Notes under the pieces: generated by a model | Seen by the model: the letters and a program-made list of their open reading frames with translations, nothing else | What the model was told of the DNA's origin: nothing | Database searches by the model: none | Shown: piece by piece, positions 1-64,000 of the stretch | Layout: each line of letters starts with the position of its first letter | How positions within the stretch are numbered: position 1 is the first letter of the stretch | Program-made: the position numbers and the translations under genes | From: Scyliorhinus canicula | Lineage: Eukaryota | Assembly (NCBI RefSeq): GCF_902713615.1 | Contig: NW_024055891.1 | Location: 1 to 64,000, forward strand | Length of the DNA stretch: 64,000 nt | Direction: 5' to 3'

Positions 1-989
1 TCCCCTCGGATCAGACAAATGCAGGGCTTAAGGACAGCCCACAAATTCTTCAAATTACCTTCCTGCAATTCTAACCACAAGCCAGGGCCCTTGAAGGGCC
101 CGTAGTTTTTTCCATGTCGGTGCAACATCGAGGGCCGAAGGGCCTGTACTGCGCTGTATCGTTCTATGTTCTAAGGTATATAGAGATGGCAAGTCGAATA
201 AAATAAGCAAACTTCCTTCTTAGCTATAGAACCTTTGACACTTGAGAATGCCAATTGGAATAGTGGCTATCTGGACATCTATATATTTAAGAATCTTGAC
301 ACATTAAAAGTAGAGAAAAGTAGAGATGTGTCTCGAACAACTCCCTGCCCGACCACATTACACGAAATAGGAAGAAATGTGTCTGTAAACAGGCAGATTC
401 ACAGAATCGGTACTCACTCTCTCTCCTGCTAAGAGTGCAGTCAGAGTTCTGTTCCTCAGCCTGCTTCGTCAAACAAAGACCATCGTGGTTTTTGTAAGTT
501 TGTTTCTATTGAACTTCTTCAAAATATATTAGAAATTGATATGAGATACTTTAGGATTTTCTATGTTTAGATATATCCTTCTCTGAGAGACGTTAGTGTG
601 TTAGCAGATGACAAAAGGCTGTTGACTGATTTCTATTTTTAACTGACAAAGGACTGTTAACCAATTCATATTTTTAACTCTGCAATTTTGTATGTATAAT
701 TTGAAAGTATTTGATAATAAAATACTATTCGAAATAACTGTGTAGTCTTACTCTCAATAATTTTGTATCCTTTCTGCTGTTGACCCTTTTATGTCTTTAT
801 CCATGAACTTCAATTCTACTAGACACGTTTTGAAAGTTCCTGTATACACCATCTACAGCACGAACCTCACCCACATTCTTACCTCATCAAAAAAGTTGTT
901 TAATAAAAGATGATTTACCATTAATAAATTTTATATCAGTCCATACTTGCTGATTTGGGTGTTAATATTTTCCTGGATTTTGACTTCTG

Positions 990-1696
990 CTGCACAATGC
1001 ACGTGGTGAACCCTTTGGTGTCTCAGCAGAGTGGACAAGGTAGTGAATCCCTTTGCACACTTGGAGCAGACAAATGGCCTCTCTCCTCTGTGAACTCGCT
1101 GTTGGGCCAGTAGGTTAGATGACAGTGAATCCCTTCCCACGATCAGAGCAGGTGAACGGCCTCTCCCCAGTGTAAATTCTCTGGTGTGAAAACAGGTCGG
1201 TTGACTGAGCGAATCCCTTCGCACGATTGGAGCAGGTAAACGGCCTCTCCCTGGTGCGAATTCGCTGGTGTACAGCGAGTTAAGACGATCACTTGAATCC
1301 CATCACACAGCGAGAGCACCTGAACGGTCTCTCATCATTGTGAACACGTTGATGAGACTTCAGTTCCCCAGAACATTTATAGCACTTCCTGCAGTCTGGG
1401 CATTTAAACGGTCTCTCATCAGTGTGAACTCGCTGGTGTCTCAGCAGATCAGGTGACTGAGTGAATCCCTTCCCGCATGTATAGCAGGTGAACAGCCTCT
1501 CACCAGTGTGACAACGCCAGTGCTTTACAGGTCAGAAGGGATCATGAATCCCTTCCCACAATCCACACATTTCCTTGGCTTCTCCCCGTTGTGACAGCAT
1601 TTATGTTCTGACAGGTCAGATGATTGGCTGAATCCTTGTAGACACAAAGAACACGTGTATGACTTTTCCCCACTGAACAACGCGCTTTCCTTCCAT
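990..1696 (-). pseudogene. C2H2 zinc-finger pseudogene ZNF-1 (MEGK subfamily)
   Basis: Minus strand starts ATGGAAGGAAAG like the gene at 12743 and continues as HTGERPF-type finger repeats. It has a 2-bp deletion just after the start, a further frameshift near 1120 and Cys>Arg changes (CSDR, CSNR). No long ORF. Confidence 0.85.
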
Positions 1697-2561
1697 GTTC
1701 AAAATCCGATGATATTCAGGATTCAATAAATTAGCCGACTCCATCAGATCCTGATGAGTTGTTTAGTTTGAGTTTCCCAACTGCAAATGCTCCCTTCTAA
1801 TGCCCTGTGAAACTAATTACAAACAGAAAAATAGGGAGTGAGAGAGAACCCGTTAGAACACAAAGGCAGGTTGTGAAATTGAGCTGAATGAATCTGGTCA
1901 TTTGTGGGGCCGACACTAGGAGAAAGTGACCATGAAAGTCACTGGAGTATGATGCAGCAACATAGCACAGTGGTTAGCACAGTTGTTTCACAGGCTTGGG
2001 ACAAATGACCTCCTTCTGCACTGTAAATTCTATGATTCTAAGCTCACTGGGGAGACAGGTTTGGTGATGTCATTCATCTAATACTGTGGGGACATGGGTT
2101 CAAGTGTCACCAAGGCAGCTGGTGGAAGTTGAATTTAACGAATAAATCAGGAATATAATGTGTGCGGCATGGTGATTGGCACTGCTGCCTCACAGTGCCA
2201 GGGACATGGGTTTGATTCCAACCTCGGGTGACTGGGTGGAGTTTGTACATTCTGCTGTGTCTGTGTGGGTTGACTCCGGGTGCTGCGGTCACCATCCACA
2301 GTCCAAAGAAGGGCAATGATCATATCATTGATTTCCTCTGGTATTCATCACCCACCCAAATCGACTCCACATTCTTGGGGCCTGGATCGTCCCTCAGAAC
2401 TGTACTTATTTCCTCCCTTATTAGCAGAACTACCCTACCACCTATTCCTTCCTGCCTGTTCGTCCCAAAAGTCAAATGATCCTGAACACCTATGTCCCCA
2501 TTTGAATAGATACTCACCACTTCCTACTTATCAATCAGCAGGTTCTCAGAGTACTACCCTA

Positions 2562-3235
2562 CGATGCTGACAGCAGGACACTTCCCAGTCTGCTTCGCTG
2601 CAATGCTGACAACAGTACATTCTTCACCATCTGCTTCACTCCGATGCTGACAGCAGGACACTCTTCCTAGTCTGCTTCACTCCGATACTGACAGCAGGAC
2701 ACTCTTCCCAGTCTGCGTCACTGTGATGCTGACAGCAGGACACTCTTCCCAGTCTGCTTCATTGTGATGCTGACATCAGGACACTCTTCCCAGTCTGCTT
2801 CACTCCGATATTGACAGCAAAACACTCTTCCCAGTCTGCTTCACTGTGATGCTGACAGCAGGACACTCTTCCCAATCTGCTTCACTGCGATGCTGACAGG
2901 ACACTCTTCCCAGTCTGCTTCACTGCAATGCTGACAGCAGGACACTTCCCAGTCTGCTTCACTGCTACGCTGACAGCAGGACACTCTTCCCAGTCTGCTT
3001 CACTGCTACGCTGACAGCAGGATTATCTACCCAGTCTGCTTCACTGCTACGCTGACAGCAGGACAGTCTTCCCAGTCTGCTTCACTGCTACGCTGACAGC
3101 AGGATACTCTTCCCAGTCTGCTTCACTGCTACGCTGACATCAGGACACTCTTCCCAGTCTGCATCACTGCTACGCTGACAGCAGGACACTCTTCCCAGTC
3201 TGCTTCACTGCTACACTGACAGCAGGACACACTTC
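2562..3235. repeat. 41-bp minisatellite, ~16 copies
   Basis: Unit GCTGACAGCAGGACACTCTTCCCAGTCTGCTTCACTGCTAC; starts at 2646, 2687, 2728, 2769 etc. Confidence 0.95.
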
Positions 3236-3589
3236 TGTAACCGTCTCACTGTGATACACCCTGATTGCGATACACCCTAATGAATTGAGTGACTCAGTCA
3301 GGTCCTGCATGTGATGGTTGCTTTGAGTGTCCCGTCGGCAAGTCCTTCCCATTTAATATCCTATAAAAAGGACTTTACTAAAAAAAGCCATCACTGTGTC
3401 CAGGATAGGAATTGAGAGACATTTTTCTTGTCTGTTGCAAATCCTTCCCTCTTAATCCTGAAGTTTCTAAACACTCCGTGCAAACTGAGCGTGGGATTTT
3501 GTAATTCAGGTTTGCAGTCCTACACCGAGTGTTTGACAATCCCTCCCAACCACTCTCCTGCACTCGGCCCGTTTCTCCGGTGGACTTTC

Positions 3590-3990
3590 AACCTGGCCGC
3601 CTTCTTCCTGATCCGGAAATCGCACTGCGCATGCTTCACCTAGCTCCGCCCCTTATTACTCCAATTGGTTGGAGGACCAGCCGCTCCCGACCTCCATCAC
3701 CTATTGGTCCGAGGCGGATGTCAATCATTGTGCTGGAGCATGCGCAGCCGAAAGATTCTGACCAGGAGCCAGCTGCTTTTTAACGGCGGAGTGCAGATCC
3801 AGAGGCGAAAATAAACCCGTGAATCGAGATAGAACCGATGGGGAGGTAAAAGAGACTGAATAAATTAATTAAATGGACACTGAATCCTGAATAAGCTCTC
3901 GGTCCCGCGATTGCTCGGTGCTGAGACTTTTCTCCAGCACAGGCCTGATTTAACGGCCGCCATCTTTTTGCGGGGCAATGACCTTCCATC
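3590..3990. promoter_or_regulatory. CpG-rich putative bidirectional promoter P1 (ZNF-1 / ZNF-2)
   Basis: ETS-like CCGGAAAT 3613, NRF1-like TGCGCATGC 3626 and GCATGCGCA 3738, GC box, CCAAT boxes, YY1 CGGCCGCCATCTT 3954; lies between divergent genes. Confidence 0.75.
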
Positions 3991-4135
3991 AGGGCCGATG
4001 GGAATCTGAAACTTTACATGTTACGTTCATCCGGATTGATGCAAAAATACCAAATTTAAAAGCGAATAACAATTACTAATATAGGAGGAAAAGGTGTAAA
4101 TTGGTCAGACACTCAGTTCTGATTGGGCAGGACTT

Positions 4136-4486
4136 TAGAACATAGAACAATACAGCACAGAACAGGCCCTTCGGCCCTCGATGTTGTGCCGAGCAATGAT
4201 CACCCTACTGAAGCCAACGTATCCACCCTATACCAGTAACCCAACAACCCCCCCCCCCCCCCCATTAACCTTATTCTTTAGGACACTAAGGGCAATTTAG
4301 CATAGCCAATCCACCTAACCCGCACATCTTTGGACTGTGGGAGGAAACCGGAGCACCCGGAGGAAACCCACGCGCACACGGGGAGGATGTGCAGACTCCG
4401 CACAGACAGTGACCCAGCCGGGAATCGAACCTGGGACCCTGGAGCTGTGAAGCATTTATGCTAACCACCATGCTACCGTGCTGCCC
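4136..4486 (-). mobile_element. HE1-like V-SINE with CR1-derived tail (type A)
   Basis: tRNA-like head (TGGTTAGC A box, GGTTCGATTCC B box), V-core GTGGGTTTCCTCCGGGTGCTCCGGTTTCCTCCCACA, tail GGGCCGAAGGGCCTGT..(TGTTCTA)n. Confidence 0.9.
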
Positions 4487-5187
4487 TGGCGAATGCAGCA
4501 GGGAGCTATCATCTCCTATGGAGTTGTTTAGGTCCAGAAGAGGCCCCTTTCCTAGACACATTCCATTTTCCGAGTATGAATATATGGACCTTCTCGCAAG
4601 TGTTAGTGGAACACTTTACGAGCCCGACTGAGAATCTTCAAAATTTGGTATTCCTGTGTCTGTCGCGATGTGTATCAGATATAAAAGGTTTTGACACAAC
4701 GTCCTTTTAGCAATACTCCAGTGTCTTAAAGGATGAGAAAGTAGGAGACAGAGAGAGAGATGGAAAGAGAGAATTTCAGAGTTTGAGGATGAGAGATCAG
4801 AAGGCATGGTCACTAATGGTGGAACAATGAAAAAGCGAATTAGAGAAGCGCAGATATCTCGGAGGGTTGTAGAGATGGGTGATGAAGCCGTGGAGAGATG
4901 TGAACACAATGAGGAGAATTTTAATCTAAAGGCATTTAGAGTGAGAAAGAGATGAAAAATTGTTCCATAGAAACTGGAATTCTATATTTTTATTTTTGGG
5001 TGATGACTTTTGCAAACTCTTTTTGCAGATAATTAGAAAAAGAGGATTTGCAGATGGGAAACTTGAATCAAATATCATATAAAGATCCAGCACAGTCACT
5101 CGATTCATCAGGACCTGAATATCTTCTGGCTTTGAATTGGAAGGAAATGTTCATCTGTTCTGTCTGTGGGAAAAGACCTCAAACAAA

Positions 5188-5416
5188 ATGTGACTGGAAA
5201 AGCATTGAGACACACACACCCGAGTGAGAGTGTTCCAGTGAACTGACCGTGGAAACATCAGTGTGACTGGAAAAGCAGCGAGACCCACACAACACACACC
5301 CGAGTGAGAGTGTTCCAGTGAACTGACTGTGGAAACATCAGTGTGACTGGAAAAGCACCGAGACCCACACAACGCACACTCAACTGAGAGAGTTCCAGTG
5401 AACTGACTGTGGAAAG
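5188..5416 (+). repeat. Triplicated ~75-80-bp relic-finger unit in the ZNF-2 leader
   Basis: GTGACTGGAAAAGC...GTTCCAGTGAACTGAC.GTGGAAA occurs three times. Confidence 0.85.
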
Positions 5417-5540
5417 AGCTTTAACCAGTTACATAGTCTGAAAAAAACACACCATTACAGTGGGAAGAGATTTTACAAGTGTGTGTGCACGAAGACTTAA
5501 CTGATCATTCAACCTGGAAAAACACAAGGACACCCGCACA

Positions 5541-6299
5541 ATGGAGAAACCCTGGAAATGTGAGGACTGTGGGAAAGGATTCAGTTGCCCAGCCCTGCTG
5601 GAAATTCATCGACGCAGTCACACTGGGGAGAGACCATTCACCTGCTCCGAGTGTGGAAAGGGATTCACTCAGTCATCCCAACTGCTAACACACCAACGGT
5701 TTCACACTGGGGAGAAACCGTTCACCTGTTCTGAGTGTGGGAAGGGATTCACTCAGTTATCTGACCTGCGGAGACACCAGCTAGTTCATACTGGGGAGAC
5801 TCGTTTCAGCTGCTCCGAGTGTGGGAAGGAATTCATTCAGTCATCCAATCTGCTGAGACACCAGCAAGTTCACACTGGGGAGAGACCGTTCACCTGTCCT
5901 GTATGTGGAAAAGCATTCATTGGGTCCTCTGACCTGCTAAGTCACCAGCGGATTCACAGTGAGGAGAGGCTGTTCAGCTGTACATCCTGTGGAAAGAGAT
6001 TCCGGACTTCAGCCCACCTCAGTGTACACCAGCGAGTTCACACTGGGGAGAAGCCGTTCATCTGCTCTGAGTGTAGGAAGCAATTTGCTCAGTTATCTCA
6101 CCTACAGACACACCAGCGAATACACACTGGGGAGAGACCATTCACCTGCTCTGAGTGTGGCAACAAATTCACTTGTTCATCCCACTTGAGGAGACACCAG
6201 CGAGTTCACACAGGGAACAGGCCATTTACCTGCTCCACGTGTGGGAAGATATTCACTCAGTCTGGCAGCCTGCTGAGACACCAGCGAGTTCACAAGTGA
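5541..6299 (+). CDS. C2H2 zinc-finger protein ZNF-2, 9 fingers, no effector domain seen
   Basis: 252-aa ORF MEKPWKCEDC...HQRVHK with 9 CxxC-x12-HxxxH units and TGE(R/K)PF linkers. Confidence 0.92.
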   Translation: MEKPWKCEDCGKGFSCPALLEIHRRSHTGERPFTCSECGKGFTQSSQLLTHQRFHTGEKPFTCSECGKGFTQLSDLRRHQLVHTGETRFSCSECGKEFIQSSNLLRHQQVHTGERPFTCPVCGKAFIGSSDLLSHQRIHSEERLFSCTSCGKRFRTSAHLSVHQRVHTGEKPFICSECRKQFAQLSHLQTHQRIHTGERPFTCSECGNKFTCSSHLRRHQRVHTGNRPFTCSTCGKIFTQSGSLLRHQRVHK

Positions 6300-6324
6300 C
6301 TGCAGGGATTTGATTTTGTTGCTA

Positions 6325-7345
6325 TTGAACTCCTAACCTGAACTTCCTAAACCACAGGCCACAATCAGTAAGGATAGGCAACAACACCTTCTCCACGATC
6401 ATCCTCAACACCGGTGCCCCACAAGGCTGTGTCCTCAACCCACCACTATACTCCTTATACACCTGTGACTGTGTGGCTAAATTCCCCTCAAACTCGATTT
6501 TCAAATTTGCTGATGACACCACCGTAGTGGGTCGGATCTCAAACAATAACGAGACGGAGTACAGGAATGAGATAGAGAATCTGGTGAACTGGTATGTCGA
6601 CAATAATCTCTCCCTCAATGTCAACAAAACAAAGGAGATTGTCATCGATTTCAGGAAGCATAGTGGAGAACATGCCCCTGTCTACATCAATGGGAATGAA
6701 GTAGAAAGGGTCGAGAGCATCAGGTTGTTAGGTGTACAGATCACCAACAACCTGTCCTGATCCCCCCATGCCGACACAATAGTTAAGAAAGCCCATCAAC
6801 GACTCTACTTTCTTAGAAGACTAAGGAAATTTGGCATGTCAGCTACGACTCACCAAATTTTACAGATGCACCATATAAAGCATTCTTTCTGGTTGTATCA
6901 CAGCTTGGTATGGAGCCTGCTCTACCCAAGACCGCAGGAAATTACAAAATGTTGTGAATGTAGCCCAATCCATCACGCAAACCAGCCTCCCATCCACTGA
7001 CTATCTATAATTCCCGCTGCCTCGGAAAGGCAGCCAGCATCATTAAGGACCCCATGCACCCCGGACATACTCTCTTCCACCTTCTTCCATCAGGAAAAAG
7101 TTCCAAAGTTTGAAGTTGTGTACTAACTGACTCAAGAAAGCTTCTTCCCTGCTGCCATCAGACTTTTGAATGGACCTACCTCGTATTAAGTTGATCTTTT
7201 CTCTACACCATGCTATAACTTTAACATTATATTCTGCAGTTTCTCCTTCCTTCCCTATGTAAGGTATGCATTGTTTGAACAACATGCAAGAAACAATACT
7301 TTTCACTGTATACTAATATATGTGACAATAATAAATCAAATCAAA
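6325..7345 (+). mobile_element. Rex1/Babar-type LINE 3' part inserted in the ZNF-2 3' UTR
   Basis: GAPQGCVL, KFADDTTVVG, LSLNVNKTKEIVIDFRK; tail TGTGACAATAATAAATCAAATCAAA; imperfect TSD TTGyTGCTATT. Confidence 0.85.
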
Positions 7346-8225
7346 ATTATTGCTGCTATTAATCACATCCGGAACTGAACCTTGTTCATTCTGACAGTTG
7401 GGATTTGTTGTTCCTGATGTTATTAATCCCTGTAACTGGGCTGGAGTTTAATATTCTGGATCTGTAGCTGATTGTGTTCTCGGGGCTGTGGTGTCCCTTT
7501 AGGAAACACTGTCTGTGATCTTTCCCCATAATTCAGGAACCCTCATCAGAAATTAGTTTACAACAAGTTTCTGAACTTTTACTTCAATCTCAAATTGTTA
7601 ATTATTTTAAAGCTGTGTTCTGAGATTACCAACCATCCTCCCAATGGAAACAATTTGTCTCCATGTAAACTTCTCAAGAATGGAATCTCTCCTGAATGAA
7701 CTGAAACCCCTCATCCCTGACGCTATCCTGGTAACTTTTCCCAGCTTCCTCTCCAAGGCCTTGACATCTTTCCCAAAGTGAGGTGCTCAGAACTGAACAC
7801 AATACTTCAGTTGAGGATTAATCAGTGATTTGTAAAATTCAGTAGAACGGCCTTGCTTTTATTCTCCAAGTCTCCAGTGATAAACTGAGGATCCTATTAG
7901 ATTTTTACAACAATTTGATCAGCCTGTCCTGTCGGACTCTGAAGTTTGTGTATATCCAGTCCCAGGTCACTCTGTTTAAAATTGCAGCATTTAGTTTTTT
8001 ACTGTCTCTCCTAATTCCTGCTTCCAAAATTCATAATTGACTGTCAGTCACTTTGGGATGTTCTGAGGGTTTGAAAGGTTCTAAATGAACACAAGAAATT
8101 TCTTTTACAGCTGACTTAAAGCTGTACATTTTGCTCCAAAGGTTAAATTGGGATTGATATTCAAAGTTAACGTTTTTACAGGAAAGAGGAAAGATCCCAG
8201 ACAGTGGGTCTCCCAGGTTCACTGC

Positions 8226-8354
8226 AGGCCCGACAACTCAATCAGCTCCACTCTCAGCTCAGGAGAGCTCAGCAGCTCCACACACTGTCCACAGGAGAGA
8301 TCTCCTGGTCCAGCGGGACCAAGATTCGTGTTTTAACTGACACCACAAAAAAAC
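8226..8354. other. 129-bp element highly conserved between duplicated blocks, copy 1
   Basis: 4 mismatches versus 35207-35335. Confidence 0.8.
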
Positions 8355-8439
8355 TGGAGTAATCAGTCACTGGTCTGATTGCCATTTGTGGAATCTTACT
8401 TTGTACAAACTAGCTGTTGACAAACAGTGACAACTTGTA

Positions 8440-9630
8440 TTTATACAATAAAATTAATGTAATAAACATCCCAAAGCCCGTCAGAGGAGTTTCAGAAAGA
8501 CAAAAAATTGACAGAAAATCACATAAGACGATGTTTGAACAGATGGTCAAAAGCTTGATTGGAGAGACAGATTTTAACAACTATTTTTAATCAGGAAAGA
8601 TAGAGGAGTGGAGAGGGTTGGGAGGGAATTTCGGAGTTTCATGTCTGCACTGACCACTAATGGTGGATAAATTATAATCAGCGATTCATGAGGTTAAAAT
8701 GAGAGAGTGCAGATACTTCAGCAGGTTGTGAAACTCGGCAAAGACACAGAGGGACAAGTCCATGGAGGGATTTGAATACAAGAAGGTCTCAGCATGACTT
8801 GATCAGGAGCCAGTGTTGGTCAGTGAGCACAGGGTGATGGTTGAACAGGACCTGGTGTGAGAAAGCACATGGACAGCAGAGTTTTAGGTAAACTCACATT
8901 TCCATGTGGGGATGGGGTGAATGTGAGAGGCTGGTCAGGAATGCATTGGAACCATCAAGTGTAAAGGTAACAGTGGCAGCACGGTGGCACAGTGGGTTAG
9001 CCCTGTTGCCTCACGGCACAGAGGTCCCAGGGTTTCAGCAGCAGGTGGGCTGGAGACAGGTGACATTGTGGAGACTGAAATATCTGGTATTAGTGACAAT
9101 GTGGACCAAGAGTGTGGTTCAACCTCAGACAGTTCCCAGGGAGAGGGATGGACTCGGGAGTTAGGGAACGGAATTTGTAATGGTGACTGAAGACAATGGC
9201 TTTGGTCTTCCCAATATTTAATTGGAGGAAATTTCAGCTCATCCAGGACTGGATGTGGGATAAGCAGTTTGATAATTTAGTAACAGTGGAGGAATGGAGA
9301 GGGATGGGGGTGAGGTAGAGCTGGGTGTTGTCAGTTTACATGTGAAAACTAACATGGTGCTTTTGGATGATGTCACCAGATGGGAAATAGGAGGAGCCGA
9401 GGATGGATCCTTGGGGAACACCAAGTACAAGGACATTGGAGAGGAAAGTGATGTGAGATGGGATGGTAGTTGGCAACGACGGGGTGATCAATGTTTTTTT
9501 AGGATGGGTGATAATGGTGAATTTAAAGGCGATGGCAGAGGACCAAAAGAGATAGAGAACTGGAAACAGTATCAGCTAACATGGGGAAGTTGGGTGCTCA
9601 ATACTTTAGTGGGAATAGGGCCAATACAGC
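8440..9630 (-). mobile_element. Old L2-type LINE remnant
   Basis: Homologous to 35400-36870, whose minus strand reads PQGSVLGP and [11 protein letters not shown] (L2-type YADDTQLY). Confidence 0.6.
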
Positions 9631-9908
9631 AGAAGGCGAGGGCAGCACGGTGTTTAGCCCTGCTGCCTCATGGCGCCAAGGTCCCAGGTTCGATCCCAGC
9701 TGTGGGTCACTGTCCGTGTGGAGTTTGCACATTCTCCCCGTGTTTGCGTGGGTTTCACCCACACAACCAAAAAGATGTGCAGGGTTGGATTGGCCACGCT
9801 AAATTGCCCCTTAATTGGAAAAAAAATGAATTGGGTACTCTAAATTTACAAAAAAAGGAAAAAAAAACAGCAGAAGGCAGGTCTCATGGACAGTATGAGC
9901 TCTGCGAG

Positions 9909-10210
9909 GGTGGCATGGTAGCACAGTGGTTAGCACCGGTGCTTCACAGCTCCAGGGTCCCAGGTTCGATTCCCGGCTTGGGTCACTGTCTATGCGGAGT
10001 CTGCACATTCTCCCCGTGTCTGCGTGGGTTTCCTCCGGGTGCTCCAGTTTCCTCCCACAAGTCCCGAAAGACGTGCTGTTAGGTAATTTGGACAACCTGA
10101 ATTCTCCCTCCGTGTACCCGAATAGGTGTCGGAATGTGGCGACTACGGGTTTTCACAGTAACTTCATTGCAGTGTTAATGTAAGCCTACTTGTGACAATC
10201 AAGATTATTA
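9909..10210 (+). mobile_element. V-SINE type B (tail ..ATGTGGCGACT..TTTTCACAGTAACTTC..TGTGACAAT)
   Basis: Same head and V-core as type A with a different 3' half. Confidence 0.85.
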
Positions 10211-10244
10211 GGATAAAGTGAGATACAGGAGAAACTGGAGATTG

Positions 10245-11215
10245 TTTATATGATGTACATTAATGATCTGGCAGAAGGAACTGAGGGAATTGTTGCTAAG
10301 TTTGCAGATGATACAAAGATATGTAGAGGGACAGGTCGTCTTGAGGAAGCAGGGAGGCTGCACAAGAATCTGTACAGGCTAGGAGAGTGGGCAAAGTGGC
10401 AGATGGAATATCATTTGGGAAAGTGTGAGGTTCTGCACTTTGCCAGGAATAGAGGCAGAGACTTTTGTAAAATGGGAAAAGGCTTCAGAAATCAGACACA
10501 CAAAGAGCCTTGGGAGTCCCAGTGTGGGATTCTCTTCAGGTTAACGTGCAGGTTCAGTTGGCAGCCAGGAAGGCAAATGCAATGTTAGCATTCATTTCAC
10601 GAGGGCCAGAATACAGGAGCAGGGATGTCCTGTTGAGACAGAATAAATCTCTGGTCAGACACCATTCGGAATATTACGAGCATATTTGGGCCCGTCTCTA
10701 AGGAAGAATATGCTGGCCTTGGATAGGGTCGAGAGGATGTTTACAAGAAAGATCCCGAGAATTAAGCATTTGTCATATGAGGAGCAGTTGAGGACTCTGG
10801 GTCTGTACGCGATGCAGTTTAGAAGAATGAGAGGGGATCTAATTGAAACTTACACAATACTGAGAGGCCTGGATAGAGTGGACGTGGAGAGGATGTTTCC
10901 ACTGGTAGGAAACACTAGAAGCAGAGGACAGAATCTCAGACTGAAGGCATGATCCTTTAAAACAGATGAGGAGGAATTTCTTCAGCCAGAGGGTGGGGAA
11001 TCTGAGGAGCTCTTTGCTGCAGAAGACTGTGGAGGCCAAATCACGGAGTGTGTTTATGAAAGAGACAGATAGGTTCTTGATTAATAAGGGGATTAGGAGT
11101 TATAGGGATACGGCAGCAGAATGGAGATGACAAACAAATCAGACATAATTAACTGGTGGAGCAGATTCGATGGGCTGAATGACCGAATTCTGGTCCTATA
11201 TCGTCAGGTCTTATG
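10245..11215 (+). mobile_element. CR1 LINE 3' fragment
   Basis: YINDL...KFADDTKI...KCEVLHF...RRMRGDLIETY, with frameshifts. Confidence 0.85.
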
Positions 11216-11873
11216 TAAGATGTGGGACAAGGACTTGGATGAGGAACTTTAGACGCAGTCTGGTTCGGTGTGTTCGTGGAGAGAGGGAAGCAGCTGATCA
11301 GATTGTCTCAATCTTAGTGGCATGGTGGCAAGTGGTTAGCACTGCTGCCTCACAGCTCCAGGTTCGATTCCGGTCTTGGGCGACTCTCTGTGTGGAGTTT
11401 TCACATTATTCCCGTGTTGTTTCCTCCGGGTGCTCCGGTTTCCTCCCACAGTCCAAAGCTGTGCAGGTTAGATGTATTGGCCATGCTAAATTGTCCCTAG
11501 GTGGGGTTATAGGGATAGGGTGGGCAATTGTGTCCAGGTACAGTGTTCTTTCAGAGGGTCGGTACAGACTTGATGGGCCGAATAGTCTCCTTCTGCACTG
11601 TAAGGATTCTATGATGATGCTCGTGACAACAAAACTCCATGAGCTCCTCACACTTGTTGGATGTGTGGATGGAGGATGTGAGGGGGAAAGGGAGACCACT
11701 TCAAAAGGAATTCACGTGAGGTCGAGATATTAAAAAGTCAAAGCTGATTTATTTTTCTTTCATCAGTAATAGTAACAACTGTAACAGATGTGGGGTTTAT
11801 TCACAGAGAAACAGACTCCAATGAACATGATTGAGTCCTGGATGTGATTCAAAGCAAGATCCAATCACTGTCG

Positions 11874-12743
11874 TTACTCGTGAACTTGCTTGTGTCTCAG
11901 CAAGTTGGATATCCGAATGAATCCCTTCCCACACTTAGAGCAGGTGAATGGCCTCTCCCCAGTGTGAACTCGCTGATGCATAGTGAGTTCAGATGATCGT
12001 CTGAACCCATTCCCGCAGTGAGAGCACCTGAACGGTCTCTCGTCAGTGTGAATACGTTGATGGAATACCAGATCCCAGGTCCTTTTGTAGCACTTCCCGC
12101 AATCTGGACATTTAAAAGGTCTCTCATCAGTGTGAACTCGCTGATGGGACATCAGTTCCCCAGAACCTTTAAAGCCCTTCCCACAGTTCTGACATTTAAA
12201 TGGTCTCTTGTCTGTGTGAACTTGTTGGTGTCTCAACAGGTTGGATGAATCAGTGAATCCTTTTCCACACTCGGCGCAGGTGAATGTCTTCTCCCAAGTG
12301 TGAACCCGCTGGTGTTTCAATAGGTTGGATAAATCATTGAATCCTTTCCCACATGTGGAGCAGGTGAATGGCCTCTCCCCAGTGTGAACTCGCTGATGTC
12401 TCAGCAGGCTAGATAAATGAGCAAATTCCCTCCCACACTCGGAGCAGTTGAATGGTTTATCCCAAGTGTGAATTCTCTGGTGTGCCAGCAGGTTGGATGA
12501 CTGAGTGAATCCCTTACCACATGTGGAGCAGGTGAATGGTCTCTCCCCGGTGTGAGTGCATCGATGAATTTTCAGCTCAGACGGGGAACGAAATGCCTCC
12601 TCGCAGTCCCCACATTTCCACCGTTTCTTCCCAGTGTGAATGTGTTTGTGTCTCCTCAAGCCTGACGATTGACTGAAGCCTTGTCCACACACAGAACACG
12701 TGTACGGTTTCTCCCCAGTATGATCAGTGCTTTTCCCTTCCAT
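11874..12743 (-). CDS. C2H2 zinc-finger protein ZNF-3, 10 fingers (MEGK subfamily)
   Basis: ORF 11874..12749, first ATG at 12743 ([14 protein letters not shown]); 10 intact fingers. Confidence 0.92.
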
Positions 12744-13023
12744 GTTCAAACTCGATGATATTCAGGGCAGGATAAATTGGACAACTGTCAGCTCCCGATG
12801 TGGTTTGAGTTTCCTGACTGCAAATCCTCCCCGTCTAATGCCCTGTGAAATTGATTTAAAACAGAAAAACAGTGAGAGAGAACCCACAAAAATCACAAAG
12901 GCAGCTTGTGGAATTGAGCTGAATGAATCTGGTCATTTATGGGGCCGGCACTGGGAAAAAGTGACCATGAAAACTGCTGGATTTTTGTAAAAATCCAACT
13001 GATTCACTGATATCCTTCAGTGA

Positions 13024-13214
13024 CGATGTGGCGATGCCGGCTTTGGACTGGGGTGGGCACAGTAAGAAGTCTTACAACACCAGGTTAAAGTCCAACAGGT
13101 TTGTTTCAAATCACTAGCTTTCGTGAATTCACCTGAGAAAGGAGCAGTGCTCTGAAAGCTAGTGATCTGAAACAAACCTGTTGGACTTTAACCTGGTGTT
13201 GTAAGACTTCTTAC
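13024..13214. mobile_element. Penelope terminal repeat in inverted (hairpin) arrangement with degenerate hammerhead
   Basis: 62-bp inverted arms 13061-13122 and 13154-13215 with 1 mismatch; CACCTGAGAAAGGAGCAGTGCTCTGAAAGCTAGTG on +; 13-bp TSD TATCCTTCAGTGA at 13011-13023 and 13215-13227. Confidence 0.85.
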
Positions 13215-13639
13215 TATCCTTCAGTGAAGGGAACCTGCCCCTTCCCCGCCTCCTCTGTCTGGGCCGACTGAAGACTCTGGCCTCTATGGGGGGAGGGGAG
13301 TGAGGGAGGATTGGGAGCAGAAGCAAGAGAGGGATTTTATATTTGTACAAATCAATCAGGACATTACCAGAATCTCCCAAACCCTCAACCATCATCTCCT
13401 AGAAGGAGCACGGTGTCAGGTGTGTGTGAACAACATCACCTCCACGCTCTCCAAGTTACACACTATCCTGACTTGTCCACGTCCAGCACTGGATGAGCAC
13501 AATTTTCCTCCATTTACATATGGGGAAGACTGAAGCCGCTGTCTTCGGTCCCAGGTGGTGAGTTACTCACCGTAGGATTTCTAGCCTCTGACCTGCTCTT
13601 GCAGCCACAGTATTTATATGACGAGCTCAGTTCAGTTTC

Positions 13640-16580
13640 GAGACAATTTGGAAAACTGGATACAAAATGGGTAAAATGGCAGAATGCAGAGTGTGATGGT
13701 TGGAGGTTGTTTTTGTGACTGGAAGCCTGGGCCCCGTGGTGTACCATAGGAATCAGTGCTGTTTGTATTGTACATTAATGATCTGGGTGTGAATGTGGGA
13801 GGCATGATCAGTAAGTTTGCAGATGACATGAAAATTGGCGGTGTGGTAAATAGTGAGGAGGAAAGCCTTAGATTACAGGATGATATAGACAGACGGGCTG
13901 GTTAGATGGACAGAATAGAGGCAAATGGAATTTAACCCTGAAAGTGAGGGGCCATGCATTTTGGGAGGACTAACAAGGCAAGGGAATACAGACATGATTC
14001 AGGGAGGAACAAGATTGGCAGCTGTCCAAGGTATAGAATCATCAGGTGATAAAGGCGGAGGTGTAAAAGACGACGTGAGCTGCAATATTGATCAAGGAGC
14101 CAATTACTGCAGTGAGGAAGGATGATATCTGAGCAGACATCTCAACTGAGGCCATCCGGGAAGGATGATATCTCAGCAGACACCTCAACTGAGGCCATCC
14201 GGGAAGGATGATATCTCAGCAGACACCTCAACTCAGGCCATCCGGGAAGGATGATATCTCAGCAGACATCTCAACTCAGGCCATCCGGGAAGGATGATAT
14301 CTCAGCAGACATCTCAACTCAGGCCATCCGGGAAGGATGATATCTCAGCTGACACCTCAACTGAGGCCATCCGGGAAGGATGATATCTCAGCTGACACCT
14401 CAACTGAGGCTATCCGGTAAGGATGATATCTCAGCAGACATCTCAACTGAGGCCATCCGGGAAGGATGGTATCTCAGCTGACATCTCAACTGAGGCCATC
14501 CGGTAAGGATGATATCTCAGCAGACATCTCAACTGAGGCTATCCGGTAAGGATGATACCTCAGCAGACACATCAACTGAGGCCATCCCGGTGGAACATAA
14601 CAACAAAAAGGGGACAATCATGTTTCTGGGAGTGCGTCATTGGTCCCCAAACAAGCAGTAAGGGAGAGGTGGAAGGGCAGATATGTAGGCAAATCCCAGA
14701 GAAGTGTAAAATAATAGGGTATTAATAGTCAGTGGAAGTGATTGTGACCATAACTGGTAAGGTTTATGTTGTTATGGAAAAGGAAAACTCACTGAAAATA
14801 AAGGTTCTGAATTGGGTGAAGGCTGACTTCAATGTGATACAACAGGATCTGACCAAAGCAGACTGGCAGCAGCTACTGACAGGGAAATCTTTCCAGCAGT
14901 GGGGGTCATTCAGAAAGGAAATAGAGAAAGTACAGGGCCAACATATTCTCATGAAGATAAAGGCTGGGACCAAAATGTTCCGAGTACCCTGGGGATCAAG
15001 GGGTACACAGAATTGGATCAGGAAAAAAAGGGAGGCAGGAGACCCAAGACGGTGGATGCCTGAGGATTGTAGCAAGTGCAGAGGGGTACGTAATGAAATA
15101 AATTCGGAGAGTAAAGAGGTGACATGAACAATGCTGGCGGATAAAATAAAGGAGAATTCCAAAGTGTTTTACAAGTATGTTAAGGGCAAGAGGGTAACAA
15201 GGGAAAGAGAAGGGCCCGTTAAGGACCAAAGTGGTAATCTGTATGTGGAGCCGGAAGATGTGGGTGAGATTTTAATGAGTATTTTGCATCTGTGTTCACT
15301 GTGGAGAAGGACGATGTAGATATTGAAATCAGGGAGGTCCACTGTGATATAGCTGAACAGGTTAGCACAGAGAGGGAGGAGGAGTGAGCGTTTTTGCAGG
15401 TATAAAAGTGGACCAATCCTCAGACTCAGAGGCGATGTGTCCCAGGCTGCTGTATGAGGCAAGGTAGGAGATTGCAGAGGCTCTAACACTATTTTTAAAA
15501 TCCTCTCTGGCCACAGGAGATGTGCCAGAGGACTTGAGGACAGAGTATGTGATGGCATTATTCAAGGAGGGAAGTAGGGATAAACAAGGAAATTTCAGTG
15601 TGAGTCATACAACAGTGGTAGGGAAAACATAGGAAAGAATTCTGAGGGACAGAATTAATCTCCACTTGGAGAGGCAAGGATTGATCAAGTATAGTCATCG
15701 TGGCTTTGTCAGGGGGCGATCATGTCTAACAGATGTGATTGAATGTTTTGAGGAGGTGACTAGGTGTGTAGATGACACAGTCTATATGGACTTCAGTATG
15801 GCTATTGACAAGGTCTTCTCTGGGAGACTGGTGAAGAAGCCCATGGAATCCAGAGCAATTCGGCAAATTGGATCCAAAATTGGTTGAGAGGCGGAGGGTG
15901 ATGGTTGAACGTTGTTTTGTGACTGGATCACTGTGTCCAATGGTGTACTGTTTGGATCAGTGCTGGGTCTCTTGCTGTTTGTAGTGTACATTAATGATCT
16001 GGATGTGAATGTGGGAGGTAAGTTTGCAGATGACATGAATAATGGTGGTGTGGTAAATAGCGAGGAGGAAAGCCTTAGTATACAGGACGATATAGTCGGG
16101 CTGGTGAGATGGGTAGAACAGGAGCAAATGGAGTTTAACTCTGAAAAGTCTGATGTGATGCATTTTGCGAGGATGAACAAGGCAAGGATATACACACTGA
16201 ACGGTAGGGCATGAGGAAGCATAGAGGACCAGAGGGACTTTAGGGTGCATGTCCATTGATACCTGAAGGCAGCAGGACAGGTGGAGAAGGTAGTTAAGAA
16301 GGCTTATGTGATATTTGTCTGTATTAGCTGAGATTGAGAATATAAGAGCAGGGAGGTTATGATGGAGCTGTATAAAACACTGGCTGGGCCACAGCTAGAG
16401 AACTGTGTGCAGTTCTGGTCGCCATAGGATAGGCACTAGAGAGGAGATTCATCAGGATGTTGCCGGAGCTGGAGTATTTCAGTTATGAGTAGTGGCTGGA
16501 TAGACTGGGGTTGTTTTTCTGAGAGCAGCAAGGCTGAGGGGGAACTGATTGAGGTGTAAAAAAATTATGAAGGACATGGT
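13640..16580 (+). mobile_element. Composite of degenerate CR1 LINE fragments (RT, endonuclease, RT)
   Basis: YINDLG..KFADD at ~13780, KIKENSKVFYKYVKGKR, HRGFVRGRSCLT, GSVLGLLLFVVYINDL..KFADD. Confidence 0.8.
14116..14590. repeat. 43-bp minisatellite, ~11 copies, within CR1 remnant
   Basis: Unit GGAAGGATGATATCTCAGCAGACATCTCAACTGAGGCCATCCG; period 43 (14117, 14160, 14203). Confidence 0.95.
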
Positions 16581-17560
16581 AGTTGCTGGAGTGGTAGTGG
16601 GAGGTGGGGGGTTTAAACTAATATGGCAGGGGGATGGGAATCTATGTAAGGATTCAGAGCAGAGAGAAATCAAGAACAAGGGAAAAAGACAGAAAGAAAA
16701 ATAAGAAAAGTGATGGGCAGATAAATCAAGGGCCAGAATCAGATAAGAACACAGTAAAAAAATAGTAGGAAAGGGCAGCACGGTGGCGCAGTGGGTTCGC
16801 CCTGCAGCCTCACGGCGCAGAGGTCCCAGGTTTGATCCCAGCTCTGGGTCACTGTCCGTATGGAGTTTGCACATTCTCCCCGTGTTTGCATGGGTTTCGC
16901 CCCCACAACCCAAAGATGTACAGGCTAGGTGGATTGGCCACGCTAAATTGCCCCTTAATTGGAAAAAATGAATTGGGTACACTAAATTTATTTTAAAATA
17001 GTAGAGACCGGTCAAGGGATGTTTAAGGTTTTGTACCTGAATGCTCGGAGCACTGGAACTAAAATGGATGAATTAGTTGCGTAGATAGATGTAAAGGAGT
17101 ATGTACAGTTGGGATTACAGAGACATGGCTCCAAGGTTACCAAGGATGGGAACTAAACATTGAGGGCTATTCAGTTTTTAGGACGGACAGACAGAAAGGA
17201 AAAGGCGGTGAAGTTGTATAATTGATTAAAGAAGATATTGATATCATATTGAGGAAAGATATTAGCACCGATAGTGTGGAATGTGTGTGGATCGAGTTAG
17301 GAAACACCAAGGGGCAAAAAGCATTCATAGGGGAGGTAATCAGACCACCAAACTGCACTGGTAATGTTGAAATAGCATCAGACAGGAAATCAGAGATGCA
17401 TGTGATCAGGGAATCTGTGATCATGTGTGACTTCAATCTGCATATTGATTAGGCTAATCAAACTGGTAGCAATGCGATGGAGGAGGATTTCTTGGAATTT
17501 CTAAGGGATGGTTTTCTCGACCAATATGCCGAGGAACCAACGAGAGAGCATTGTCAAGGC
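16580..17560 (+). mobile_element. CR1 ORF1-end/endonuclease fragment with nested SINE
   Basis: YLNARS...GITETWL...SVECVWIEL...CDFNLHID, APE-type motifs. Confidence 0.7.
16772..16998 (+). mobile_element. Short V-SINE type C (tail AATTGGAAAAAATGAATTGGGTAC.CTAAATTT)
   Basis: tRNA head and shortened core; other copies at ~9640-9850, 29561-29781, 32085-32265 (+) and 33340-33545, 55030-55180, 63787-63993 (-). Confidence 0.85.
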
Positions 17561-18349
17561 CAAGATCGATGGGTTTTTAATCAGTTGGGGAATGAAGGGT
17601 TACAGAGAGAAGGCAGGAAAGTGGACTCAGTGAGTGGTTGATCTATGATCTTAGTAAATGGCAGAGCAGACTCAAAGGGCTGAATGTCATACCCCTCTTC
17701 CTATTTCTTATGGTCTTGTGGAGATTGAGGGGAAATTGATAGAAGTGCACAAGATTGTTAGGTTTAGATAAGGGTGTTCAACAAATGCTGTTCCTATCCG
17801 CTGATTGTAAAAGATTACATGACACAGATTTAATATTTTGAGCAATATCTACATGGGGGAATGTGAGGAAGAAGTTTTACTCAGTGTGGGGTAATAACTT
17901 GAACTCAATGCTTACACTCAAAGGGAGATAATATTCAGCTCCTGATAAATCGAACGATGCAGTCAGACTGAGATGTGAGATTTGGTTTGAATTTCCTGTC
18001 TGCAAATCATCTTCCAATATCCTGTAAAATACATTTACAAAAGCCATCACTGTCAGTCCAAAAATGAAATTCAGAAGAGACAAATATTTCTCTTGGTTGG
18101 AGTTTTCTATGTGTAAATCCTCCCCTTGTAATCCCCTGTAAAAGGAGTTTCCAAAATCCATCTCTGTCAGTCTGGGATAGAAATTCACTACATTCTCTCC
18201 TCCTGCTGCCAATGCATGCTCCCTGCTGCACTTGGCCCCTTGTCATTATCATCAGCAGACCCTTGATTCAAGGATGATATCTCCTCAGGGTAGTGTTTTT
18301 CTGCTATGGATCTCCATGTGACTGAACTGTGACTGCAGATCTTTGCACA

Positions 18350-18735
18350 CACCACTTATTGCTGGCCCGCTATCCAGCCCCATCGCTCCACGCCAGCCAC
18401 ACAGTATAAATTTGACCCTATTTCCAATTCTCTAGCTTTGACAAAGGGTCATCCAGACTCAACATTAGCTCCCTTCTCTCTCCACAGATGCTGTCAGACA
18501 TGAAAATGAAGTAATGAAAATCGCTTATTGTCATGAGTAGGCTTCAAATCAAGTTACTGTGAAAAGCCCCTAGTCGCCACATTCCAGCACCTGTTCGGGG
18601 AGGCTGTTACGGGAATCGAACCGTGCTGCTGGCCTGCTTTCAAAGCCAGTGATTTAGCCCTGTGCTAAACATCCCCGACATGACAAGATTGTTCAGTATT
18701 TTCTGTTTTTGTTTCAGATTCCAGCATCCGAATAA
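18350..18735 (+). mobile_element. Older Penelope-like terminal repeat of a second family, interrupted by a SINE
   Basis: Degenerate hammerhead-like TTTGACAAAGGGTC-ATCCA-GACTC-AACATTAGCT at ~18437-18470, then CTCTCCACAGATGCTG...GTTTCAGATTCCAGCATC, as I recall from fish and shark Penelope ends. Confidence 0.5.
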
Positions 18736-18843
18736 GATGCCTTTAACTCCATGAGGTAGTTCAATCTGGACAGCAGGATTTGCTTCCTCTTCCTTCTGCA
18801 TTTTCCTCAACAATAAGACATTGGGACTAAAGGCTAATACTGT

Positions 18844-19493
18844 GGGCGCGATTCTCCGCTCCCCACACGCCGGGTGGGAGAATCACGGGAGAGCCGCTGT
18901 GGCAACCCCCCGCGACTCTCCCACCCCCCCCCCCCCCCCCAAATGGCGTGTCGCGTTTTGCGACATGCCGCTCGGAGAATCGCCGCTCGCCGTTTTTCCC
19001 GGCGATTCTTCGGCCCGGATGGGCTTAGCGGCCTGACGACCCTGATGGGTTCACGCCGGCGGCAATCACACCTGGTCGCTGCCGGCGTGAACAGCGTGCG
19101 ACAGGTCAGTGTGGGGCCTGTGGGGGGCGGAGAGGGGATCGAGCACCGTGGACGTGTTCAGGAGAGGACTGGCCCGCTATCAGTGCCCGCAGGCGCCGGC
19201 GTCTGTAAACGCCTCACTCTTTCCCCTCTGCCGGCCCGCAAGATCAAGCCACCACATCTTGCGGGGCAGCGGAGGGGAAGACGGCAACCGCGCGTGTGCG
19301 GCTGATGTCACTTAGGCGCCGCCGGCCGCGTCATTCTCGGCGCGCCGCTTTGAGGCAAGCGTCAAGGCCCGGCGGCCGAGTTTCCCGCAACGCCACTCCT
19401 AGCCCCCCTGGGGGAGAGGGAATAGGGGGAGAGGAGCAGCCTCCGACACTCCGGGTTTCACTCCGGCGTCGGCCGTTGCGGAGAATTTCGCCC
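18844..19493. mobile_element. GC-rich MITE / non-autonomous DNA transposon (PIF/Harbinger-like)
   Basis: 16-bp TIRs GGGCGCGATTCTCCGC / GCGGAGAATTTCGCCC (14/16 match), 3-bp TSD TGT, internal GGAGAAT repeats, CpGs retained. Confidence 0.8.
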
Positions 19494-19529
19494 TGTGTCT
19501 CCATTCTGAACAATGGGTAACAAGCTCCT

Positions 19530-20220
19530 CCCAGTCGTTGAAACATTGCCCCCTACAAAGATGGCGATCACGCATGCGCCCTGCTGCATATTACCCCAAT
19601 TAAGATGGCGGCCGTCAACACGCCCAATCAGTTGGAGCCCCATACAAATGGGAGGGGAAGAGAGGGTTGATCGGTTCTTTTTTAGGATTTGCGGTTTGCA
19701 CAACATATTTAGGAAGCCGTTTCGCCCACCCACTGGGTCTTTTGCTCCCTCTGAACCGCCATACGCACCGATTGCGGATCAGAAAAACAAACATCTCACC
19801 ACCGCCATTACGCACACTGAGTATTCCCATCTCCCAGCTTGGTCCCGCCCCTTCTTCAGTCCGATTGGTTGGATGACCAGCCGCTCCCTTTCGGTCCTCC
19901 AGCCCTTCCCCGCTTTCTATTGGTTGAGATCTGCCGCCAATCACTCCCCTGCAATTTGAAGCATGCGCAGTGTCGCTGCTGGAGCTGGACAACGGTGCGC
20001 AGGTGCATTGGCAAAGAATTTCGAGCATGCGCAGTGTTAATGTTGCCTCGGCCCTTTGTCCCGGAGAAGCGGAGTCAGCGTCAGGCGGTCGGTGGGAGGA
20101 TTTGGAAACAGTTTGTGGATCCGCAAACCCTTCACCATCATTGTCAGCTCCCTGGGTTGCAGCTGCGGAGCTTCTCCCTCCCTCCCGGGAACAGGCCCAG
20201 GTTAACGGGCACCATCCTGC
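19530..20220. promoter_or_regulatory. CpG-rich putative bidirectional promoter P2 (ZNF-3 / ZNF-4)
   Basis: YY1 AAGATGGCG twice (~19558, ~19602), NRF1-like GCATGCGC three times, several CCAAT/ATTGG; core CCGCCCCTT...ATTGGTTGGA.GACCAGCCGCTCCC homologous to P1. Confidence 0.78.
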
Positions 20221-20774
20221 TTCACACACTGGGGGATGGTTCACATCACAGGATGGGGGAGGGGGGATAATAAATAAGAGCTTACACTTTGCACTCAAAT
20301 CAATGAGGACTCTGATCTCTGGCAAGGAAGGAAACCCTGGCAGGTGGGCGGGGAGGATTCACAAACACCCGCTGGAGGCCCCAAGCCCCCTGTATCCTGT
20401 CGGTGATGGATTTTGTAAAATTATTTTTACAGGATATCAGAGGATTTACAGACATGAAACTGAAACCAAATTTCACATCAAGATGCTTCAGTGATTTGAT
20501 TAATCAGAACCTGAATATCATCAGCCTTTGTATACAGAAGGAGAAATCTATGTTCCGCCTGTGGGAAAAGATCTGAGCCATCAGTGTTACTGAGAAAGCA
20601 TCGAGAAACACAAATACCCGAGAGAGAGGTTCCAATGTGCTGAACCTGGAAAGAGCTTTCACCAGCCTGAAAGCAAAACCACAGCATTCACAGTGAGTAG
20701 TCACCCTGGACATATTCTGTGTCAACGAGGCTTCAACATTATCCAAGTTGGAGACGCACGAGGACACTCACATC

Positions 20775-22007
20775 ATGGAGAAACCTTTGAAATGTGGGGA
20801 CTGTGGGAAGGGATTCAATTACCCATCTGCATTGGATATTCATCGACGTATTCACACTGGAGAGAGGCCGTTCACCTGTCCAGTGTGTGGGAAAGGATTT
20901 GCTTACTCATCCAGCCTGTATACACATCAGCGTGTTCATACTGACGAGAGGCCATTCACTTGCCTGGAATGTGGGAAGGGATGTAATGCTTTATCAAGCC
21001 TCCTGATTCACCAGCAAGTTCACTCTGATCAGAGACCATTTAAATGTTCTGATTGTGACAAAAGCTTTAAAAGCACAAAGGACTTGCTGAGACACCAGCG
21101 CACTCATATGGAGGTGAGGCCTTTCACCTGCTCAGTGTGTGGGAAGGGATTCACTCAGTCATCCCACCTTCTAACACACCAACTGGTTCACTCTGATAAG
21201 AGACCTTTTCAATGTTCGCACTGTGAGAAGTGTTTTAAAAGTAAAAATGATTTACAAGCCCATCAACGCACACACACTGGGGAGAAGCCGTTCACCTGTT
21301 CTCTCTGTCAGAGGAGATTCGGACGTTTATCTCAGCTACAGACACACCAGCGAGTTCACTCTGATCAGAGACCATTTCAATGTTCTGACTGTGGGAAGAG
21401 CTTTAAAAGCAAACAGGATCTGGTGACACACCAGCGAGTTCACACTGGAGAGAGGCCATTCACCTGCTCTGTGTGTGGGAAGGGATTCACCCATTCATCC
21501 CACCGTCTGAGACACCAGCGAGTTCACACTAGAGAGAGGATATTCATTTGCTCTGTGTGTGGGAAGGGATTTATTGATTCACCCCACCTTCTGATCCATG
21601 AGCGAATTCACACTGGGGAGAGACCGTTCACTTGCTCCATGTGTGGGAAAGGATTCACGCAGCCATCCCAGCTCGCTGTGCATCAACTTGTTCACACTGA
21701 GCAGAGACCGTTTAAATGTTCTGACTGTGAGAAAAGCTTTAAGAGCACAAAGGACCTTCTGAGACACCAACAAGTTCACACTGGGGAGAGGTCATTCACC
21801 TGCCTGATATGTGGGAAGAGATTTGCTCAGTCTTCCCACCTGCTGAGCCACCAGCAGGTTCACACTGGAGAGAGAGCATTCACCTGCTCCATGTGTGGGA
21901 AGAGATTTGCTCGGTCATCCAATCTGCTGAGACACCAGCGAGTTCACAAGTCACTGCAGGGGTTAGATTCTGCTGTTGCTGCTGCTTTTAATCCCATGCA
22001 GGACTGA
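20775..22007 (+). CDS. C2H2 zinc-finger protein ZNF-4, 14 fingers
   Basis: ORF 20748..22007, first ATG at 20775 (MEKPLKCGDC); 14 fingers and a short C-terminal tail. Confidence 0.92.
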   Translation: MEKPLKCGDCGKGFNYPSALDIHRRIHTGERPFTCPVCGKGFAYSSSLYTHQRVHTDERPFTCLECGKGCNALSSLLIHQQVHSDQRPFKCSDCDKSFKSTKDLLRHQRTHMEVRPFTCSVCGKGFTQSSHLLTHQLVHSDKRPFQCSHCEKCFKSKNDLQAHQRTHTGEKPFTCSLCQRRFGRLSQLQTHQRVHSDQRPFQCSDCGKSFKSKQDLVTHQRVHTGERPFTCSVCGKGFTHSSHRLRHQRVHTRERIFICSVCGKGFIDSPHLLIHERIHTGERPFTCSMCGKGFTQPSQLAVHQLVHTEQRPFKCSDCEKSFKSTKDLLRHQQVHTGERSFTCLICGKRFAQSSHLLSHQQVHTGERAFTCSMCGKRFARSSNLLRHQRVHKSLQGLDSAVAAAFNPMQD

Positions 22008-22029
22008 ACCATGTTCATTCTGTTATTAA

Positions 22030-23590
22030 GGAGGTTGGAGTGGGCACTTAGATAATCTCAGTGCAATTAGGCAGAATCAATATAATTTATGAAAGGGAAA
22101 TCATGTTTGACCAATTTATTGGAGTTCTTTGAGGAAGTAACAAGCAATGTGGATAAAGGGGGACTTGGGGATGTGATGTATTTAGATTTCCAGTAGGCAC
22201 TTGACAAGGTGCCACTTAATGTTCACCCCACAAAATAAAAGCCCATTGTGTAGCTGGTAACAGCATGGACAGAGGATTGGTTAGTGAATAGGAAATACTG
22301 TGGAGATAAAAACGAGTCATTTTTGATGTAACCTGTGGACTGCCACAGGGATCGGTACTGAAGGCTCAACTATTTTCAGGACTTGGTTGACAGGGTTGAA
22401 AGTACGGTTGCAAAATTTGCTGTTGCTACAAAGGTATGGAGTACCTTGTATGGTGAGTAACCATAAGGAGTCAGTAATCGGTGCAGATTGAGCATAATGT
22501 GGGGAAATTTGAACTTGTTCACTTTGACAGGAAGAATAAAAAAGCAACATATTGGATTGAATTTATTGTCACGTGTAACGAGGTACGGTGAAAAATATTG
22601 CTCTGCGCACAGCTCAGGCAGATCATTCCGTACATGAAAAGAAAATACATAGAGCAAACATAAAATACACAATGTAAATATATAGACACAGACATCGGGT
22701 GAAGCATACAGGAGTGTAGTACAGTATTACTCAGTAGAGAAGATGTGTGAAGAGAATGTAAAAGAGAAAGGTCAGTGATAGTGTTAGTGTTAGAATTAAG
22801 TTTTCAGAGATTAGTATGATTATCGGAGCTGTAAGAAGTGGATCTGTGTGAGAGAGCTCGTAAAGAGTCGCCACACTCCGGCACCATCTTGCATTGCTTA
22901 TTTAAATACACAGAGATTGCAGCTCCGAGGTACAAGGGATCTGGGTGTATTGATACATGAATCAGGATCAGTTACTCCGCAGATACAGGACACAATTGGG
23001 AAGGTAAAGGAAATGTTGCTGTTTATTGCAAGGGGAAAGTACTGCAGTTGTACAGGGTATTGGTAAGACCACATCCAAAGTACTGTGTACGGTTTTGGTC
23101 TCCTTATCAAAGAAAGGACATAATTTCATTCGAATCAGGTCAGAGAAGGTTCACTTGACTGGATGAGGGGTTATCATAGGAGGAAAACATGGACAGGCTG
23201 GGCCTGTATTCACTGCAGTTTGGAAGAATGAGAGGGCATCTGATTGAAACATGAGATTCTGAGGGGAATTGATTCATTGTAAGAGATTAGAATTAGGGTA
23301 ATAGTTTAAAAACAAGGGGTTTCCTATTTAAGATGGAGATGAGAACCTTTTTCACTCAGAGGATCGATAGTCTGGAATTCTCTTCCACAGAGAGTGCTGG
23401 AGGCTGGGTCGCTGAATAGTTTGAAGCCTGAATTAAACAGATCCTTCACTGGTGAGGGAGTCAAAGGGTTTCGTGGGGAGGAAGGAAAGTGGAGTCGAGG
23501 CCACAATCAGATCAGCAATGATATTACGGAATGGTGGAGCGGTTCTCAAGGGGCTGAGTGGCTACTCCTGTTCCTAATTCGTATGTATTC
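22030..23590 (+). mobile_element. Degenerate CR1 LINE fragment
   Basis: KGKSCLTNLLEFFEEV, YLDF, RDLGVLIHES and a CR1-type 3' UTR. Confidence 0.75.
22551..22891 (-). mobile_element. Short internally deleted Rex1/Babar-like element (putative 5' end joined to 3' UTR)
   Basis: 3' part matches 28362-28560; the 5' part begins CAAGATGGTGCCGGAGTGTGGCGACT; it interrupts a CR1 fragment. Confidence 0.55.
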
Positions 23591-25009
23591 TGGTTTGTTT
23601 CTGCTGATGGTAACTTTCCTTAAAACTGGGCCGGAGCTAATATACTGGATAGAATCACATACATCTTGATGAGAAACTCATTGATCAGCCAGGGTCTAAC
23701 TGAATGGCAGGACATGGCTGAACAACCTACTCCAGCTCCTGTGTAATTCTCCCAAGACCTCTCCCACTCTCTAACTCTGCTCCAATGCTGCTTTCTGGTG
23801 AAGTGTCTTCTCCCAGCTCTCCCATCACTTTCCACTCAACAGCTGGTGTTTGAGTCCAGGTTTATTCCGAACATGGGAACAGGAGGAGGTCATTTATCCC
23901 CCTCGAGTCTGTTCCCTTATTTATTGAGGTCATGGCTGATCTGTGACCTAACTCCATTGACTCCGATATTATTCTAATCCTGACTTCCCCAGTCTGTTAC
24001 AATGTGATTTAAAAAGAACTTTCATATACAACAGACCTTTAATGCAGGAGAGTGTTCTGAGGAGATTTTCAGAAACATGAACTGACAAATCAGACAATTG
24101 ATACTGAGTCAAAGGGGATATTAGGAGGGCTGACTAAAGGCTTGGTACAGTATAAAAGGTTAATATTAAATACAGAAATCTCCATTATCAGTGATATAAG
24201 ATCACATGATAAGAGCATGCTGAGAGATGGTTCTATGTGAAGCCTCGTGCTAAGCCTCCAACTGTATATAGTTAGAAGAATGTGCAATAAAAGGTGACAT
24301 TTACCAATACTATTGCCTCCAACAATCCTGACCAATTTCCTTGTCTACTTGAGCTAAATCTGTCGTATCGGTGTTCACCTCTGTCAGATCCCCCCTCATC
24401 CTCCTTCATTCCACGGAGAACAACTCCAGCTTCTCGAACCCGACCGTGGAGCTCAAATACCTCATTGCTGGAACCATTCTGATAAATCTCCTCTGCACTT
24501 TCTCAAGGACCATCACACTTTCTAAAGTGTGCTGACGATATATGAACAAAATACTCCCACTGTGGGTTAAATAGTGATTGATAAATGTTCAGCATAATTT
24601 ACCTACTTTTAACTCAACGGCTCTATTGGACGCCTACGTGTTATCTGCGTCTGCGTGAGTTTCCTCCGGGTGCTCCAGTTTCTTCCCACAAGTCGCGAAA
24701 GACGTGCTGTTCGGTGAATTGAACATTCTGAACTCTCCCTCCGTGTACCCGAAGAGGCGCTGAAGTGTGGAAACTAGGGGATTTTCAGTTACTTCACTGC
24801 AATGTTGAGGTGAGCCTACTTGTGATACTAATAAAGATTATTATCTACCTTTTTAATACAATCAGTTTTTAACTGTCTCTTTAGTTCTTTAATATTAATC
24901 AGCGTAGACGTGTTGTGGGGTAACCCTGTGTGTGGAGTCTGTCTCATGGTGGTAACATGGAACATCGAGGTGATAGAAGAACCCAGACGGGATATCTGAA
25001 GAATTTAAT

Positions 25010-25302
25010 TTAATAATCTTTATTGTCACAAGTAGGCTTACATAACACTGCAACGAAGTTACTGTGAAAATCCCCGCGTTGCCATATTCTGGCGCCTGTT
25101 CGGGTACAGAGAGGGAGAAGCCAGAATGTCCAATTCACATAACAAACACATCTTGTGGGAGGAAACCGGAAAACCTGAGGGAACCCACCCACACACAGGG
25201 AGAACATGCAGACTCCACACAGACAGTGACCCAAGCAAGGAATCGAACCTGGGACCCTAGTGAGGTGAAGCAACTGTGCTAACCACTGTGCTACCATGCC
25301 GC
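25010..25302 (-). mobile_element. V-SINE type B
   Basis: Homologous to 9909-10210; a truncated + copy lies at ~24635-24843. Confidence 0.8.
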
Positions 25303-25893
25303 CATACCAAACTGTACAGAACTGTGTTGTGGGCTCAAAATGCAAAGCATGATGATCAATTTAGTCAAGTCACAGCCTTGCCAGAATTAGCAATGGCTGC
25401 AAAATGAATTGTCCAGGAGAACTAACCTCGAACTGTGAGACAGACGTGTTTGTTTGAGGTGATAAAGGTCTCCGTATCAGTCTGGGGATTGATAACAGTG
25501 TCAGAGATCACAAAGTAGAGCCAGGCTGGCTCGATTCCTTCAGACATCAACTTGTAAAAGGCGCAGGACACAGGACCAAGGGAGAAGGCAATGATGTCAT
25601 TGAAAACAAATGAAATGGGCTAAAAACAGGTTTTACCTAAGATTTTCTATTCCTTTACGGAGATCAACGCCCATTTATTCCCATTAATGAATAAAACAAA
25701 GGTGTGTGTCTCTATCTAACTCAGCATTTATTGCCCATCTCAAATTGCCCTTGAGAAGGTGGTGGTGAGCTGACTTTTTGAACTGCTGCAGTCCCTATGG
25801 TGTCACCCACAGTGCGGTTAGGGAGGAAGTACCAGGATTCTGACCCAGGGACAGTGAAGGAACGGCGATATATTTCCACAGCAAGATGGTGAG

Positions 25894-27530
25894 TGTTCCA
25901 ATCCCAGTGATGTAATAACTGGATGGGAAGATCCGAGGGAGGAACCCTGGCTCAAAAGAATGTAACTTTGTTTAGAAAATGTAAAGAAACAGTCAGAGGA
26001 TTGCCAATTGGCTTTCAACGACATAAACATTTATTAAACACGAAAAGGGGCAGCACGGTAGCATGGTGGTTAGCATAAATGCTTCACAGCTCCAGGGTCC
26101 CAGGTTCGATTCCCGGCTGGGTCACTGTCTGTGCGGAGTCTGCACGTCCTCCCCGTGTGTGCGTGGGTTTCCTCCGGGTGCTCCGGTTTCCTCCCACAGT
26201 CCAATGATGTGCGGGTTAGGTGGATTGGCCATGCTAAATTGCCCGTAGTGTCCTAAAAAGTAAGGTTAAGGGGGGGGGGGGGGGGGGGTTGTTGGGTTAC
26301 GGGTATAGGGTGGATACGTGGGTTTGAGTTGGGTGATCATTGCTTGGCACAACATCGAGGGCCGAAGGGCCTGTTCTGTGCTGTACTGTTCTATGTTCTA
26401 AGTCTGACTATGATACAATATTCATTCACTCCTACTTATCTTCACAAACGTGCACAATTTTCAAGGACAACAGAGGTTACAACATATCTTTTGCTAGAAT
26501 GTTCCAGTGGACACAGTCCCTTTCAACCCATAGGTTGACCATGATCAGACACACGTCTCCCCCCACTCAGAAACCAAGTGGCAGGTGCAATTCAATCCAT
26601 CTTATGTGGATTCCTCCTCAATTTCCCCCCAGATGATTGTCACGAGTGTTTCCAAACTCGACTTTTAAACAGATACGCTTTAAAAACTTCTGCCAAATCA
26701 ATGCTTTCTCTCAGCTGCATCCACCAAAGATCCACCTTCAGATGTTCCAGCTAACCTTTCAAACAAGGCATCCTCTCTGCTGTTGTAGCAAGGAGCCGCC
26801 TCCAGGTTTTCCAACTCTCTGTTCGGAATTCCTTTGTCTTGACTGCAACATGAATCGAAAGTCTACACAACTCAGGTACTCAGTCCCCAACAGAATATTA
26901 TTGCTTCAAAAATTTGAAAGACACCAAACTTTCCAATTGCTTCAGATATGGGGCTTGTTCGCAGCCAACCTCATCAGCTCTTCTCTTCCCTGCTCTGACT
27001 TTAACTTCCATGAACAGTAGCCTGTTCCAAAGATAGTTCCTCTGTGCTCCTTCTCACTTCAATACTCCTGGAGCTTTTCCATTCCCTGTTTTATCGAGCT
27101 AACTGTCCCTTAGTTCCCCTAGAGCTTGCTTTCGTGCACGTTACTCCATTCTATTGCTATCCTGCTTCTAGCAGAGCAGAGAGCTGTTCACTCTCTCACG
27201 TTCTCGCCCCAAATGAGATTAATTCAGTGAAAATGTCACTCAAAAAGCCTTCCCACCTCAAGGGTGCCCCTGGTTGCTGAGCAACAATTCATTATTTCTC
27301 CAACCTAATGTTTACTTTTCATGCTGCAAACTCCCCAGCACAACAGGAACAGTTTGAACTGAAACCTTCCCCCACCGACACATGCAAATACCTTTGTTCC
27401 AACACGAATCCAACCAGAGTTCCACTCTTCCTACACAGAAATACTAAATCAAACCCACTGAAATCTATACTCGATTTTAATATTTAACAACGCAAATATA
27501 GATCACTTAAATCTCCCTGTTTTCCTGACA
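25894..27530. mobile_element. Solo LTR inserted in a LINE fragment
   Basis: TGT...ACA termini, 4-bp TSD TGAG (25890-25893, 27531-27534); the host LINE sequence is continuous across the junction; contains a nested SINE. Confidence 0.7.
26048..26400 (+). mobile_element. HE1-like V-SINE type A
   Basis: Near-identical to the reverse complement of 4136-4486. Confidence 0.9.
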
Positions 27531-27607
27531 TGAGTGACTTGGAGGTGAATTCCCAGGTGGAGGTGTTCTCAAGTATCTGCTGTCCTTGTCTTTCTACCTT
27601 CTAATTG

Positions 27608-27905
27608 GCTGGCATGGCAGCACAGTGGTTAGCACTGTTGCTTCACAGTGCCAGGGTCCCAGGTTCGATTCCTGGCTTGGGTCACTGTCTGTGCCGAGTC
27701 TGCACGTTCTCCCCGTGTCTGCGTGGGTTTCCTCCAAGTGGTTCGGTTTCCTCCCACAAGTCCTGAAAGATATGCTGTTAGGTGAATTGGACATTCTGAA
27801 TTCTCCCTCAGTGTACCCGAACAGGCGCCAGAATGTGGCGACTAGGGAATTTTCACAGTAACTTCATTGCAGTGTTAGTGTAAGCTGACTTGTGACACTA
27901 ATAAA
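27608..27905 (+). mobile_element. V-SINE type B
   Basis: Homologous to 9909-10210. Confidence 0.85.
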
Positions 27906-28361
27906 TATTTTTATCATTAATTGGCAGATGTTGAGAGTTTGGAAGGTGCTGCTGAAGGAGCCTTAGTGAGTTTCTGCAGCACATCTTGTAGATGGTACAC
28001 GCAGCTACTATTGTGCATCAGTGGTGGGGGCAGTGAATGTGGAAAAGATGCCAATCAAGCGGGTTGATTTGTTATGGGTTATGCCAAGTTTCTTGAGTGT
28101 AGTTGTAGCTGCACTCATCCAGACAAGGGGAGAGTATTCCATCACACTCCTGACTTCTTCCTTGTAGATGCCAGACAGGCTTTGAGGAGTCAGGAGGTGA
28201 GATAGACACCCCAGGATTGCTAGCCTGTGACCTGCTCTTGCAGCCATAGTATTTATGTGGCAAGTCCAATTCAGCTTCTGATCAATGGTAACCTCTAAGG
28301 TGTAGTGGGGGATTCAGCCATTGAATATGAAGGGTAATGGTCAGATACTCTTTTGTTGGAG

Positions 28362-28805
28362 ATTGGATTGGATTTATTGTCACGTGTACTGAGGTATTGT
28401 TCTGCGTACAGTCCATAAAGATCTTTCCACAGATGGAAAAAACATAGGACATACATAATTACACAATGTAAATACATAGTCACAGGCACCAGGTGAAGCA
28501 TATGGAGTGTAGTACTACTCAGTAGAGAAGGTGTGTGAAGAGATCAGTTCAATCCACATGAGGGCCATTCAGGAGTCTGGTAACACAGGGAAGAAACTGT
28601 TTTTGAACCTGTTAGTGCTGTTCTCAGACCATCGTATCTCCTGGCCGATGGAAGAGAGAATAACCCGGGTGGGAAAGGGGTCTTTGATTATGCTTCCTGC
28701 TTTCTCAAGGCAGCGGGAGGTGTAGATGGAGTCAATGGATGGGAGGAGATTTCGCCAGATGGACTGGGCTGTGTTCATGTTTCTCTGTAGTTTCTTATAG
28801 TTTTG
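28362..28805 (-). mobile_element. Rex1/Babar-type LINE 3' fragment nested in another LINE
   Basis: SIYTSRCLEKAGSIIKDP...TNRFKNSFFP and GTGACAATAAATCCAAT tail. Confidence 0.75.
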
Positions 28806-30310
28806 GGCCTTGTCTGGTGATTGTCTAGCAATTGTGTGACCCACATGTTCCTTCCCACACATTAGCTCAAGCCTGGATATTGTCCTGATCTTGCTGCATT
28901 TGGACATAGACTGCATCAGTATCTGAGGAGCTCTGAATGGTGCTGAATATTGTGCAGTGATCTGCAAAATCCCCACTTCTGACATTATGATGGAAGGAAG
29001 GTAATTGATCAAGTAGCTGAAGATGGTGGGACCAAGGACACTACCCTGAGGAACTCATTCAGTGATGTCCTGGAGGTGAGATGATTGACCTCCAACAACC
29101 ACAACCATCTTCCTTTATGCCAGGATGGGCTGAGTGGCCTCCTTCTCTGCTGACTGACTGTGTGATATAAAGAGAGGAATTTCAGCTGCTCCAGTCACTC
29201 CAACTAACTGACGTCCCTCATTCCTGGTGTCCTCATAAATCTCCTCTGCAATCTCTCTGAAAACGTCACATCTTTTCAAAAGTGTGGGACCCATATATAG
29301 GTTCCCATTCCAGAGGGATAGAATTGAAAAGCAGGGAGGTTATGTTCAACTGGTTTTGAGCCCTGGTTCGACTGCACTGGGAGCTCTGTCAACATTGGTG
29401 ATCTTCATTTAGAAAAAAAGAATAGAGACACTGGAGAAGTTGCAACAAATGTTCACAAGAATAATATTTAACCCTCAGGAAAGGTTACGGCTGCCTTTCA
29501 CTAGAAAGGAGACGACTGAAGGGTGAACTGATGGGAGTCATTAAGAATATGCAGGCGTTCGGGCACCACGGTGGCGCAGTGGTTAGAATTGCTGCATCAC
29601 GGCGCCAGATCCCAGGTTCAATCCCGGCTCTGGGTCACTACCGTGTGGAGTATGATCATTCTCCTCTTGTTTGCGTGGGTTTAGCCCCCACAACCCAAAG
29701 ATGGGCAGGGTAGGTGGATTGGCCACACTAAATTACCCCTTAATTGGGAAAAATGAATTGGGTACTCTAAAATTTTTTAAAAAGAGCTTGAGATGAACAG
29801 CGTGAATACATTGAAGGGGAACTAGATAAATACATGAGGGTGAAAGGAATAGAAGGAGATGCTGATGGGGGGGGACATGTAGAGGGGTGGGTGGAGGTTC
29901 ATGTGGAGCATAAATATTGACACAGATCAATTGATCCGATTGTCCTGGCCCTGTGCTGCAGACTCAATGCAACAGAGACAAATGTATTTATGTTAGATAT
30001 ACCTGTAGTGTTATTAAAAACACTATTTACTGTCCAGGATAAAATAAATGTCCTTCAGCAGCTTTTGTGGATCATTTGAGTGGAAATGTGCTCTCCCAGG
30101 CTCAGCATCTGCCCACTGGAAGCAAAGTCTGACACCAGCCAGTCCAGCAGAAAGAAACCCTCCAACTCTCCCCTTCACCAAGTGTCAGAATGAATATGGT
30201 TCAGTCCTGGATGTAATTAACAGCAGCAAAAACAGCAGAATCCAGTCCCGGTCATCACTTATTGACTTGCTGGTGTCTCAGCAGGTGGGATGACTGAGTA
30301 AATTCCTCTG

Positions 30311-31492
30311 TTAATCTTTGTGAACTTTCTGGTGTGTCTGTAGGTGGGATGACTGAATGAATCCCTTCCCACACTCAGAGCAGGTGAATGGCCTTTCCCC
30401 GGTATGAACTTGCTGGTGACTCTGCAGATCAGATGAAAGAGCGAATCCCTTCCCACATCCAGAGCAGGTGAATGGTCTCTCCCTGGTGTGAACGCGTTGG
30501 TGTGCTTGCAGGTTGGCTGAACGAGTGAATCCCTTCCCACATTCAGAGCAGGAAAATGGCCTCTCCCCAGTGTGAAGTTGCTGGTGATTCTGCAGGTCCG
30601 ATAACTGAATGAATCCCCTCCCACACTCATGGCAGGTGAATGTCCTCTCCCTGGTGTGAACCTCCTGGTGTGATGCTAGATGAGATGATTGAATAAAACG
30701 TTTCCCACACTCGGAGCAGGTGAATGGCCTCTCCCTGCTGTGAACCCCCTGATGTGATGCTAGGTGAGATGATTGAATAAAACGTTTCCCACACTCGGAG
30801 CATGTGAATGGCCTGTCCCTTGTGTGGACTCCCTGGTGTGTCACTAGGTGCGATAATTGAATAAAACGCTTCCCACACTCGGAGCAGGTGAATGGCCTCT
30901 CGCTGCTGTGAACCCCCTGATGTGTCACTAGGTGTGAGGATTGAATAAAACACTTCCCACACTCGGAGCAGTTGAACAGTCGCTCCCTCGTGTGGACTCG
31001 CTGGTGTATCAGCAGGTGGGATGACTGAGTGAAACCCTTTCCACACTCGGAGCAGGTGAACGGTCGCTCCCCCGTGTGAACTTGTTGGTGATTCAGAAGG
31101 TCAGATGAATGATTGAATTGTTTCCCACACTTGGAGCAGGTGAACGGTTTCTCCCCGGTGTGAACTTGCTGGTGTGTCAGCAGGTGGGATGACTGAGTGA
31201 ATCCCTTCCCACACTCAGAGCAGGTGTACGGCCTCTCCCTCATGTGAATTTGCTGGTGATTCCACAGGTCAGATGACTGGAGAAATCCCTTCCCACACTC
31301 GGAGCAGATGAACGGTCTTTCCACAGTGTGACTGCATTGATGAAACTTGAGGGCAGAAGGGGAGCAGTCTCCTTCCCCACACTTGGAGCAGGCGAATGGT
31401 CTCTCCCCAGTGTGAACAGGTTTATGAGTTTCCAGTGCAGACGGGTTACGGCTATCCTTCCCATAGTCCTCAACTTCCCGTGGTTTCTCCAT
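30311..31492 (-). CDS. C2H2 zinc-finger protein ZNF-5, 13 intact fingers plus one degenerate
   Basis: ORF 30311..31528, ATG at 31492 (MEKPREVEDY, first finger lacks Cys); four near-identical internal fingers. Confidence 0.9.
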   Translation of the reverse strand: MEKPREVEDYGKDSRNPSALETHKPVHTGERPFACSKCGEGDCSPSALKFHQCSHTVERPFICSECGKGFLQSSDLWNHQQIHMRERPYTCSECGKGFTQSSHLLTHQQVHTGEKPFTCSKCGKQFNHSSDLLNHQQVHTGERPFTCSECGKGFTQSSHLLIHQRVHTRERLFNCSECGKCFIQSSHLVTHQGVHSSERPFTCSECGKRFIQLSHLVTHQGVHTRDRPFTCSECGKRFIQSSHLASHQGVHSRERPFTCSECGKRFIQSSHLASHQEVHTRERTFTCHECGRGFIQLSDLQNHQQLHTGERPFSCSECGKGFTRSANLQAHQRVHTRERPFTCSGCGKGFALSSDLQSHQQVHTGERPFTCSECGKGFIQSSHLQTHQKVHKD

Positions 31493-32559
31493 GGTGCGGG
31501 TGTTTTTGTGTCTTTCCAAGTTTGACAATCAGTTAAAGCCTGGTCCACACACACAGCATGTGTACGGTCTCTTCCCCGCTGGAAATGGTGTGATATTTCT
31601 GCAGCCTGTATAATTGGTTAAAGCCCTCTCCACAGTCAGTGCACTGGACACTCTCACTCAGATCTGTGTTTCTTGGTGCCTTTCCAGTCATACTAACGTG
31701 ATGGCCAAAACAGACAATTTCCCTTTCGTGATTCAAAGACTGATGGCATTCAGGTTCTGGTAATTCGAGTGGCTCTGTTAAGTCTTGATGCATTTTGAGA
31801 TTTCTGGCTGCAAATCCTCCCCTTCTGACATCCTGTAAAAGGAGTTTACAAAAGTCTTCACTAAGTACAGGACAGAAATTCAGAACAGACAATGCTAGTT
31901 TCTGTATAATATTCCTCTCCCTTTCCCCTGAATTGGTTTATCTCCATCCCACACATTCTTCCCACATTCTCACTATGATTTAATAATTAGTACTTCATTA
32001 CTTAACTATAAATACTCTATCTAATATGTACCATATTACAAAACTGGATATAGCTGGGTCCTACATTGATTTACTATCTCCTCGGGGCAGCATGGTGGTG
32101 TAGTGGTTAGCACTGCTGCCCCAGGTCGGGTTTGCACGTTCTCCCTGTATCTGCGTGGGTTTTGCCCCCACAGCCCAAAAAGATGTGCAGGTTAGATGAA
32201 TTGGCCACGCTAAATTGTCCTTTAATTGGGAAATAAAAGAATTGGGTGCTCTAAATTTAAAGAAAATACTGTCCCCTTAAATGTCAGCCATCTCTGTGGA
32301 TGCCAGCCCTTTTGAACATTGGGAAAGAGGCCATCCTTTTAGGCAGACAAAATAAATGTGTCAAGCTGAGGGAGAGAGACCTGGGCCAATCTGCCCAGAG
32401 TCTGCACCCTCCCTGGATTCAGTTCTTTTCCCTTCGGTTCCTGCAAGTCAACAATTTAACCCCAGAATGAGTAAATGAAAAGGGGGAGGAAAGACAGTGT
32501 TTCACTCACAGATTTGGAGTCAGGAGGAGGTTTACTCTTCTGTGAAGCTCAATCTGAAT

Positions 32560-32920
32560 GCACCCAAAGCCGTGCTCTGATTGGCTGGAGGAACAAAGTT
32601 CTTCCGGTCCCTTGACAATTGCCGTTAGTCGATGACCTGCACGAAGACAATGGGAAAGCGGAAGTCACATCAATCCGAAGACACTTTGACCCCTTATCAC
32701 ACTCAACTGTTGATCAATAGAAAGCGCAAATCTTTGCACATGCGCACAACATCTTACGGTTGAACATGCACGTCCGCGCGATGAATGGAGCGGTTTCCCA
32801 GGCGCGGAGGCTTGTGGGAGCTGGAGCGGCCATTAATCGTTGGGAACCCAGTCTCTGAACTCCTGGCACTGTATGACCGGTGGTCGTGAGAGGGCGCATT
32901 GAACCCACCCGGACAGAAAA
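32560..32920. promoter_or_regulatory. Putative promoter P3 upstream of ZNF-5
   Basis: GCGGAAGT ETS motif, NRF1-like CATGCGCA, ATTGG box and local CpG enrichment. Confidence 0.65.
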
Positions 32921-33084
32921 TACAAGTGGGTCGTCATTGGAATTAATTATAACACCGTTTAGCAATATCATTTGTTAAATTCACGTTTTAAGATTTAGAC
33001 ACCAGAGTGACACATTATGGAGGTAAATAGCGCAGTGTGAAACAGAATCCGAGAGCCAGCAGCATTGGGGAGGAGAACTGGGCA

Positions 33085-34030
33085 ATTTAATTTAATTTAT
33101 TATTGTCACATGTATTGGTATACAGTGAAAAGTATTGTTTCTTGCATGCTATACAGACAACGCATAGCATACATAGGAAAGGAAGGAGAGACTACATAAT
33201 GTAATGTCATAGCTAGCGTGTGGAGAAAAGATAAACTTAATATGAGGTAGGTCCATTCAAAAGTCTGATAGCAGTAGGGAAGAAGCTGTTCTGGAGTCGG
33301 GTAGTACATGACCTCAAACTTTTGTATCTTTTTGCTTTTTAAAAAAATATATATTTTTCTTCCAATTAAGGGCAATTTAGCATAGCCAATCCACCGACCT
33401 TGCACATTGGATTGTGGGGGTGAAACCCACACAGACACGGGGAGAATGTGCACACTCCCCACAGACAGAGACCCAGGGCTGGGATCGAACCCGGGTCCTC
33501 AGTGCCGTAGGCAGCAGTGCTAACCACTGCGCCATTGTGCCACCCTTTGTATCTTTTTCCTGACGGTGCACCCACCCGGGTGCGTGGGGTCCTTAATTAT
33601 GCTGGCTGCCTTTTCAAGGCAGCGGGAATTGTAGACAGAGTCAGTGGATAAGAGGCTGGTTTGCATGATGGATTGGGCTACATTCACAACCTTTTGTAGT
33701 TTCCTGCGGTCTTGGGCAGAGCAGAAACCATACCAAGCTGTGATACAACCAGAAAGAATGCTTTCTATGGTGCATCTGTAAAAGTTGGTGAGAGACACAG
33801 CTGACATGCCAAATTTCCTTAGTCTTCTCAGGAAGTCGAGTCGTTGGTGGGATTTCTTAATGGGCATGGGAGGGATGAGGACACGTTGTTGGTAATCTGG
33901 TTGGTAAATCCGAAGTTCTCGACCCTTTCTAAATCATTCCATTGATGTAGACAGGGGCATGTTCTCCACTATGCTTCCTGAAGTCGATGCCAATCTCCTT
34001 TGTTTTGTTAACATTGAGGGAGAGATTATT
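33085..34030 (-). mobile_element. Rex1/Babar-type LINE 3' part with nested SINE
   Basis: FLRRLRKFGMS...FYRCTIESILSGCITAWYG; homologous to 6600-7345. Confidence 0.85.
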
Positions 34031-35206
34031 TAGCGAGAGAAAGTTGTGTGATAACCAGAGTATCAATTTAAAATTTCTATCCTGTCCTGGCAGTGATGGT
34101 TTTGATTGATGTGTTTACAAGGGATTGGAATGGAAGGATTTTCAGTTGGAAATATCTCCATTCATTAGGACATAACTAGCATCAGTGATTCAAAGTCAAG
34201 ATAGGAATCCTTGCTCCCTGTTCCAAAAGGTTTCAAACATCAATGCCCCGGCTGATGAAGGCAAGCATACCATATGCCTTCTTAATCACCTTGGCCACCT
34301 GCGTTTCCACTTTTAGGCAACTGTGGACCTGCACACCTCGATCCCTCTGTATGTTAATGTTCCTAAGGGTTCTGCCATTTACAGCATACAGAAAGTAAAG
34401 CAAATGTACAGGTGTAGAAAATCTAGACTGTTGCTCAGCTACCAGCGTTATATTGGGGCAGCAAGAACTTTGAAGTTCACTGTGAGCGAGTGTCAGGATG
34501 AGCTGGCCACAAGACAGGGGACTGCAGAGAGCAGATTTCAGAAAAGTTGAGAAATTTCAGTAAGTCCCAGAAACAAATGAATGGAACAAAGTAGAGTTCC
34601 AGGAAGACTATCAAATCAAAAGAAAAAAAATGGGAATTTGAACAAAGTCCTGTTCAGGGAAATTCAAATCAAAGGCAGAGAAAGGATTTGAAATAAACAG
34701 ACTACTGCAGGATCTAATTTTAAAGTCGGCTCGAGGAGAATATCCGAGGTGATCAAAAGGTTGCTGACAACTTACTACAGCCTGTGAGACAGTTGTGTCC
34801 TGTGGGTGAGGCTGGGTACTTCAGAGACTGTTTGGAAGCTTAAGTGCACATTGTCACCTAGGACAGAGGAATGCAGAAATTAGAGTTGAAATCCTGGAGT
34901 TGGATCCTTGGTGAAGACATCCGAGACAAAGCATTGTGTGGCTGAAGACGCCAAAGCATTTTCTTCGAGAGCGAAGATTGGAAACCCTTGTGTAGAAGAC
35001 AGTTTCTGTGAGAAACTCAGTGTGACAAACATCTGGGAAATTGATGAGAAATCCATAGACGTTGTATTGGATGGTCTCTGTCACTTGGTTTGAGAATGTG
35101 GGGTGTCTGACCACATTTCACCCATTGGTTTGCATAGACTGTGTACATACTGAGAACATTAAAGTACGAGATAAGGTTTGTAACTTGTGTACACTGGATA
35201 CACGAC

Positions 35207-35335
35207 AGGCCCGACAGTTCAATCAGCTCCACTCTCAGCTCAGGAGAGCTCAGCAGCTCCACACACTATCCACAGGAGAGATCTCCTGGTCCAGCGGGAC
35301 CAAGATTCGCGTTTTAACTGACACCACAAAAAAAC
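35207..35335. other. 129-bp element highly conserved between duplicated blocks, copy 2
   Basis: 4 mismatches versus 8226-8354. Confidence 0.8.
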
Positions 35336-35399
35336 ATCAGTTACTCATCTGATTGCTGTGCAAACTTACTCTGCTTTAACAGGCTGTAATGAAACAGCA

Positions 35400-35978
35400 A
35401 CAACTTGTATTTATACAACATGATTAATGTAATAAAACATCCCAATGTGTTTCAGGGGAGATTCATAAAGAAAAACATTGTCACTGAGTCACATTGGGCG
35501 ATATTTGAACAGATGGACACACGGATGATTGGAGAGGCAGCTTTTAACAACAATCTTTAATCAGGAGAGAGACGGAGCTTCTGGGGAGTGAATTTCAGAG
35601 TTTCATACCAAGGTCCTGCCACGAATGGTGGAGTTATTAAAATCAGAGATGTGAAGAGGCCAGAATGAGAAGAGTACGGACATCTCAGAGAGGGTGCGAT
35701 TAGAGATTACAGAGATAAGGAGGGACAAGGCTAGGGAGGAATTTGAAACAAGGATGTGAATTTTTAAATTGAGGTATTACCAGACCAGGAGCAAAGTCAG
35801 TTAGCACAGGGCTGTTGGTGAACAGTTGGTGTCAGGAAGCAGAGTTTTGGATGATCTCACATTTCTGTGTGGGGGTGGGGTGAATGGGAGAGGCTGGTCA
35901 GGAATGTATCGGAATCATCAAATCTAAATGTAACAGGGGCATGGATGAGGGTTTCAGTATCAGGTGAGCTGGGGTGTG

Positions 35979-36010
<32 letters not shown>

Positions 36011-36870
36011 GTGACAGTATGGAGATTGAAATATCTGGTATTAGTGATAGTGTGGATATGTGGTCAGAAACTCGTCTTGGGGTCAAATCTGACACGGCGA
36101 TTGTGGAGACTGTGGTTCAGCCTCAGACAGTTTCCAGGGAGAGGGATGGACTCGGGAGTTAGGAAAAGGGAATTTGTGGTGGTGACTGAAGACAATGGAT
36201 TCGGTCTTCCCAATATTTAATTGGAAGAATTTTCTGCTCATCCAGTACTGGATGTGGGATTAACAGTTTGATAATTGAGTAACAGTGGAGGAATGGAGAG
36301 GGATAGTGGTGAGGTAGAGCTGGGTGTTGTCAGTGTACATGTGAAAACTAACACGGTGCTTTTGGATGATGTCACCTTGGGGCAGCTTGTAGATGGGAAA
36401 TAGGAGGGGCCGAGGACAGATCCTTGGGGGCCACAGTCCAAGAATTTTGGATAGGCAGGTTGGAGATGGGGTGCTAGTTTGCAAAGATGGTCAGATGAAC
36501 ACCTTTTTTTTTAAAAAAAGGATGATTGATGACAGTGAATTTAAGAGAGAATCATTAAGGATATCAGTCACATGGGGAAGTTGGATGGTCAGCATTTTTT
36601 TGCGGAGAGGGTCAAGGGAGCAGAAGGTGGGTCTCATGGACAAGATGAGCTCTGAGAGGGAAGGAGATAGAGAAACTGGAGAAAGATGTGAGTTCAGGAC
36701 TCAGACATTTGAGGAAATGTAGAAATGGTTTGGCCTGGTGGGTTAGTGGGAGGGAGGGAAGCAGCAGAGGCAGCTGATCAGATTGTCTCAATCTTAGTGA
36801 CAAAGAAACCCCATGAGCACCTGTTGTTGGAGGTGAGGATGGAGGAGACAGGGGAGAGGAGAACACTTCA
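35400..36870 (-). mobile_element. Old L2-type LINE remnant
   Basis: PQGSVLGP and [12 protein letters not shown] motifs. Confidence 0.65.
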
Positions 36871-37046
36871 AAAAACTTACTAACTTACGTTAGAGAGTCA
36901 ACACACCGTGTTTAGCACAAAACTGATTTATTTGACTATTATCTACAATATTAGTGAAGATATATGGGCTGGAGTTTATTAACATCAGCAGAAACAGACC
37001 CCAATAAACATGGTTCAGTGTGGATATGATTAACCACAAAATCCAA

Positions 37047-38261
37047 TCACTGTAGTCCATTGTGAACTCGCTGGTGTTTGCACAGGGTGGATGAGGTAGT
37101 AAATCCCATCCCACACTCTGGGCAGGCGAATGGTCTCTCCCCAGTGTGAACGCGTTGGTGTCGCAGCAGTGTGGATGACTGAGTGAATCCTCTCCCACAT
37201 TTGGAGCAGGTGAATGGCCTCTCCCCAGTGTGAATTCTCTGGTGTGCAGTGAGTTGTTCTGCTCCCCTGAACCCTGTCTCGCAGTGAGAGCATCTGAACG
37301 GTCTCTCGTCAGTGTGAACGCGTTGATGGCGGATCAGTTCCCCAGAACGTTTATAGCACTTTTCACAGTCTGGACATTTAAATGGTCTCTCTGTGGTGTG
37401 AACACGTTGATGACACATCAGTTCCCGGGGACTTTTATAGCACTTTAGACAGTCTGGACATTTAAACGGTCTCTCATCAGTGTGAACACTCTGGTGTTTC
37501 AGCAGGGTGGATAAATCAGTGAATCTGTTCCCACACTCTGAGCAGGGGAATGGTCTCTCCCCAGTGTGAACTCGCTGGTGCGTCAGCAGTGCAGATGACT
37601 GAGTAAATTGCTTCCCACACTCTGAGCAGGTGAACGGTCTTTCCCCAGTGTGAATACGTAGATGTACAGTGAGTTCTTCTGATCGCCTGAACCCAGATCC
37701 ACAGTGAGAGCACTTGAACGGTCTCTCATCAGTGTGAACAAGTTGATGACGCATTAGGTCCAGGGAACTTTTATAGCACTGCCCACAGTCTGGGCATTTA
37801 AAAGGTCTCTCCTCAGTGTGAATTCGCTGGTGTTTCAGCAGGTTGGATGACTGAGCGAATCCCTTCCCACACTTGGAGCAGGTGAATGGCCTCTCCCCAG
37901 TGTGAACTCGCTGGTGCGTCAGCAGCCCTGATGTGCGAGTGAATCCCTTCCCACACTCGGGGCAGATGAATGGTTTGTCCCCACTATGAACTCGCTGGTG
38001 TCTCAGCAGCTGGGAGGATTGGGTGAATCCCCTCCCACACTGTGGACAGGTGAATGTTCTCTCCACACTGTGAACCCACTGGTGTTGCAGCAGGTTGGAT
38101 GATCGAGCGAATCCCTTCCCACACTCAAAACAGGTGAACGGCCTCTCCCCAGTGTGACTGCGACGATGAGATTCCAACTCAGATGGGGATTTAAATCCCT
38201 CCTCACAGTCTCCACATTTCCAGGGTTTCTCCTCACTGTGATTGTTGCCGTTTTCTTCCAT
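37047..38261 (-). CDS. C2H2 zinc-finger protein ZNF-6, 14 fingers (MEGK/MEEN subfamily)
   Basis: 404-aa ORF with 14 fingers; shares [11 protein letters not shown] and CSHC-FRRS finger types and upstream intron with ZNF-3. Confidence 0.92.
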
Positions 38262-38734
38262 GTTAAAAATTCATCGATATACAGTTTGCAACTAAGTGGG
38301 GAACTCTGTCCGATTATGACGTGGTTTGCTTTGTGTTTGTTGATTGCAAATCCTCCCCTTCGCACACCCTGTGAAATTGATTTAAAACAGAAAACAGGGA
38401 GTGAGAGAGAACCCACAAAAATACAAAGGCAGGTTCTGAAATTGAGCTGAATGGATCTGGTCATTTGTGGGGCCGGCACCAAGAAAAAATGACCATGAAA
38501 GCTACTGGATTGTTGTAGAAAAACAACTGGTTCATCAATGTCTTTCAGGGAAGGGAACTTGCCACCGCTGTGAACCGAGACAAGACTCTGACGTCTGTAA
38601 CAACATAATAGGAGAAATAGAACATTCGGCCCATCGAGCCTGCTCCACAATTCAGCACAATCATGGCTGATCTTAATCTTCAACTCCACTTTCCCATCAG
38701 CTCCCCAGATCCTTTTGACTTCCCAAGAGACCAA

Positions 38735-38990
38735 AATAATAATAATCTTTACTATTGTCACAAGTAGGTTTACATTAACACTGCAATGAAGTTGTTGTGA
38801 AAAGTCCTTAGTCGCCACATTCCGGTGCATGTTGGAGAATTCTCAGGGAGAATTCGGAATGTTCCCCAAACGGAACTTATTTGGGACTTGTGGGAGGACA
38901 TGCCTGCAGACACAGGGAGAACAAGCGGGAATCAGACATGGGACCATGGCGCTGTGAAGCAACAGTGCTAACTACTGTACCACCATGCCG
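38735..38990 (-). mobile_element. V-SINE type B, degenerate
   Basis: Tail and head recognisable. Confidence 0.75.
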
Positions 38991-39469
38991 TCCTCAATTC
39001 CCTCCATCTCAGCCTTAAATATATTCAATGATGGAGCATCCACAACACTACGGGGTAGAGAATTCTGTGATAAGAGAAGCAGAAAGGGGAAGTGAGAGAT
39101 ACAGAGCGAGAATGGGAGCAGTGGGACAGGAAAAGGTGTGGGAGACACAGAGCGATGGAGAGGTATTTTATAAACCTACAACTGAACTACAATTTCCCAA
39201 ACACTCAAACTCCACTTTCTAGATGGACCAGGTCATCTTCGTGACTTGCTTGACATCTGGTCTTGGATTTCCTCTATTTAAATATGGGGCAGAGCGAGAT
39301 CTTGGTCTTCAGTCCCCAGTCCAAATTCGTTAGCCACTGACTCCAGCCCTCTCCCTGGGAATTGTCTGAGGCTGAAGTAAACTATTTACTAATTCCCAAA
39401 CCGAGATTCTGAGCAGACATTCACATCACCAACAGGATCGCCTATTCCCACTATAGCGTGATTGACCCA

Positions 39470-39930
39470 ACTCCAGCCTGGTTTCATGGCGGATCCTATT
39501 GCCCCCAATAAAGATGGCGGCCGTGCATGCGCTCTGCTGTCCAGTGCCCCCCAAAAAGATGGCTCCAACTTCGTCTATTGTGCAAGATGGCGGCTGCAAA
39601 ATCGGTCCGAACACAGGACCTCGAGCTTTTCATTTGTGGTATGAGGCCTTCATCCGGTATTATTAAAGCTTCCCTTCCTGCACCGGGTGTTTATGAAGCC
39701 TTCCCTCTCGCCCACCGCTTCCATTTAACCTCACTTACCTGCTATCTCCAATCAGTTTCTGCTCTTCCTGCAGCTCCGACACCAACACGTCCGACCACTG
39801 CCAACACCCGCACTGCGCACGCTCCAGCAAAAGCGGATGATCTCCTGTGGTGAATATAGGGTATATTCACCCTCTCAATGCATGCTGGGTAGTCACATCA
39901 CCATTACGACGCGATATTGTCGAATACAAA
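39470..39930. promoter_or_regulatory. Putative promoter P4 upstream of ZNF-6
   Basis: Three to four YY1-type AAGATGGC(G)G motifs and NRF1-like GCATGCGC and TGCGCACGC; homologous to the left half of P2. Confidence 0.7.
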
Positions 39931-41068
39931 TTCATTTTACGTGCTCCGATTATAATTTGAACCATAGAAGTAAAAATCTGAAGTCCGCATTATGAATGGT
40001 GGGGGATCTGCTCCATAAAATACAGAGGAGAGGGCTGGCGTAGTTATTGTGATAGATGTTGTTTCCAGCAACATAGGCAGAATACAACAAGAGGTTTACC
40101 TCGGGAGCATGAGCAGCTTAGATTTGAATTACATAGCGGACAAAAAAGTAATACCCTCCAGATTACTATTTGCTTTGAGTAAATGGGGTCAAAATGTCGA
40201 ATGCGTTATTCGTGTGGGAGAAATGACTTTTGATTCAAAAGGCACAAATGAAATGAAATGAAATGAAAATCGCTTATTGTCACGAGTAGGCTTCAAATGA
40301 AGTTACTGTGAAAAGCCCCGAGTCAGGAGTGGGGAAAGAGGGAGTTGTATCATTGGGTTAACCTTCAATTGAACCAGATTGGGACTGGAACCCGGGTGAA
40401 TCACATTAGGGCTGGCGAAAGAGAGATTTAAACAAACCGGTTGGCGATGCAACAGGGTTGAGGTGAGGGGAAAGACTGAAATTTAACGAGCAAAGTCAAA
40501 GTAGCAATACAGGAAATGATAACCAAGTTATCAGATATGTACAAATATAATGCTGCAACAGAGGGTCAGAGTAGGGAAACAGGATAGAAAGAGATTTAAA
40601 TGCTCTCTATCTGAATATACCAGCATTTGTAATAAGATAGATGAACTGATGGCAGAGATAGAAATAAATGTGCATGGTATCGCAAAGTTGCTCAGGTTTG
40701 AAACTGAATATTCTGGGGTAGTTGACAGAGGATAGGACGAGATTAAAGGGTATGGTTAGTTCTGTTGATCACATTTGAGATCAACACAGTGGTGAGAAAT
40801 TATCTTGGCTCAGAAGATGAAAATGTGGAATTAGCTTGTCTGGAGATAAGCAAAATAAGTGTAGTAAGTCACAGTTGTATTTAGTAGTTTAAATGTCACT
40901 TAACAGTAGCAGCCTGTTCGCTTTATAACAGCTGTAGAAATAATAGGGACTTGTGAGAAAGGGAATTGTAGATATTTATAACCAAGAAATGAATTGGATA
41001 ATGTGAAATGGCAGGGGTAGGATTCAGGATGGCTGCATGGTGTATACCCAGGACAGTTTAAGTGAAAG

Positions 41069-41352
41069 GGGGTGGAATGATAGCACAGTGGTTAGCACTG
41101 CTGCTTCACAGCGCCAGGATCCCAGGTTCAATTCCCGGCTTGCGGAGTCTGTGCGGAGTCTACACATTCTCCCCGTGTCTGCGTGGATTTCTTCCGGGCG
41201 CTCCGGCTTCCTCCCGCAAGTCCCAAAGATGTGCTTGTTAGGTGAATTCTCCCTCAGCGTACCCGAACTGGCACCGGAGTGTGGCGACTAGGGGATTTTC
41301 AAAGGAACTTCATTTCAGTGTTAATGAAAGCCTACTGGTGACACTAATAAAG
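41069..41352 (+). mobile_element. V-SINE type B
   Basis: Homologous to 9909-10210. Confidence 0.8.
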
Positions 41353-41359
41353 TTCTTTT

Positions 41360-42100
41360 TTTTTATTCATTCAAGGGATGTGCATTAACAGGCTAGGCCA
41401 ACATTTATTGCTCATCCCTCCTTGACCTCAAGAAGGTGGTGGTGAGCTTCCTTCTTGAACCGCTGAAGTACCCGAGGTATTGGCACACACACACTGCTCT
41501 TAGGAAGGGTGTTTCAGAATTATGACCTAGTGACAGTGAAGGAATGGAAATACAATTCCAAGTTAGGATGGTGAGTGATTTGGAGGTGAACTTCCAGGTG
41601 ATGGTTTTTTCATATATCTGTTGTCATGGATGATAGTGGTTGGGGGTTTGAAAGGTGTTGTGTAAGGAGCTTTAGTAAGTTTCACCAGTGCATATTGTAG
41701 ATGTTACACACTATTGCCACTGTTTGTTAGCAGTGGAAGGAGTGAATATTGTGGATGGGGTGCCAATCAAGTGGGCTGCTTTGTCCTGGATGGTGTCAAG
41801 CTTCTTGCGTGTTGTTGGGAGCTCCACTCAGTCAAATGCAGAATATTCCATCACACTTATGGGCAGCACGATGGTTAGCACTGTTCAGAGGTGGTAATGC
41901 CATTGAATGTCAAGGGGCATTGGTTAGATTCTCTCTTTTTGGAAATGGCCATTGCCTGGCACTTGACTGGCTTGAATGTTACTTGCCACTTATTAACCCA
42001 AGTCTGAATATTGTCCAGGTCTTGTTGCATTTGGAAATGAACAGCTCGAGTATCTGAGGAGTTGTGACTGGCACTGAAAATTGTGCAGTGATCCCCAAGA
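41360..42100 (-). mobile_element. Same third-family LINE fragment
   Basis: MQQDLDNIQTWVNKWQVTFKPVKCQAMAIS. Confidence 0.7.
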
Positions 42101-42319
42101 TAAATAAGTTTATTCAAAGATAATGGTTTACTCAACAACTTAGACATTGACCTTCACAACATCATGCAGGTGACCAATCTGTAGAAGCCTCACCCTCTCA
42201 GGCTCCTTCTCTGACAGCAATTTCTGTGGAACGTGGCCTCGGTAGTCTTTAGCACTTGGCTAACAAGACCTTTGGAGCCTCTATTTTTATCCTACAAAGT
42301 GACCATTATCTCACCATAA

Positions 42320-43435
42320 GACATAGAAGGAGAATTAGGCAACTCAGCCCATCAAGTCTGCTCCACCATTCAAGCATATCTGATATTTTTCTCATCACCA
42401 TTCTCATGCCTTCTCCTCATAACCATTGATCCCCTTGTTAATCAAGAATCGATCTACCTGTGTCTTAAACACACTCTGTGATTTGGCCTCTGTAGCCTTC
42501 TGTGGTATAGAGTTCCAGATTCACCACCCTCTGGCTGAAGAATTTCTGTTTTAAAGGATGGTCCCTTTAGTCTGAGATTGTGTCCACTGGTTCTAGTTTT
42601 TCCTACAAGTGGAAACATCCTCTCCACGTCCATTCTACCCAAGCCTCGCAGTATCCTGTAAGATTCAGTAAGATCCCCCTCATTCTTCTAAACTCCAATG
42701 AGTACAGACCCAGAGTCCTCAACCGTCCCTCATACAACAAGCTCTTCATTCCAGGGATCATTCTTGTGAACCTCCTCTGGACCCTTTCCAAGGCCAGCAC
42801 CTCCTTCCTTAGACGCGGAGCCCAAAACTGCTCATAATACTGCAAATGGGGTCTGATCAGAGCCATATACAGCCTCAGAAGTACATCCTTGGTCTTGTAT
42901 TCTAGCCTCTCAACATGAATACATTGCATTTGCCTTCCTAACTGCCGACTGAACCTGCACGTCAACCTTAAGAGAATCGTGAATAAGGACTCCCAAGTCC
43001 CTTTGTGCTTCTGATTTCGTAAGCATTTCCCCATTTGGAAAATAGTCTATGCCTCCATTCCTCCTTCCAAAGTGCATAACCTCACACTTTTCCACATTGT
43101 ATTCCATCTGTCACTTTTTTACTCACTCTCCTAGCCTGTCCAAATCCTTCTGCAGCCCCCCTCAATACAACCTGTCTCCCTACAGATCTTTGTATTATCT
43201 GCAAACTTAGCAACAGTGCCTCCAGTTCTTTCTTCCAGATCATTAAGGTATATTGTGAAAATTTGTGGTCGTAGCCCAGACGCCCGAGGCAAACCACTGG
43301 CCGCAATCCTGAAAAATATCCCTTTATCAGCCTTCTGCCAGTCAGCCAATCCTCTATCCATGCCAAGATCTTACCATTAACACCATGGGCTCTTAACTAG
43401 TTTAACAGTCTCCTATGTGGCACCTTGTCAAAGGC
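42320..43435 (-). mobile_element. CR1 LINE 3' fragment
   Basis: YLNDL...KFADNTKI, KCEVMHFGRRN, LERVQRRFTRMIPGM. Confidence 0.85.
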
Positions 43436-44604
43436 AAGAGCTGGGCTTGTTGTAACATGAAAATTGGTCAATTTGATCACTAGGTTAATTTATTACTGGA
43501 TGGCAATTACTTTTATCACCATCTTCATTATCTTTGATAGGAATACAATTGAACTGTTTCATACTATCCCTTTATCTGATTCTGTACAGTTCCTTATTCA
43601 TACAGTTTCAAATGGTGAGACGAGTCAGAGTTGGAAGGTCTCTCTTGCAGGTACATTTATCCTCATTGCACATTCTTTACATACACACCAATTAGGCTTT
43701 TACATTTTTATATCAAATAAAACTGAGCCTTTCACTATAACTACTGATTAAGTAATTGTAACTCAATGAAGGCTCACTTCTTACTCAAGCATTACAGACT
43801 GGTAGTTCATTCAAACAGTAATCGACAAAAGAGTTGAAGCTTTTCATCTTCCATTCATCAGGACATTCACAAGAATAGAAAATTTAATTGGAACAACAAT
43901 TTAAACTTCATGAGAAGAGACTGTTGATTTGTTGGTAAGTGGACTCTGATTGGTAGAGGCGTTGCCGCGGAGAGGCGTTGCCACGGAGAGTGTCCCAGTT
44001 AACTGATGAGTCATGCTTTGTTGAAATTCAAACCAGGCAGGTTGACTCTGGTTGAATCAGGGCATTTCCCTGTGGAATGAACCATGTAAAATGTCAAGTT
44101 GCCATAGTCCCAGATGATCATAGAGCTGACTGGTGGTGATTTAACCTGAGGATCACTATCAGGCGAGGGGCAAGATTGAGAAGGAGGGGCCTTCCTGAAT
44201 AACCTCAGCCGGTATGGGGATTGAACCCACGCTGCTGGCCTTGCTCCATGTCACAAGCCCACAGTCCAGCCAATTGAGCACATCTGTCACTATTTTGTTC
44301 AGTTCAAGCATATGTGTTTCCAGCTTCTTCTGTATAGATCAGGGCTCTGTGTATTTACAGATGTAGCTTCTGGAACACAGGAGTGCACCACGCTGAAAGC
44401 CCAAATTATAATCTTAAATTGGGTGCCAGTGTAATTCTTACAACATTCAGGATTGCTTAACAAATATTCTCCAATTGCGGATCACATCTCATGTAGCACA
44501 ATGGGTTTTGCAGCATTCAGCAAAGCCGAATCAAGGTTCATTATGAATAATAATCTAATAATCTTTCTGATTGTCACAAATAGGCTTATATTTCTAAATT
44601 CATT

Positions 44605-45240
44605 TTTATTAGATGTGGGCATTGCTGGTTGGGTCAGCATTTATTGCCCATCCCTAGTTGCCCTTGAGAAAGTGGTGATGAGTTGCTTTCTTCAACCGCT
44701 GCCGTCCTTCAGGTAGGTACACCCACTGTGCTGTAAGGGAGGGAATTCCAGCATTTTGCCCCAGCGACAGTGAAGGAGCGGAGATATATTTCCAAGTTAG
44801 GCTGGTGAGTGACTTGGAGGGGAACCTCCAGGTGGTGGGGTTTCCAGGTATCTGCTGCTCCTGTCCTTCTAGATGGTATTGGTTGTGGGTTTGGAAGGTG
44901 CTGCCTAAGGAACCTTGGTGAGTTACTGCAGTGCATCTTGTCGAGGTACACAAGGTTGCTACTTTTTGTCGGTGGTGCAGGGTTTGAATGTTTTAGGAAG
45001 GGGGGAGCAATCAAGCAGGCTGCTTTGTCCTGGATGGTGTTGAGCTTATTGAGTGCTGTTGGAGCTGCACTCATCCAAGCAAGTGGAGATTATTCCATTC
45101 CACTCCTTACTTGTGCCTTGTAGATAGTAGACAGCCTTTGAGGGGTCGGGAGGTGATTTACTCGCCGTAGGATTTCTAGCCTTTGACCTGCCCTGGTAGC
45201 CACAGTATTAATGTGGCTGCTCCAGTTCAATTTCTGTTTA
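44605..45240 (-). mobile_element. Same third-family LINE 3' fragment
   Basis: MSAAPTALNKLNTIQDKAACLI...KCWNSLP. Confidence 0.7.
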
Positions 45241-46211
45241 ACGCTGCAATGTAGTTACTGTGAAAACTTAATTATCACCTTCATCATCAGTGGCTTTATG
45301 TAGTTTAATAAAGAAGAGTTACTAAATGAAACAGCTGAAAGAAATTGGAGATAAAATGGCTTCCTTGACATTGTTACTTATAACAGTGAATACAATATGA
45401 ACAAGATTAATTTTAAAACTAAAAATGACTCCCCAGGCCTCCCTACATTTTCCCACATTGCAACAGTGATTCCACTTCAAAAGTACTCCATGGGCTGCAA
45501 AATGCTTTGGGAAGCCCTGCGGTCATGAGACGTGTTATAGAAATGCATTTCTTTTCAATGGTCCACAAATTTGCATATGGTACATTTAGTCATTAATAAA
45601 GATTCACGTTTTAATTTTATGAAATAACCATGTCTTTGATACCATGTTGACTACTCTGAAAATCCAAACACTTTCTCCTGAATTATTTGTTTGGAAACAC
45701 AGTGAGGTTTTGTGATTTGGAATCCGCTGCCTGCATTGAGAGACTGTTTTCCAAAAGGAAGGAAATGAAAATTGCAGGGAAAAGGGATTAACTGGGTAGC
45801 TCTTTGAAACAGGCAGCATGATCAGGATGGGCAGAATGGCCACCTCCTAACCTCGTTGTTTTGTCTGCCTCTCAAGTGAGTGGTAATGACCTGGAATACA
45901 CACCCCATGAGTGAGGGAGAAACAGAGATGATGGAATAATTTTGAAAGGACACTTGTGGAAAATACACTTACCGGGATGGAACAGGGAAATGGGACTCAC
46001 TGGATTGTTCTCGAGGAACCAGCAGGAATGTGATGGACTGAATGAGTGGAAATGTGCACTCCCAGGCTCAAAAGAGCATCAGCCCACTGGAAGCAAAGTC
46101 ATGAAATCAGCCAGTCCAGCAGAAGCTCTCTGATCTTCCCTCTTCGCCAACTGTCAGAAAGAACACGGTTTAGTCCTAAATGTGATTAACAGCAGAATCC
46201 AGCCACTGGAA

Positions 46212-46805
46212 TCACTTATGAACTCTCCGGTGTCTCAGCAGATTGGATAACTGAGTGAATCCCTTCCCACACACTGAGCAAGTGAATGGCTTCTCCCCAG
46301 TGTGAACAAGTTGGTGTCTCTGTAGGGCAGATGGATCGCTGAATCCTTTCCTACATTCGGGGCAGGTGAATGGCCTCTCCCCGGTGTGAACGCGTTGGTG
46401 AACAACCAGGTTGCAAGACTGACTGAATCCCCTCCCACATGCAGAGCAGGTGAATGGCCTCTCCCCGGTGTGAACTCGCTGGTGTGTCTGCAGGTGTGAT
46501 GAATTCCTGAATCCCTTCCCACAGTCAGAGCACGTGAATGGCCTCTCCCCAGTGTGAACTCGCTGGTGTGTCAGCAGGTGTGATGAATCCCTGAATCCCT
46601 TCCCACACTCAGAGCAGGTGAACGGCCTCTCCTTGGTATGCACATGCTGATGTTTCCGCAGGGTGGATGAATCACTGAATCCCTTTACACAGACAGAGCA
46701 GGTAAATGGTCTCTCTCCAGTGTGAATGCGTCGATGGGTTTCAAGAGCAGACGGGAACAGAAATCCCTTCCCACAGTCCCTACATTTCCACAGTTTCTCC
46801 ATCAT
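46212..46805 (-). CDS. C2H2 zinc-finger protein ZNF-7, 7 fingers
   Basis: ORF 46212..46838, ATG at 46805 ([11 protein letters not shown]); 7 fingers. Confidence 0.9.
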
Positions 46806-48189
46806 GTGGGGGTCCTTGTGTCTCTCCAGGTTTGACAATCAGCATTGCCCACACATGGAACATGTGTATGGTTTCTCCTCGCTGTGAATGGTGTGATGTT
46901 TCTTCAGGCTGTGTAACTGGTTAAAGTTCTTTCCACAGTCCATTCACTGGAACACTCTCGCTCGAGCGTGTGTGTGTGTCTCGGTGCTTTTCCAGTCACT
47001 GGTGATTAAAATCTTTTGACACAGAAATATTTCACACTCTAGATTCAAAGTCTGATGATATTCAGCTCCCAATGAATCGATTGGCTGTGCTAGATCACGG
47101 CATGACATTTGTTTTGGGATTTGTGATTGAAAATATCTTCCCTTTTAATATCCTATAAAAATAGATTTTCAAAAGTCATCAGTCCAAGTCCAGGATAGAA
47201 ACTCAGAACAGATAATTCTAGTTTCTATGGAAAATTCTTTCCTCTCTTGTTCCCCAAAAGTTGTAAATCACCGTCTCACACACTCTCTGTTCATTCTCAC
47301 TCTGCTGTGCCTGATATACACACTTCCAATTCTCAAGGTGCCATTTATCTAGATCCATGCTCACTACTTCCTTTTCAGCACACAGGGATCGGAAAATCTT
47401 CATGCAAGTAGTTGGTCTAAATTTATAAGTGTATTTTAGTGGGCTCAAGAATGTGTGAGATATTACTTCATTAGATACACAGAGGTGGTTTGATGAAGAC
47501 ATTTATTTTGGCAGTGAGTGATCATTATATGGAACTCACCGTGTCCAAGAATGGCGGAAGAGGAGATCATCAAAAATTCCAAAATGGATATTTAAGGAAA
47601 TAAACCTAGAGGAATGGGGATATAGAGGGGGAATCGGACTGATTTGATTCTCTGCACAGAGTCAGCATGGACTCGAGGTGCTGAATGGACTCCTTCTCCA
47701 CTGTAATGACTGACTGGAAATATGTAACGTAGCTTCGGTACTGTCTGACAGAAGAGAAATAATTATAAATAAACTTTACTGCACAGCCATAAATAATATA
47801 TTTAATATGTACATTACAAGAACTAGATATATTAATGCTCTACAATCTCCATAGGGGCTAATAACCTGAAAATAAACACATTTCCAGAGATCCCCAACTG
47901 TCCAAGAATTTGCAGGTTACGTGGATTGGGCATGTGGAAATTGCCTCTTGGTGTGTAAAGATGCGCATGTAAGGTGGTTTGGTCATGTTACAATTAGCCC
48001 TTGGTGTCCAAGGATATTCAGGTTAACTGAGGTTACAGGGATAAGGCCTAAGTAGGGTACTCTTTCAGAGGGTCAGTGCAGACTCGATAGGTCGAATGGC
48101 CTCCATCTCCACTGTTGGACTTCCATGGATTAAATTGCAGGATAATGTTTTATTTATTTTTTAAATTCAAATAAATAATAAACTTCATC

Positions 48190-48470
48190 AATGTCACAAG
48201 TAGGCTTACATTAACACTGCAATGAAGTTACTGCGAAAGTCGCCACACTCCGGCGTATGTTCGGGTACAGAGGGAGAATTCAGGATGTCGAATTCACCTA
48301 ACAAGCATGTTTTTGGGACTTGTGGGAGGAAACTAGAGCACCTGGAGGAAACCTCTGCAGACACGGGGAGATAGTGCAGACCCAGTGCAGACTCTGCACA
48401 GACAGTGACCCAAGCTGGGAATGGAAACCGGATCCCTGGCACTGTGAAGCAGCAGTGCTAACCACTGTGT
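48190..48470 (-). mobile_element. V-SINE type B
   Basis: Homologous to 9909-10210. Confidence 0.8.
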
Positions 48471-48487
48471 TAACACTGTGTTGACTA

Positions 48488-48670
48488 GGGGCTATCTAGC
48501 ACAGGGCTAAATCGCTGGCTTTGAAAGCTGACCAAGCAGGCCAGCAGCATGGTTCGATTCCCGTAACAGCCTCCCCGAACAGGCGCCGGAATGTGGCAAC
48601 TAGGGGATTTTCACAGTAACTTCATTTGAAGCCTACTCGTGAGAATAAGCGATTTTCATTTCATTTTTCA
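48488..48670 (+). mobile_element. tRNA-derived SINE type D (no V-core, type-B-like tail, (TTTCA)n end)
   Basis: TAGCACAGGG...GGTTCGATTCCC head; minus copy at 18500-18675 with TSD GACATGA; tail-only pieces at ~40245-40325 and ~49155-49235. Confidence 0.8.
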
Positions 48671-48865
48671 ACATGTTGCTCACGTAAATCAACATAAATA
48701 AATCGTGTATTGACTGACAAACAATATTTAAACACAAGGGGATCAGGGCCAAGAGAATGGGAATGAGAAACTTATCAGCCATGATTGAATGACGGAGCAG
48801 ACTTGATGGACCGAATGGCCGAATTCTGCTCCTATATCTAATGGTCTTATGAATGTTGCGGCTAG

Positions 48866-49157
48866 TCGATTCCCGGCTGGGTCACTGTCTGTGCGGAGTC
48901 TGCACGTCCTCCCCCTGTGTGCGTGGGTTTCCTCCGGGTGCTCCGGTTTCCTCCCACAGTCCAAAGATGTGCGGGTTAGGTGGATTGGCCATGATAAATT
49001 GCCCGTAGTGTCCTAATAAAAGTAAGGTTAAGGGGGGGTTGTTGGGTTACGGGTATAGGGTGGATACGTAGGTTTGAGTAGGGTGATCATGGCTCGGCAC
49101 AACATTGAGGGCCGAAGGGCCTGTTCTGTGCTGTACTGTTCTATGTTCTATGTTCTA
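48866..49157 (+). mobile_element. HE1-like V-SINE type A, 5'-truncated
   Basis: Same core and (TGTTCTA)n tail. Confidence 0.85.
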
Positions 49158-49549
49158 GGGGGTTTTCACAGTAACTTCATTTGAAGCCTACTCGTGACAA
49201 TAAGCGATTTTCATTTCATTTCATTTTCATTTCATGGACAGGATAAATTTGACTTTAAATATCTCAGACAATAAAAACAGGTTCCACAAAATGACAGCAT
49301 TTCCCCCTCAGCAGATTTGACTCTAATTCCAGTTCCAGACTCCCACAACTCTCTGTATTTCCCAGAGGGAGAATGAAAGTATTTTACTCACAGATGTTGA
49401 ACAGAGGATGACGTTTTAGCCTGTGTGTGAAGCTAAAAACCAATGCTATGCTGTTTCAAATCAAACTGCAGGACTGGGAAGAAAATGATGGGAAGACATT
49501 TCATATCAAACTGCAGGACTGGGAAGAAAATGATGGGAAGACATTTTGC

Positions 49550-50200
49550 AAAGTCCCCTCCCCCACTCTCTGAGCTGTCGGCCCAGCGCGCAAGCGCAGA
49601 ACGCGCTGCTGTCCGGAGCAGGCGCAGTGCTCCCGATGTCGTTTTGGACCAGCAGCCGCTGTGGAGCTAGGGTGGGTCAGTGAGCGGCTGCTCGCTCTGA
49701 CCGGCAGTCTGGAAACCTTCTTTCCTGGTGGTGTTGGGGGAAAGGGGGGGACAAAGGGTGGAGATAGGGCTACCGTGGCCGCGCGCCAGTGGACGTCATC
49801 GCGGAGCAGAGTGATTTCTATTGGGCGACTCGGGCAGAGTCCTTTGTGACGTTAAAACTCCTCAGAGGGACGTTCCCAGCACACCGTGGTCCATTGGTTC
49901 CAGAAGCTGAATACTGCGGATTGGACAACAGCTCAACACCCGTCTGGAGGTCAAAGTGTCTCCCACCCCCACGTGAGCTCTGGATTTGCTTTCCCATTAT
50001 CTTCATGTAAGGGATTGACCAATGGGAGGAGCTGGATGAACGGAAGCACTCTGAACACCCAGCCAATCAGAACGCGGGCTTTGTGCCAATGGCTGCAGCT
50101 TCCTGGATTGTGTGAATATGGGATTTGTGAAGTTGCTCATTACAGACCAGCAAAGCTGCTGCTCCATCATGAATGAAGATTGGGATTCACACAGACTAAA
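49550..50200. promoter_or_regulatory. Putative bidirectional promoter P5 (ZNF-7 / ZNF-8)
   Basis: CpG cluster with NRF1-like GCGCAAGCGCA, CRE-like GACGTCA and multiple CCAAT/ATTGG boxes between divergent genes. Confidence 0.72.
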
Positions 50201-50668
50201 ACCTCCTCCCGTGTGTAAAATTTGTGAGTAAAATTTTCCCTTCTCCCCATTTTTATTTATTTTCCAATTCTAGGCTTCAATTGTTGACTTGCATGGACTG
50301 GAGGGAAAGGAAGTGAATCCAGGGAGTGTGCAGACTACAGAAAGGTTGGCCCAGGTCTCTTCCTCTCTTAAACACATTAACTTCCTTTTCTCCCTCACAT
50401 TGGCACATTTATTTGTCTGGCTAAAAATGTGGTCTCTTTCCTAATATTCATAATTAAAAGGCGGATTTCCCCTTGAGATGGCTGACATTTAAGGGGACAA
50501 TGAATTAATATGGGACAGAGATATTCTGGTGTTACGTGGTACATATTTGATATATTATTTATGGTTTTGTCTCAATCATTTATTTCCACTTTTAAATTAT
50601 AGTACTGAATGTCTTTATAGTCCTCACGATACAGAGATCAAACAGCAACTCCAGTCTTTATTCACAGA

Positions 50669-50990
50669 GCACAGAACACACAGTGCAGAAGGAGGCCATT
50701 CGGCCCATCGAGACTGCACTGACCCACTTAAGCCCTCACTTCCACCCTATCCCCGTAACCCAATAACCCAATCTAACCTTTTTGGTCACTAAGGGCAATT
50801 TATCATGGCCAATCCACCTAACCTGCACGTCTTTGGACTGTGGGAGGAAACCGGAGCACCCGGAGGAAACCCATGCAGACACAGGGGAGAACGTGCAGAC
50901 TCCGCACAGACAATGACCTAGCGGGGAATCAAACCTGGGACACTGGCGCTGTGAAACTACAGTGCTATTCACTTGTGCTACCGTGCTGCC
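50669..50990 (-). mobile_element. V-SINE type A variant
   Basis: Same head and core; tail GGGCCGAATGGCCTCCTTCTGCACTGT. Confidence 0.85.
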
Positions 50991-51710
50991 TCTTTGAGCC
51001 ACCCAGTCACTTGCATTTCCCCTATACTACTGTACCCGTGCAAGTTTATTTCCTTCAAGTATCCATCAAATTTCATGTGGAAACATAGGTAGAGATGCAG
51101 ATTAAAACCACTCACTGTCTAAATAGTATTCTTTCACATATCCTCTGCCACCATAGCATTAATTAATTAAGAAATTGAGTCTAGCATATTACACATTTTC
51201 AAACAGTTACATGGACACATAATTATATATATTCCAGGAGACTGCGTAGAGTAGAAACTGTTGAGCAGTATGAATCAGTCCTTCACGAGAATTGTTTGGT
51301 TGAATATTAGGTACAGCACAGAGAGAATGGAGAGTGTGTGTCTGGGTTGATCTTTGAGAAATGATAGATGAAAGAAGGATTCACAGAAACTGGAATTTGT
51401 GATTTTTTATTTCTATCTTGTACTGATAGAAATGACTTTTGTGTTCTCCTTTTACAGGATTATAGAAGGGGAGAATTGGCAGACAGAAATCTCAAAAGGA
51501 TTTTAAACATCAGTGTGACTGGAAAAGTATGAGACACACACAGGCCTGAGTGAGAGTGTTCCAGTGAACTGACAGTGGAACAAGCTTTAACCAGAAACAC
51601 CACTTGCATAAGCATTCCTCCATTCACAGTGGGGGGAAACCATACATTCGGTTTGTGTGTAGGCGAGGCTTCAACTGATCAACCTGGAGAGAGCCAAGGA
51701 CACCCGCACC

Positions 51711-52860
51711 ATGGAAAAACTGTGGAAATGCCGTGACTGTGAGAAGGGATTCAGATCCCCATCACACTGGGGAGAGGACATTCACCTGCTCGGAGTGTGG
51801 GAAGAGATTCACTAATTCATCCAACTTATCGAAACACAAACGAGTTCACACCAGTAAGAGACCGTTCACCTGTTCTGACAGTGGGAAGGGATTCAAATCT
51901 CGATCAGAGCTAGAGATTCATCAACGCAGTCACACTGGAGAGAGGCCAATTGCCTGCTCCGAGTGTGGTAAGGGATTCGCTCATTCATCCAATCTCCTGC
52001 CACACAAGCGCGTTCACACTGGGGAGAAGCCATTCTCCTGCACTGTGTGTGGGAAGGCATTCAGCGATTCATCCACCCTGCGGAAACACCACCGAGTTCA
52101 CACTGGGGAGAGGCCATTCACCTGCTCTCAGTGTGGGAAGGGATTCACTCGATCATCCAACCTGGTGGCTCACCAGCAAGTTCACACTGGGGAGAGTCTG
52201 TTCACTTGCTCCGAGTGTGGGAAGGGATTCAGCAATTTATTCAACTTGCTGATACACCAGCGAGTTCGCACTGGGGAGAGGCAGTTTACTTGCACCGTCT
52301 GTGGGAAGAGATTCACTCATTCTTCCTCCGTACGGACATACCAGCGAGCTCACACCGGGGAGAGGCCATTCACTTGCACTCTGTGTGGGAAACGATTCAC
52401 TCAGTCAGCCAGCCTGCTGGCACACCATGTCACTCACACCAATGAGAGACTTTCAAATGCTCGACCTGCGAGAGTTGCTTCAAAATAGCTGCTGATCTGA
52501 GGGTCCACCAGCGCATTCATGCTGAGGAGAGACCATTTAGCTGCTCTTACTGCGTAAAGACATTTAGAACGTCATCCAGTCTTCGGACACACCAACAAAT
52601 TCACACTGGGGAGAGGCCGTACAACTGCTCTCAGTGTGGGAAGTGATTTAATGATTCATCCACCCTGTTGACTCACCAGCGAGTTCACACAGGGGAGAGG
52701 CCATTCACCTGCTCTGTGTGGGAAGGGATTCACTCGATCATCCCACCTGCTGGCACACCAGCACATTCACACTGGGGAGAGGCTGTTCAGCTGCCCTGTG
52801 TGTGGGAAGGGATTCATTCAGCCATTTCACCTGATGACACAACACCGAGTTCACAAGTAA
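51711..52860 (+). pseudogene. C2H2 zinc-finger pseudogene ZNF-8
   Basis: ACCATGGAAAAA start at 51711, deletion in finger 1, 1-bp frameshift near 52450, in-frame TGA near 52644 and another frameshift near 52720. Several fingers lack Cys or His. Confidence 0.85.
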
Positions 52861-54000
52861 TTACTTGGGTTCTGCTATTTTTGCTGCTGTTTTATCACAT
52901 CCAGGACTGAACCATGTTCATTCTGACAGTTGAGTGGGAGGATCAGAGGGTTTCTTTCAGCTGGACTGGCTGGTCTCACCTCTCTGCTTCCAGTGGGCCG
53001 ATGTTTATTGAGCCTGACAGAGCACATTTCCATGGAAATGGCCCACAAAAGTTAATGAAGGACATTTATTTTATCCTGGATAGTAAATAATAATATATTT
53101 TTTTTGTTTTGCAACCATTGCAGGTAGCTAGAAAATAAATACTTTGTCTGTTGCATTGAGTCTACAGCACAGGGCCAGGCCGGTCAGATCAATTGGACTG
53201 TCAGTATTTATGTTCCACATGAGTCTCCACCCGCCCCTCTACATCTCCCCCATCAGCATTTCCCTCTATTCCTTTCTCCCTCATATATGTATCTAGCTTT
53301 ACGTTCAATGTATTCATGCTGTTCACCTCAACCACTCGCTGTGGGAGTGAGTTCCACATTCTCACCACCCGCTGGGTAGAGGTTTCTACTGACATTCCTA
53401 TTGGATTATTGAACGCCTGCATAATCTTAAAGACTTGCATCAGGTCACACTTCAGTCTTTTTTTTTTTAAAAGAAAAGCAGCCCCTGCCTTTCCCGAGAG
53501 GTAAATGCTCTCAGTTTTTCTAATACAGGATGATGTAGATGGGCTGGTCGGTTGCGCAGATCTGTGGGAAATGAAATTTAAGCCAGAAAAGTGTGGGCTG
53601 ATGCCTGTACTCATTAAAGATTACGGTGTTCACTACTTACCTGTCAATAACAGAAGATTGAATAAGTAGTGATCCTTAATTCTAATGGTAATTAATGAAT
53701 CAATAATCAATGAGTAGTTATATACCAAGACTGAATTTTACTTGCTGTAAAATGTAAAACTTTAGTTACTGTTTATGGAAAGAATGTGCAATGAAGATAA
53801 AGATGGAATCATATCGAGCACAGAGGAAGATGATGGTCATTGTTGAGGTCAGTCAGAGATCTTTAGGTTATTGTCCGAGGCCCAACCGTCTTTAACAGGT
53901 TCATCAACAACCTTCCTCCATCATAAGGTCAGGATTACTGATGTTCAGCACCATTCATCACTCCTCAGATACTGAAGCAGTCCATGTTCAAATGCAGTAA

Positions 54001-54596
54001 CCATGATGTGGAGATGCCGGCGTTGGACTGGGGTGAGCACAGTAAGAAGTCTTACAACACCAGGTTAAAGTCCAACAGGTTTGTTTCAAACACGAGCTTT
54101 CGGAGCACGGCTCCTTCTTCAGGTGAATGGAAAGGCTTGTTCCAGAAATGTTTATATAGACACAGTCAGAGATGCCCCGGAATGCGAGCACCTGCAGGCA
54201 ATCAAATCATCAAAGATGCAGAGAGAGAGGTAACTCCAGGTTAAAGAGGTGTGAATTGTCCCAAGCCAGTTCAGTCGGTAGGCCTCTGCAAGTCCAGGCT
54301 TGTTGGTGGGGGCCGAATGTAATGCGACATGAATCCCAGATCCCGGTTGAGTCCGCATTCATGCGTGCGGAACTTAGCTATAAGTTTTTGCTCAGCAATT
54401 TTGCGTTGTCGCGTCTCCTGAAGGCCTCCTTGTAGGGATGCTGACCCGGATATCAGAGGCTGAATGTCCTTGACTGCTGAAGTGTTCCCCAACTGGAAGG
54501 GAACAGTCCTGCCTGTTGATAGTCGCACGATGCCCGTTTATTCGTTGTCGCAGTGTCTGCATGGTCTCGCCAATGTACCACGCTTCGGGACATCCT
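54001..54596 (-). mobile_element. Penelope-like retroelement, 5'-truncated, GIY-YIG endonuclease C-terminus plus terminal repeat
   Basis: WYIGETMQTLRQRINGHR...VGEHF...AEQKLIAKFRTHECGLNRD (one frameshift); 14-bp TSD TTCAAATGCAGTAA at 53987-54000 and 54597-54610. Confidence 0.9.
54091..54125 (-). ncRNA. Minimal type I hammerhead ribozyme in Penelope terminal repeat
   Basis: CAC-CUGAAGA-A-GGAGC(CGU)GCUCC-GAAA-GCUC-GUG: catalytic boxes CUGANGA and GAAA, stem II hairpin, palindromic AGCU stem III. Confidence 0.8.
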
Positions 54597-55219
54597 TTCA
54601 AATGCAGTAAGACCTGGACAATATCTCACCAGGGCAGGGAAGTGACAACTGACATTCTGGCCACACAATGATCCCCTCCAAATAGAATCTAATCATCACT
54701 TCTTGATTTTCAATGACAGCATTGCTGAATTCCCCACTATCCACATCCTGGCATTTACCTTTGGCCAGAAACTCAACTGGACTAACCATATGAATACTGT
54801 GGCTACAAGAGTAGGTCAGAGGCTGGGAATCCTGTGGCTAATAACACACCTGACTCTCCAAAGCCCATCCACCATATACAAGGCACAAGTAAGTAGTCTA
54901 ATGGAATATTCTCCACCAACCTGGATGAGTGTAGCTCCAACACCATTCAAGAAGCTCAACAGCACCTAAGATAAAGCAGCCACCTTTATTAGCAAGCTAT
55001 CCACAAACATTCAATCTCTCCACCACTCTATCACCTGCACATCTTTGTGTTTTGGGGGCGAAACCCATGCAGTCACGGAGAGAATGTGCATACTCCACCT
55101 GGAAGTGACCCGGCGCTGGGATACGAACCCGGGTCCTCAGCGCTGTAGGCAGCAATGCTAACCACTGTCACGTGCCGCCTACCGTTAACCTCTCATTAGC
55201 CTCAGTTTGAAACTGTACA

Positions 55220-55357
55220 AGGGATTGTATAGAATCAGATAAAGGAATAGTGAATGAGGGATTGTATAGAATCAGATAAAGGAATAGTGAAGGAGGGATT
55301 GTATAGAATCAGATAAAGGAATAGTGAAGGAGGGATTGTATAGAATCTGATAAAGGG
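55220..55357. repeat. 37-bp tandem repeat, ~3.6 copies
   Basis: AGGGATTGTATAGAATCAGATAAAGGAATAGTGAAkG. Confidence 0.9.
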
Positions 55358-55809
55358 ACAGTACGAAGCGGTTCCATTGCATTCCTGCCTACGATAATCA
55401 GATCGTGGTGTAAATAATTCAGAATCCCATTAAATTAATCCAGTAACAAAACTGACCAATTGTCAACAAGCCCCACTCTGACGAGAAGGAATGGTCCATT
55501 TGCTGGCCAAGTACCGAAGATTCCCGAGGCCGTGTTCCAAGGAAATTACTGTCAAAGTAGGAGCCAGAGACGGTTAAGCTTTGACAGACTGATCACCTGC
55601 ATGAAGTTGTAAATGTCAATGTTTTAAAGTTAAGTTAACGTTTTTCTTTCAATAAATGACTTTTTAATTTTACTATACAGAGAATTCTGACATTGCTTTA
55701 ATTAAAGTATCGCCCGAACCAAAGCGAATTTATCAAATGGCTGAATCAGTTCTTTAGCCAATTAAGTTACAGATAACAAGTTCAGATAATACAAATCTTA
55801 AATTTTAAA

Positions 55810-56350
55810 ACTTGCATTTCCGTAGCACCTTTCACGACCACGAGCTGTCCCAAAGTGTTACAGACAATGAAGTACTTTTGAAGAGTAGTCACTGTTGTAA
55901 TGGAGGAGACGCAGCAGCCAATTTAACACAGCAAGATCCCACAAACAGCAGTGTGATAATGAACAGATGGTTTGTTGGTGGCTGGTTTAGCTCACTTGGC
56001 TTTACGATGCAGAGTCAAGGCCAGTAGCGCAGGTTCAGTCTCCGTACCGGCTGAGGTTATTCATGAAGGCCCTGCTTCTCAACCTTGCCCCTCGCCTGGG
56101 ATGTGGGAATCCTCAGGTTACATCACCACCAGTCAGCTCTCTCCCTCAAAGGGGAAAGCAGCCTATGGTCATCTGGGACTATGGCAACTTTACCTTACCT
56201 GTTGTCAGTGATGTTGATTGATAAACATTGCCCAGGACACTGGGAGAATTCCCCTGCTCTTTGAAATTGTGGCCTGATGGGGCGGTTGAGTCAGCATCTC
56301 ATCCAAAAAGACAGACAGCAGCTCCAAAATGCAGCACTCCCTCAGTTTCC
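55810..56350 (-). mobile_element. Deu-domain SINE (SacSINE1/AmnSINE1-like), interrupted by SINE E
   Basis: Minus strand GCAGGGGAATTCTCCCAGTGTCCTGGGCAAT...TGCTGTTTGTGGGATCTTGCTGTG..AAATTGGCTGC...TTCAAAAGTACTTCATTG resembles the Deu-SINE consensus from memory; tail fragment also at ~45445-45555. Confidence 0.7.
55980..56197 (+). mobile_element. tRNA-derived SINE type E
   Basis: TTTAGCTCA.TTGG head, ..GGGACTATGGCAACTT end; reverse copy at ~44096-44280. Confidence 0.75.
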
Positions 56351-56394
56351 ACTTCCTATTTGAGCCTCTGACATGTTTCTGTCTCTCTATCGCT

Positions 56395-56980
56395 CATGTC
56401 CTTTATTGCGAGAGAAATCGAGTACAGGAATGAGGCCATACCTGGAATATTGTGTGCTGGGGTCTCCCTATCTGAGGAAGGATGAATTGCTATGGAGGGA
56501 TTGCAGCAAAGGTTTACCAGACTGATTCCTGGGATGGAGGGACTGCTGTACGAGGAGAGGTGCGTCAGTTAGGATTGAATTCGCTGGAGTTCGGAAGAGT
56601 GAGGAAGGATCTCAAAAACTTACAAAAGTCTAACAGACTAGACAGGATAGATGCAAGAAGAATGTTGCCGATGGTGAGGGTGTCCAGAACCAGGAGTCAC
56701 AGTCTGCGGATACGGGGGGAGACCATTTAGGACAGAGGTGAAGATAAATCTCTTCACCCAGAGAGTGGTGAGCCTGTGGAAGTTGTTACCACAGGAAATA
56801 GTTGGGGCTAAAACATTACATGTTTTCAAGAAGCAGTTAGATATAGCATTGGGGCAAAGGACATGGGGGGGGGGGGTGAAGGTACGATTAGCCGACTGAG
56901 TTGGATGATCAGCTATGATGATAATGAATGGTGGAGCAGGCCCTAATGGCCTCGTCCTTCTATTCCCCACGTATCTATGT
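56395..56980 (+). mobile_element. CR1 LINE 3' fragment
   Basis: LGLNSLEFGRVRKDL...SRTRSHSLRIRG and 3' UTR similar to other CR1 copies. Confidence 0.7.
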
Positions 56981-57649
56981 CAATGACAGCCAGCTGATGG
57001 AGCTGAGGGCTGGATTTAGATGTGAATAACGGGGCCTTTCTCTCAGGAAACTGTCACTGACCTCACAATGATAGAGAAACAGTATGGCGTTAGAGGACTG
57101 ACTGGGAAATGAGCCTCCAACCAATCGGGGAGGCAGGCGTGAAGATGAATAAATTCAAAAAGAAATTGGATGAAGACTTGAGGGAAATAAAGACGGGAAT
57201 ACGACAGGGCAATGGGACTGACTGATTTGCTCCAGAGACCTGGCATGGAAATGATGGGCCAAATGGCCTCCTTCTCTGCTTTAGTGATCGATCCAAAGAG
57301 AACAGCTTCAGCTTCCCCAGTCTCTCCAACGCACTGAACTCCTTCATCCTTGGCACCATTCTCAGAAATCTTCTCTGCACCTTCTCTGAGAACTTCACAT
57401 CTTTCCAAAAGTGTGGGGCCCATAGGTAGGACTCTATTCTAGAGGGAGAGAATTGAAAAGCAGGGAGGTTATGTTCAATTTATTTCGTACCGTGGTCAGA
57501 CTACAATGGATGCACTGTCAACATTAGTGATCTTCATTTCGAAAAAGGAAATAGTGGCACTGGAACAACTGTCAAACATATTCAAAATGATCAGATCAGA
57601 ATTGAAATAATTCATCGCTCAATAAAGGCTGGGATGCTTTTCTCAAGAC

Positions 57650-59292
57650 AAAGTTGTCGAGGAGAATATTGAGATACAGGCTACTAGACTAGAAAGGCTT
57701 GAGGTTCATAAGGAGGAGGTGTTAACGATTCTGGAAAGTGTGAAAATAGATAAGTCCCCTGGGCTGGATGGGATTTATCCTAGGATTTTCTGGGAAGCTA
57801 GGGGGGAGATTGCTGAGCCTTTGGCTTTGATCTTTAAGTCATCTTTGTCTACAGGAATAGTGCCAGAGGACTGGGGGATAGCAAATGTTGTCCCCTTGTA
57901 CAAGAAGGGGAGTAGAGATAACCCCGGTAACTATAGGCCAGTGAGCCTTCTGTTGTGGGGAAAGTCTTGGAAAGGTTTATAAGAGATAGGATGTATAATC
58001 ATCTGGAAAGGAATAATTTGATTAGAGATAGTCAACATGGTTTTGTGAAGGGTAGGTCGTGCCTCACAAACCTCATTGAGTTCTTCGAGAAGGTGACCAA
58101 ACAGGTGGATGAGGGTAAAGCAGTTGATGTGGTGTATATGGATTTCAGTAAAGCGTTTGATAAGGTTCCCCACGGTAGGCTATTGCAGAAAATACAGAGG
58201 CATGGGATTCAAGGTGATTTAGCAGTTTGGATCAGAAATTGGCTAGCTGATAGAAGACAAAGAGTGGTGGTTGATGGGAAATGCTCTGACTGGTGTCCAG
58301 TTACTAGTGGTGTGCCACAAGGATCTGTTTTAGGGCCGTTGCTGTTTGTCATTTTTATAAATGACCTGGAGGAGGGCGTAGAAGGATGGGTGAGTAAATT
58401 TGCAGATGACACTAAAGTCGGTGGAGTTGTGGACAGTGCAGAAGGATGTTACAAGTTACAGAGGGACATAGATAAACTGCAGAGCTGGGCTGACAGGTGG
58501 CAAATGGAGTTTAATGCAGAAAAGTGTGAGGTGATTCATTTTGGAAGGAATAACAGAAAGGCAGAGTACTGGGCTAATGGTAAGATTCTTGGTAGTGTGG
58601 ACGAGCAGAGAGATCTCGGTGTCCATGTCCATAGATCCCTGAAAGTTGCCACCCAGGTTGAGAGGGTTGTTAAGAAGGCGTACCATGTGTTAGCTTTTAT
58701 TGGTAGAGGAATTGAGTTTCGGAGCCATGAGGTCATGTTGCAGTTGTACAAAACTCTGGTGCGGCCGTATTTGGAGTATTGTGTGCAGTTCTAGTCGCCA
58801 CATTATAGGAAGGATGTGGAAGCATTAGAAAGGGTACAGAGGAGATTTACAAGAATGTTGCCTGGTATGGAGGGAAGATCATATGAAGAAAGGCTGAAGG
58901 ACTTGAGGCTGTTTTCGTTAGAGAGAAGAAGGTTAAGAGGTGACTTAATTGAGGCATACAAGATGATCAGAGGATTAGATAGGGTGGACAGTGAGAGCCT
59001 TTTTCCTCGGATGGTGATGTCCAGCACGAGGGGACATAGCTTTAAATTGAGGGGAGATAGATATAGGACAGATGTCAGAGGTAGGTTCTTTACTCAGTGA
59101 GTAGTAAGGGCGTGGAATGCCCTGCCTGCAACAGTAGTGGACTCTCCAACACTAAACGCATTCAAATGGTCATTGGATAGGCATATGGACGATAAGGGAA
59201 TTGTGTAGAGGGACTTTAGAAGGGTTTCACAGGACGGCGCAACATCGTGGGCCGAAGGGCCTGTACTGCGCTGTAATGTTCTATGTTCTATA
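57650..59292 (+). mobile_element. Young CR1-clade LINE (HER1-like), 5'-truncated, RT domain and 3' UTR
   Basis: KSPGLDG...QHGFVKGRSCLTNL...DFSKAFDKV...[10 protein letters not shown]...FADD; few lesions; 3' end GGGCCGAAGGGCCTGT...(TGTTCTA)n. Confidence 0.95.
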
Positions 59293-59689
59293 AGAAGAGA
59301 CTGAAGGGCAACCTGACTGAAGTCTTTAAAATTAAGAAGGGTCCAATAAGAATTTCATGAGCTGACTGGCCTGGCCCTGTGCTGTAGACCCAATGGAACA
59401 GAGTATTTATTTTAGATCTAACTGCAGTAGTAGGAAAACACTATTTACTCTCCAGGATAAAATAAACGTACTTCATCAGCTTTTATGGATCATTTCTGTG
59501 GAAATGTGAACGTTCTGGCTCAAAGAGCATCAGCCCACTGGAAACAGAGTCGTGAGATCAGCTTGTCCAGCAGAAAGAAACCTTCTGACCCTCCCACTTC
59601 TCCCACTGTCAGAATGAACATGGCTCAGTCCTGGATGTGAGTAACAGCAGCATTAACAGTAGAATCCAACCCCTGTCATCATTTATGAC

Positions 59690-59813
59690 ATGATGTGGAG
59701 ATGCCGGCGTTGGACTGGGGTGAGCACAGTAAGAAGTCTTACAACACCAGGTTAAAGTCCAACAGGTTTGTTTCAAACACGAGCTTTCGGAGCACGGCTC
59801 CTTCTTCAGGTGA
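59690..59813 (-). mobile_element. Short Penelope terminal-repeat insertion at the ZNF-9 stop codon
   Basis: Identical by eye to ~54003-54128; 12-bp TSD ATCATTTATGAC at 59678-59689 and 59814-59825. Confidence 0.9.
59778..59812 (-). ncRNA. Minimal type I hammerhead ribozyme
   Basis: Same sequence as 54091-54125. Confidence 0.8.
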
Positions 59814-59814
59814 A

Positions 59815-60750
59815 TCATTTATGACGTCGCTGGTGTCTCAGCAGGTGGGATGAATCAATGAATCCTTTCTCACAGTCGGAGCAGGTGAATAGCCTCTCCC
59901 CACTGTGAACTTGCTGGTGTTTCAGGAGGCTGGATAACTGAGTGAATCCTTTCCCACACTGAGAACAGGTGAATGGCCTCTCTCCAGTGTGAACTCGCTG
60001 ATGTTTCAGGAGGCTGGATAACTGAGTGAATCCTTTCCCACACTGAGAACAGGTGAATGGCCTCTCTCCAGTGTGAATGCGCCGGTGTCTCTGCAGGTTG
60101 GATGAAGTCGTAAATTTTTTCCCACAGTCGGAGCAGGTGAATGGCCTCTCCCCGGTGTGAATGCGCCGGTGAGTCAGCAGACTGGATGAATCACTGAATC
60201 TCTTCCCACAGGTGGAGCATGTGAATGGCTTCTCGCTGGTGTGAAGACGCTGGTGCGTCTTAAGGCTGGATGACTGATTGAATCCCTTGCCACACTTGGA
60301 GCAGGTAAAGGGCCTCTCCCCAGTGTGAACTCTCTGGTGCACCAGCAGGCTGGATGAGTCGCTGTATCTCTTCCCACAATTGGAGCAGATAAAGGGCCTC
60401 TCCCCAGTGTGAACACGCTGGTGTAGGTACCAGCAGGGCAGATGAATCAATGTATCCCTTCCCACACATGGAGCAGATGAATGGCCTCTCCCCAGTGTGA
60501 ACCTTCTGATGGGTTACCAGGTTGGATGACTGAGCGAATCCCTTCCCACACTCTGAGCAGGTGAATGGTCTCTCCCCAGTGTGAACGCGTTTGTGTGTTT
60601 GCAGATGGGATGACTGAGTGAATCCCCTCCCACACTTAGAGCAGGTGAAAGGCCTCTCCCCAGTGTGAATATGTAGATGAGCTTCCAGTCCAGATGGGAA
60701 ATGGAAGCTCTTCCCACATTCCCCACATTTCCACGGTTTCTCTGTGGTGC
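59815..60750 (-). pseudogene. C2H2 zinc-finger probable pseudogene ZNF-9 (about 11 fingers)
   Basis: The family start ACCATGGAGAAA reads ACCACAGAGAAA here, and a 4-bp insertion near 60427 splits the array into two frames. A Penelope insertion abuts the stop codon. Confidence 0.8.
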
Positions 60751-61649
60751 CGGTTTTCTTGTGTCTCTCCAGGTTAGCTGGTCGACCAGTTCCAATTGTT
60801 GGGTTTCAAACCGCTGTGAATGGTGTGATGTTTTTTCAAGCTGTGTAACAGTCAGTGCCCTGGAACACTCTCACTCGGGTGTCTGTCTCGGTGCTTTCCA
60901 GTCACATTGATGGTTAAAATGCTTTGAAGCAGACAGAACAATCATTTTCCTTCTAGGTTCAAAAGCGGATGAAATTCAGGTCCCGATGAATCGAGTGGCT
61001 CTGTCAGATCTGGACATGCTGTTTCATTGGAGATTTCTGACTGCAAATCCTCCACTTCTGATATCCTGTAAAGGGAGTTTACAAATCATCACTGTCAGTA
61101 TGGGAGAGAAATTCAAAACAGACAATTTCAGTTGCTGTGGGACATTCTTTCCCCTCTCCTTCCACAAAAGCTGTAAATCTCCATCCCTTCACTCTCACTC
61201 TGCTGTATCTAACAAACACCCTCCCAATTACCCTCCTGAATGTATCAATTCATCCAGTATTATATTACAGAATAGAAAGAATTCTAAATGGCCAGACAAT
61301 GTAATGAAGCAAAGGAGAAGGTTTTTATTTACCGTAACAATCAAACTAAAAACATAAATGAATCATTTATTAACAAATAGTATTTGAATGGACAGGATAA
61401 ATTTGACTTTAAATATCTCAGACAATAAAAACAGGTTGCACAAAATCTCAGCATTTCCCCCTCAGCAGATTTGTCTCTAGTTCCAGATTCTCACAACTCT
61501 CTGTATTTCCCAAAGGGAGAAAGAGTTTTACTTACAGATGTTGGATAGAAGAGGAAGTTTTGAAGTCTGTGTGCGAAGCTAAAAACCAATGCTGGGCTGT
61601 TGATAATCAAACGGAAGGACTGTGAAGAAAATGATGGGAAGACATTTTG

Positions 61650-61880
61650 CAAAGTCCCCTCCCCCACTCCCTCAGCTGTAGGCCCAGCGCGCAAGCGCAG
61701 AAAGAGTTGAGCTCCTTTTTGGACCAGCCAGCCGCCGTCGTGAGAGGCGGGGGAGGGGAGTTCACCAAGTGGTTTCTCGCTCTGACCGGAGCCGGTTGCC
61801 GTCATCGCGGAGAACAGTGATTCCTATTGGGTGATCTCGGCAGGGTACCATTGTAACGTCACAATAGGGAAGTTGGACAG
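61650..61880. promoter_or_regulatory. Putative promoter P6 upstream of ZNF-9, paralog of P5
   Basis: 61388-61865 aligns by eye with 49233-49855, including GGCCCAGCGCGCAAGCGCAGAA and CGTCATCGCGGAG. Confidence 0.7.
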
Positions 61881-63114
61881 TGCAACATCTGGGAGGAAAT
61901 CAATGTCTCCCCCTTTCCATTTCTCTGCCCATTCTGGGGGAATTGTTCACTTGCAGGAACTGAAGAGGAAGGAAGTGAATCCAGGAAGGGGACAGACTCT
62001 GAAAAGGTGACAGACGAACATCGGAATTAGGAGCGGAGTAGGCCGAGGTATCTCGTAGATACATTAACATCCTTTAACTCCCTCAGTTTGACACATTATT
62101 TGTCTGGCTGACAGGAATGTTCACAATTAAAGGGATCGTTTTCCAAGTAGATGAATGAGTTTGAAATGAATAGTAAAGTAATACAGTACAGATGGTTAAA
62201 TGGTACATATTGTATTATTTATGATTTCTAAAGTTCATTATAATTATTTATTGTCTTGAAATATATCGCAGTGTAGCTGCATTGTATTTCCAGTTTTAGA
62301 GACATAACAGCACAGCAGGTACACGAGTCCTGCTAACTCTACAGCAATCCAATCAGTCCCATTCCCCCTTTATATCTGTGTTCAGCTGAATAGAATAGAA
62401 TTGAATCCCAACAGTGCAGAAGCAGGCCATTTGGCCCTTCAACTCTGCGGCAACCCTTGGAAAGAGCATCCTACTTAACCCCACACCTCCACCCAACCAC
62501 CGTAACCCCACCTAACCTTTTGGACATTTAGGGGCAATTTAACATAGACAATGTACCTAACCTGCACATCTTTGGACTATGGGAGGAAACCAGAGCACCC
62601 AGAGGAAACCCACACAGACAAAAGGAGAAAGTGTAAACTCCACACAGACACTCACAAGAATTGAACCTGGGTCCCTGGTGCTGTGAGACACTATTGCTAA
62701 ACACTGTGCCGCCTGAAAGGTTATTTCCTTCAAGCATCTGTCCAATTTCATTTTGAAATCATTGATCATCTCTGCTTCACCCTCATTGACAGTGAATTCC
62801 AGGTATTGACCACTCACTGCCGAAATAAAGTTTTTTCTCGCTGCTCCTATCTCTCTAATCACGTAATAGAGCACTGCATATTGCAACTTTAATAATCCAC
62901 ATGCAAACATACATTTGGGTCATTCAATCCATTATGTCTGTATAGGCTCTCCAAATGAGCATTATGATTTAGTACCAGTCTCCTGTCTTTTCTTTCTCTC
63001 TGAGAAATACAGGGAGTTGTGAAACTCTGTAACTGCATTTACTGCTTGTTCGCTTCCCACACCAAGTGGTGCATTAAGGCAGATTTCCATCTTTTTCTAA
63101 AGCTAGTAATTCCT

Positions 63115-63460
63115 GGGCAGCATGGTAGCATTGTGGATAGCACAATTGCTTCACAGCTCCAGGGTCCCAGGTTCAATTCCGGCTTGGGTCACTGTCTGTG
63201 CGGAGTCTGCACATCCTCCCCGTGTGTGCGTGGGTTTCCAAGGGTGCTCCGGTTTCCTCCCACAGTCCAAAGATGTGCAGGTTAGGTGGATTGGCCATGA
63301 TAAATTGCCCTTAGTGTCCAAACTTGCCCTTAGTGTTGGGTGGGGTTACTGGGTTATGGGGATAGGTTGGAGGTGTTGACCTTGGGTAGGGTGATCTTTC
63401 CAAGAGCCGGTGCAGACTCGATGGGCCGGATGACCTCCTTCTGCACTGTAAATTCTATGA
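63115..63460 (+). mobile_element. V-SINE type A variant
   Basis: Same head, core and tail variant; further copies at ~11320-11615 (+) and ~62390-62712 (-). Confidence 0.85.
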
Positions 63461-64000
63461 AAAGGTTGTGAGTCTGTCACAGGGAATGTCAACATGGCTG
63501 ACCAGGAATCTCTCCCATTCTTACCGCCAGCCATTGGTGAGTCTGGAAGGATTTCCATGTTGATCCACTCAATCTGCTTGACTGCTCCCTGTACCCACTT
63601 CCCTCGACCATCAATTTCCGGGGTGGGACACGAACCCGAAGCTTCCTGCTCAGTGGCAGGGCACTAGTCACTGCATCTAGTGCCTAGTATGTGGAGAGGG
63701 AAAGTGCTTGTGATTTTGTGGAGCTATTTAAAGTCAAATTTATCCTGTCTATTCAAACACTATTTGTCACTGAATTCAGTGATTTTTAAAAAATAAATTT
63801 AGATTACCCAATTATTATTTTTTCAACTAAGGGGAATTCAGTGTGGCCAATGCACCCACCCTGCGGGGGTGAAACCCACGCAGACAGGGGAAGAATGTGG
63901 ACAGGGGAAGAATGTGCAAACTCCACACGGACAGCGACCCAGGTCCTCAGCGCCGCAGTCCCAGTGCTAACCACTGCGCCACCGTGCTGCCCCATAATTC

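What the first reader, a model, noticed from the sequence alone, without database searches (positions are those of the whole stretch)
990..62300. KRAB-less C2H2 ZNF cluster amplified as head-to-head gene/promoter cassettes in a TE-rich shark locus
Seen: nine finger-only ZNF loci, three divergent pairs around CpG islands (ZNF-1/2, 3/4, 7/8), homologous promoter cores (P1~P2, P2~P4, P5~P6), one third of the copies pseudogenised, and varied helix residues among paralogs. Known: tetrapod KRAB-ZNF and cyprinid FiNZ-ZNF clusters show this birth-and-death pattern and repress TEs, while KRAB-ZNF expansions are not a feature of chondrichthyans. Inference: this may be an independent, poorly described elasmobranch ZNF system, possibly TE-targeting, whose duplication unit is a bidirectional two-gene cassette and which works without an obvious tethered repressor domain.
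Basis: partly seen in the sequence, partly recalled or inferred. Interest (0 to 1): 0.8.

Follow-up and report, generated by a model that had tools for sequence, protein, structure and literature searches.

The report
Old shark fingers-only zinc-finger gene cluster
This repeat-rich stretch of shark-type DNA holds nine copies (six intact, three dead) of an old zinc-finger gene family of sharks and rays that encodes DNA-binding fingers and nothing else; it is a real but fairly ordinary gene cluster, and the idea that it silences jumping genes remains untested.

Summary
The observation mostly holds. There are nine C2H2 finger arrays: six intact ORFs with 7-14 fingers and three pseudogenes.

All copies share one gene plan. 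A conserved 3' splice acceptor is followed by a non-coding leader with in-frame stops, a Kozak ATG, then fingers to the stop codon. The coding sequence is therefore fingers only. No KRAB, SCAN or SET-like sequence occurs in the window. RefSeq models from basking shark, sawshark and bamboo shark start at the same ATGs.

There are two classes, A (Z1, Z3, Z6) and B (Z2, Z4, Z5, Z7-Z9).

The cassette idea is only partly right:
- The Z7/Z8 intergenic region is collinear with the region upstream of Z9, so one head-to-head unit was copied.
- Four of the six CpG islands carry mirror-image arms.
- The mirror partners of Z2 and Z4 are truncated relics, not Z1 and Z3.
- No mirrored pair has two intact genes.
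- The longest "promoter homologies" are SINE copies. The P1~P2 and P2~P4 matches are 22-44 bp YY1, NRF1 or CCAAT motifs.

The paralogs are old (dS 0.7-1.4). The finger framework is under purifying selection (omega about 0.2-0.3). Contact residues are unconstrained, and positive selection is not shown. TE targeting is untested. Other windows of this genome showed the same family earlier in this scan.

The parts
1003..1804 (-). Z1, a class A pseudogene. Last exon starts at 1804; finger remnants at 1003-1653.
   Evidence: Four recognisable fingers lie in two frames, with a frameshift right after the ATG and a stop in finger 2. The acceptor context is conserved.
1805..1952 (-). Class A conserved non-coding element, about 145 nt, directly 5' of the acceptor (Z1 copy).
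   Evidence: It is 80-97% identical to the Z3 and Z6 copies, while leader and coding regions are 50-70% identical. It shows no RNA-structure signal and no Rfam match.
3276..3470 (-). Truncated relic (acceptor plus start of leader) that mirrors Z2 across CpG island 1.
   Evidence: Leader motif hit at 3435-3449. It aligns to the leaders. Inverted repeat 3276-3294 / 5094-5112. No fingers follow it.
3401..4000 (.). CpG island 1, between the relic/Z1 and Z2.
   Evidence: GC 0.51, CpG o/e 0.80. It carries NRF1-like, CCAAT and YY1-like (3956-3966) motifs shared with islands 2 and 6.
4135..4486 (-).
   Evidence: It is 95% identical to 26048-26401 and 91% to 48866-49150. There are 22 copies or fragments in the window.
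5029..6299 (+). Z2, class B, intact. 512-nt leader; CDS 5541-6299 (252 aa, 9 fingers).
   Evidence: Acceptor ctttttgcag|AT, 8 in-frame stops and 3 uATGs in the leader, ATG context ACAATGG. The leader contains an 80-bp x2.5 tandem duplication.
11874..12842 (-). Z3, class A, intact. 99-nt leader; CDS 11874-12743 (289 aa, 10 fingers).
   Evidence: Acceptor tttcacag|GG, one in-frame stop 6 codons before the ATG, no uATG. The start MEGKS... matches Cetorhinus RefSeq models.
12843..12990 (-). Class A conserved element (Z3 copy).
17919..18170 (-). Truncated relic, two tandem partial copies of acceptor plus leader start, that mirrors Z4 across CpG island 2.
   Evidence: Inverted-repeat arms against 20397-20530 are 77-85% complementary, closer than Z4 is to any other class B leader. 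No finger remnants follow it.
18601..20200 (.). CpG island 2, 1.6 kb, the largest in the window.
   Evidence: GC 0.59, o/e 0.86, 118 CpG. It carries YY1-like (19602-19612), CCAAT (19845-19888) and NRF1-like (19957-19972) motifs.
20433..22007 (+). Z4, class B, intact. 342-nt leader; CDS 20775-22007 (410 aa, 14 fingers).
   Evidence: The array shows a 336-bp (4-finger) higher-order period.
30311..31832 (-). Z5, class B, ORF intact. 340-nt leader; CDS 30311-31492 (393 aa, 13 fingers).
   Evidence: The first (anchor) finger has lost both cysteines. Fingers 8 and 9 are 94% identical.
32270..32659 (-). Z5 upstream block, with candidate exon 1 ending at 32510 (donor AAATCT|GTGAGT) and a CCAAT promoter.
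   Evidence: It is collinear with the Z8 upstream region 50499-49988. It overlaps CpG island 32501-32900.
37047..38368 (-). Z6, class A, intact. 107-nt leader; CDS 37047-38261 (404 aa, 14 fingers).
   Evidence: The block 35206-38551 is homologous to the Z3 block 8225-12972.
38369..38516 (-). Class A conserved element (Z6 copy).
39401..39900 (.). CpG island 6, upstream of Z6, with no mirrored arms.
   Evidence: It has two exact YY1-like motifs at 39511-39521 and 39584-39594. No inverted repeats were found.
46212..47152 (-). Z7, class B, intact. 347-nt leader; CDS 46212-46805 (197 aa, 7 fingers).
   Evidence: There are 6 uATGs in the leader. Fingers 3 and 4 are 94% identical.
49234..50234 (.). 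Z7/Z8 mirrored promoter island. Candidate Z7 exon 1 ends at 49392 (-); candidate Z8 exon 1 ends at 50223 (+), 831 bp apart.
   Evidence: Mirror arms 49381-49427 / 50188-50234 are 81% complementary and both end in GTGAGT. CpG island 49401-50100. The region is collinear with 61388-62109.
51458..52925 (+). Z8, a class B pseudogene.
   Evidence: It has a 26-nt deletion in the anchor finger, lost Cys and His ligands, a frameshift near 52440-52458 and an in-frame stop.
59815..61065 (-). Z9, a class B pseudogene with about 11 finger units.
   Evidence: The start codon is ACA instead of ATG. There is a frameshift between 60387 and 60497. A 127-bp element sits directly at the stop codon.
61388..62109 (.). 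Z9 promoter island, a copy of the Z7/Z8 island. Candidate Z9 exon 1 ends at 61536 (donor CATCT|GTAAGT). The mirrored donor at 61891 reads GG instead of GT.
   Evidence: CpG island 61501-62100. Collinearity continues to 62758, so a Z8-like partner is expected beyond the SINEs or the end of the window.

Best explanation
The window is a piece of an old cluster of 'fingers-only' C2H2 zinc-finger genes that, in my sample, is found in sharks and rays.

Gene plan. Each gene appears to have a short non-coding first exon at a small CpG-island promoter carrying NRF1-, CCAAT-, GC-box- and in some cases YY1-like motifs. It then has one large last exon. That exon opens at a conserved splice acceptor and carries a non-coding leader. 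A start codon in good Kozak context follows, then 7-14 fingers run to the stop codon. No effector domain is encoded.

Two classes.
- Class A (Z1, Z3, Z6) has a leader of about 100 nt. The protein starts MEGKS/MEENG, followed by a first finger (lost in Z6) and then a nearly constant 'anchor' finger.
- Class B (Z2, Z4, Z5, Z7-Z9) is a derivative. Its first three fingers decayed into a 340-512-nt leader with shared TGA stops and several uORFs. A new ATG in the linker just before the anchor finger is used (MEKPWKC).

Growth and decay. The cluster grew long ago by segmental duplication of single genes and of inverted, promoter-sharing pairs. It still changes through duplication of fingers inside arrays. 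It decays through frameshifts, stops, truncation and TE insertion.

Function (inferred). The proteins are most likely sequence-specific DNA-binding factors. Their framework is under purifying selection and their base-contacting residues vary freely. How they act without an effector domain is not shown. They may work by occupancy alone, or by recruiting partners through the constant anchor finger.
For: - Nine arrays are present.
- The acceptor and leader are conserved in all nine copies.
- All six intact genes have in-frame stops between the acceptor and the ATG, and A or G at -3 with G at +4.
- Pfam finds only zinc-finger families.
- tblastn with the non-finger N-termini of 224 vertebrate ZNFs (KRAB, SCAN and SET types) finds nothing outside the arrays and leaders, apart from TE-derived parts of chimeric gene models.
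- RefSeq models of other elasmobranchs start at the same ATGs. P0163 and P0178 (Cetorhinus) match class A. P0133 (Pristiophorus) and P0218 (Chiloscyllium) match class B.
- The anchor-finger signature occurs in 11 of 234 fetched proteins. Nine are named elasmobranch proteins, one is an unnamed EukProt entry, and one is a weak crocodile match.
- Framework omega is 0.19-0.30 and contact-site omega 0.3-1.5, with dS 0.7-1.4.
- The leader tree is star-like.
- Cassette collinearity is shown, and mirror arms.
- Young duplications inside arrays reach 94% identity, and 4- and 5-finger periods are visible.
Against: - No transcript evidence is available. The exon 1 donors, the use of the acceptor and the use of the ATG are inferred from conservation alone.
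- Class B leaders carry 3-6 upstream ATGs, which should dampen translation.
- None of the six predicted proteins is in the protein collection as an exact sequence, so this genome's own annotation neither supports nor contradicts the models.
- The class A genes have an unexplained 145-nt conserved element where the intron end should be. It could instead be a promoter.
- Finger orthology between paralogs is uncertain and dS is near saturation, so the omega values are rough.
Confidence: 0.72

Rival explanations
1. The family is the chondrichthyan counterpart of tetrapod KRAB-ZNFs and cyprinid FiNZ-ZNFs. It would be a fast-evolving TE-repressor system in an arms race with local retroelements.
For: - The setting is repeat-rich. 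It holds 22 SINE copies, at least 7 CR1-like LINE tails, an RT ORF and Penelope-like pieces. About half of the non-ZNF sequence is repeated within the window.
- Contact residues are the most variable positions, with omega up to 1.5.
- Fingers are still being duplicated inside arrays.
- About a third of the copies are dead.
- ZNF and retroelement copy numbers correlate across metazoans (PMC10547256).
Against: - The paralogs are old (dS 0.7-1.4, star-like tree), and both classes predate the split of major shark orders.
- Mean contact-site omega is below 1 and cannot be told apart from relaxed constraint.
- There is no effector domain, no binding data and no expression data.
Confidence: 0.2
2. 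A hidden effector domain exists. Upstream coding exons (KRAB-like, FiNZ-like or a new short domain) would be spliced onto the fingers through an acceptor other than the conserved one.
For: - FiNZ is only 28 aa and sits on a separate exon (PMC10547256), so short domains are easy to miss.
- One S. torazame model (P0132) joins a 230-aa acidic N-terminus in frame to the leader.
Against: - In-frame stops follow the conserved acceptor in all six intact genes.
- No pyrimidine-rich AG site lies between the last stop and the ATG.
- The N-terminus of P0132 has no homologue among 5.8 billion proteins, so it is a one-off model.
- Four RefSeq models in other species start at the same ATGs.
- The conserved upstream blocks contain no conserved ATG.
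Confidence: 0.06
3. The cluster is mostly a graveyard. The 'intact' ORFs would be recent survivors of decay and no longer functional genes.
For: - Three of the nine arrays and two further relics are dead.
- Every mirrored pair has a dead side.
- Class B leaders are laden with uORFs.
- Z5 has lost the cysteines of its anchor finger.
Against: - Six ORFs of 197-410 aa have stayed open across dS of about 1.
- Framework omega is 0.19-0.30 in every pairwise comparison.
- All 67 fingers keep Cys2His2, and 66 of 67 keep Leu at +4.
- Kozak contexts are conserved.
- The Z7/Z9 promoter core (86-91% identical) is more conserved than the leader (75%).
Confidence: 0.08

Closest known systems
Tetrapod KRAB-zinc-finger (KZFP) gene clusters
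   Same: Both have tandem clusters of poly-C2H2 genes with the whole finger array in one large last exon. Both have variable helix positions -1, +3 and +6 on a constrained framework, gain and loss of fingers within arrays, many pseudogenes and TE-rich surroundings.
   Different: No KRAB exon is present and no upstream coding exon is possible. KRAB-ZFP/TRIM28 is described for sarcopterygians (PMC11603059). The paralogs here are much older than typical lineage-specific KZFP bursts.
Cyprinid FiNZ-ZNFs (Wells et al. 2023, PMC10547256)
   Same: Both are lineage-restricted expansions of ZNF genes without KRAB in a fish group, organised in clusters.
   Different: FiNZ genes carry a conserved 28-aa N-terminal domain on its own upstream exon. 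Here the exon upstream of the finger exon cannot be coding. TE repression and positive selection were shown experimentally for FiNZ and are not shown here.
Effector-less poly-zinc-finger genes of other vertebrates (for example models named 'gastrula zinc finger protein XlCGF', 'oocyte zinc finger protein XlCOF' and ZFP2/OZF-like)
   Same: They have the same overall protein architecture of fingers and TGEKP-type linkers only. These are the names automatic annotation gives to the shark relatives.
   Different: The shark and ray family has its own signature. This is a near-constant anchor finger (C-x-[DE]-C-[GE]-[KE]-x-[FY]-x-x-P-S-x-L-x-x-H-[RQ]-[RC]-x-H) at or near the N-terminus, together with the MEGKS or MEKPWKC starts.
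Bidirectional CpG-island promoters of head-to-head gene pairs
   Same: Two divergent candidate first exons lie 354-831 bp apart inside one CpG island with NRF1, CCAAT, YY1 and GC-box-like motifs. That such motifs typify bidirectional promoters is from my own knowledge and was not checked here.
   Different: Here the two sides are mirror-image copies of each other, that is, an inverted duplication. In every case at most one side still leads to an intact gene.

Membership tests
Tandem C2H2 (Krueppel-type) poly-zinc-finger genes | At least 5 consecutive C-X2-C-X12-H-X3-H fingers joined by TGEKP-like linkers | tested here: met
   There are 7-14 fingers per intact gene. Pfam zf-C2H2 and zf-H2C2_2 score E 1e-46 to 1e-97.
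KRAB-ZNF | A KRAB domain (PF01352) encoded upstream and spliced in frame to the fingers | tested here: not met
   No KRAB in the six proteins. tblastn with KRAB-bearing N-termini gives no hit outside the arrays, best E 0.05. In-frame stops follow the acceptor in all six genes.
KRAB-ZNF | Recruitment of TRIM28/KAP1 and silencing of TEs | not testable with these tools
   This needs protein interaction and chromatin assays.
FiNZ-ZNF | A conserved 28-aa N-terminal FiNZ domain on a single exon upstream of the finger exon (PMC10547256) | tested here: not met
   An upstream exon cannot contribute coding sequence because stops lie between the acceptor and the ATG.
SCAN-, SET/PRDM- or BTB-ZNF | A SCAN, SET or BTB domain N-terminal to the fingers | tested here: not met
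   SCAN- and SET-bearing N-termini gave no hits. Pfam on all 20 non-ZNF ORFs of at least 120 aa found only RVT_1. BTB was covered only by that ORF scan.
Shark/ray anchor-finger ZNF family (informal; not named in the literature searched) | Start MEGKS...(finger)...anchor finger, or start MEKPWKC directly at the anchor finger, with the anchor signature xPSxLExHRRxH | tested here: met
   Z3 and Z6 (and the remnant of Z1) match P0163 and P0178. Z2, Z4 and Z7 match P0133 and P0218. Nine of the 11 signature hits among 234 fetched proteins are named elasmobranch proteins.
Bidirectional promoter gene pair | Two divergent first exons or TSSs less than 1 kb apart | tested here: inconclusive
   Conserved mirrored donors lie 831 bp apart (Z7/Z8) and 354 bp apart (Z9 and its partner) inside CpG islands. 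No transcription data are available.
TE-driven arms-race ZNF family | Positive selection at DNA-contact residues and preferential binding of TEs | tested here: inconclusive
   Contact-site omega is 0.3-1.5 against 0.2-0.3 for the framework, but dS is near saturation and finger orthology is uncertain. Binding is not testable here.

The most novel reading that the evidence does not exclude
Sharks and rays may run their own ZNF-based genome-defence system, convergent with KRAB-ZNFs and FiNZ-ZNFs. In it, the nearly constant anchor finger that opens every working array would serve as the built-in docking module for a silencing cofactor, in place of a separate effector domain. The variable fingers behind it would track transposable elements.
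Probability: 0.15. Interest if true: 0.7.

Novelty: new member of a known kind. Interest (0 to 1): 0.35.

Why it matters
KRAB-ZNFs (sarcopterygians), KRAB-like ZNFs (ray-finned fish) and FiNZ-ZNFs (cyprinids) are the described vertebrate ZNF families linked to transposon control. None of the papers I searched describes an equivalent for cartilaginous fishes.

This window gives a clean gene model for a family that appears restricted to sharks and rays:
- the acceptor, the leader and the start codon;
- two classes of gene;
- a constant first working finger.

That makes an experimental test practical. It also documents two evolutionary mechanisms in one locus. One is the rescue of an N-terminally decayed array by a start codon recruited from a finger linker. 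The other is promoter sharing created by inverted duplication, in which only one side survives.

If the family turns out to be a plain set of old transcription factors, it is an ordinary cluster.

Tried and rejected
1. Selenocysteine recoding of the shared TGA codons in the class B leader. One of them replaces a zinc-binding Cys codon. Rejected because the relic fingers are frame-shifted differently in Z2, Z5 and Z8, so the stops are inherited damage.

2. Exact-sequence look-ups of the six predicted proteins. None is in the collection, so there is no help with species or annotation. In one search my Z4 start was 9 nt off; this was corrected.

3. The acidic 230-aa N-terminus of S. torazame P0132 as a family effector. 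It has no homologue at all.

4. Resolving the order of duplications from the class B leaders. The tree is star-like and all forks are weak.

5. Rfam. It found no family at gathering score in the window. It found no hammerhead at E <= 0.1 in 53900-59900, although the 127-bp element has a hammerhead-like core by eye.

6. The class A 145-nt conserved element as a structured RNA. The z-scores are -0.8, -0.45 and +0.6, and there is no credible Rfam hit.

7. A search for further decayed finger arrays behind the two relics. None were found.

8. The whole-protein homology search. It was swamped by generic ZNFs, so only the search restricted to the N-terminus was informative.

9. The candidate small 'exon 2' at 50295-50345 / 32440-32390 / 61957-62010. 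It is conserved, but its donor is not kept in Z5, so I do not claim it as an exon.

Full report
WHAT IS THERE

A regular-expression scan of all six frames finds 90 C2H2 finger matches, one of which (48307-48378) is a stray outside any array. The rest group into nine arrays:
- Z1 1003-1653 (-)
- Z2 5559-6293 (+)
- Z3 11880-12698 (-)
- Z4 20793-21947 (+)
- Z5 30320-31390 (-)
- Z6 37062-38216 (-)
- Z7 46218-46784 (-)
- Z8 51787-52688 (+)
- Z9 59821-60727 (-)

Six are single open reading frames of 197-410 aa with 7-14 fingers: Z2, Z3, Z4, Z5, Z6 and Z7. Three are broken:
- Z1 has fingers in two frames, a frameshift just after the ATG and a stop.
- Z8 has a 26-nt deletion in its first finger, lost Cys and His ligands, a frameshift and a stop.
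- Z9 has ACA where the start codon should be, plus a frameshift.

The window has no N runs, no tRNA gene and no Rfam family at gathering score.

GENE MODEL

All nine copies share sequence well upstream of the fingers. Alignments show a conserved polypyrimidine tract and AG...TTTTACAG|GATATTAGAAGGGGAGGATTTGCAG... in class B and ...TTTCACAG|GGCATTAGA.GGGGAGGATTTGCAG... in class A. A leader follows, and then an ATG in good context (A or G at -3 and G at +4; strict ACCATGG only in Z5 and the dead Z8).

In every intact gene the frame of the fingers is closed by 1-8 stop codons between that acceptor and the ATG. No conserved pyrimidine-rich AG lies between the last stop and the ATG. Upstream exons therefore cannot add protein sequence, and the products are fingers only.

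Three further results agree:
- Pfam finds only zinc-finger families in the six proteins.
- tblastn with the non-finger N-termini of 224 vertebrate ZNFs, mostly KRAB with some SCAN and SET, gives nothing significant outside the arrays and leaders. The exceptions are TE-derived parts of chimeric models.
- Of the 20 non-ZNF ORFs of at least 120 aa, the only Pfam hit is a reverse transcriptase.

Independent gene models in other species use the same starts. Cetorhinus P0163 and P0178 begin MEGKS..., as Z3 does. Pristiophorus P0133 and Chiloscyllium P0218 begin [14 protein letters not shown]..., as Z2, Z4 and Z7 do.

TWO CLASSES

Class A (Z1, Z3, Z6) has a leader of about 100 nt with at most one upstream ATG. 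The protein starts MEGKS/MEENG, and polyadenylation signals lie 67-121 nt after the stop codon.

Class B (Z2, Z4, Z5, Z7, Z8, Z9) has a 340-512-nt leader. By alignment to class A it is the decayed remains of the original start and the first three fingers. It carries TGA stops shared between copies, and 3-6 upstream ATGs. The working ATG sits in the linker in front of the next finger.

That next finger is nearly constant: C-x-[DE]-C-[GE]-[KE]-x-[FY]-x-x-P-S-x-L-x-x-H-[RQ]-[RC]-x-H. It is the first finger of class B and the second of class A. Among the 234 proteins fetched, this signature occurs in 11. Nine are named shark or ray proteins, one is an unnamed EukProt entry, and one is a weak crocodile match. 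The best matches to the first 62 residues of Z4 (69-77% identity) are likewise sharks and rays. Both classes occur in several shark orders, so the split between them is ancient.

I considered selenocysteine read-through of the shared TGAs. I rejected it because the relic fingers are out of frame in different ways in different copies.

PROMOTERS AND THE CASSETTE CLAIM

Six CpG islands are not made of SINE sequence: 3401-4000, 18601-20200, 32501-32900, 39401-39900, 49401-50100 and 61501-62100. Each lies just upstream of at least one finger exon.

Three further 'islands' (4301-4700, 26001-26400, 48701-49200) are young copies of a tRNA-derived SINE. It resembles the HE1 SINE of elasmobranchs as I remember it; I made no sequence comparison. 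The window holds 22 copies or fragments, 6.4% of its length. The longest 'promoter homologies', 91-95% over about 300-350 bp, are these SINEs.

Real promoter homology exists between the Z7/Z8 intergenic region and the region upstream of Z9. A collinear chain runs from the 3' flank of Z7/Z9 through 49234-49608 ~ 61388-61709 (86-91%) to 51083 ~ 62758. It includes an old shared SINE. So one head-to-head unit was indeed duplicated. The Z8-like partner of Z9 should lie beyond the young SINEs at 63.1-64 kb or off the window.

Within these islands the two sides are mirror images:
- Arms 49381-49427 and 50188-50234 are 81% complementary, and each ends in a GTGAGT donor.
- This gives candidate first exons ending at 49392 (-) and 50223 (+), 831 bp apart.
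- In the Z9 island the equivalents lie 354 bp apart, and the partner's donor reads GG instead of GT.

Z5 carries only the Z8-type half (32270-32659 ~ 50499-49988; donor at 32510/32509).

For Z2 and Z4 the mirror partners are not Z1 and Z3. They are truncated relics that keep only the acceptor and the first 200 nt or so of leader, at about 3276-3470 (-) and 17919-18170 (-). The second relic is 77-85% complementary to Z4's own leader, closer than any other class B gene is to Z4. No finger remnants follow either relic.

Among four mirrored promoters, none has two intact genes.

They look like YY1 (AAGATGGCGGC), NRF1 (GCGCATGCGC-like) and CCAAT sites. Exact YY1-like motifs occur only in the three islands next to class A genes, but in inconsistent orientation.

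Other duplication blocks are single-gene units:
- Z5 ~ Z8, including 3' flank and promoter.
- The Z3 block 8225-12972 ~ the Z6 block 35206-38551.

The statement 'the duplication unit is a two-gene cassette' is therefore true for one event here. It is not the general rule.

AGE AND SELECTION

Nei-Gojobori estimates on finger units aligned at the best offset give dS 0.7-1.4 between all pairs of genes. Framework omega is 0.19-0.30. Omega at positions -1, 2, 3 and 6 is 0.3-1.5.

Class B leaders differ by 25-33%, and their tree is a star. The duplications are therefore old, and the framework has been under purifying selection, which argues that the intact genes are functional.

Contact positions evolve about as fast as silent sites. 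That fits either relaxed constraint or diversifying selection, and the data cannot separate the two. Entropy is highest at -2, -1, +3, +5 and +6, while +2 is mostly Ser.

Arrays still change internally. Neighbouring fingers are 94% identical in Z5 and Z7, and 4- and 5-finger higher-order periods show in Z4 and Z6. The Z7/Z9 promoter core (86-91%) is better conserved than their leaders (75%), which suggests constraint or gene conversion.

SETTING

Finger exons with their immediate flanks make up about 20% of the window. About half of the remainder has another copy inside the same 64 kb. Identified repeats are:
- the SINE;
- at least seven CR1-like LINE tails;
- an RT ORF at 57955-58791 with an older relative at 15456-16433;
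- three copies of a small element with a hammerhead-like core;
- satellite-like arrays.

'TE-rich' is a fair description.

COMPARISON AND NOVELTY

The cluster behaves like KZFP and FiNZ clusters in its layout and in which residues vary. It fails the defining test of both families because it has no effector exon.

KRAB-ZFP/TRIM28 is described for sarcopterygians, KRAB-like ZNFs for ray-finned fish and FiNZ for cyprinids (PMC11603059, PMC10547256). In six literature searches I found no description of a shark or ray family. Wells et al. 2023 do not mention cartilaginous fishes in their main text.

Effector-less poly-ZNF genes are common in vertebrates, so I class this as a new member of a known kind.

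Earlier notes of this scan on other pieces of the same genome describe the same family, the head-to-head layout and the dead mirror partners. They call the genome a catshark, which I did not verify. My results were obtained independently and agree with them. TE targeting remains a hypothesis.

UNEXPLAINED

Class A genes share a 145-nt non-coding element directly 5' of the acceptor. It is 80-97% identical between copies while the leader and coding regions are 50-70% identical. It has no RNA-structure or Rfam signal. Homology between the class A genes stops at its 5' edge. It may be a compact promoter, which would make class A single-exon genes. Z3 has no CpG island within 5.8 kb.

Noticed in passing
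window 1805-1952, 12843-12990, 38369-38516 (- strand): A 145-nt non-coding element directly 5' of the class A acceptor is far better conserved (80-97%) than the genes' leaders and coding regions (50-70%). It has no structure or Rfam signal. It could be a compact promoter or an unusually constrained intron end.
   Followed up: partly
window 59689-59815, 54002-54128, 13025-13123: A 127-bp element is 100% identical between two sites and 95% identical at a third. It sits right at the Z9 stop codon, flanked by a TCATAAATGA duplication. It has a hammerhead-like core (CTGAAGA, then stem GGAGC/GCTCC, then GAAA), yet Rfam reports no hammerhead at E <= 0.1.
   Followed up: partly
window 4135-4486, 26048-26401, 48866-49150 and 19 more sites: A tRNA-derived SINE of about 350 bp with an internal poly-G run. 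Two copies are 95% identical, so it was recently active. Its CpG-rich young copies pass CpG-island thresholds and mimic promoters.
   Followed up: yes
window 31390-31492 (- strand), Z5: The otherwise constant anchor finger of Z5 has lost both cysteines (PREVEDYGKD...). A second anchor-like finger with Phe changed to Asp follows it. The rest of the 393-aa ORF is intact.
   Followed up: no
window 5212-5415: A Z2-specific tandem duplication (80 bp x 2.5, 94%) of a relic finger inside the non-coding leader. It explains why Z2's leader is longer, at 512 nt.
   Followed up: no
window 2562-3235, 14116-14587, 55220-55356: Three satellite-like arrays: 41 bp x 16.6, 43 bp x 11 and 37 bp x 3.7. The first two lie between a class A gene and the next CpG island.
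   Followed up: no
window 8225-9526 and 35206-36544: A 1.3-kb block downstream of Z3 and of Z6 is 74% identical. It shows that these two class A genes were copied as a block of at least 3.3 kb together with their 3' flank.
   Followed up: partly
window 3956-3966, 19602-19612, 39511-39521, 39584-39594: Exact AAGATGGCGGC (YY1-like) motifs occur only in the three CpG islands next to class A genes. None occurs in the three islands that serve class B genes only. The orientation is not consistent.
   Followed up: partly
protein P0132 (Scyliorhinus torazame): This RefSeq isoform joins a unique acidic, Ser-rich 230-aa N-terminus in frame to the pre-finger 'leader' segment, so that segment can be coding in at least one family member or model. 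The N-terminus has no homologue in the database.
   Followed up: yes

Follow-up and report, generated by a model that had tools for sequence, protein, structure and literature searches.

A very recent Penelope-like insertion with a minimal hammerhead motif at the stop codon of a probable zinc finger pseudogene in Scyliorhinus canicula

Minimal hammerhead ribozymes (min-HHRs) of the Penelope type litter the genomes of non-mammalian vertebrates, and those that overlap exons are found mostly in 3′UTRs. In metazoan Penelope-like elements (PLEs; PMC4209133; Lunse et al. 2016, via PMC6765202), these motifs possess a type I topology with a CUGANGA/GAAA/UH core, an unpaired base between A9 and 10.1, a G10.1-C11.1 pair, the sequence AGCU in place of the helix III loop, and a short helix I. 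Helix III is missing or limited to 1-2 bp, and the palindromic positions 15.2-16.2 permit a helix III to form between two molecules. They are terminal, lie beside an RT-GIY-YIG ORF, and mostly occur in solitary truncated copies. The unpaired nucleotide between A9 and 10.1 and the G10.1-C11.1 pair are among the listed min-HHR traits (PMC4209133). In the same study, cleavage was undetectable for single min-HHR motifs, and dimers showed low activity only. In another study, the PLE hammerhead of Anolis cleaved solely in the presence of the element's protein, and RNA-seq showed no ends at its cut site (PMC11167929).

Two further systems are close to the locus described here. Vertebrate non-LTR retrozymes and their monomer derivatives are short non-coding hammerhead units from PLE ends, and the few exonic copies of this type tend toward 3′UTRs (PMC7229834; bioRxiv 10.64898/2026.07.22.740005). 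The mammalian Clec2 hammerhead (Martick et al. 2008, as reviewed in PMC6765202) lies on the mRNA strand and has a cut site downstream of the stop codon but ahead of the poly(A) signal; it is a full, tertiary-stabilised ribozyme with activity in vitro, and the genes that carry it are intact.

We analyzed a 64,000-nucleotide stretch of the Scyliorhinus canicula genome (contig NW_024055891.1, positions 1 to 64,000), referred to below as the window, in which a hammerhead-bearing repeat adjoins a C2H2 zinc finger gene, ZNF-9. The features of this locus are as follows.

59815-60790, minus strand: ZNF-9, an 11-finger C2H2 array and probable pseudogene; ORF 60465-59815, ending CAT AAA TGA
59825-59814, minus strand: upstream (ZNF-9-side) copy of the target-site duplication (TSD), the 12-mer gtcataaatgat, which includes the TGA stop (59817-59815)
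59813-59690, minus strand: copy A, a 124-bp Penelope-like mini-copy between the TSD copies, consisting of a hammerhead and a 91-nt tail
59778-59812, minus strand (the ZNF sense strand): minimal type I hammerhead with the sequence features of the published min-HHR
59709-59763, minus strand: tail hairpin, in which GUUGGA (59763-59758) pairs with UCCAAC (59714-59709); CCGGC and a 3′ end rich in A and C come next
59689-59678, minus strand: downstream TSD copy, the same 12-mer, bringing a second TGA

When copy A is excised and one TSD copy removed, the remaining sequence aligns without gaps with the stop codon and 3′UTR regions of the paralogs in the window, which identifies copy A as a true insertion flanked by a TSD. 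The AT at 59815-59814 can be assigned equally well to the end of the TSD or, through microhomology, to the start of the element, so that the length of copy A is 124-126 bp. A first-pass annotation of this DNA had described a 124-bp Penelope terminal fragment whose 12-bp TSD repeats the ZNF stop codon, a description confirmed by direct reading of the minus strand and by the identity of the insertion to a second copy in the window. When a 231-bp query spanning the junction was compared with sequencing runs, most runs reached a plateau at 0.65 of its words, which probably reflects the multi-copy nature of the element, and none of the runs was recorded as RNA.

Two other copies of the same family are present, giving three in the window.

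53987-54610, minus strand: copy B, the same element, 5′-truncated inside the GIY-YIG domain (YIGET), with a 14-bp TSD (54610-54597 and 54000-53987)
13012-13227 (arms 13024-13215): copy C, an older double copy with its two arms inverted head to head, and with the 12-bp TSD ATCCTTCAGTGA

Copy A and the 3′ end of copy B show 100% identity, with 0 differences in 126 bp, and because of this zero divergence copy A is considered a very recent arrival. The hammerhead of copy B (54122-54091), identical to that of copy A, lies about 150 nt past the ORF stop, and the upstream part of copy B is a GIY-YIG remnant (YIGET...GLN), which the Pfam GIY-YIG model matched weakly and below its cut-off (E 0.017). 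An exhaustive phmmer search found 301 database relatives of this remnant at E<=0.001; the long ones carry RVT_1 and a C-terminal GIY-YIG domain according to Pfam, and copy B matches them at the C-terminus. Given the identity between copies A and B and the combination of RT with GIY-YIG in the relatives of copy B, both copies are assigned by homology to a Penelope-like element. RT is not present in the window, where the endonuclease remnant of copy B is the only PLE coding evidence. Copy C, in which the hammerhead core is mutated to CUGAGAA, holds both arms within one TSD and thus displays the tandem or inverted partial-copy trait of PLEs. The copies share the 3′ end ...CACATCAT. Their TSDs are 12 bp (copy A), 14 bp (copy B), and 12 bp (copy C) in length. 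A terminal hammerhead, a 3′ tail, and TSDs of variable length are likewise PLE features. All three TSDs finish close to a TGA, but a target preference was dropped from consideration, as the number of events is too small and their microhomology is ambiguous.

The hammerhead of copy A begins its core 5 nt past the ZNF stop and reads, in order, ttcac, CUGAAGA (59809-59803), an unpaired A (59802), GGAGC-cgu-GCUCC, GAAA, GCUC, and GUG. The core nucleotides C3-U4-G5-A6-N7-G8-A9...G12-A13-A14...U16.1-H17 are all present, in CUGAAGA, in GAAA (59788-59785), and in UC (59782-59781). The extra unpaired A is located between A9 and 10.1, and the first pair of helix II is G10.1-C11.1. Helix II has 5 bp (GGAGC/GCUCC) and the loop CGU; helix III is absent, and its place is occupied by the palindrome AGCU (A15.1-G-C-U16.1) with no loop. 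Helix I, of type I arrangement, is weak, with three contiguous pairs (CAC/GUG) and an A-U pair past a UU/UU mismatch. The local minimum free energy (MFE) structure recovers helices I and II. Judged by its sequence, the motif contains all published traits of the Penelope min-HHR. Helix II is shorter than in the min-HHR families of Schistosoma (5 bp as opposed to 7-8 bp), and helix I has only three contiguous pairs; the motif is a shark member of the family and not different in kind from the metazoan PLE min-HHRs. Cleavage is predicted between 59781 (C17) and 59780, 34 nt past the ZNF stop. The first-pass claims of a minimal type I core that is intact and lies in sense with the ZNF just past the stop, and of a cut site at about 59781, some 30-35 nt downstream of it, agreed with the minus-strand reading and the descriptor search described below.

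ZNF-9 carries two defects, as the first-pass annotation had also recognized: the start-codon position (60745-60743), ATG in four paralogs, is ACA in ZNF-9, and the insertion of 4 nt, CCTA (60427-60424), causes a frameshift between fingers 4 and 5. It is just conceivable that an upstream coding exon supplies an ATG, but the protein would be disrupted by the frameshift all the same. The zinc ligands are intact in all 11 fingers and an in-frame stop is absent, and the death of the gene is therefore considered recent. The first AATAAA noticed by reading past the ZNF-9 stop lies near 59414. Compared to Clec2, the predicted cut site has a fitting location, 34 nt past the stop, but the gene is not intact, and copy A provides a minimal, dimer-dependent motif that is days old in evolutionary terms and resides in a probable pseudogene. 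The relative timing of the two events can be approached from substitution counts, as copy A has 0 substitutions relative to copy B whereas the ZNF-9 start codon has 2. The calculated per-site divergence since the insertion is <0.024 at 95%, and the probability that a single codon was hit twice since then is p < about 5e-3, even with a tenfold faster CpG step allowed. ZNF-9 was therefore very probably dead before copy A arrived. With the death of the gene most likely preceding the insertion on this rate argument, the insertion would have been neutral, as nothing was left to silence.

The anatomy of copy A suggests that its ends are those of a defined unit. Its 5′ end is the A of ATTCAC, 6 nt ahead of the hammerhead core. 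In copy C, the right arm has the identical start, ATTCAC. In copy B, a TATATAAA box (54158-54151) is located 30 nt upstream of A 54128, the equivalent of the copy A 5′ end, and the context at this A, CCA(+1)TTC, is initiator-like. TATA-like boxes are also found 35-40 nt upstream of C3 in L001 and L002, two diverged relatives. These features suggest a new interpretation, in which the 5′ end of copy A probably coincides with a TATA/Inr transcription start. Against this interpretation, the internal promoter of the Drosophila virilis Penelope element is TATA-less (PMC2377424). At the other end, the stem of the tail hairpin is kept in both diverged relatives, and by analogy with Poseidon PAc of Anolis carolinensis (PMC11167929) this hairpin is probably the site of RT binding and initiation. 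Both PAc and the shark element have the hammerhead just upstream of the ORF start, and in both the insertions finish in the tail past the hammerhead, at an A/C-rich stem-loop, and have A/T-rich targets; both DNA strands were extendable with PAc, which fits the inverted copy C (PMC11167929). However, the PAc ORF starts within stem II and the PAc tail lies inside the ORF, whereas the shark tail ends at about the position matching the ORF ATG of L001, and the shark unit is preceded by a TATA-like box. Copy A has the appearance of a full retrocopy that begins at a putative start site, includes the hammerhead, and extends to a candidate priming hairpin. Retrozymes are arranged in tandem and yield circular RNAs, whereas copy A is a lone unit that matches the end of the autonomous element exactly, with no second hammerhead nearby.

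Several other readings of the locus were considered. The probability that the hammerhead-like motif arose by chance and has nothing to do with ribozymes is practically negligible. Hammerhead models of Rfam gave no match, either in the whole window at gathering thresholds or in 59500-60000 at E<=10, and the only matches returned, to ROSE_3 and SNORD69, were weak and treated as chance. A hairpin at helix III is presumably required by these models and is missing from min-HHRs. The MFE structure of the whole 126-nt unit also differs from the hammerhead fold, and its z-score of -1.1 is unremarkable. On the other hand, a relaxed min-HHR descriptor returned two matches in the window, whereas 200 Markov-1 resampled sequences gave an expectation of 0.02; the two matches are identical, and each lies inside a repeat (copies A and B). 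Each min-HHR trait is present, the motif is placed where a PLE should have one, and a structure comparison of three sequences (the window's own copy, L001, and L002) showed that the relatives keep the hammerhead plan, with both sides changed in four of the five stem II pairs in L001. The descriptor statistics and these compensatory changes led to rejection of a chance origin. A different question concerns the 5′ end of copy A, which could possibly, although we find it rather doubtful, represent a random 5′ truncation during target-primed reverse transcription, the match with copy C being a coincidence. Such truncation is frequent in PLEs and copy B itself is truncated within its ORF; moreover, shared 5′ ends number just two, and the left arm of copy C begins at a different point, inside the hammerhead. 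However, the same nucleotide was used by two independent events, and both the box 30 nt upstream in copy B, with its initiator-like context, and the boxes at an equivalent distance in L001 and L002 argue for a 5′ end defined by transcription.

The remaining readings concern function. In the first-pass annotation, the insertion was proposed as a silencer or regulator of the ZNF gene. In the form of this proposal considered here, the sense hammerhead would cut ZNF-9 RNA 34 nt past the stop and remove the 3′UTR and poly(A), and the loss of the ATG and the frameshift would be later decay. The strand and position are right for such a role and the core is intact; the decay of ZNF-9 is recent, with all fingers intact; the discontinuous Clec2 hammerhead between stop and poly(A) signal offers a precedent (PMC6765202); and retrozyme-type hammerhead repeats are depleted from Xenopus genes (bioRxiv 10.64898/2026.07.22.740005). 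This proposal was not borne out, and we regard it as very unlikely, given that copy A has no substitutions against two and an indel in the gene, that lone min-HHRs are inactive in vitro (PMC4209133), that the Anolis PLE hammerhead required PLE protein (PMC11167929), and that predicted energies lend no stabilisation to the active trans-dimer. The catalytically relevant trans-dimer was calculated at +1.7 kcal/mol relative to two monomers by a nearest-neighbour method that covers secondary structure only and is weak evidence, and the best predicted dimer is a non-catalytic duplex with a Kd around 2 uM. Modeling, including the MFE structure of the whole unit, which is not the hammerhead fold, and these precedents lead us to expect little or no cutting by the lone copy A hammerhead in a read-through transcript. 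A conditional activity, in which ZNF-9 read-through RNA is cut only in the presence of PLE protein or of many PLE transcripts that share the motif, as might be the case in the germline, and without consequence as the gene is dead, is improbable but less so than silencing. It is in keeping with the protein-assisted cleavage of the Anolis element, with a young and abundant family that has three copies in the window, and with the identity of the motif between independent copies; the absence of RNA-seq ends at the cut site in the Anolis study (PMC11167929) and the non-catalytic nature of the best predicted dimer speak against it. In a broader form, lone sense-strand Penelope mini-units in 3′UTRs would be conditional cutters of host mRNA, given PLE protein or many sister transcripts, as in the germline. 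We give this idea a marginally lower chance even than silencing of ZNF-9; if it were true, Penelope bursts would knock down ZNF genes, the usual repressors of transposons, and ZNF-9 would be a casualty or fossil of such bursts.

The preferred reading, which we hold to be likely, is that copy A is a very recent neutral PLE retrocopy at the stop codon of a dead ZNF-9 gene, and that the hammerhead is a passenger. Its source would be an endonuclease-encoding PLE recently active in the Scyliorhinus canicula genome. Copy A may represent the smallest self-contained RNA unit of this PLE, extending from the probable start at the A of ATTCAC through the hammerhead and a 5′UTR-like tail, and the PLE reverse transcriptase would begin copying at the conserved tail hairpin. 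The unit would have been copied into an A/T-rich staggered break that by chance spanned the ZNF-9 stop, generating a 10-12-bp duplication, at a time when the start codon had most likely been lost already, which would make the insertion neutral. The normal job of the hammerhead may be the processing of PLE transcripts, with tandem copies and/or PLE protein providing the dimeric active fold.

The locus is an ordinary transposon insertion and not a demonstrated gene switch, and by itself it changes little. Its junctions are unique, however, and it could serve as a clean natural experiment on in vivo cleavage by a lone min-HHR. Furthermore, the anatomy of copy A suggests how short non-autonomous hammerhead units may be born from autonomous Penelope elements, in the order of a TATA-like box, a start at the edge of helix I, the hammerhead, a conserved priming hairpin, and an end at the ORF start. 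This anatomy would also account for the discrete common 5′ end of short hammerhead units.

The C2H2 zinc-finger gene copy ZNF-9 carries a minus-strand ORF (60465-59815) that ends in the codons CAT AAA TGA, and a foreign fragment, designated copy A, is found at this stop codon. The following features were read directly from the sequence.

59825-59814 and 59689-59678, minus strand: two copies of the 12-mer gtcataaatgat, which contains the ZNF-9 stop codon
59813-59690, minus strand: the insert of 124 bp between both copies of the 12-mer

When the insert and one 12-mer are removed, the remaining sequence can be aligned without gaps to the stop codon and 3'UTR of several ZNF paralogs in the window. 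Thus, the first-pass annotation was correct in proposing a real insertion whose target-site duplication repeats the ZNF stop codon. As the final AT of the upstream 12-mer also matches the element, the length is 10-12 bp for the duplication and 124-126 bp for the insert. The Poseidon element of Anolis carolinensis (PAc), a Penelope-like element (PLE), favors A/T-rich targets (PMC11167929). The surroundings of the stop codon, CATAAATGATGA, form an A/T-rich island after GC-richer coding sequence, and this island may be the reason for the exact insertion site. The insertion also generated an ATG (from AAATGATT), with which a 69-codon ORF (59609-59818, minus strand) begins that runs through the hammerhead and the tail; nothing supports a meaning for this ORF.

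The proposed origin of the insert as a Penelope terminal fragment was borne out by comparison with copy B (54596-54003, minus strand), a longer copy that is flanked by a 14-bp duplication. The two share their 3' end and are 100% identical over 126 bp. Upstream, copy B contains about 150 nt of non-coding sequence, preceded by an ORF remnant (...WYIGET...GLNRD...stop) that breaks off within the GIY-YIG motif and gave a sub-threshold Pfam match to GIY-YIG (E 0.017). An exhaustive phmmer search with a 68-residue piece of this remnant returned 301 relatives at E<=0.001. In the long relatives, the match is C-terminal, behind RVT_1 (e.g., in protein P0008, which matches at 788-841 and has RVT_1 at 370-559), and is itself called GIY-YIG in proteins P0026 and P0123. 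A GIY-YIG endonuclease behind a reverse transcriptase is what defines endonuclease-positive PLEs; the insert is a PLE fragment, namely a terminal unit with the minimal hammerhead of these elements, a new member of a kind already known.

A third copy is older and 92-95% identical, and forms a head-to-head inverted pair (13024-13215) inside one 12-bp duplication.

13012-13227, inverted pair: copy C including its 12-bp duplication ATCCTTCAGTGA, from sequence comparison

Its left arm starts within the hammerhead and extends to the normal 3' end, while its right arm starts with ATTCAC and is 3'-truncated; the hammerhead core reads CUGAGAA and has lost G8. PLEs are known to form inverted partial copies. 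Extension of both DNA strands, as carried out by PAc, fits such copies (PMC11167929).

The insert reads, in order, ttcac, CUGAAGA, an unpaired A, GGAGC-cgu-GCUCC, GAAA, GCUC and GUG, with the hammerhead core beginning 5 nt 3' of the ZNF-9 stop codon and the predicted scissile bond at 59781/59780, 34 nt past it. A relaxed descriptor of the minimal hammerhead, applied to both strands of the 64 kb, gave two matches, identical to each other and located in the insert and copy B, compared to 0.02 expected from 200 Markov-1 resampled sequences. Rfam hammerhead models, which presumably expect a helix III hairpin, did not score the motif of the insert. Two diverged relatives from public assemblies share the hammerhead plan and location of the shark element. 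In L001, whose RT-EN ORF is full, the motif lies at 140 and the ATG at 257; in L002, the motif follows the ORF at a distance of about 350 nt. In stem II of L001, four of the five pairs are altered on both sides. Traits separating PLE minimal hammerheads from chance matches include a G10.1-C11.1 pair, a palindromic 15.2-16.2 with loop 3 small or absent, and families showing compensatory changes (Cervera and de la Pena, PMC4209133). All of these apply here, and at the sequence level the description of the motif as an intact minimal hammerhead of type I holds.

Whether such a lone motif would cut is a different matter. Cleavage by a single S. mansoni minimal hammerhead was undetectable, and dimers and trimers were only slightly active, for the most part at Mg2+ levels that are not physiological (PMC4209133). 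The PAc hammerhead cleaved only when PLE protein was added, and RNA-seq reads neither begin nor end at its cut site (PMC11167929). A review takes a similar position (PMC6765202). In the shark sequence, the local context of 47-71 nt folds into helices I and II, but the minimum free energy structure of the entire 126 nt differs (z -1.1). Relative to two monomers, the domain-swapped dimer relevant to catalysis was predicted at +1.7 kcal/mol, as secondary structure without tertiary contacts or proteins; the most stable dimer predicted is a stem II duplex that is not catalytic (-8.1 kcal/mol, Kd about 2 uM). Given the published data and these predictions, appreciable cutting by a single copy within an infrequent read-through transcript is unlikely. 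That lone PLE units cut host mRNAs conditionally, assisted by a protein or partner, is highly improbable.

The host gene bears on the proposal that the insertion silenced or regulates it. ZNF-9 encodes 11 fingers with every zinc ligand intact. Four window paralogs start with ...ACC/ACA/ATG ATG GAG AAA..., and ZNF-9 reads ACC ACA GAG AAA (ACA at 60745-60743), with no alternative in-frame ATG after the preceding stop codon. In addition, the linker that follows finger 4 contains an insertion of 4 nt (CCTA, 60427-60424), which shifts the frame, and the seven C-terminal fingers contain no Met whatever; the reported start loss and frameshift were thus both confirmed. An upstream coding exon could conceivably supply an ATG, yet even then the protein would be disrupted by the frameshift. 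The insert and copy B show 0 differences in 126 sites, from which we calculate that the divergence accumulated per site after the insertion is below about 0.024 at 95%. For a single codon to undergo two substitutions (ATG->ACG->ACA) within that time has p < about 6e-4, or p < about 5e-3 with a tenfold faster rate for the second step (CpG decay). Because a double hit after insertion has so low a probability, the ATG loss is, on this sequence comparison, very probably older than the insertion. No working gene would then have been silenced by it, which argues against the silencing proposal. The regulatory proposal lacks one defining feature, an intact gene. A precedent for the idea of poly(A) tail removal by a 3'UTR hammerhead is found in Clec2 (PMC6765202). 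Exon-overlapping retrozyme-type repeats are reported to lie mostly in 3'UTRs (bioRxiv 10.64898/2026.07.22.740005). Three independent insertions of this PLE family and about eleven ZNF ORFs lie in the window. If ZNF 3'UTRs make up roughly 3 kb of such a window and one in two insertions is in sense, then by our estimate a few percent of those that enter ZNF clusters should land like the insert by chance.

Several further observations were made in these regions. Two adjacent ZNF-9 fingers (about 59893-60060, minus strand) are identical in protein, as one finger (84 bp) was duplicated in tandem very recently. Paralog 5' regions (e.g., 46840-46950, 31530-31640 and 5430-5540) contain a degenerate finger-like stretch ending in TGA upstream of the start, whose conserved context is …LERHK..ATG GAG AAA; this suggests that the current ZNF start arose inside an older, longer finger array. 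Between copies A and B, just downstream of the 3' region of ZNF-9, ORF fragments on the plus strand (57955-58794 and 58816-59100; Pfam RVT_1, E 3e-32) belong to a different, probably LINE-like retroelement. Protein P0001 of the representative library (391 aa) combines a rhodopsin-type 7TM receptor (24-248) with a Penelope endonuclease fragment (249-302) that is 78% identical to copy B, and is probably a gene model of a GPCR gene that was extended into a PLE inserted at its 3' end.

The ends of the insert suggest what kind of copy it represents. Its 5' end (ATTCAC) is the same nucleotide as the start of the right arm of copy C. In copy B, this start corresponds to A 54128 in the context CCA(+1)TTC, which fits the initiator consensus. 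TATA-like octamers precede C3 by 36 nt in the shark element, 40 nt in L001 and 35 nt in L002. Beyond the cut site, each of the three elements contains a long-range stem, with one covarying pair, followed by CCGGC and an A/C-rich end.

54158-54151, minus strand: TATATAAA box of copy B, exactly 30 nt upstream of A 54128
L001 100-107 and L002 about 2996-3002: TATA-like boxes in the relatives
Window 59709-59763, L001 about 190-245 and L002 about 3080-3140: tail stem GUUGGA/UCCAAC

The stem is a candidate structure for reverse-transcriptase binding and initiation, and the shark tail ends at the position of the ORF start codon of L001. The insert would be a whole retrocopy of the shortest PLE RNA, comprising start site, hammerhead and a 5'UTR with a hairpin, and this hairpin in the tail would serve as the site of internal reverse transcriptase initiation. 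We consider such a complete retrocopy fairly probable, in preference to a random 5' truncation. The PAc "tail" is a parallel to the tail of the shark unit with its putative initiation hairpin (PMC11167929), and the anatomy of the unit appears to be partly new. As the insert is without the TATA box, its transcription would depend entirely on read-through from ZNF-9. The internal promoter of D. virilis Penelope is TATA-less (PMC2377424), which indicates that promoter architecture varies among PLE lineages.
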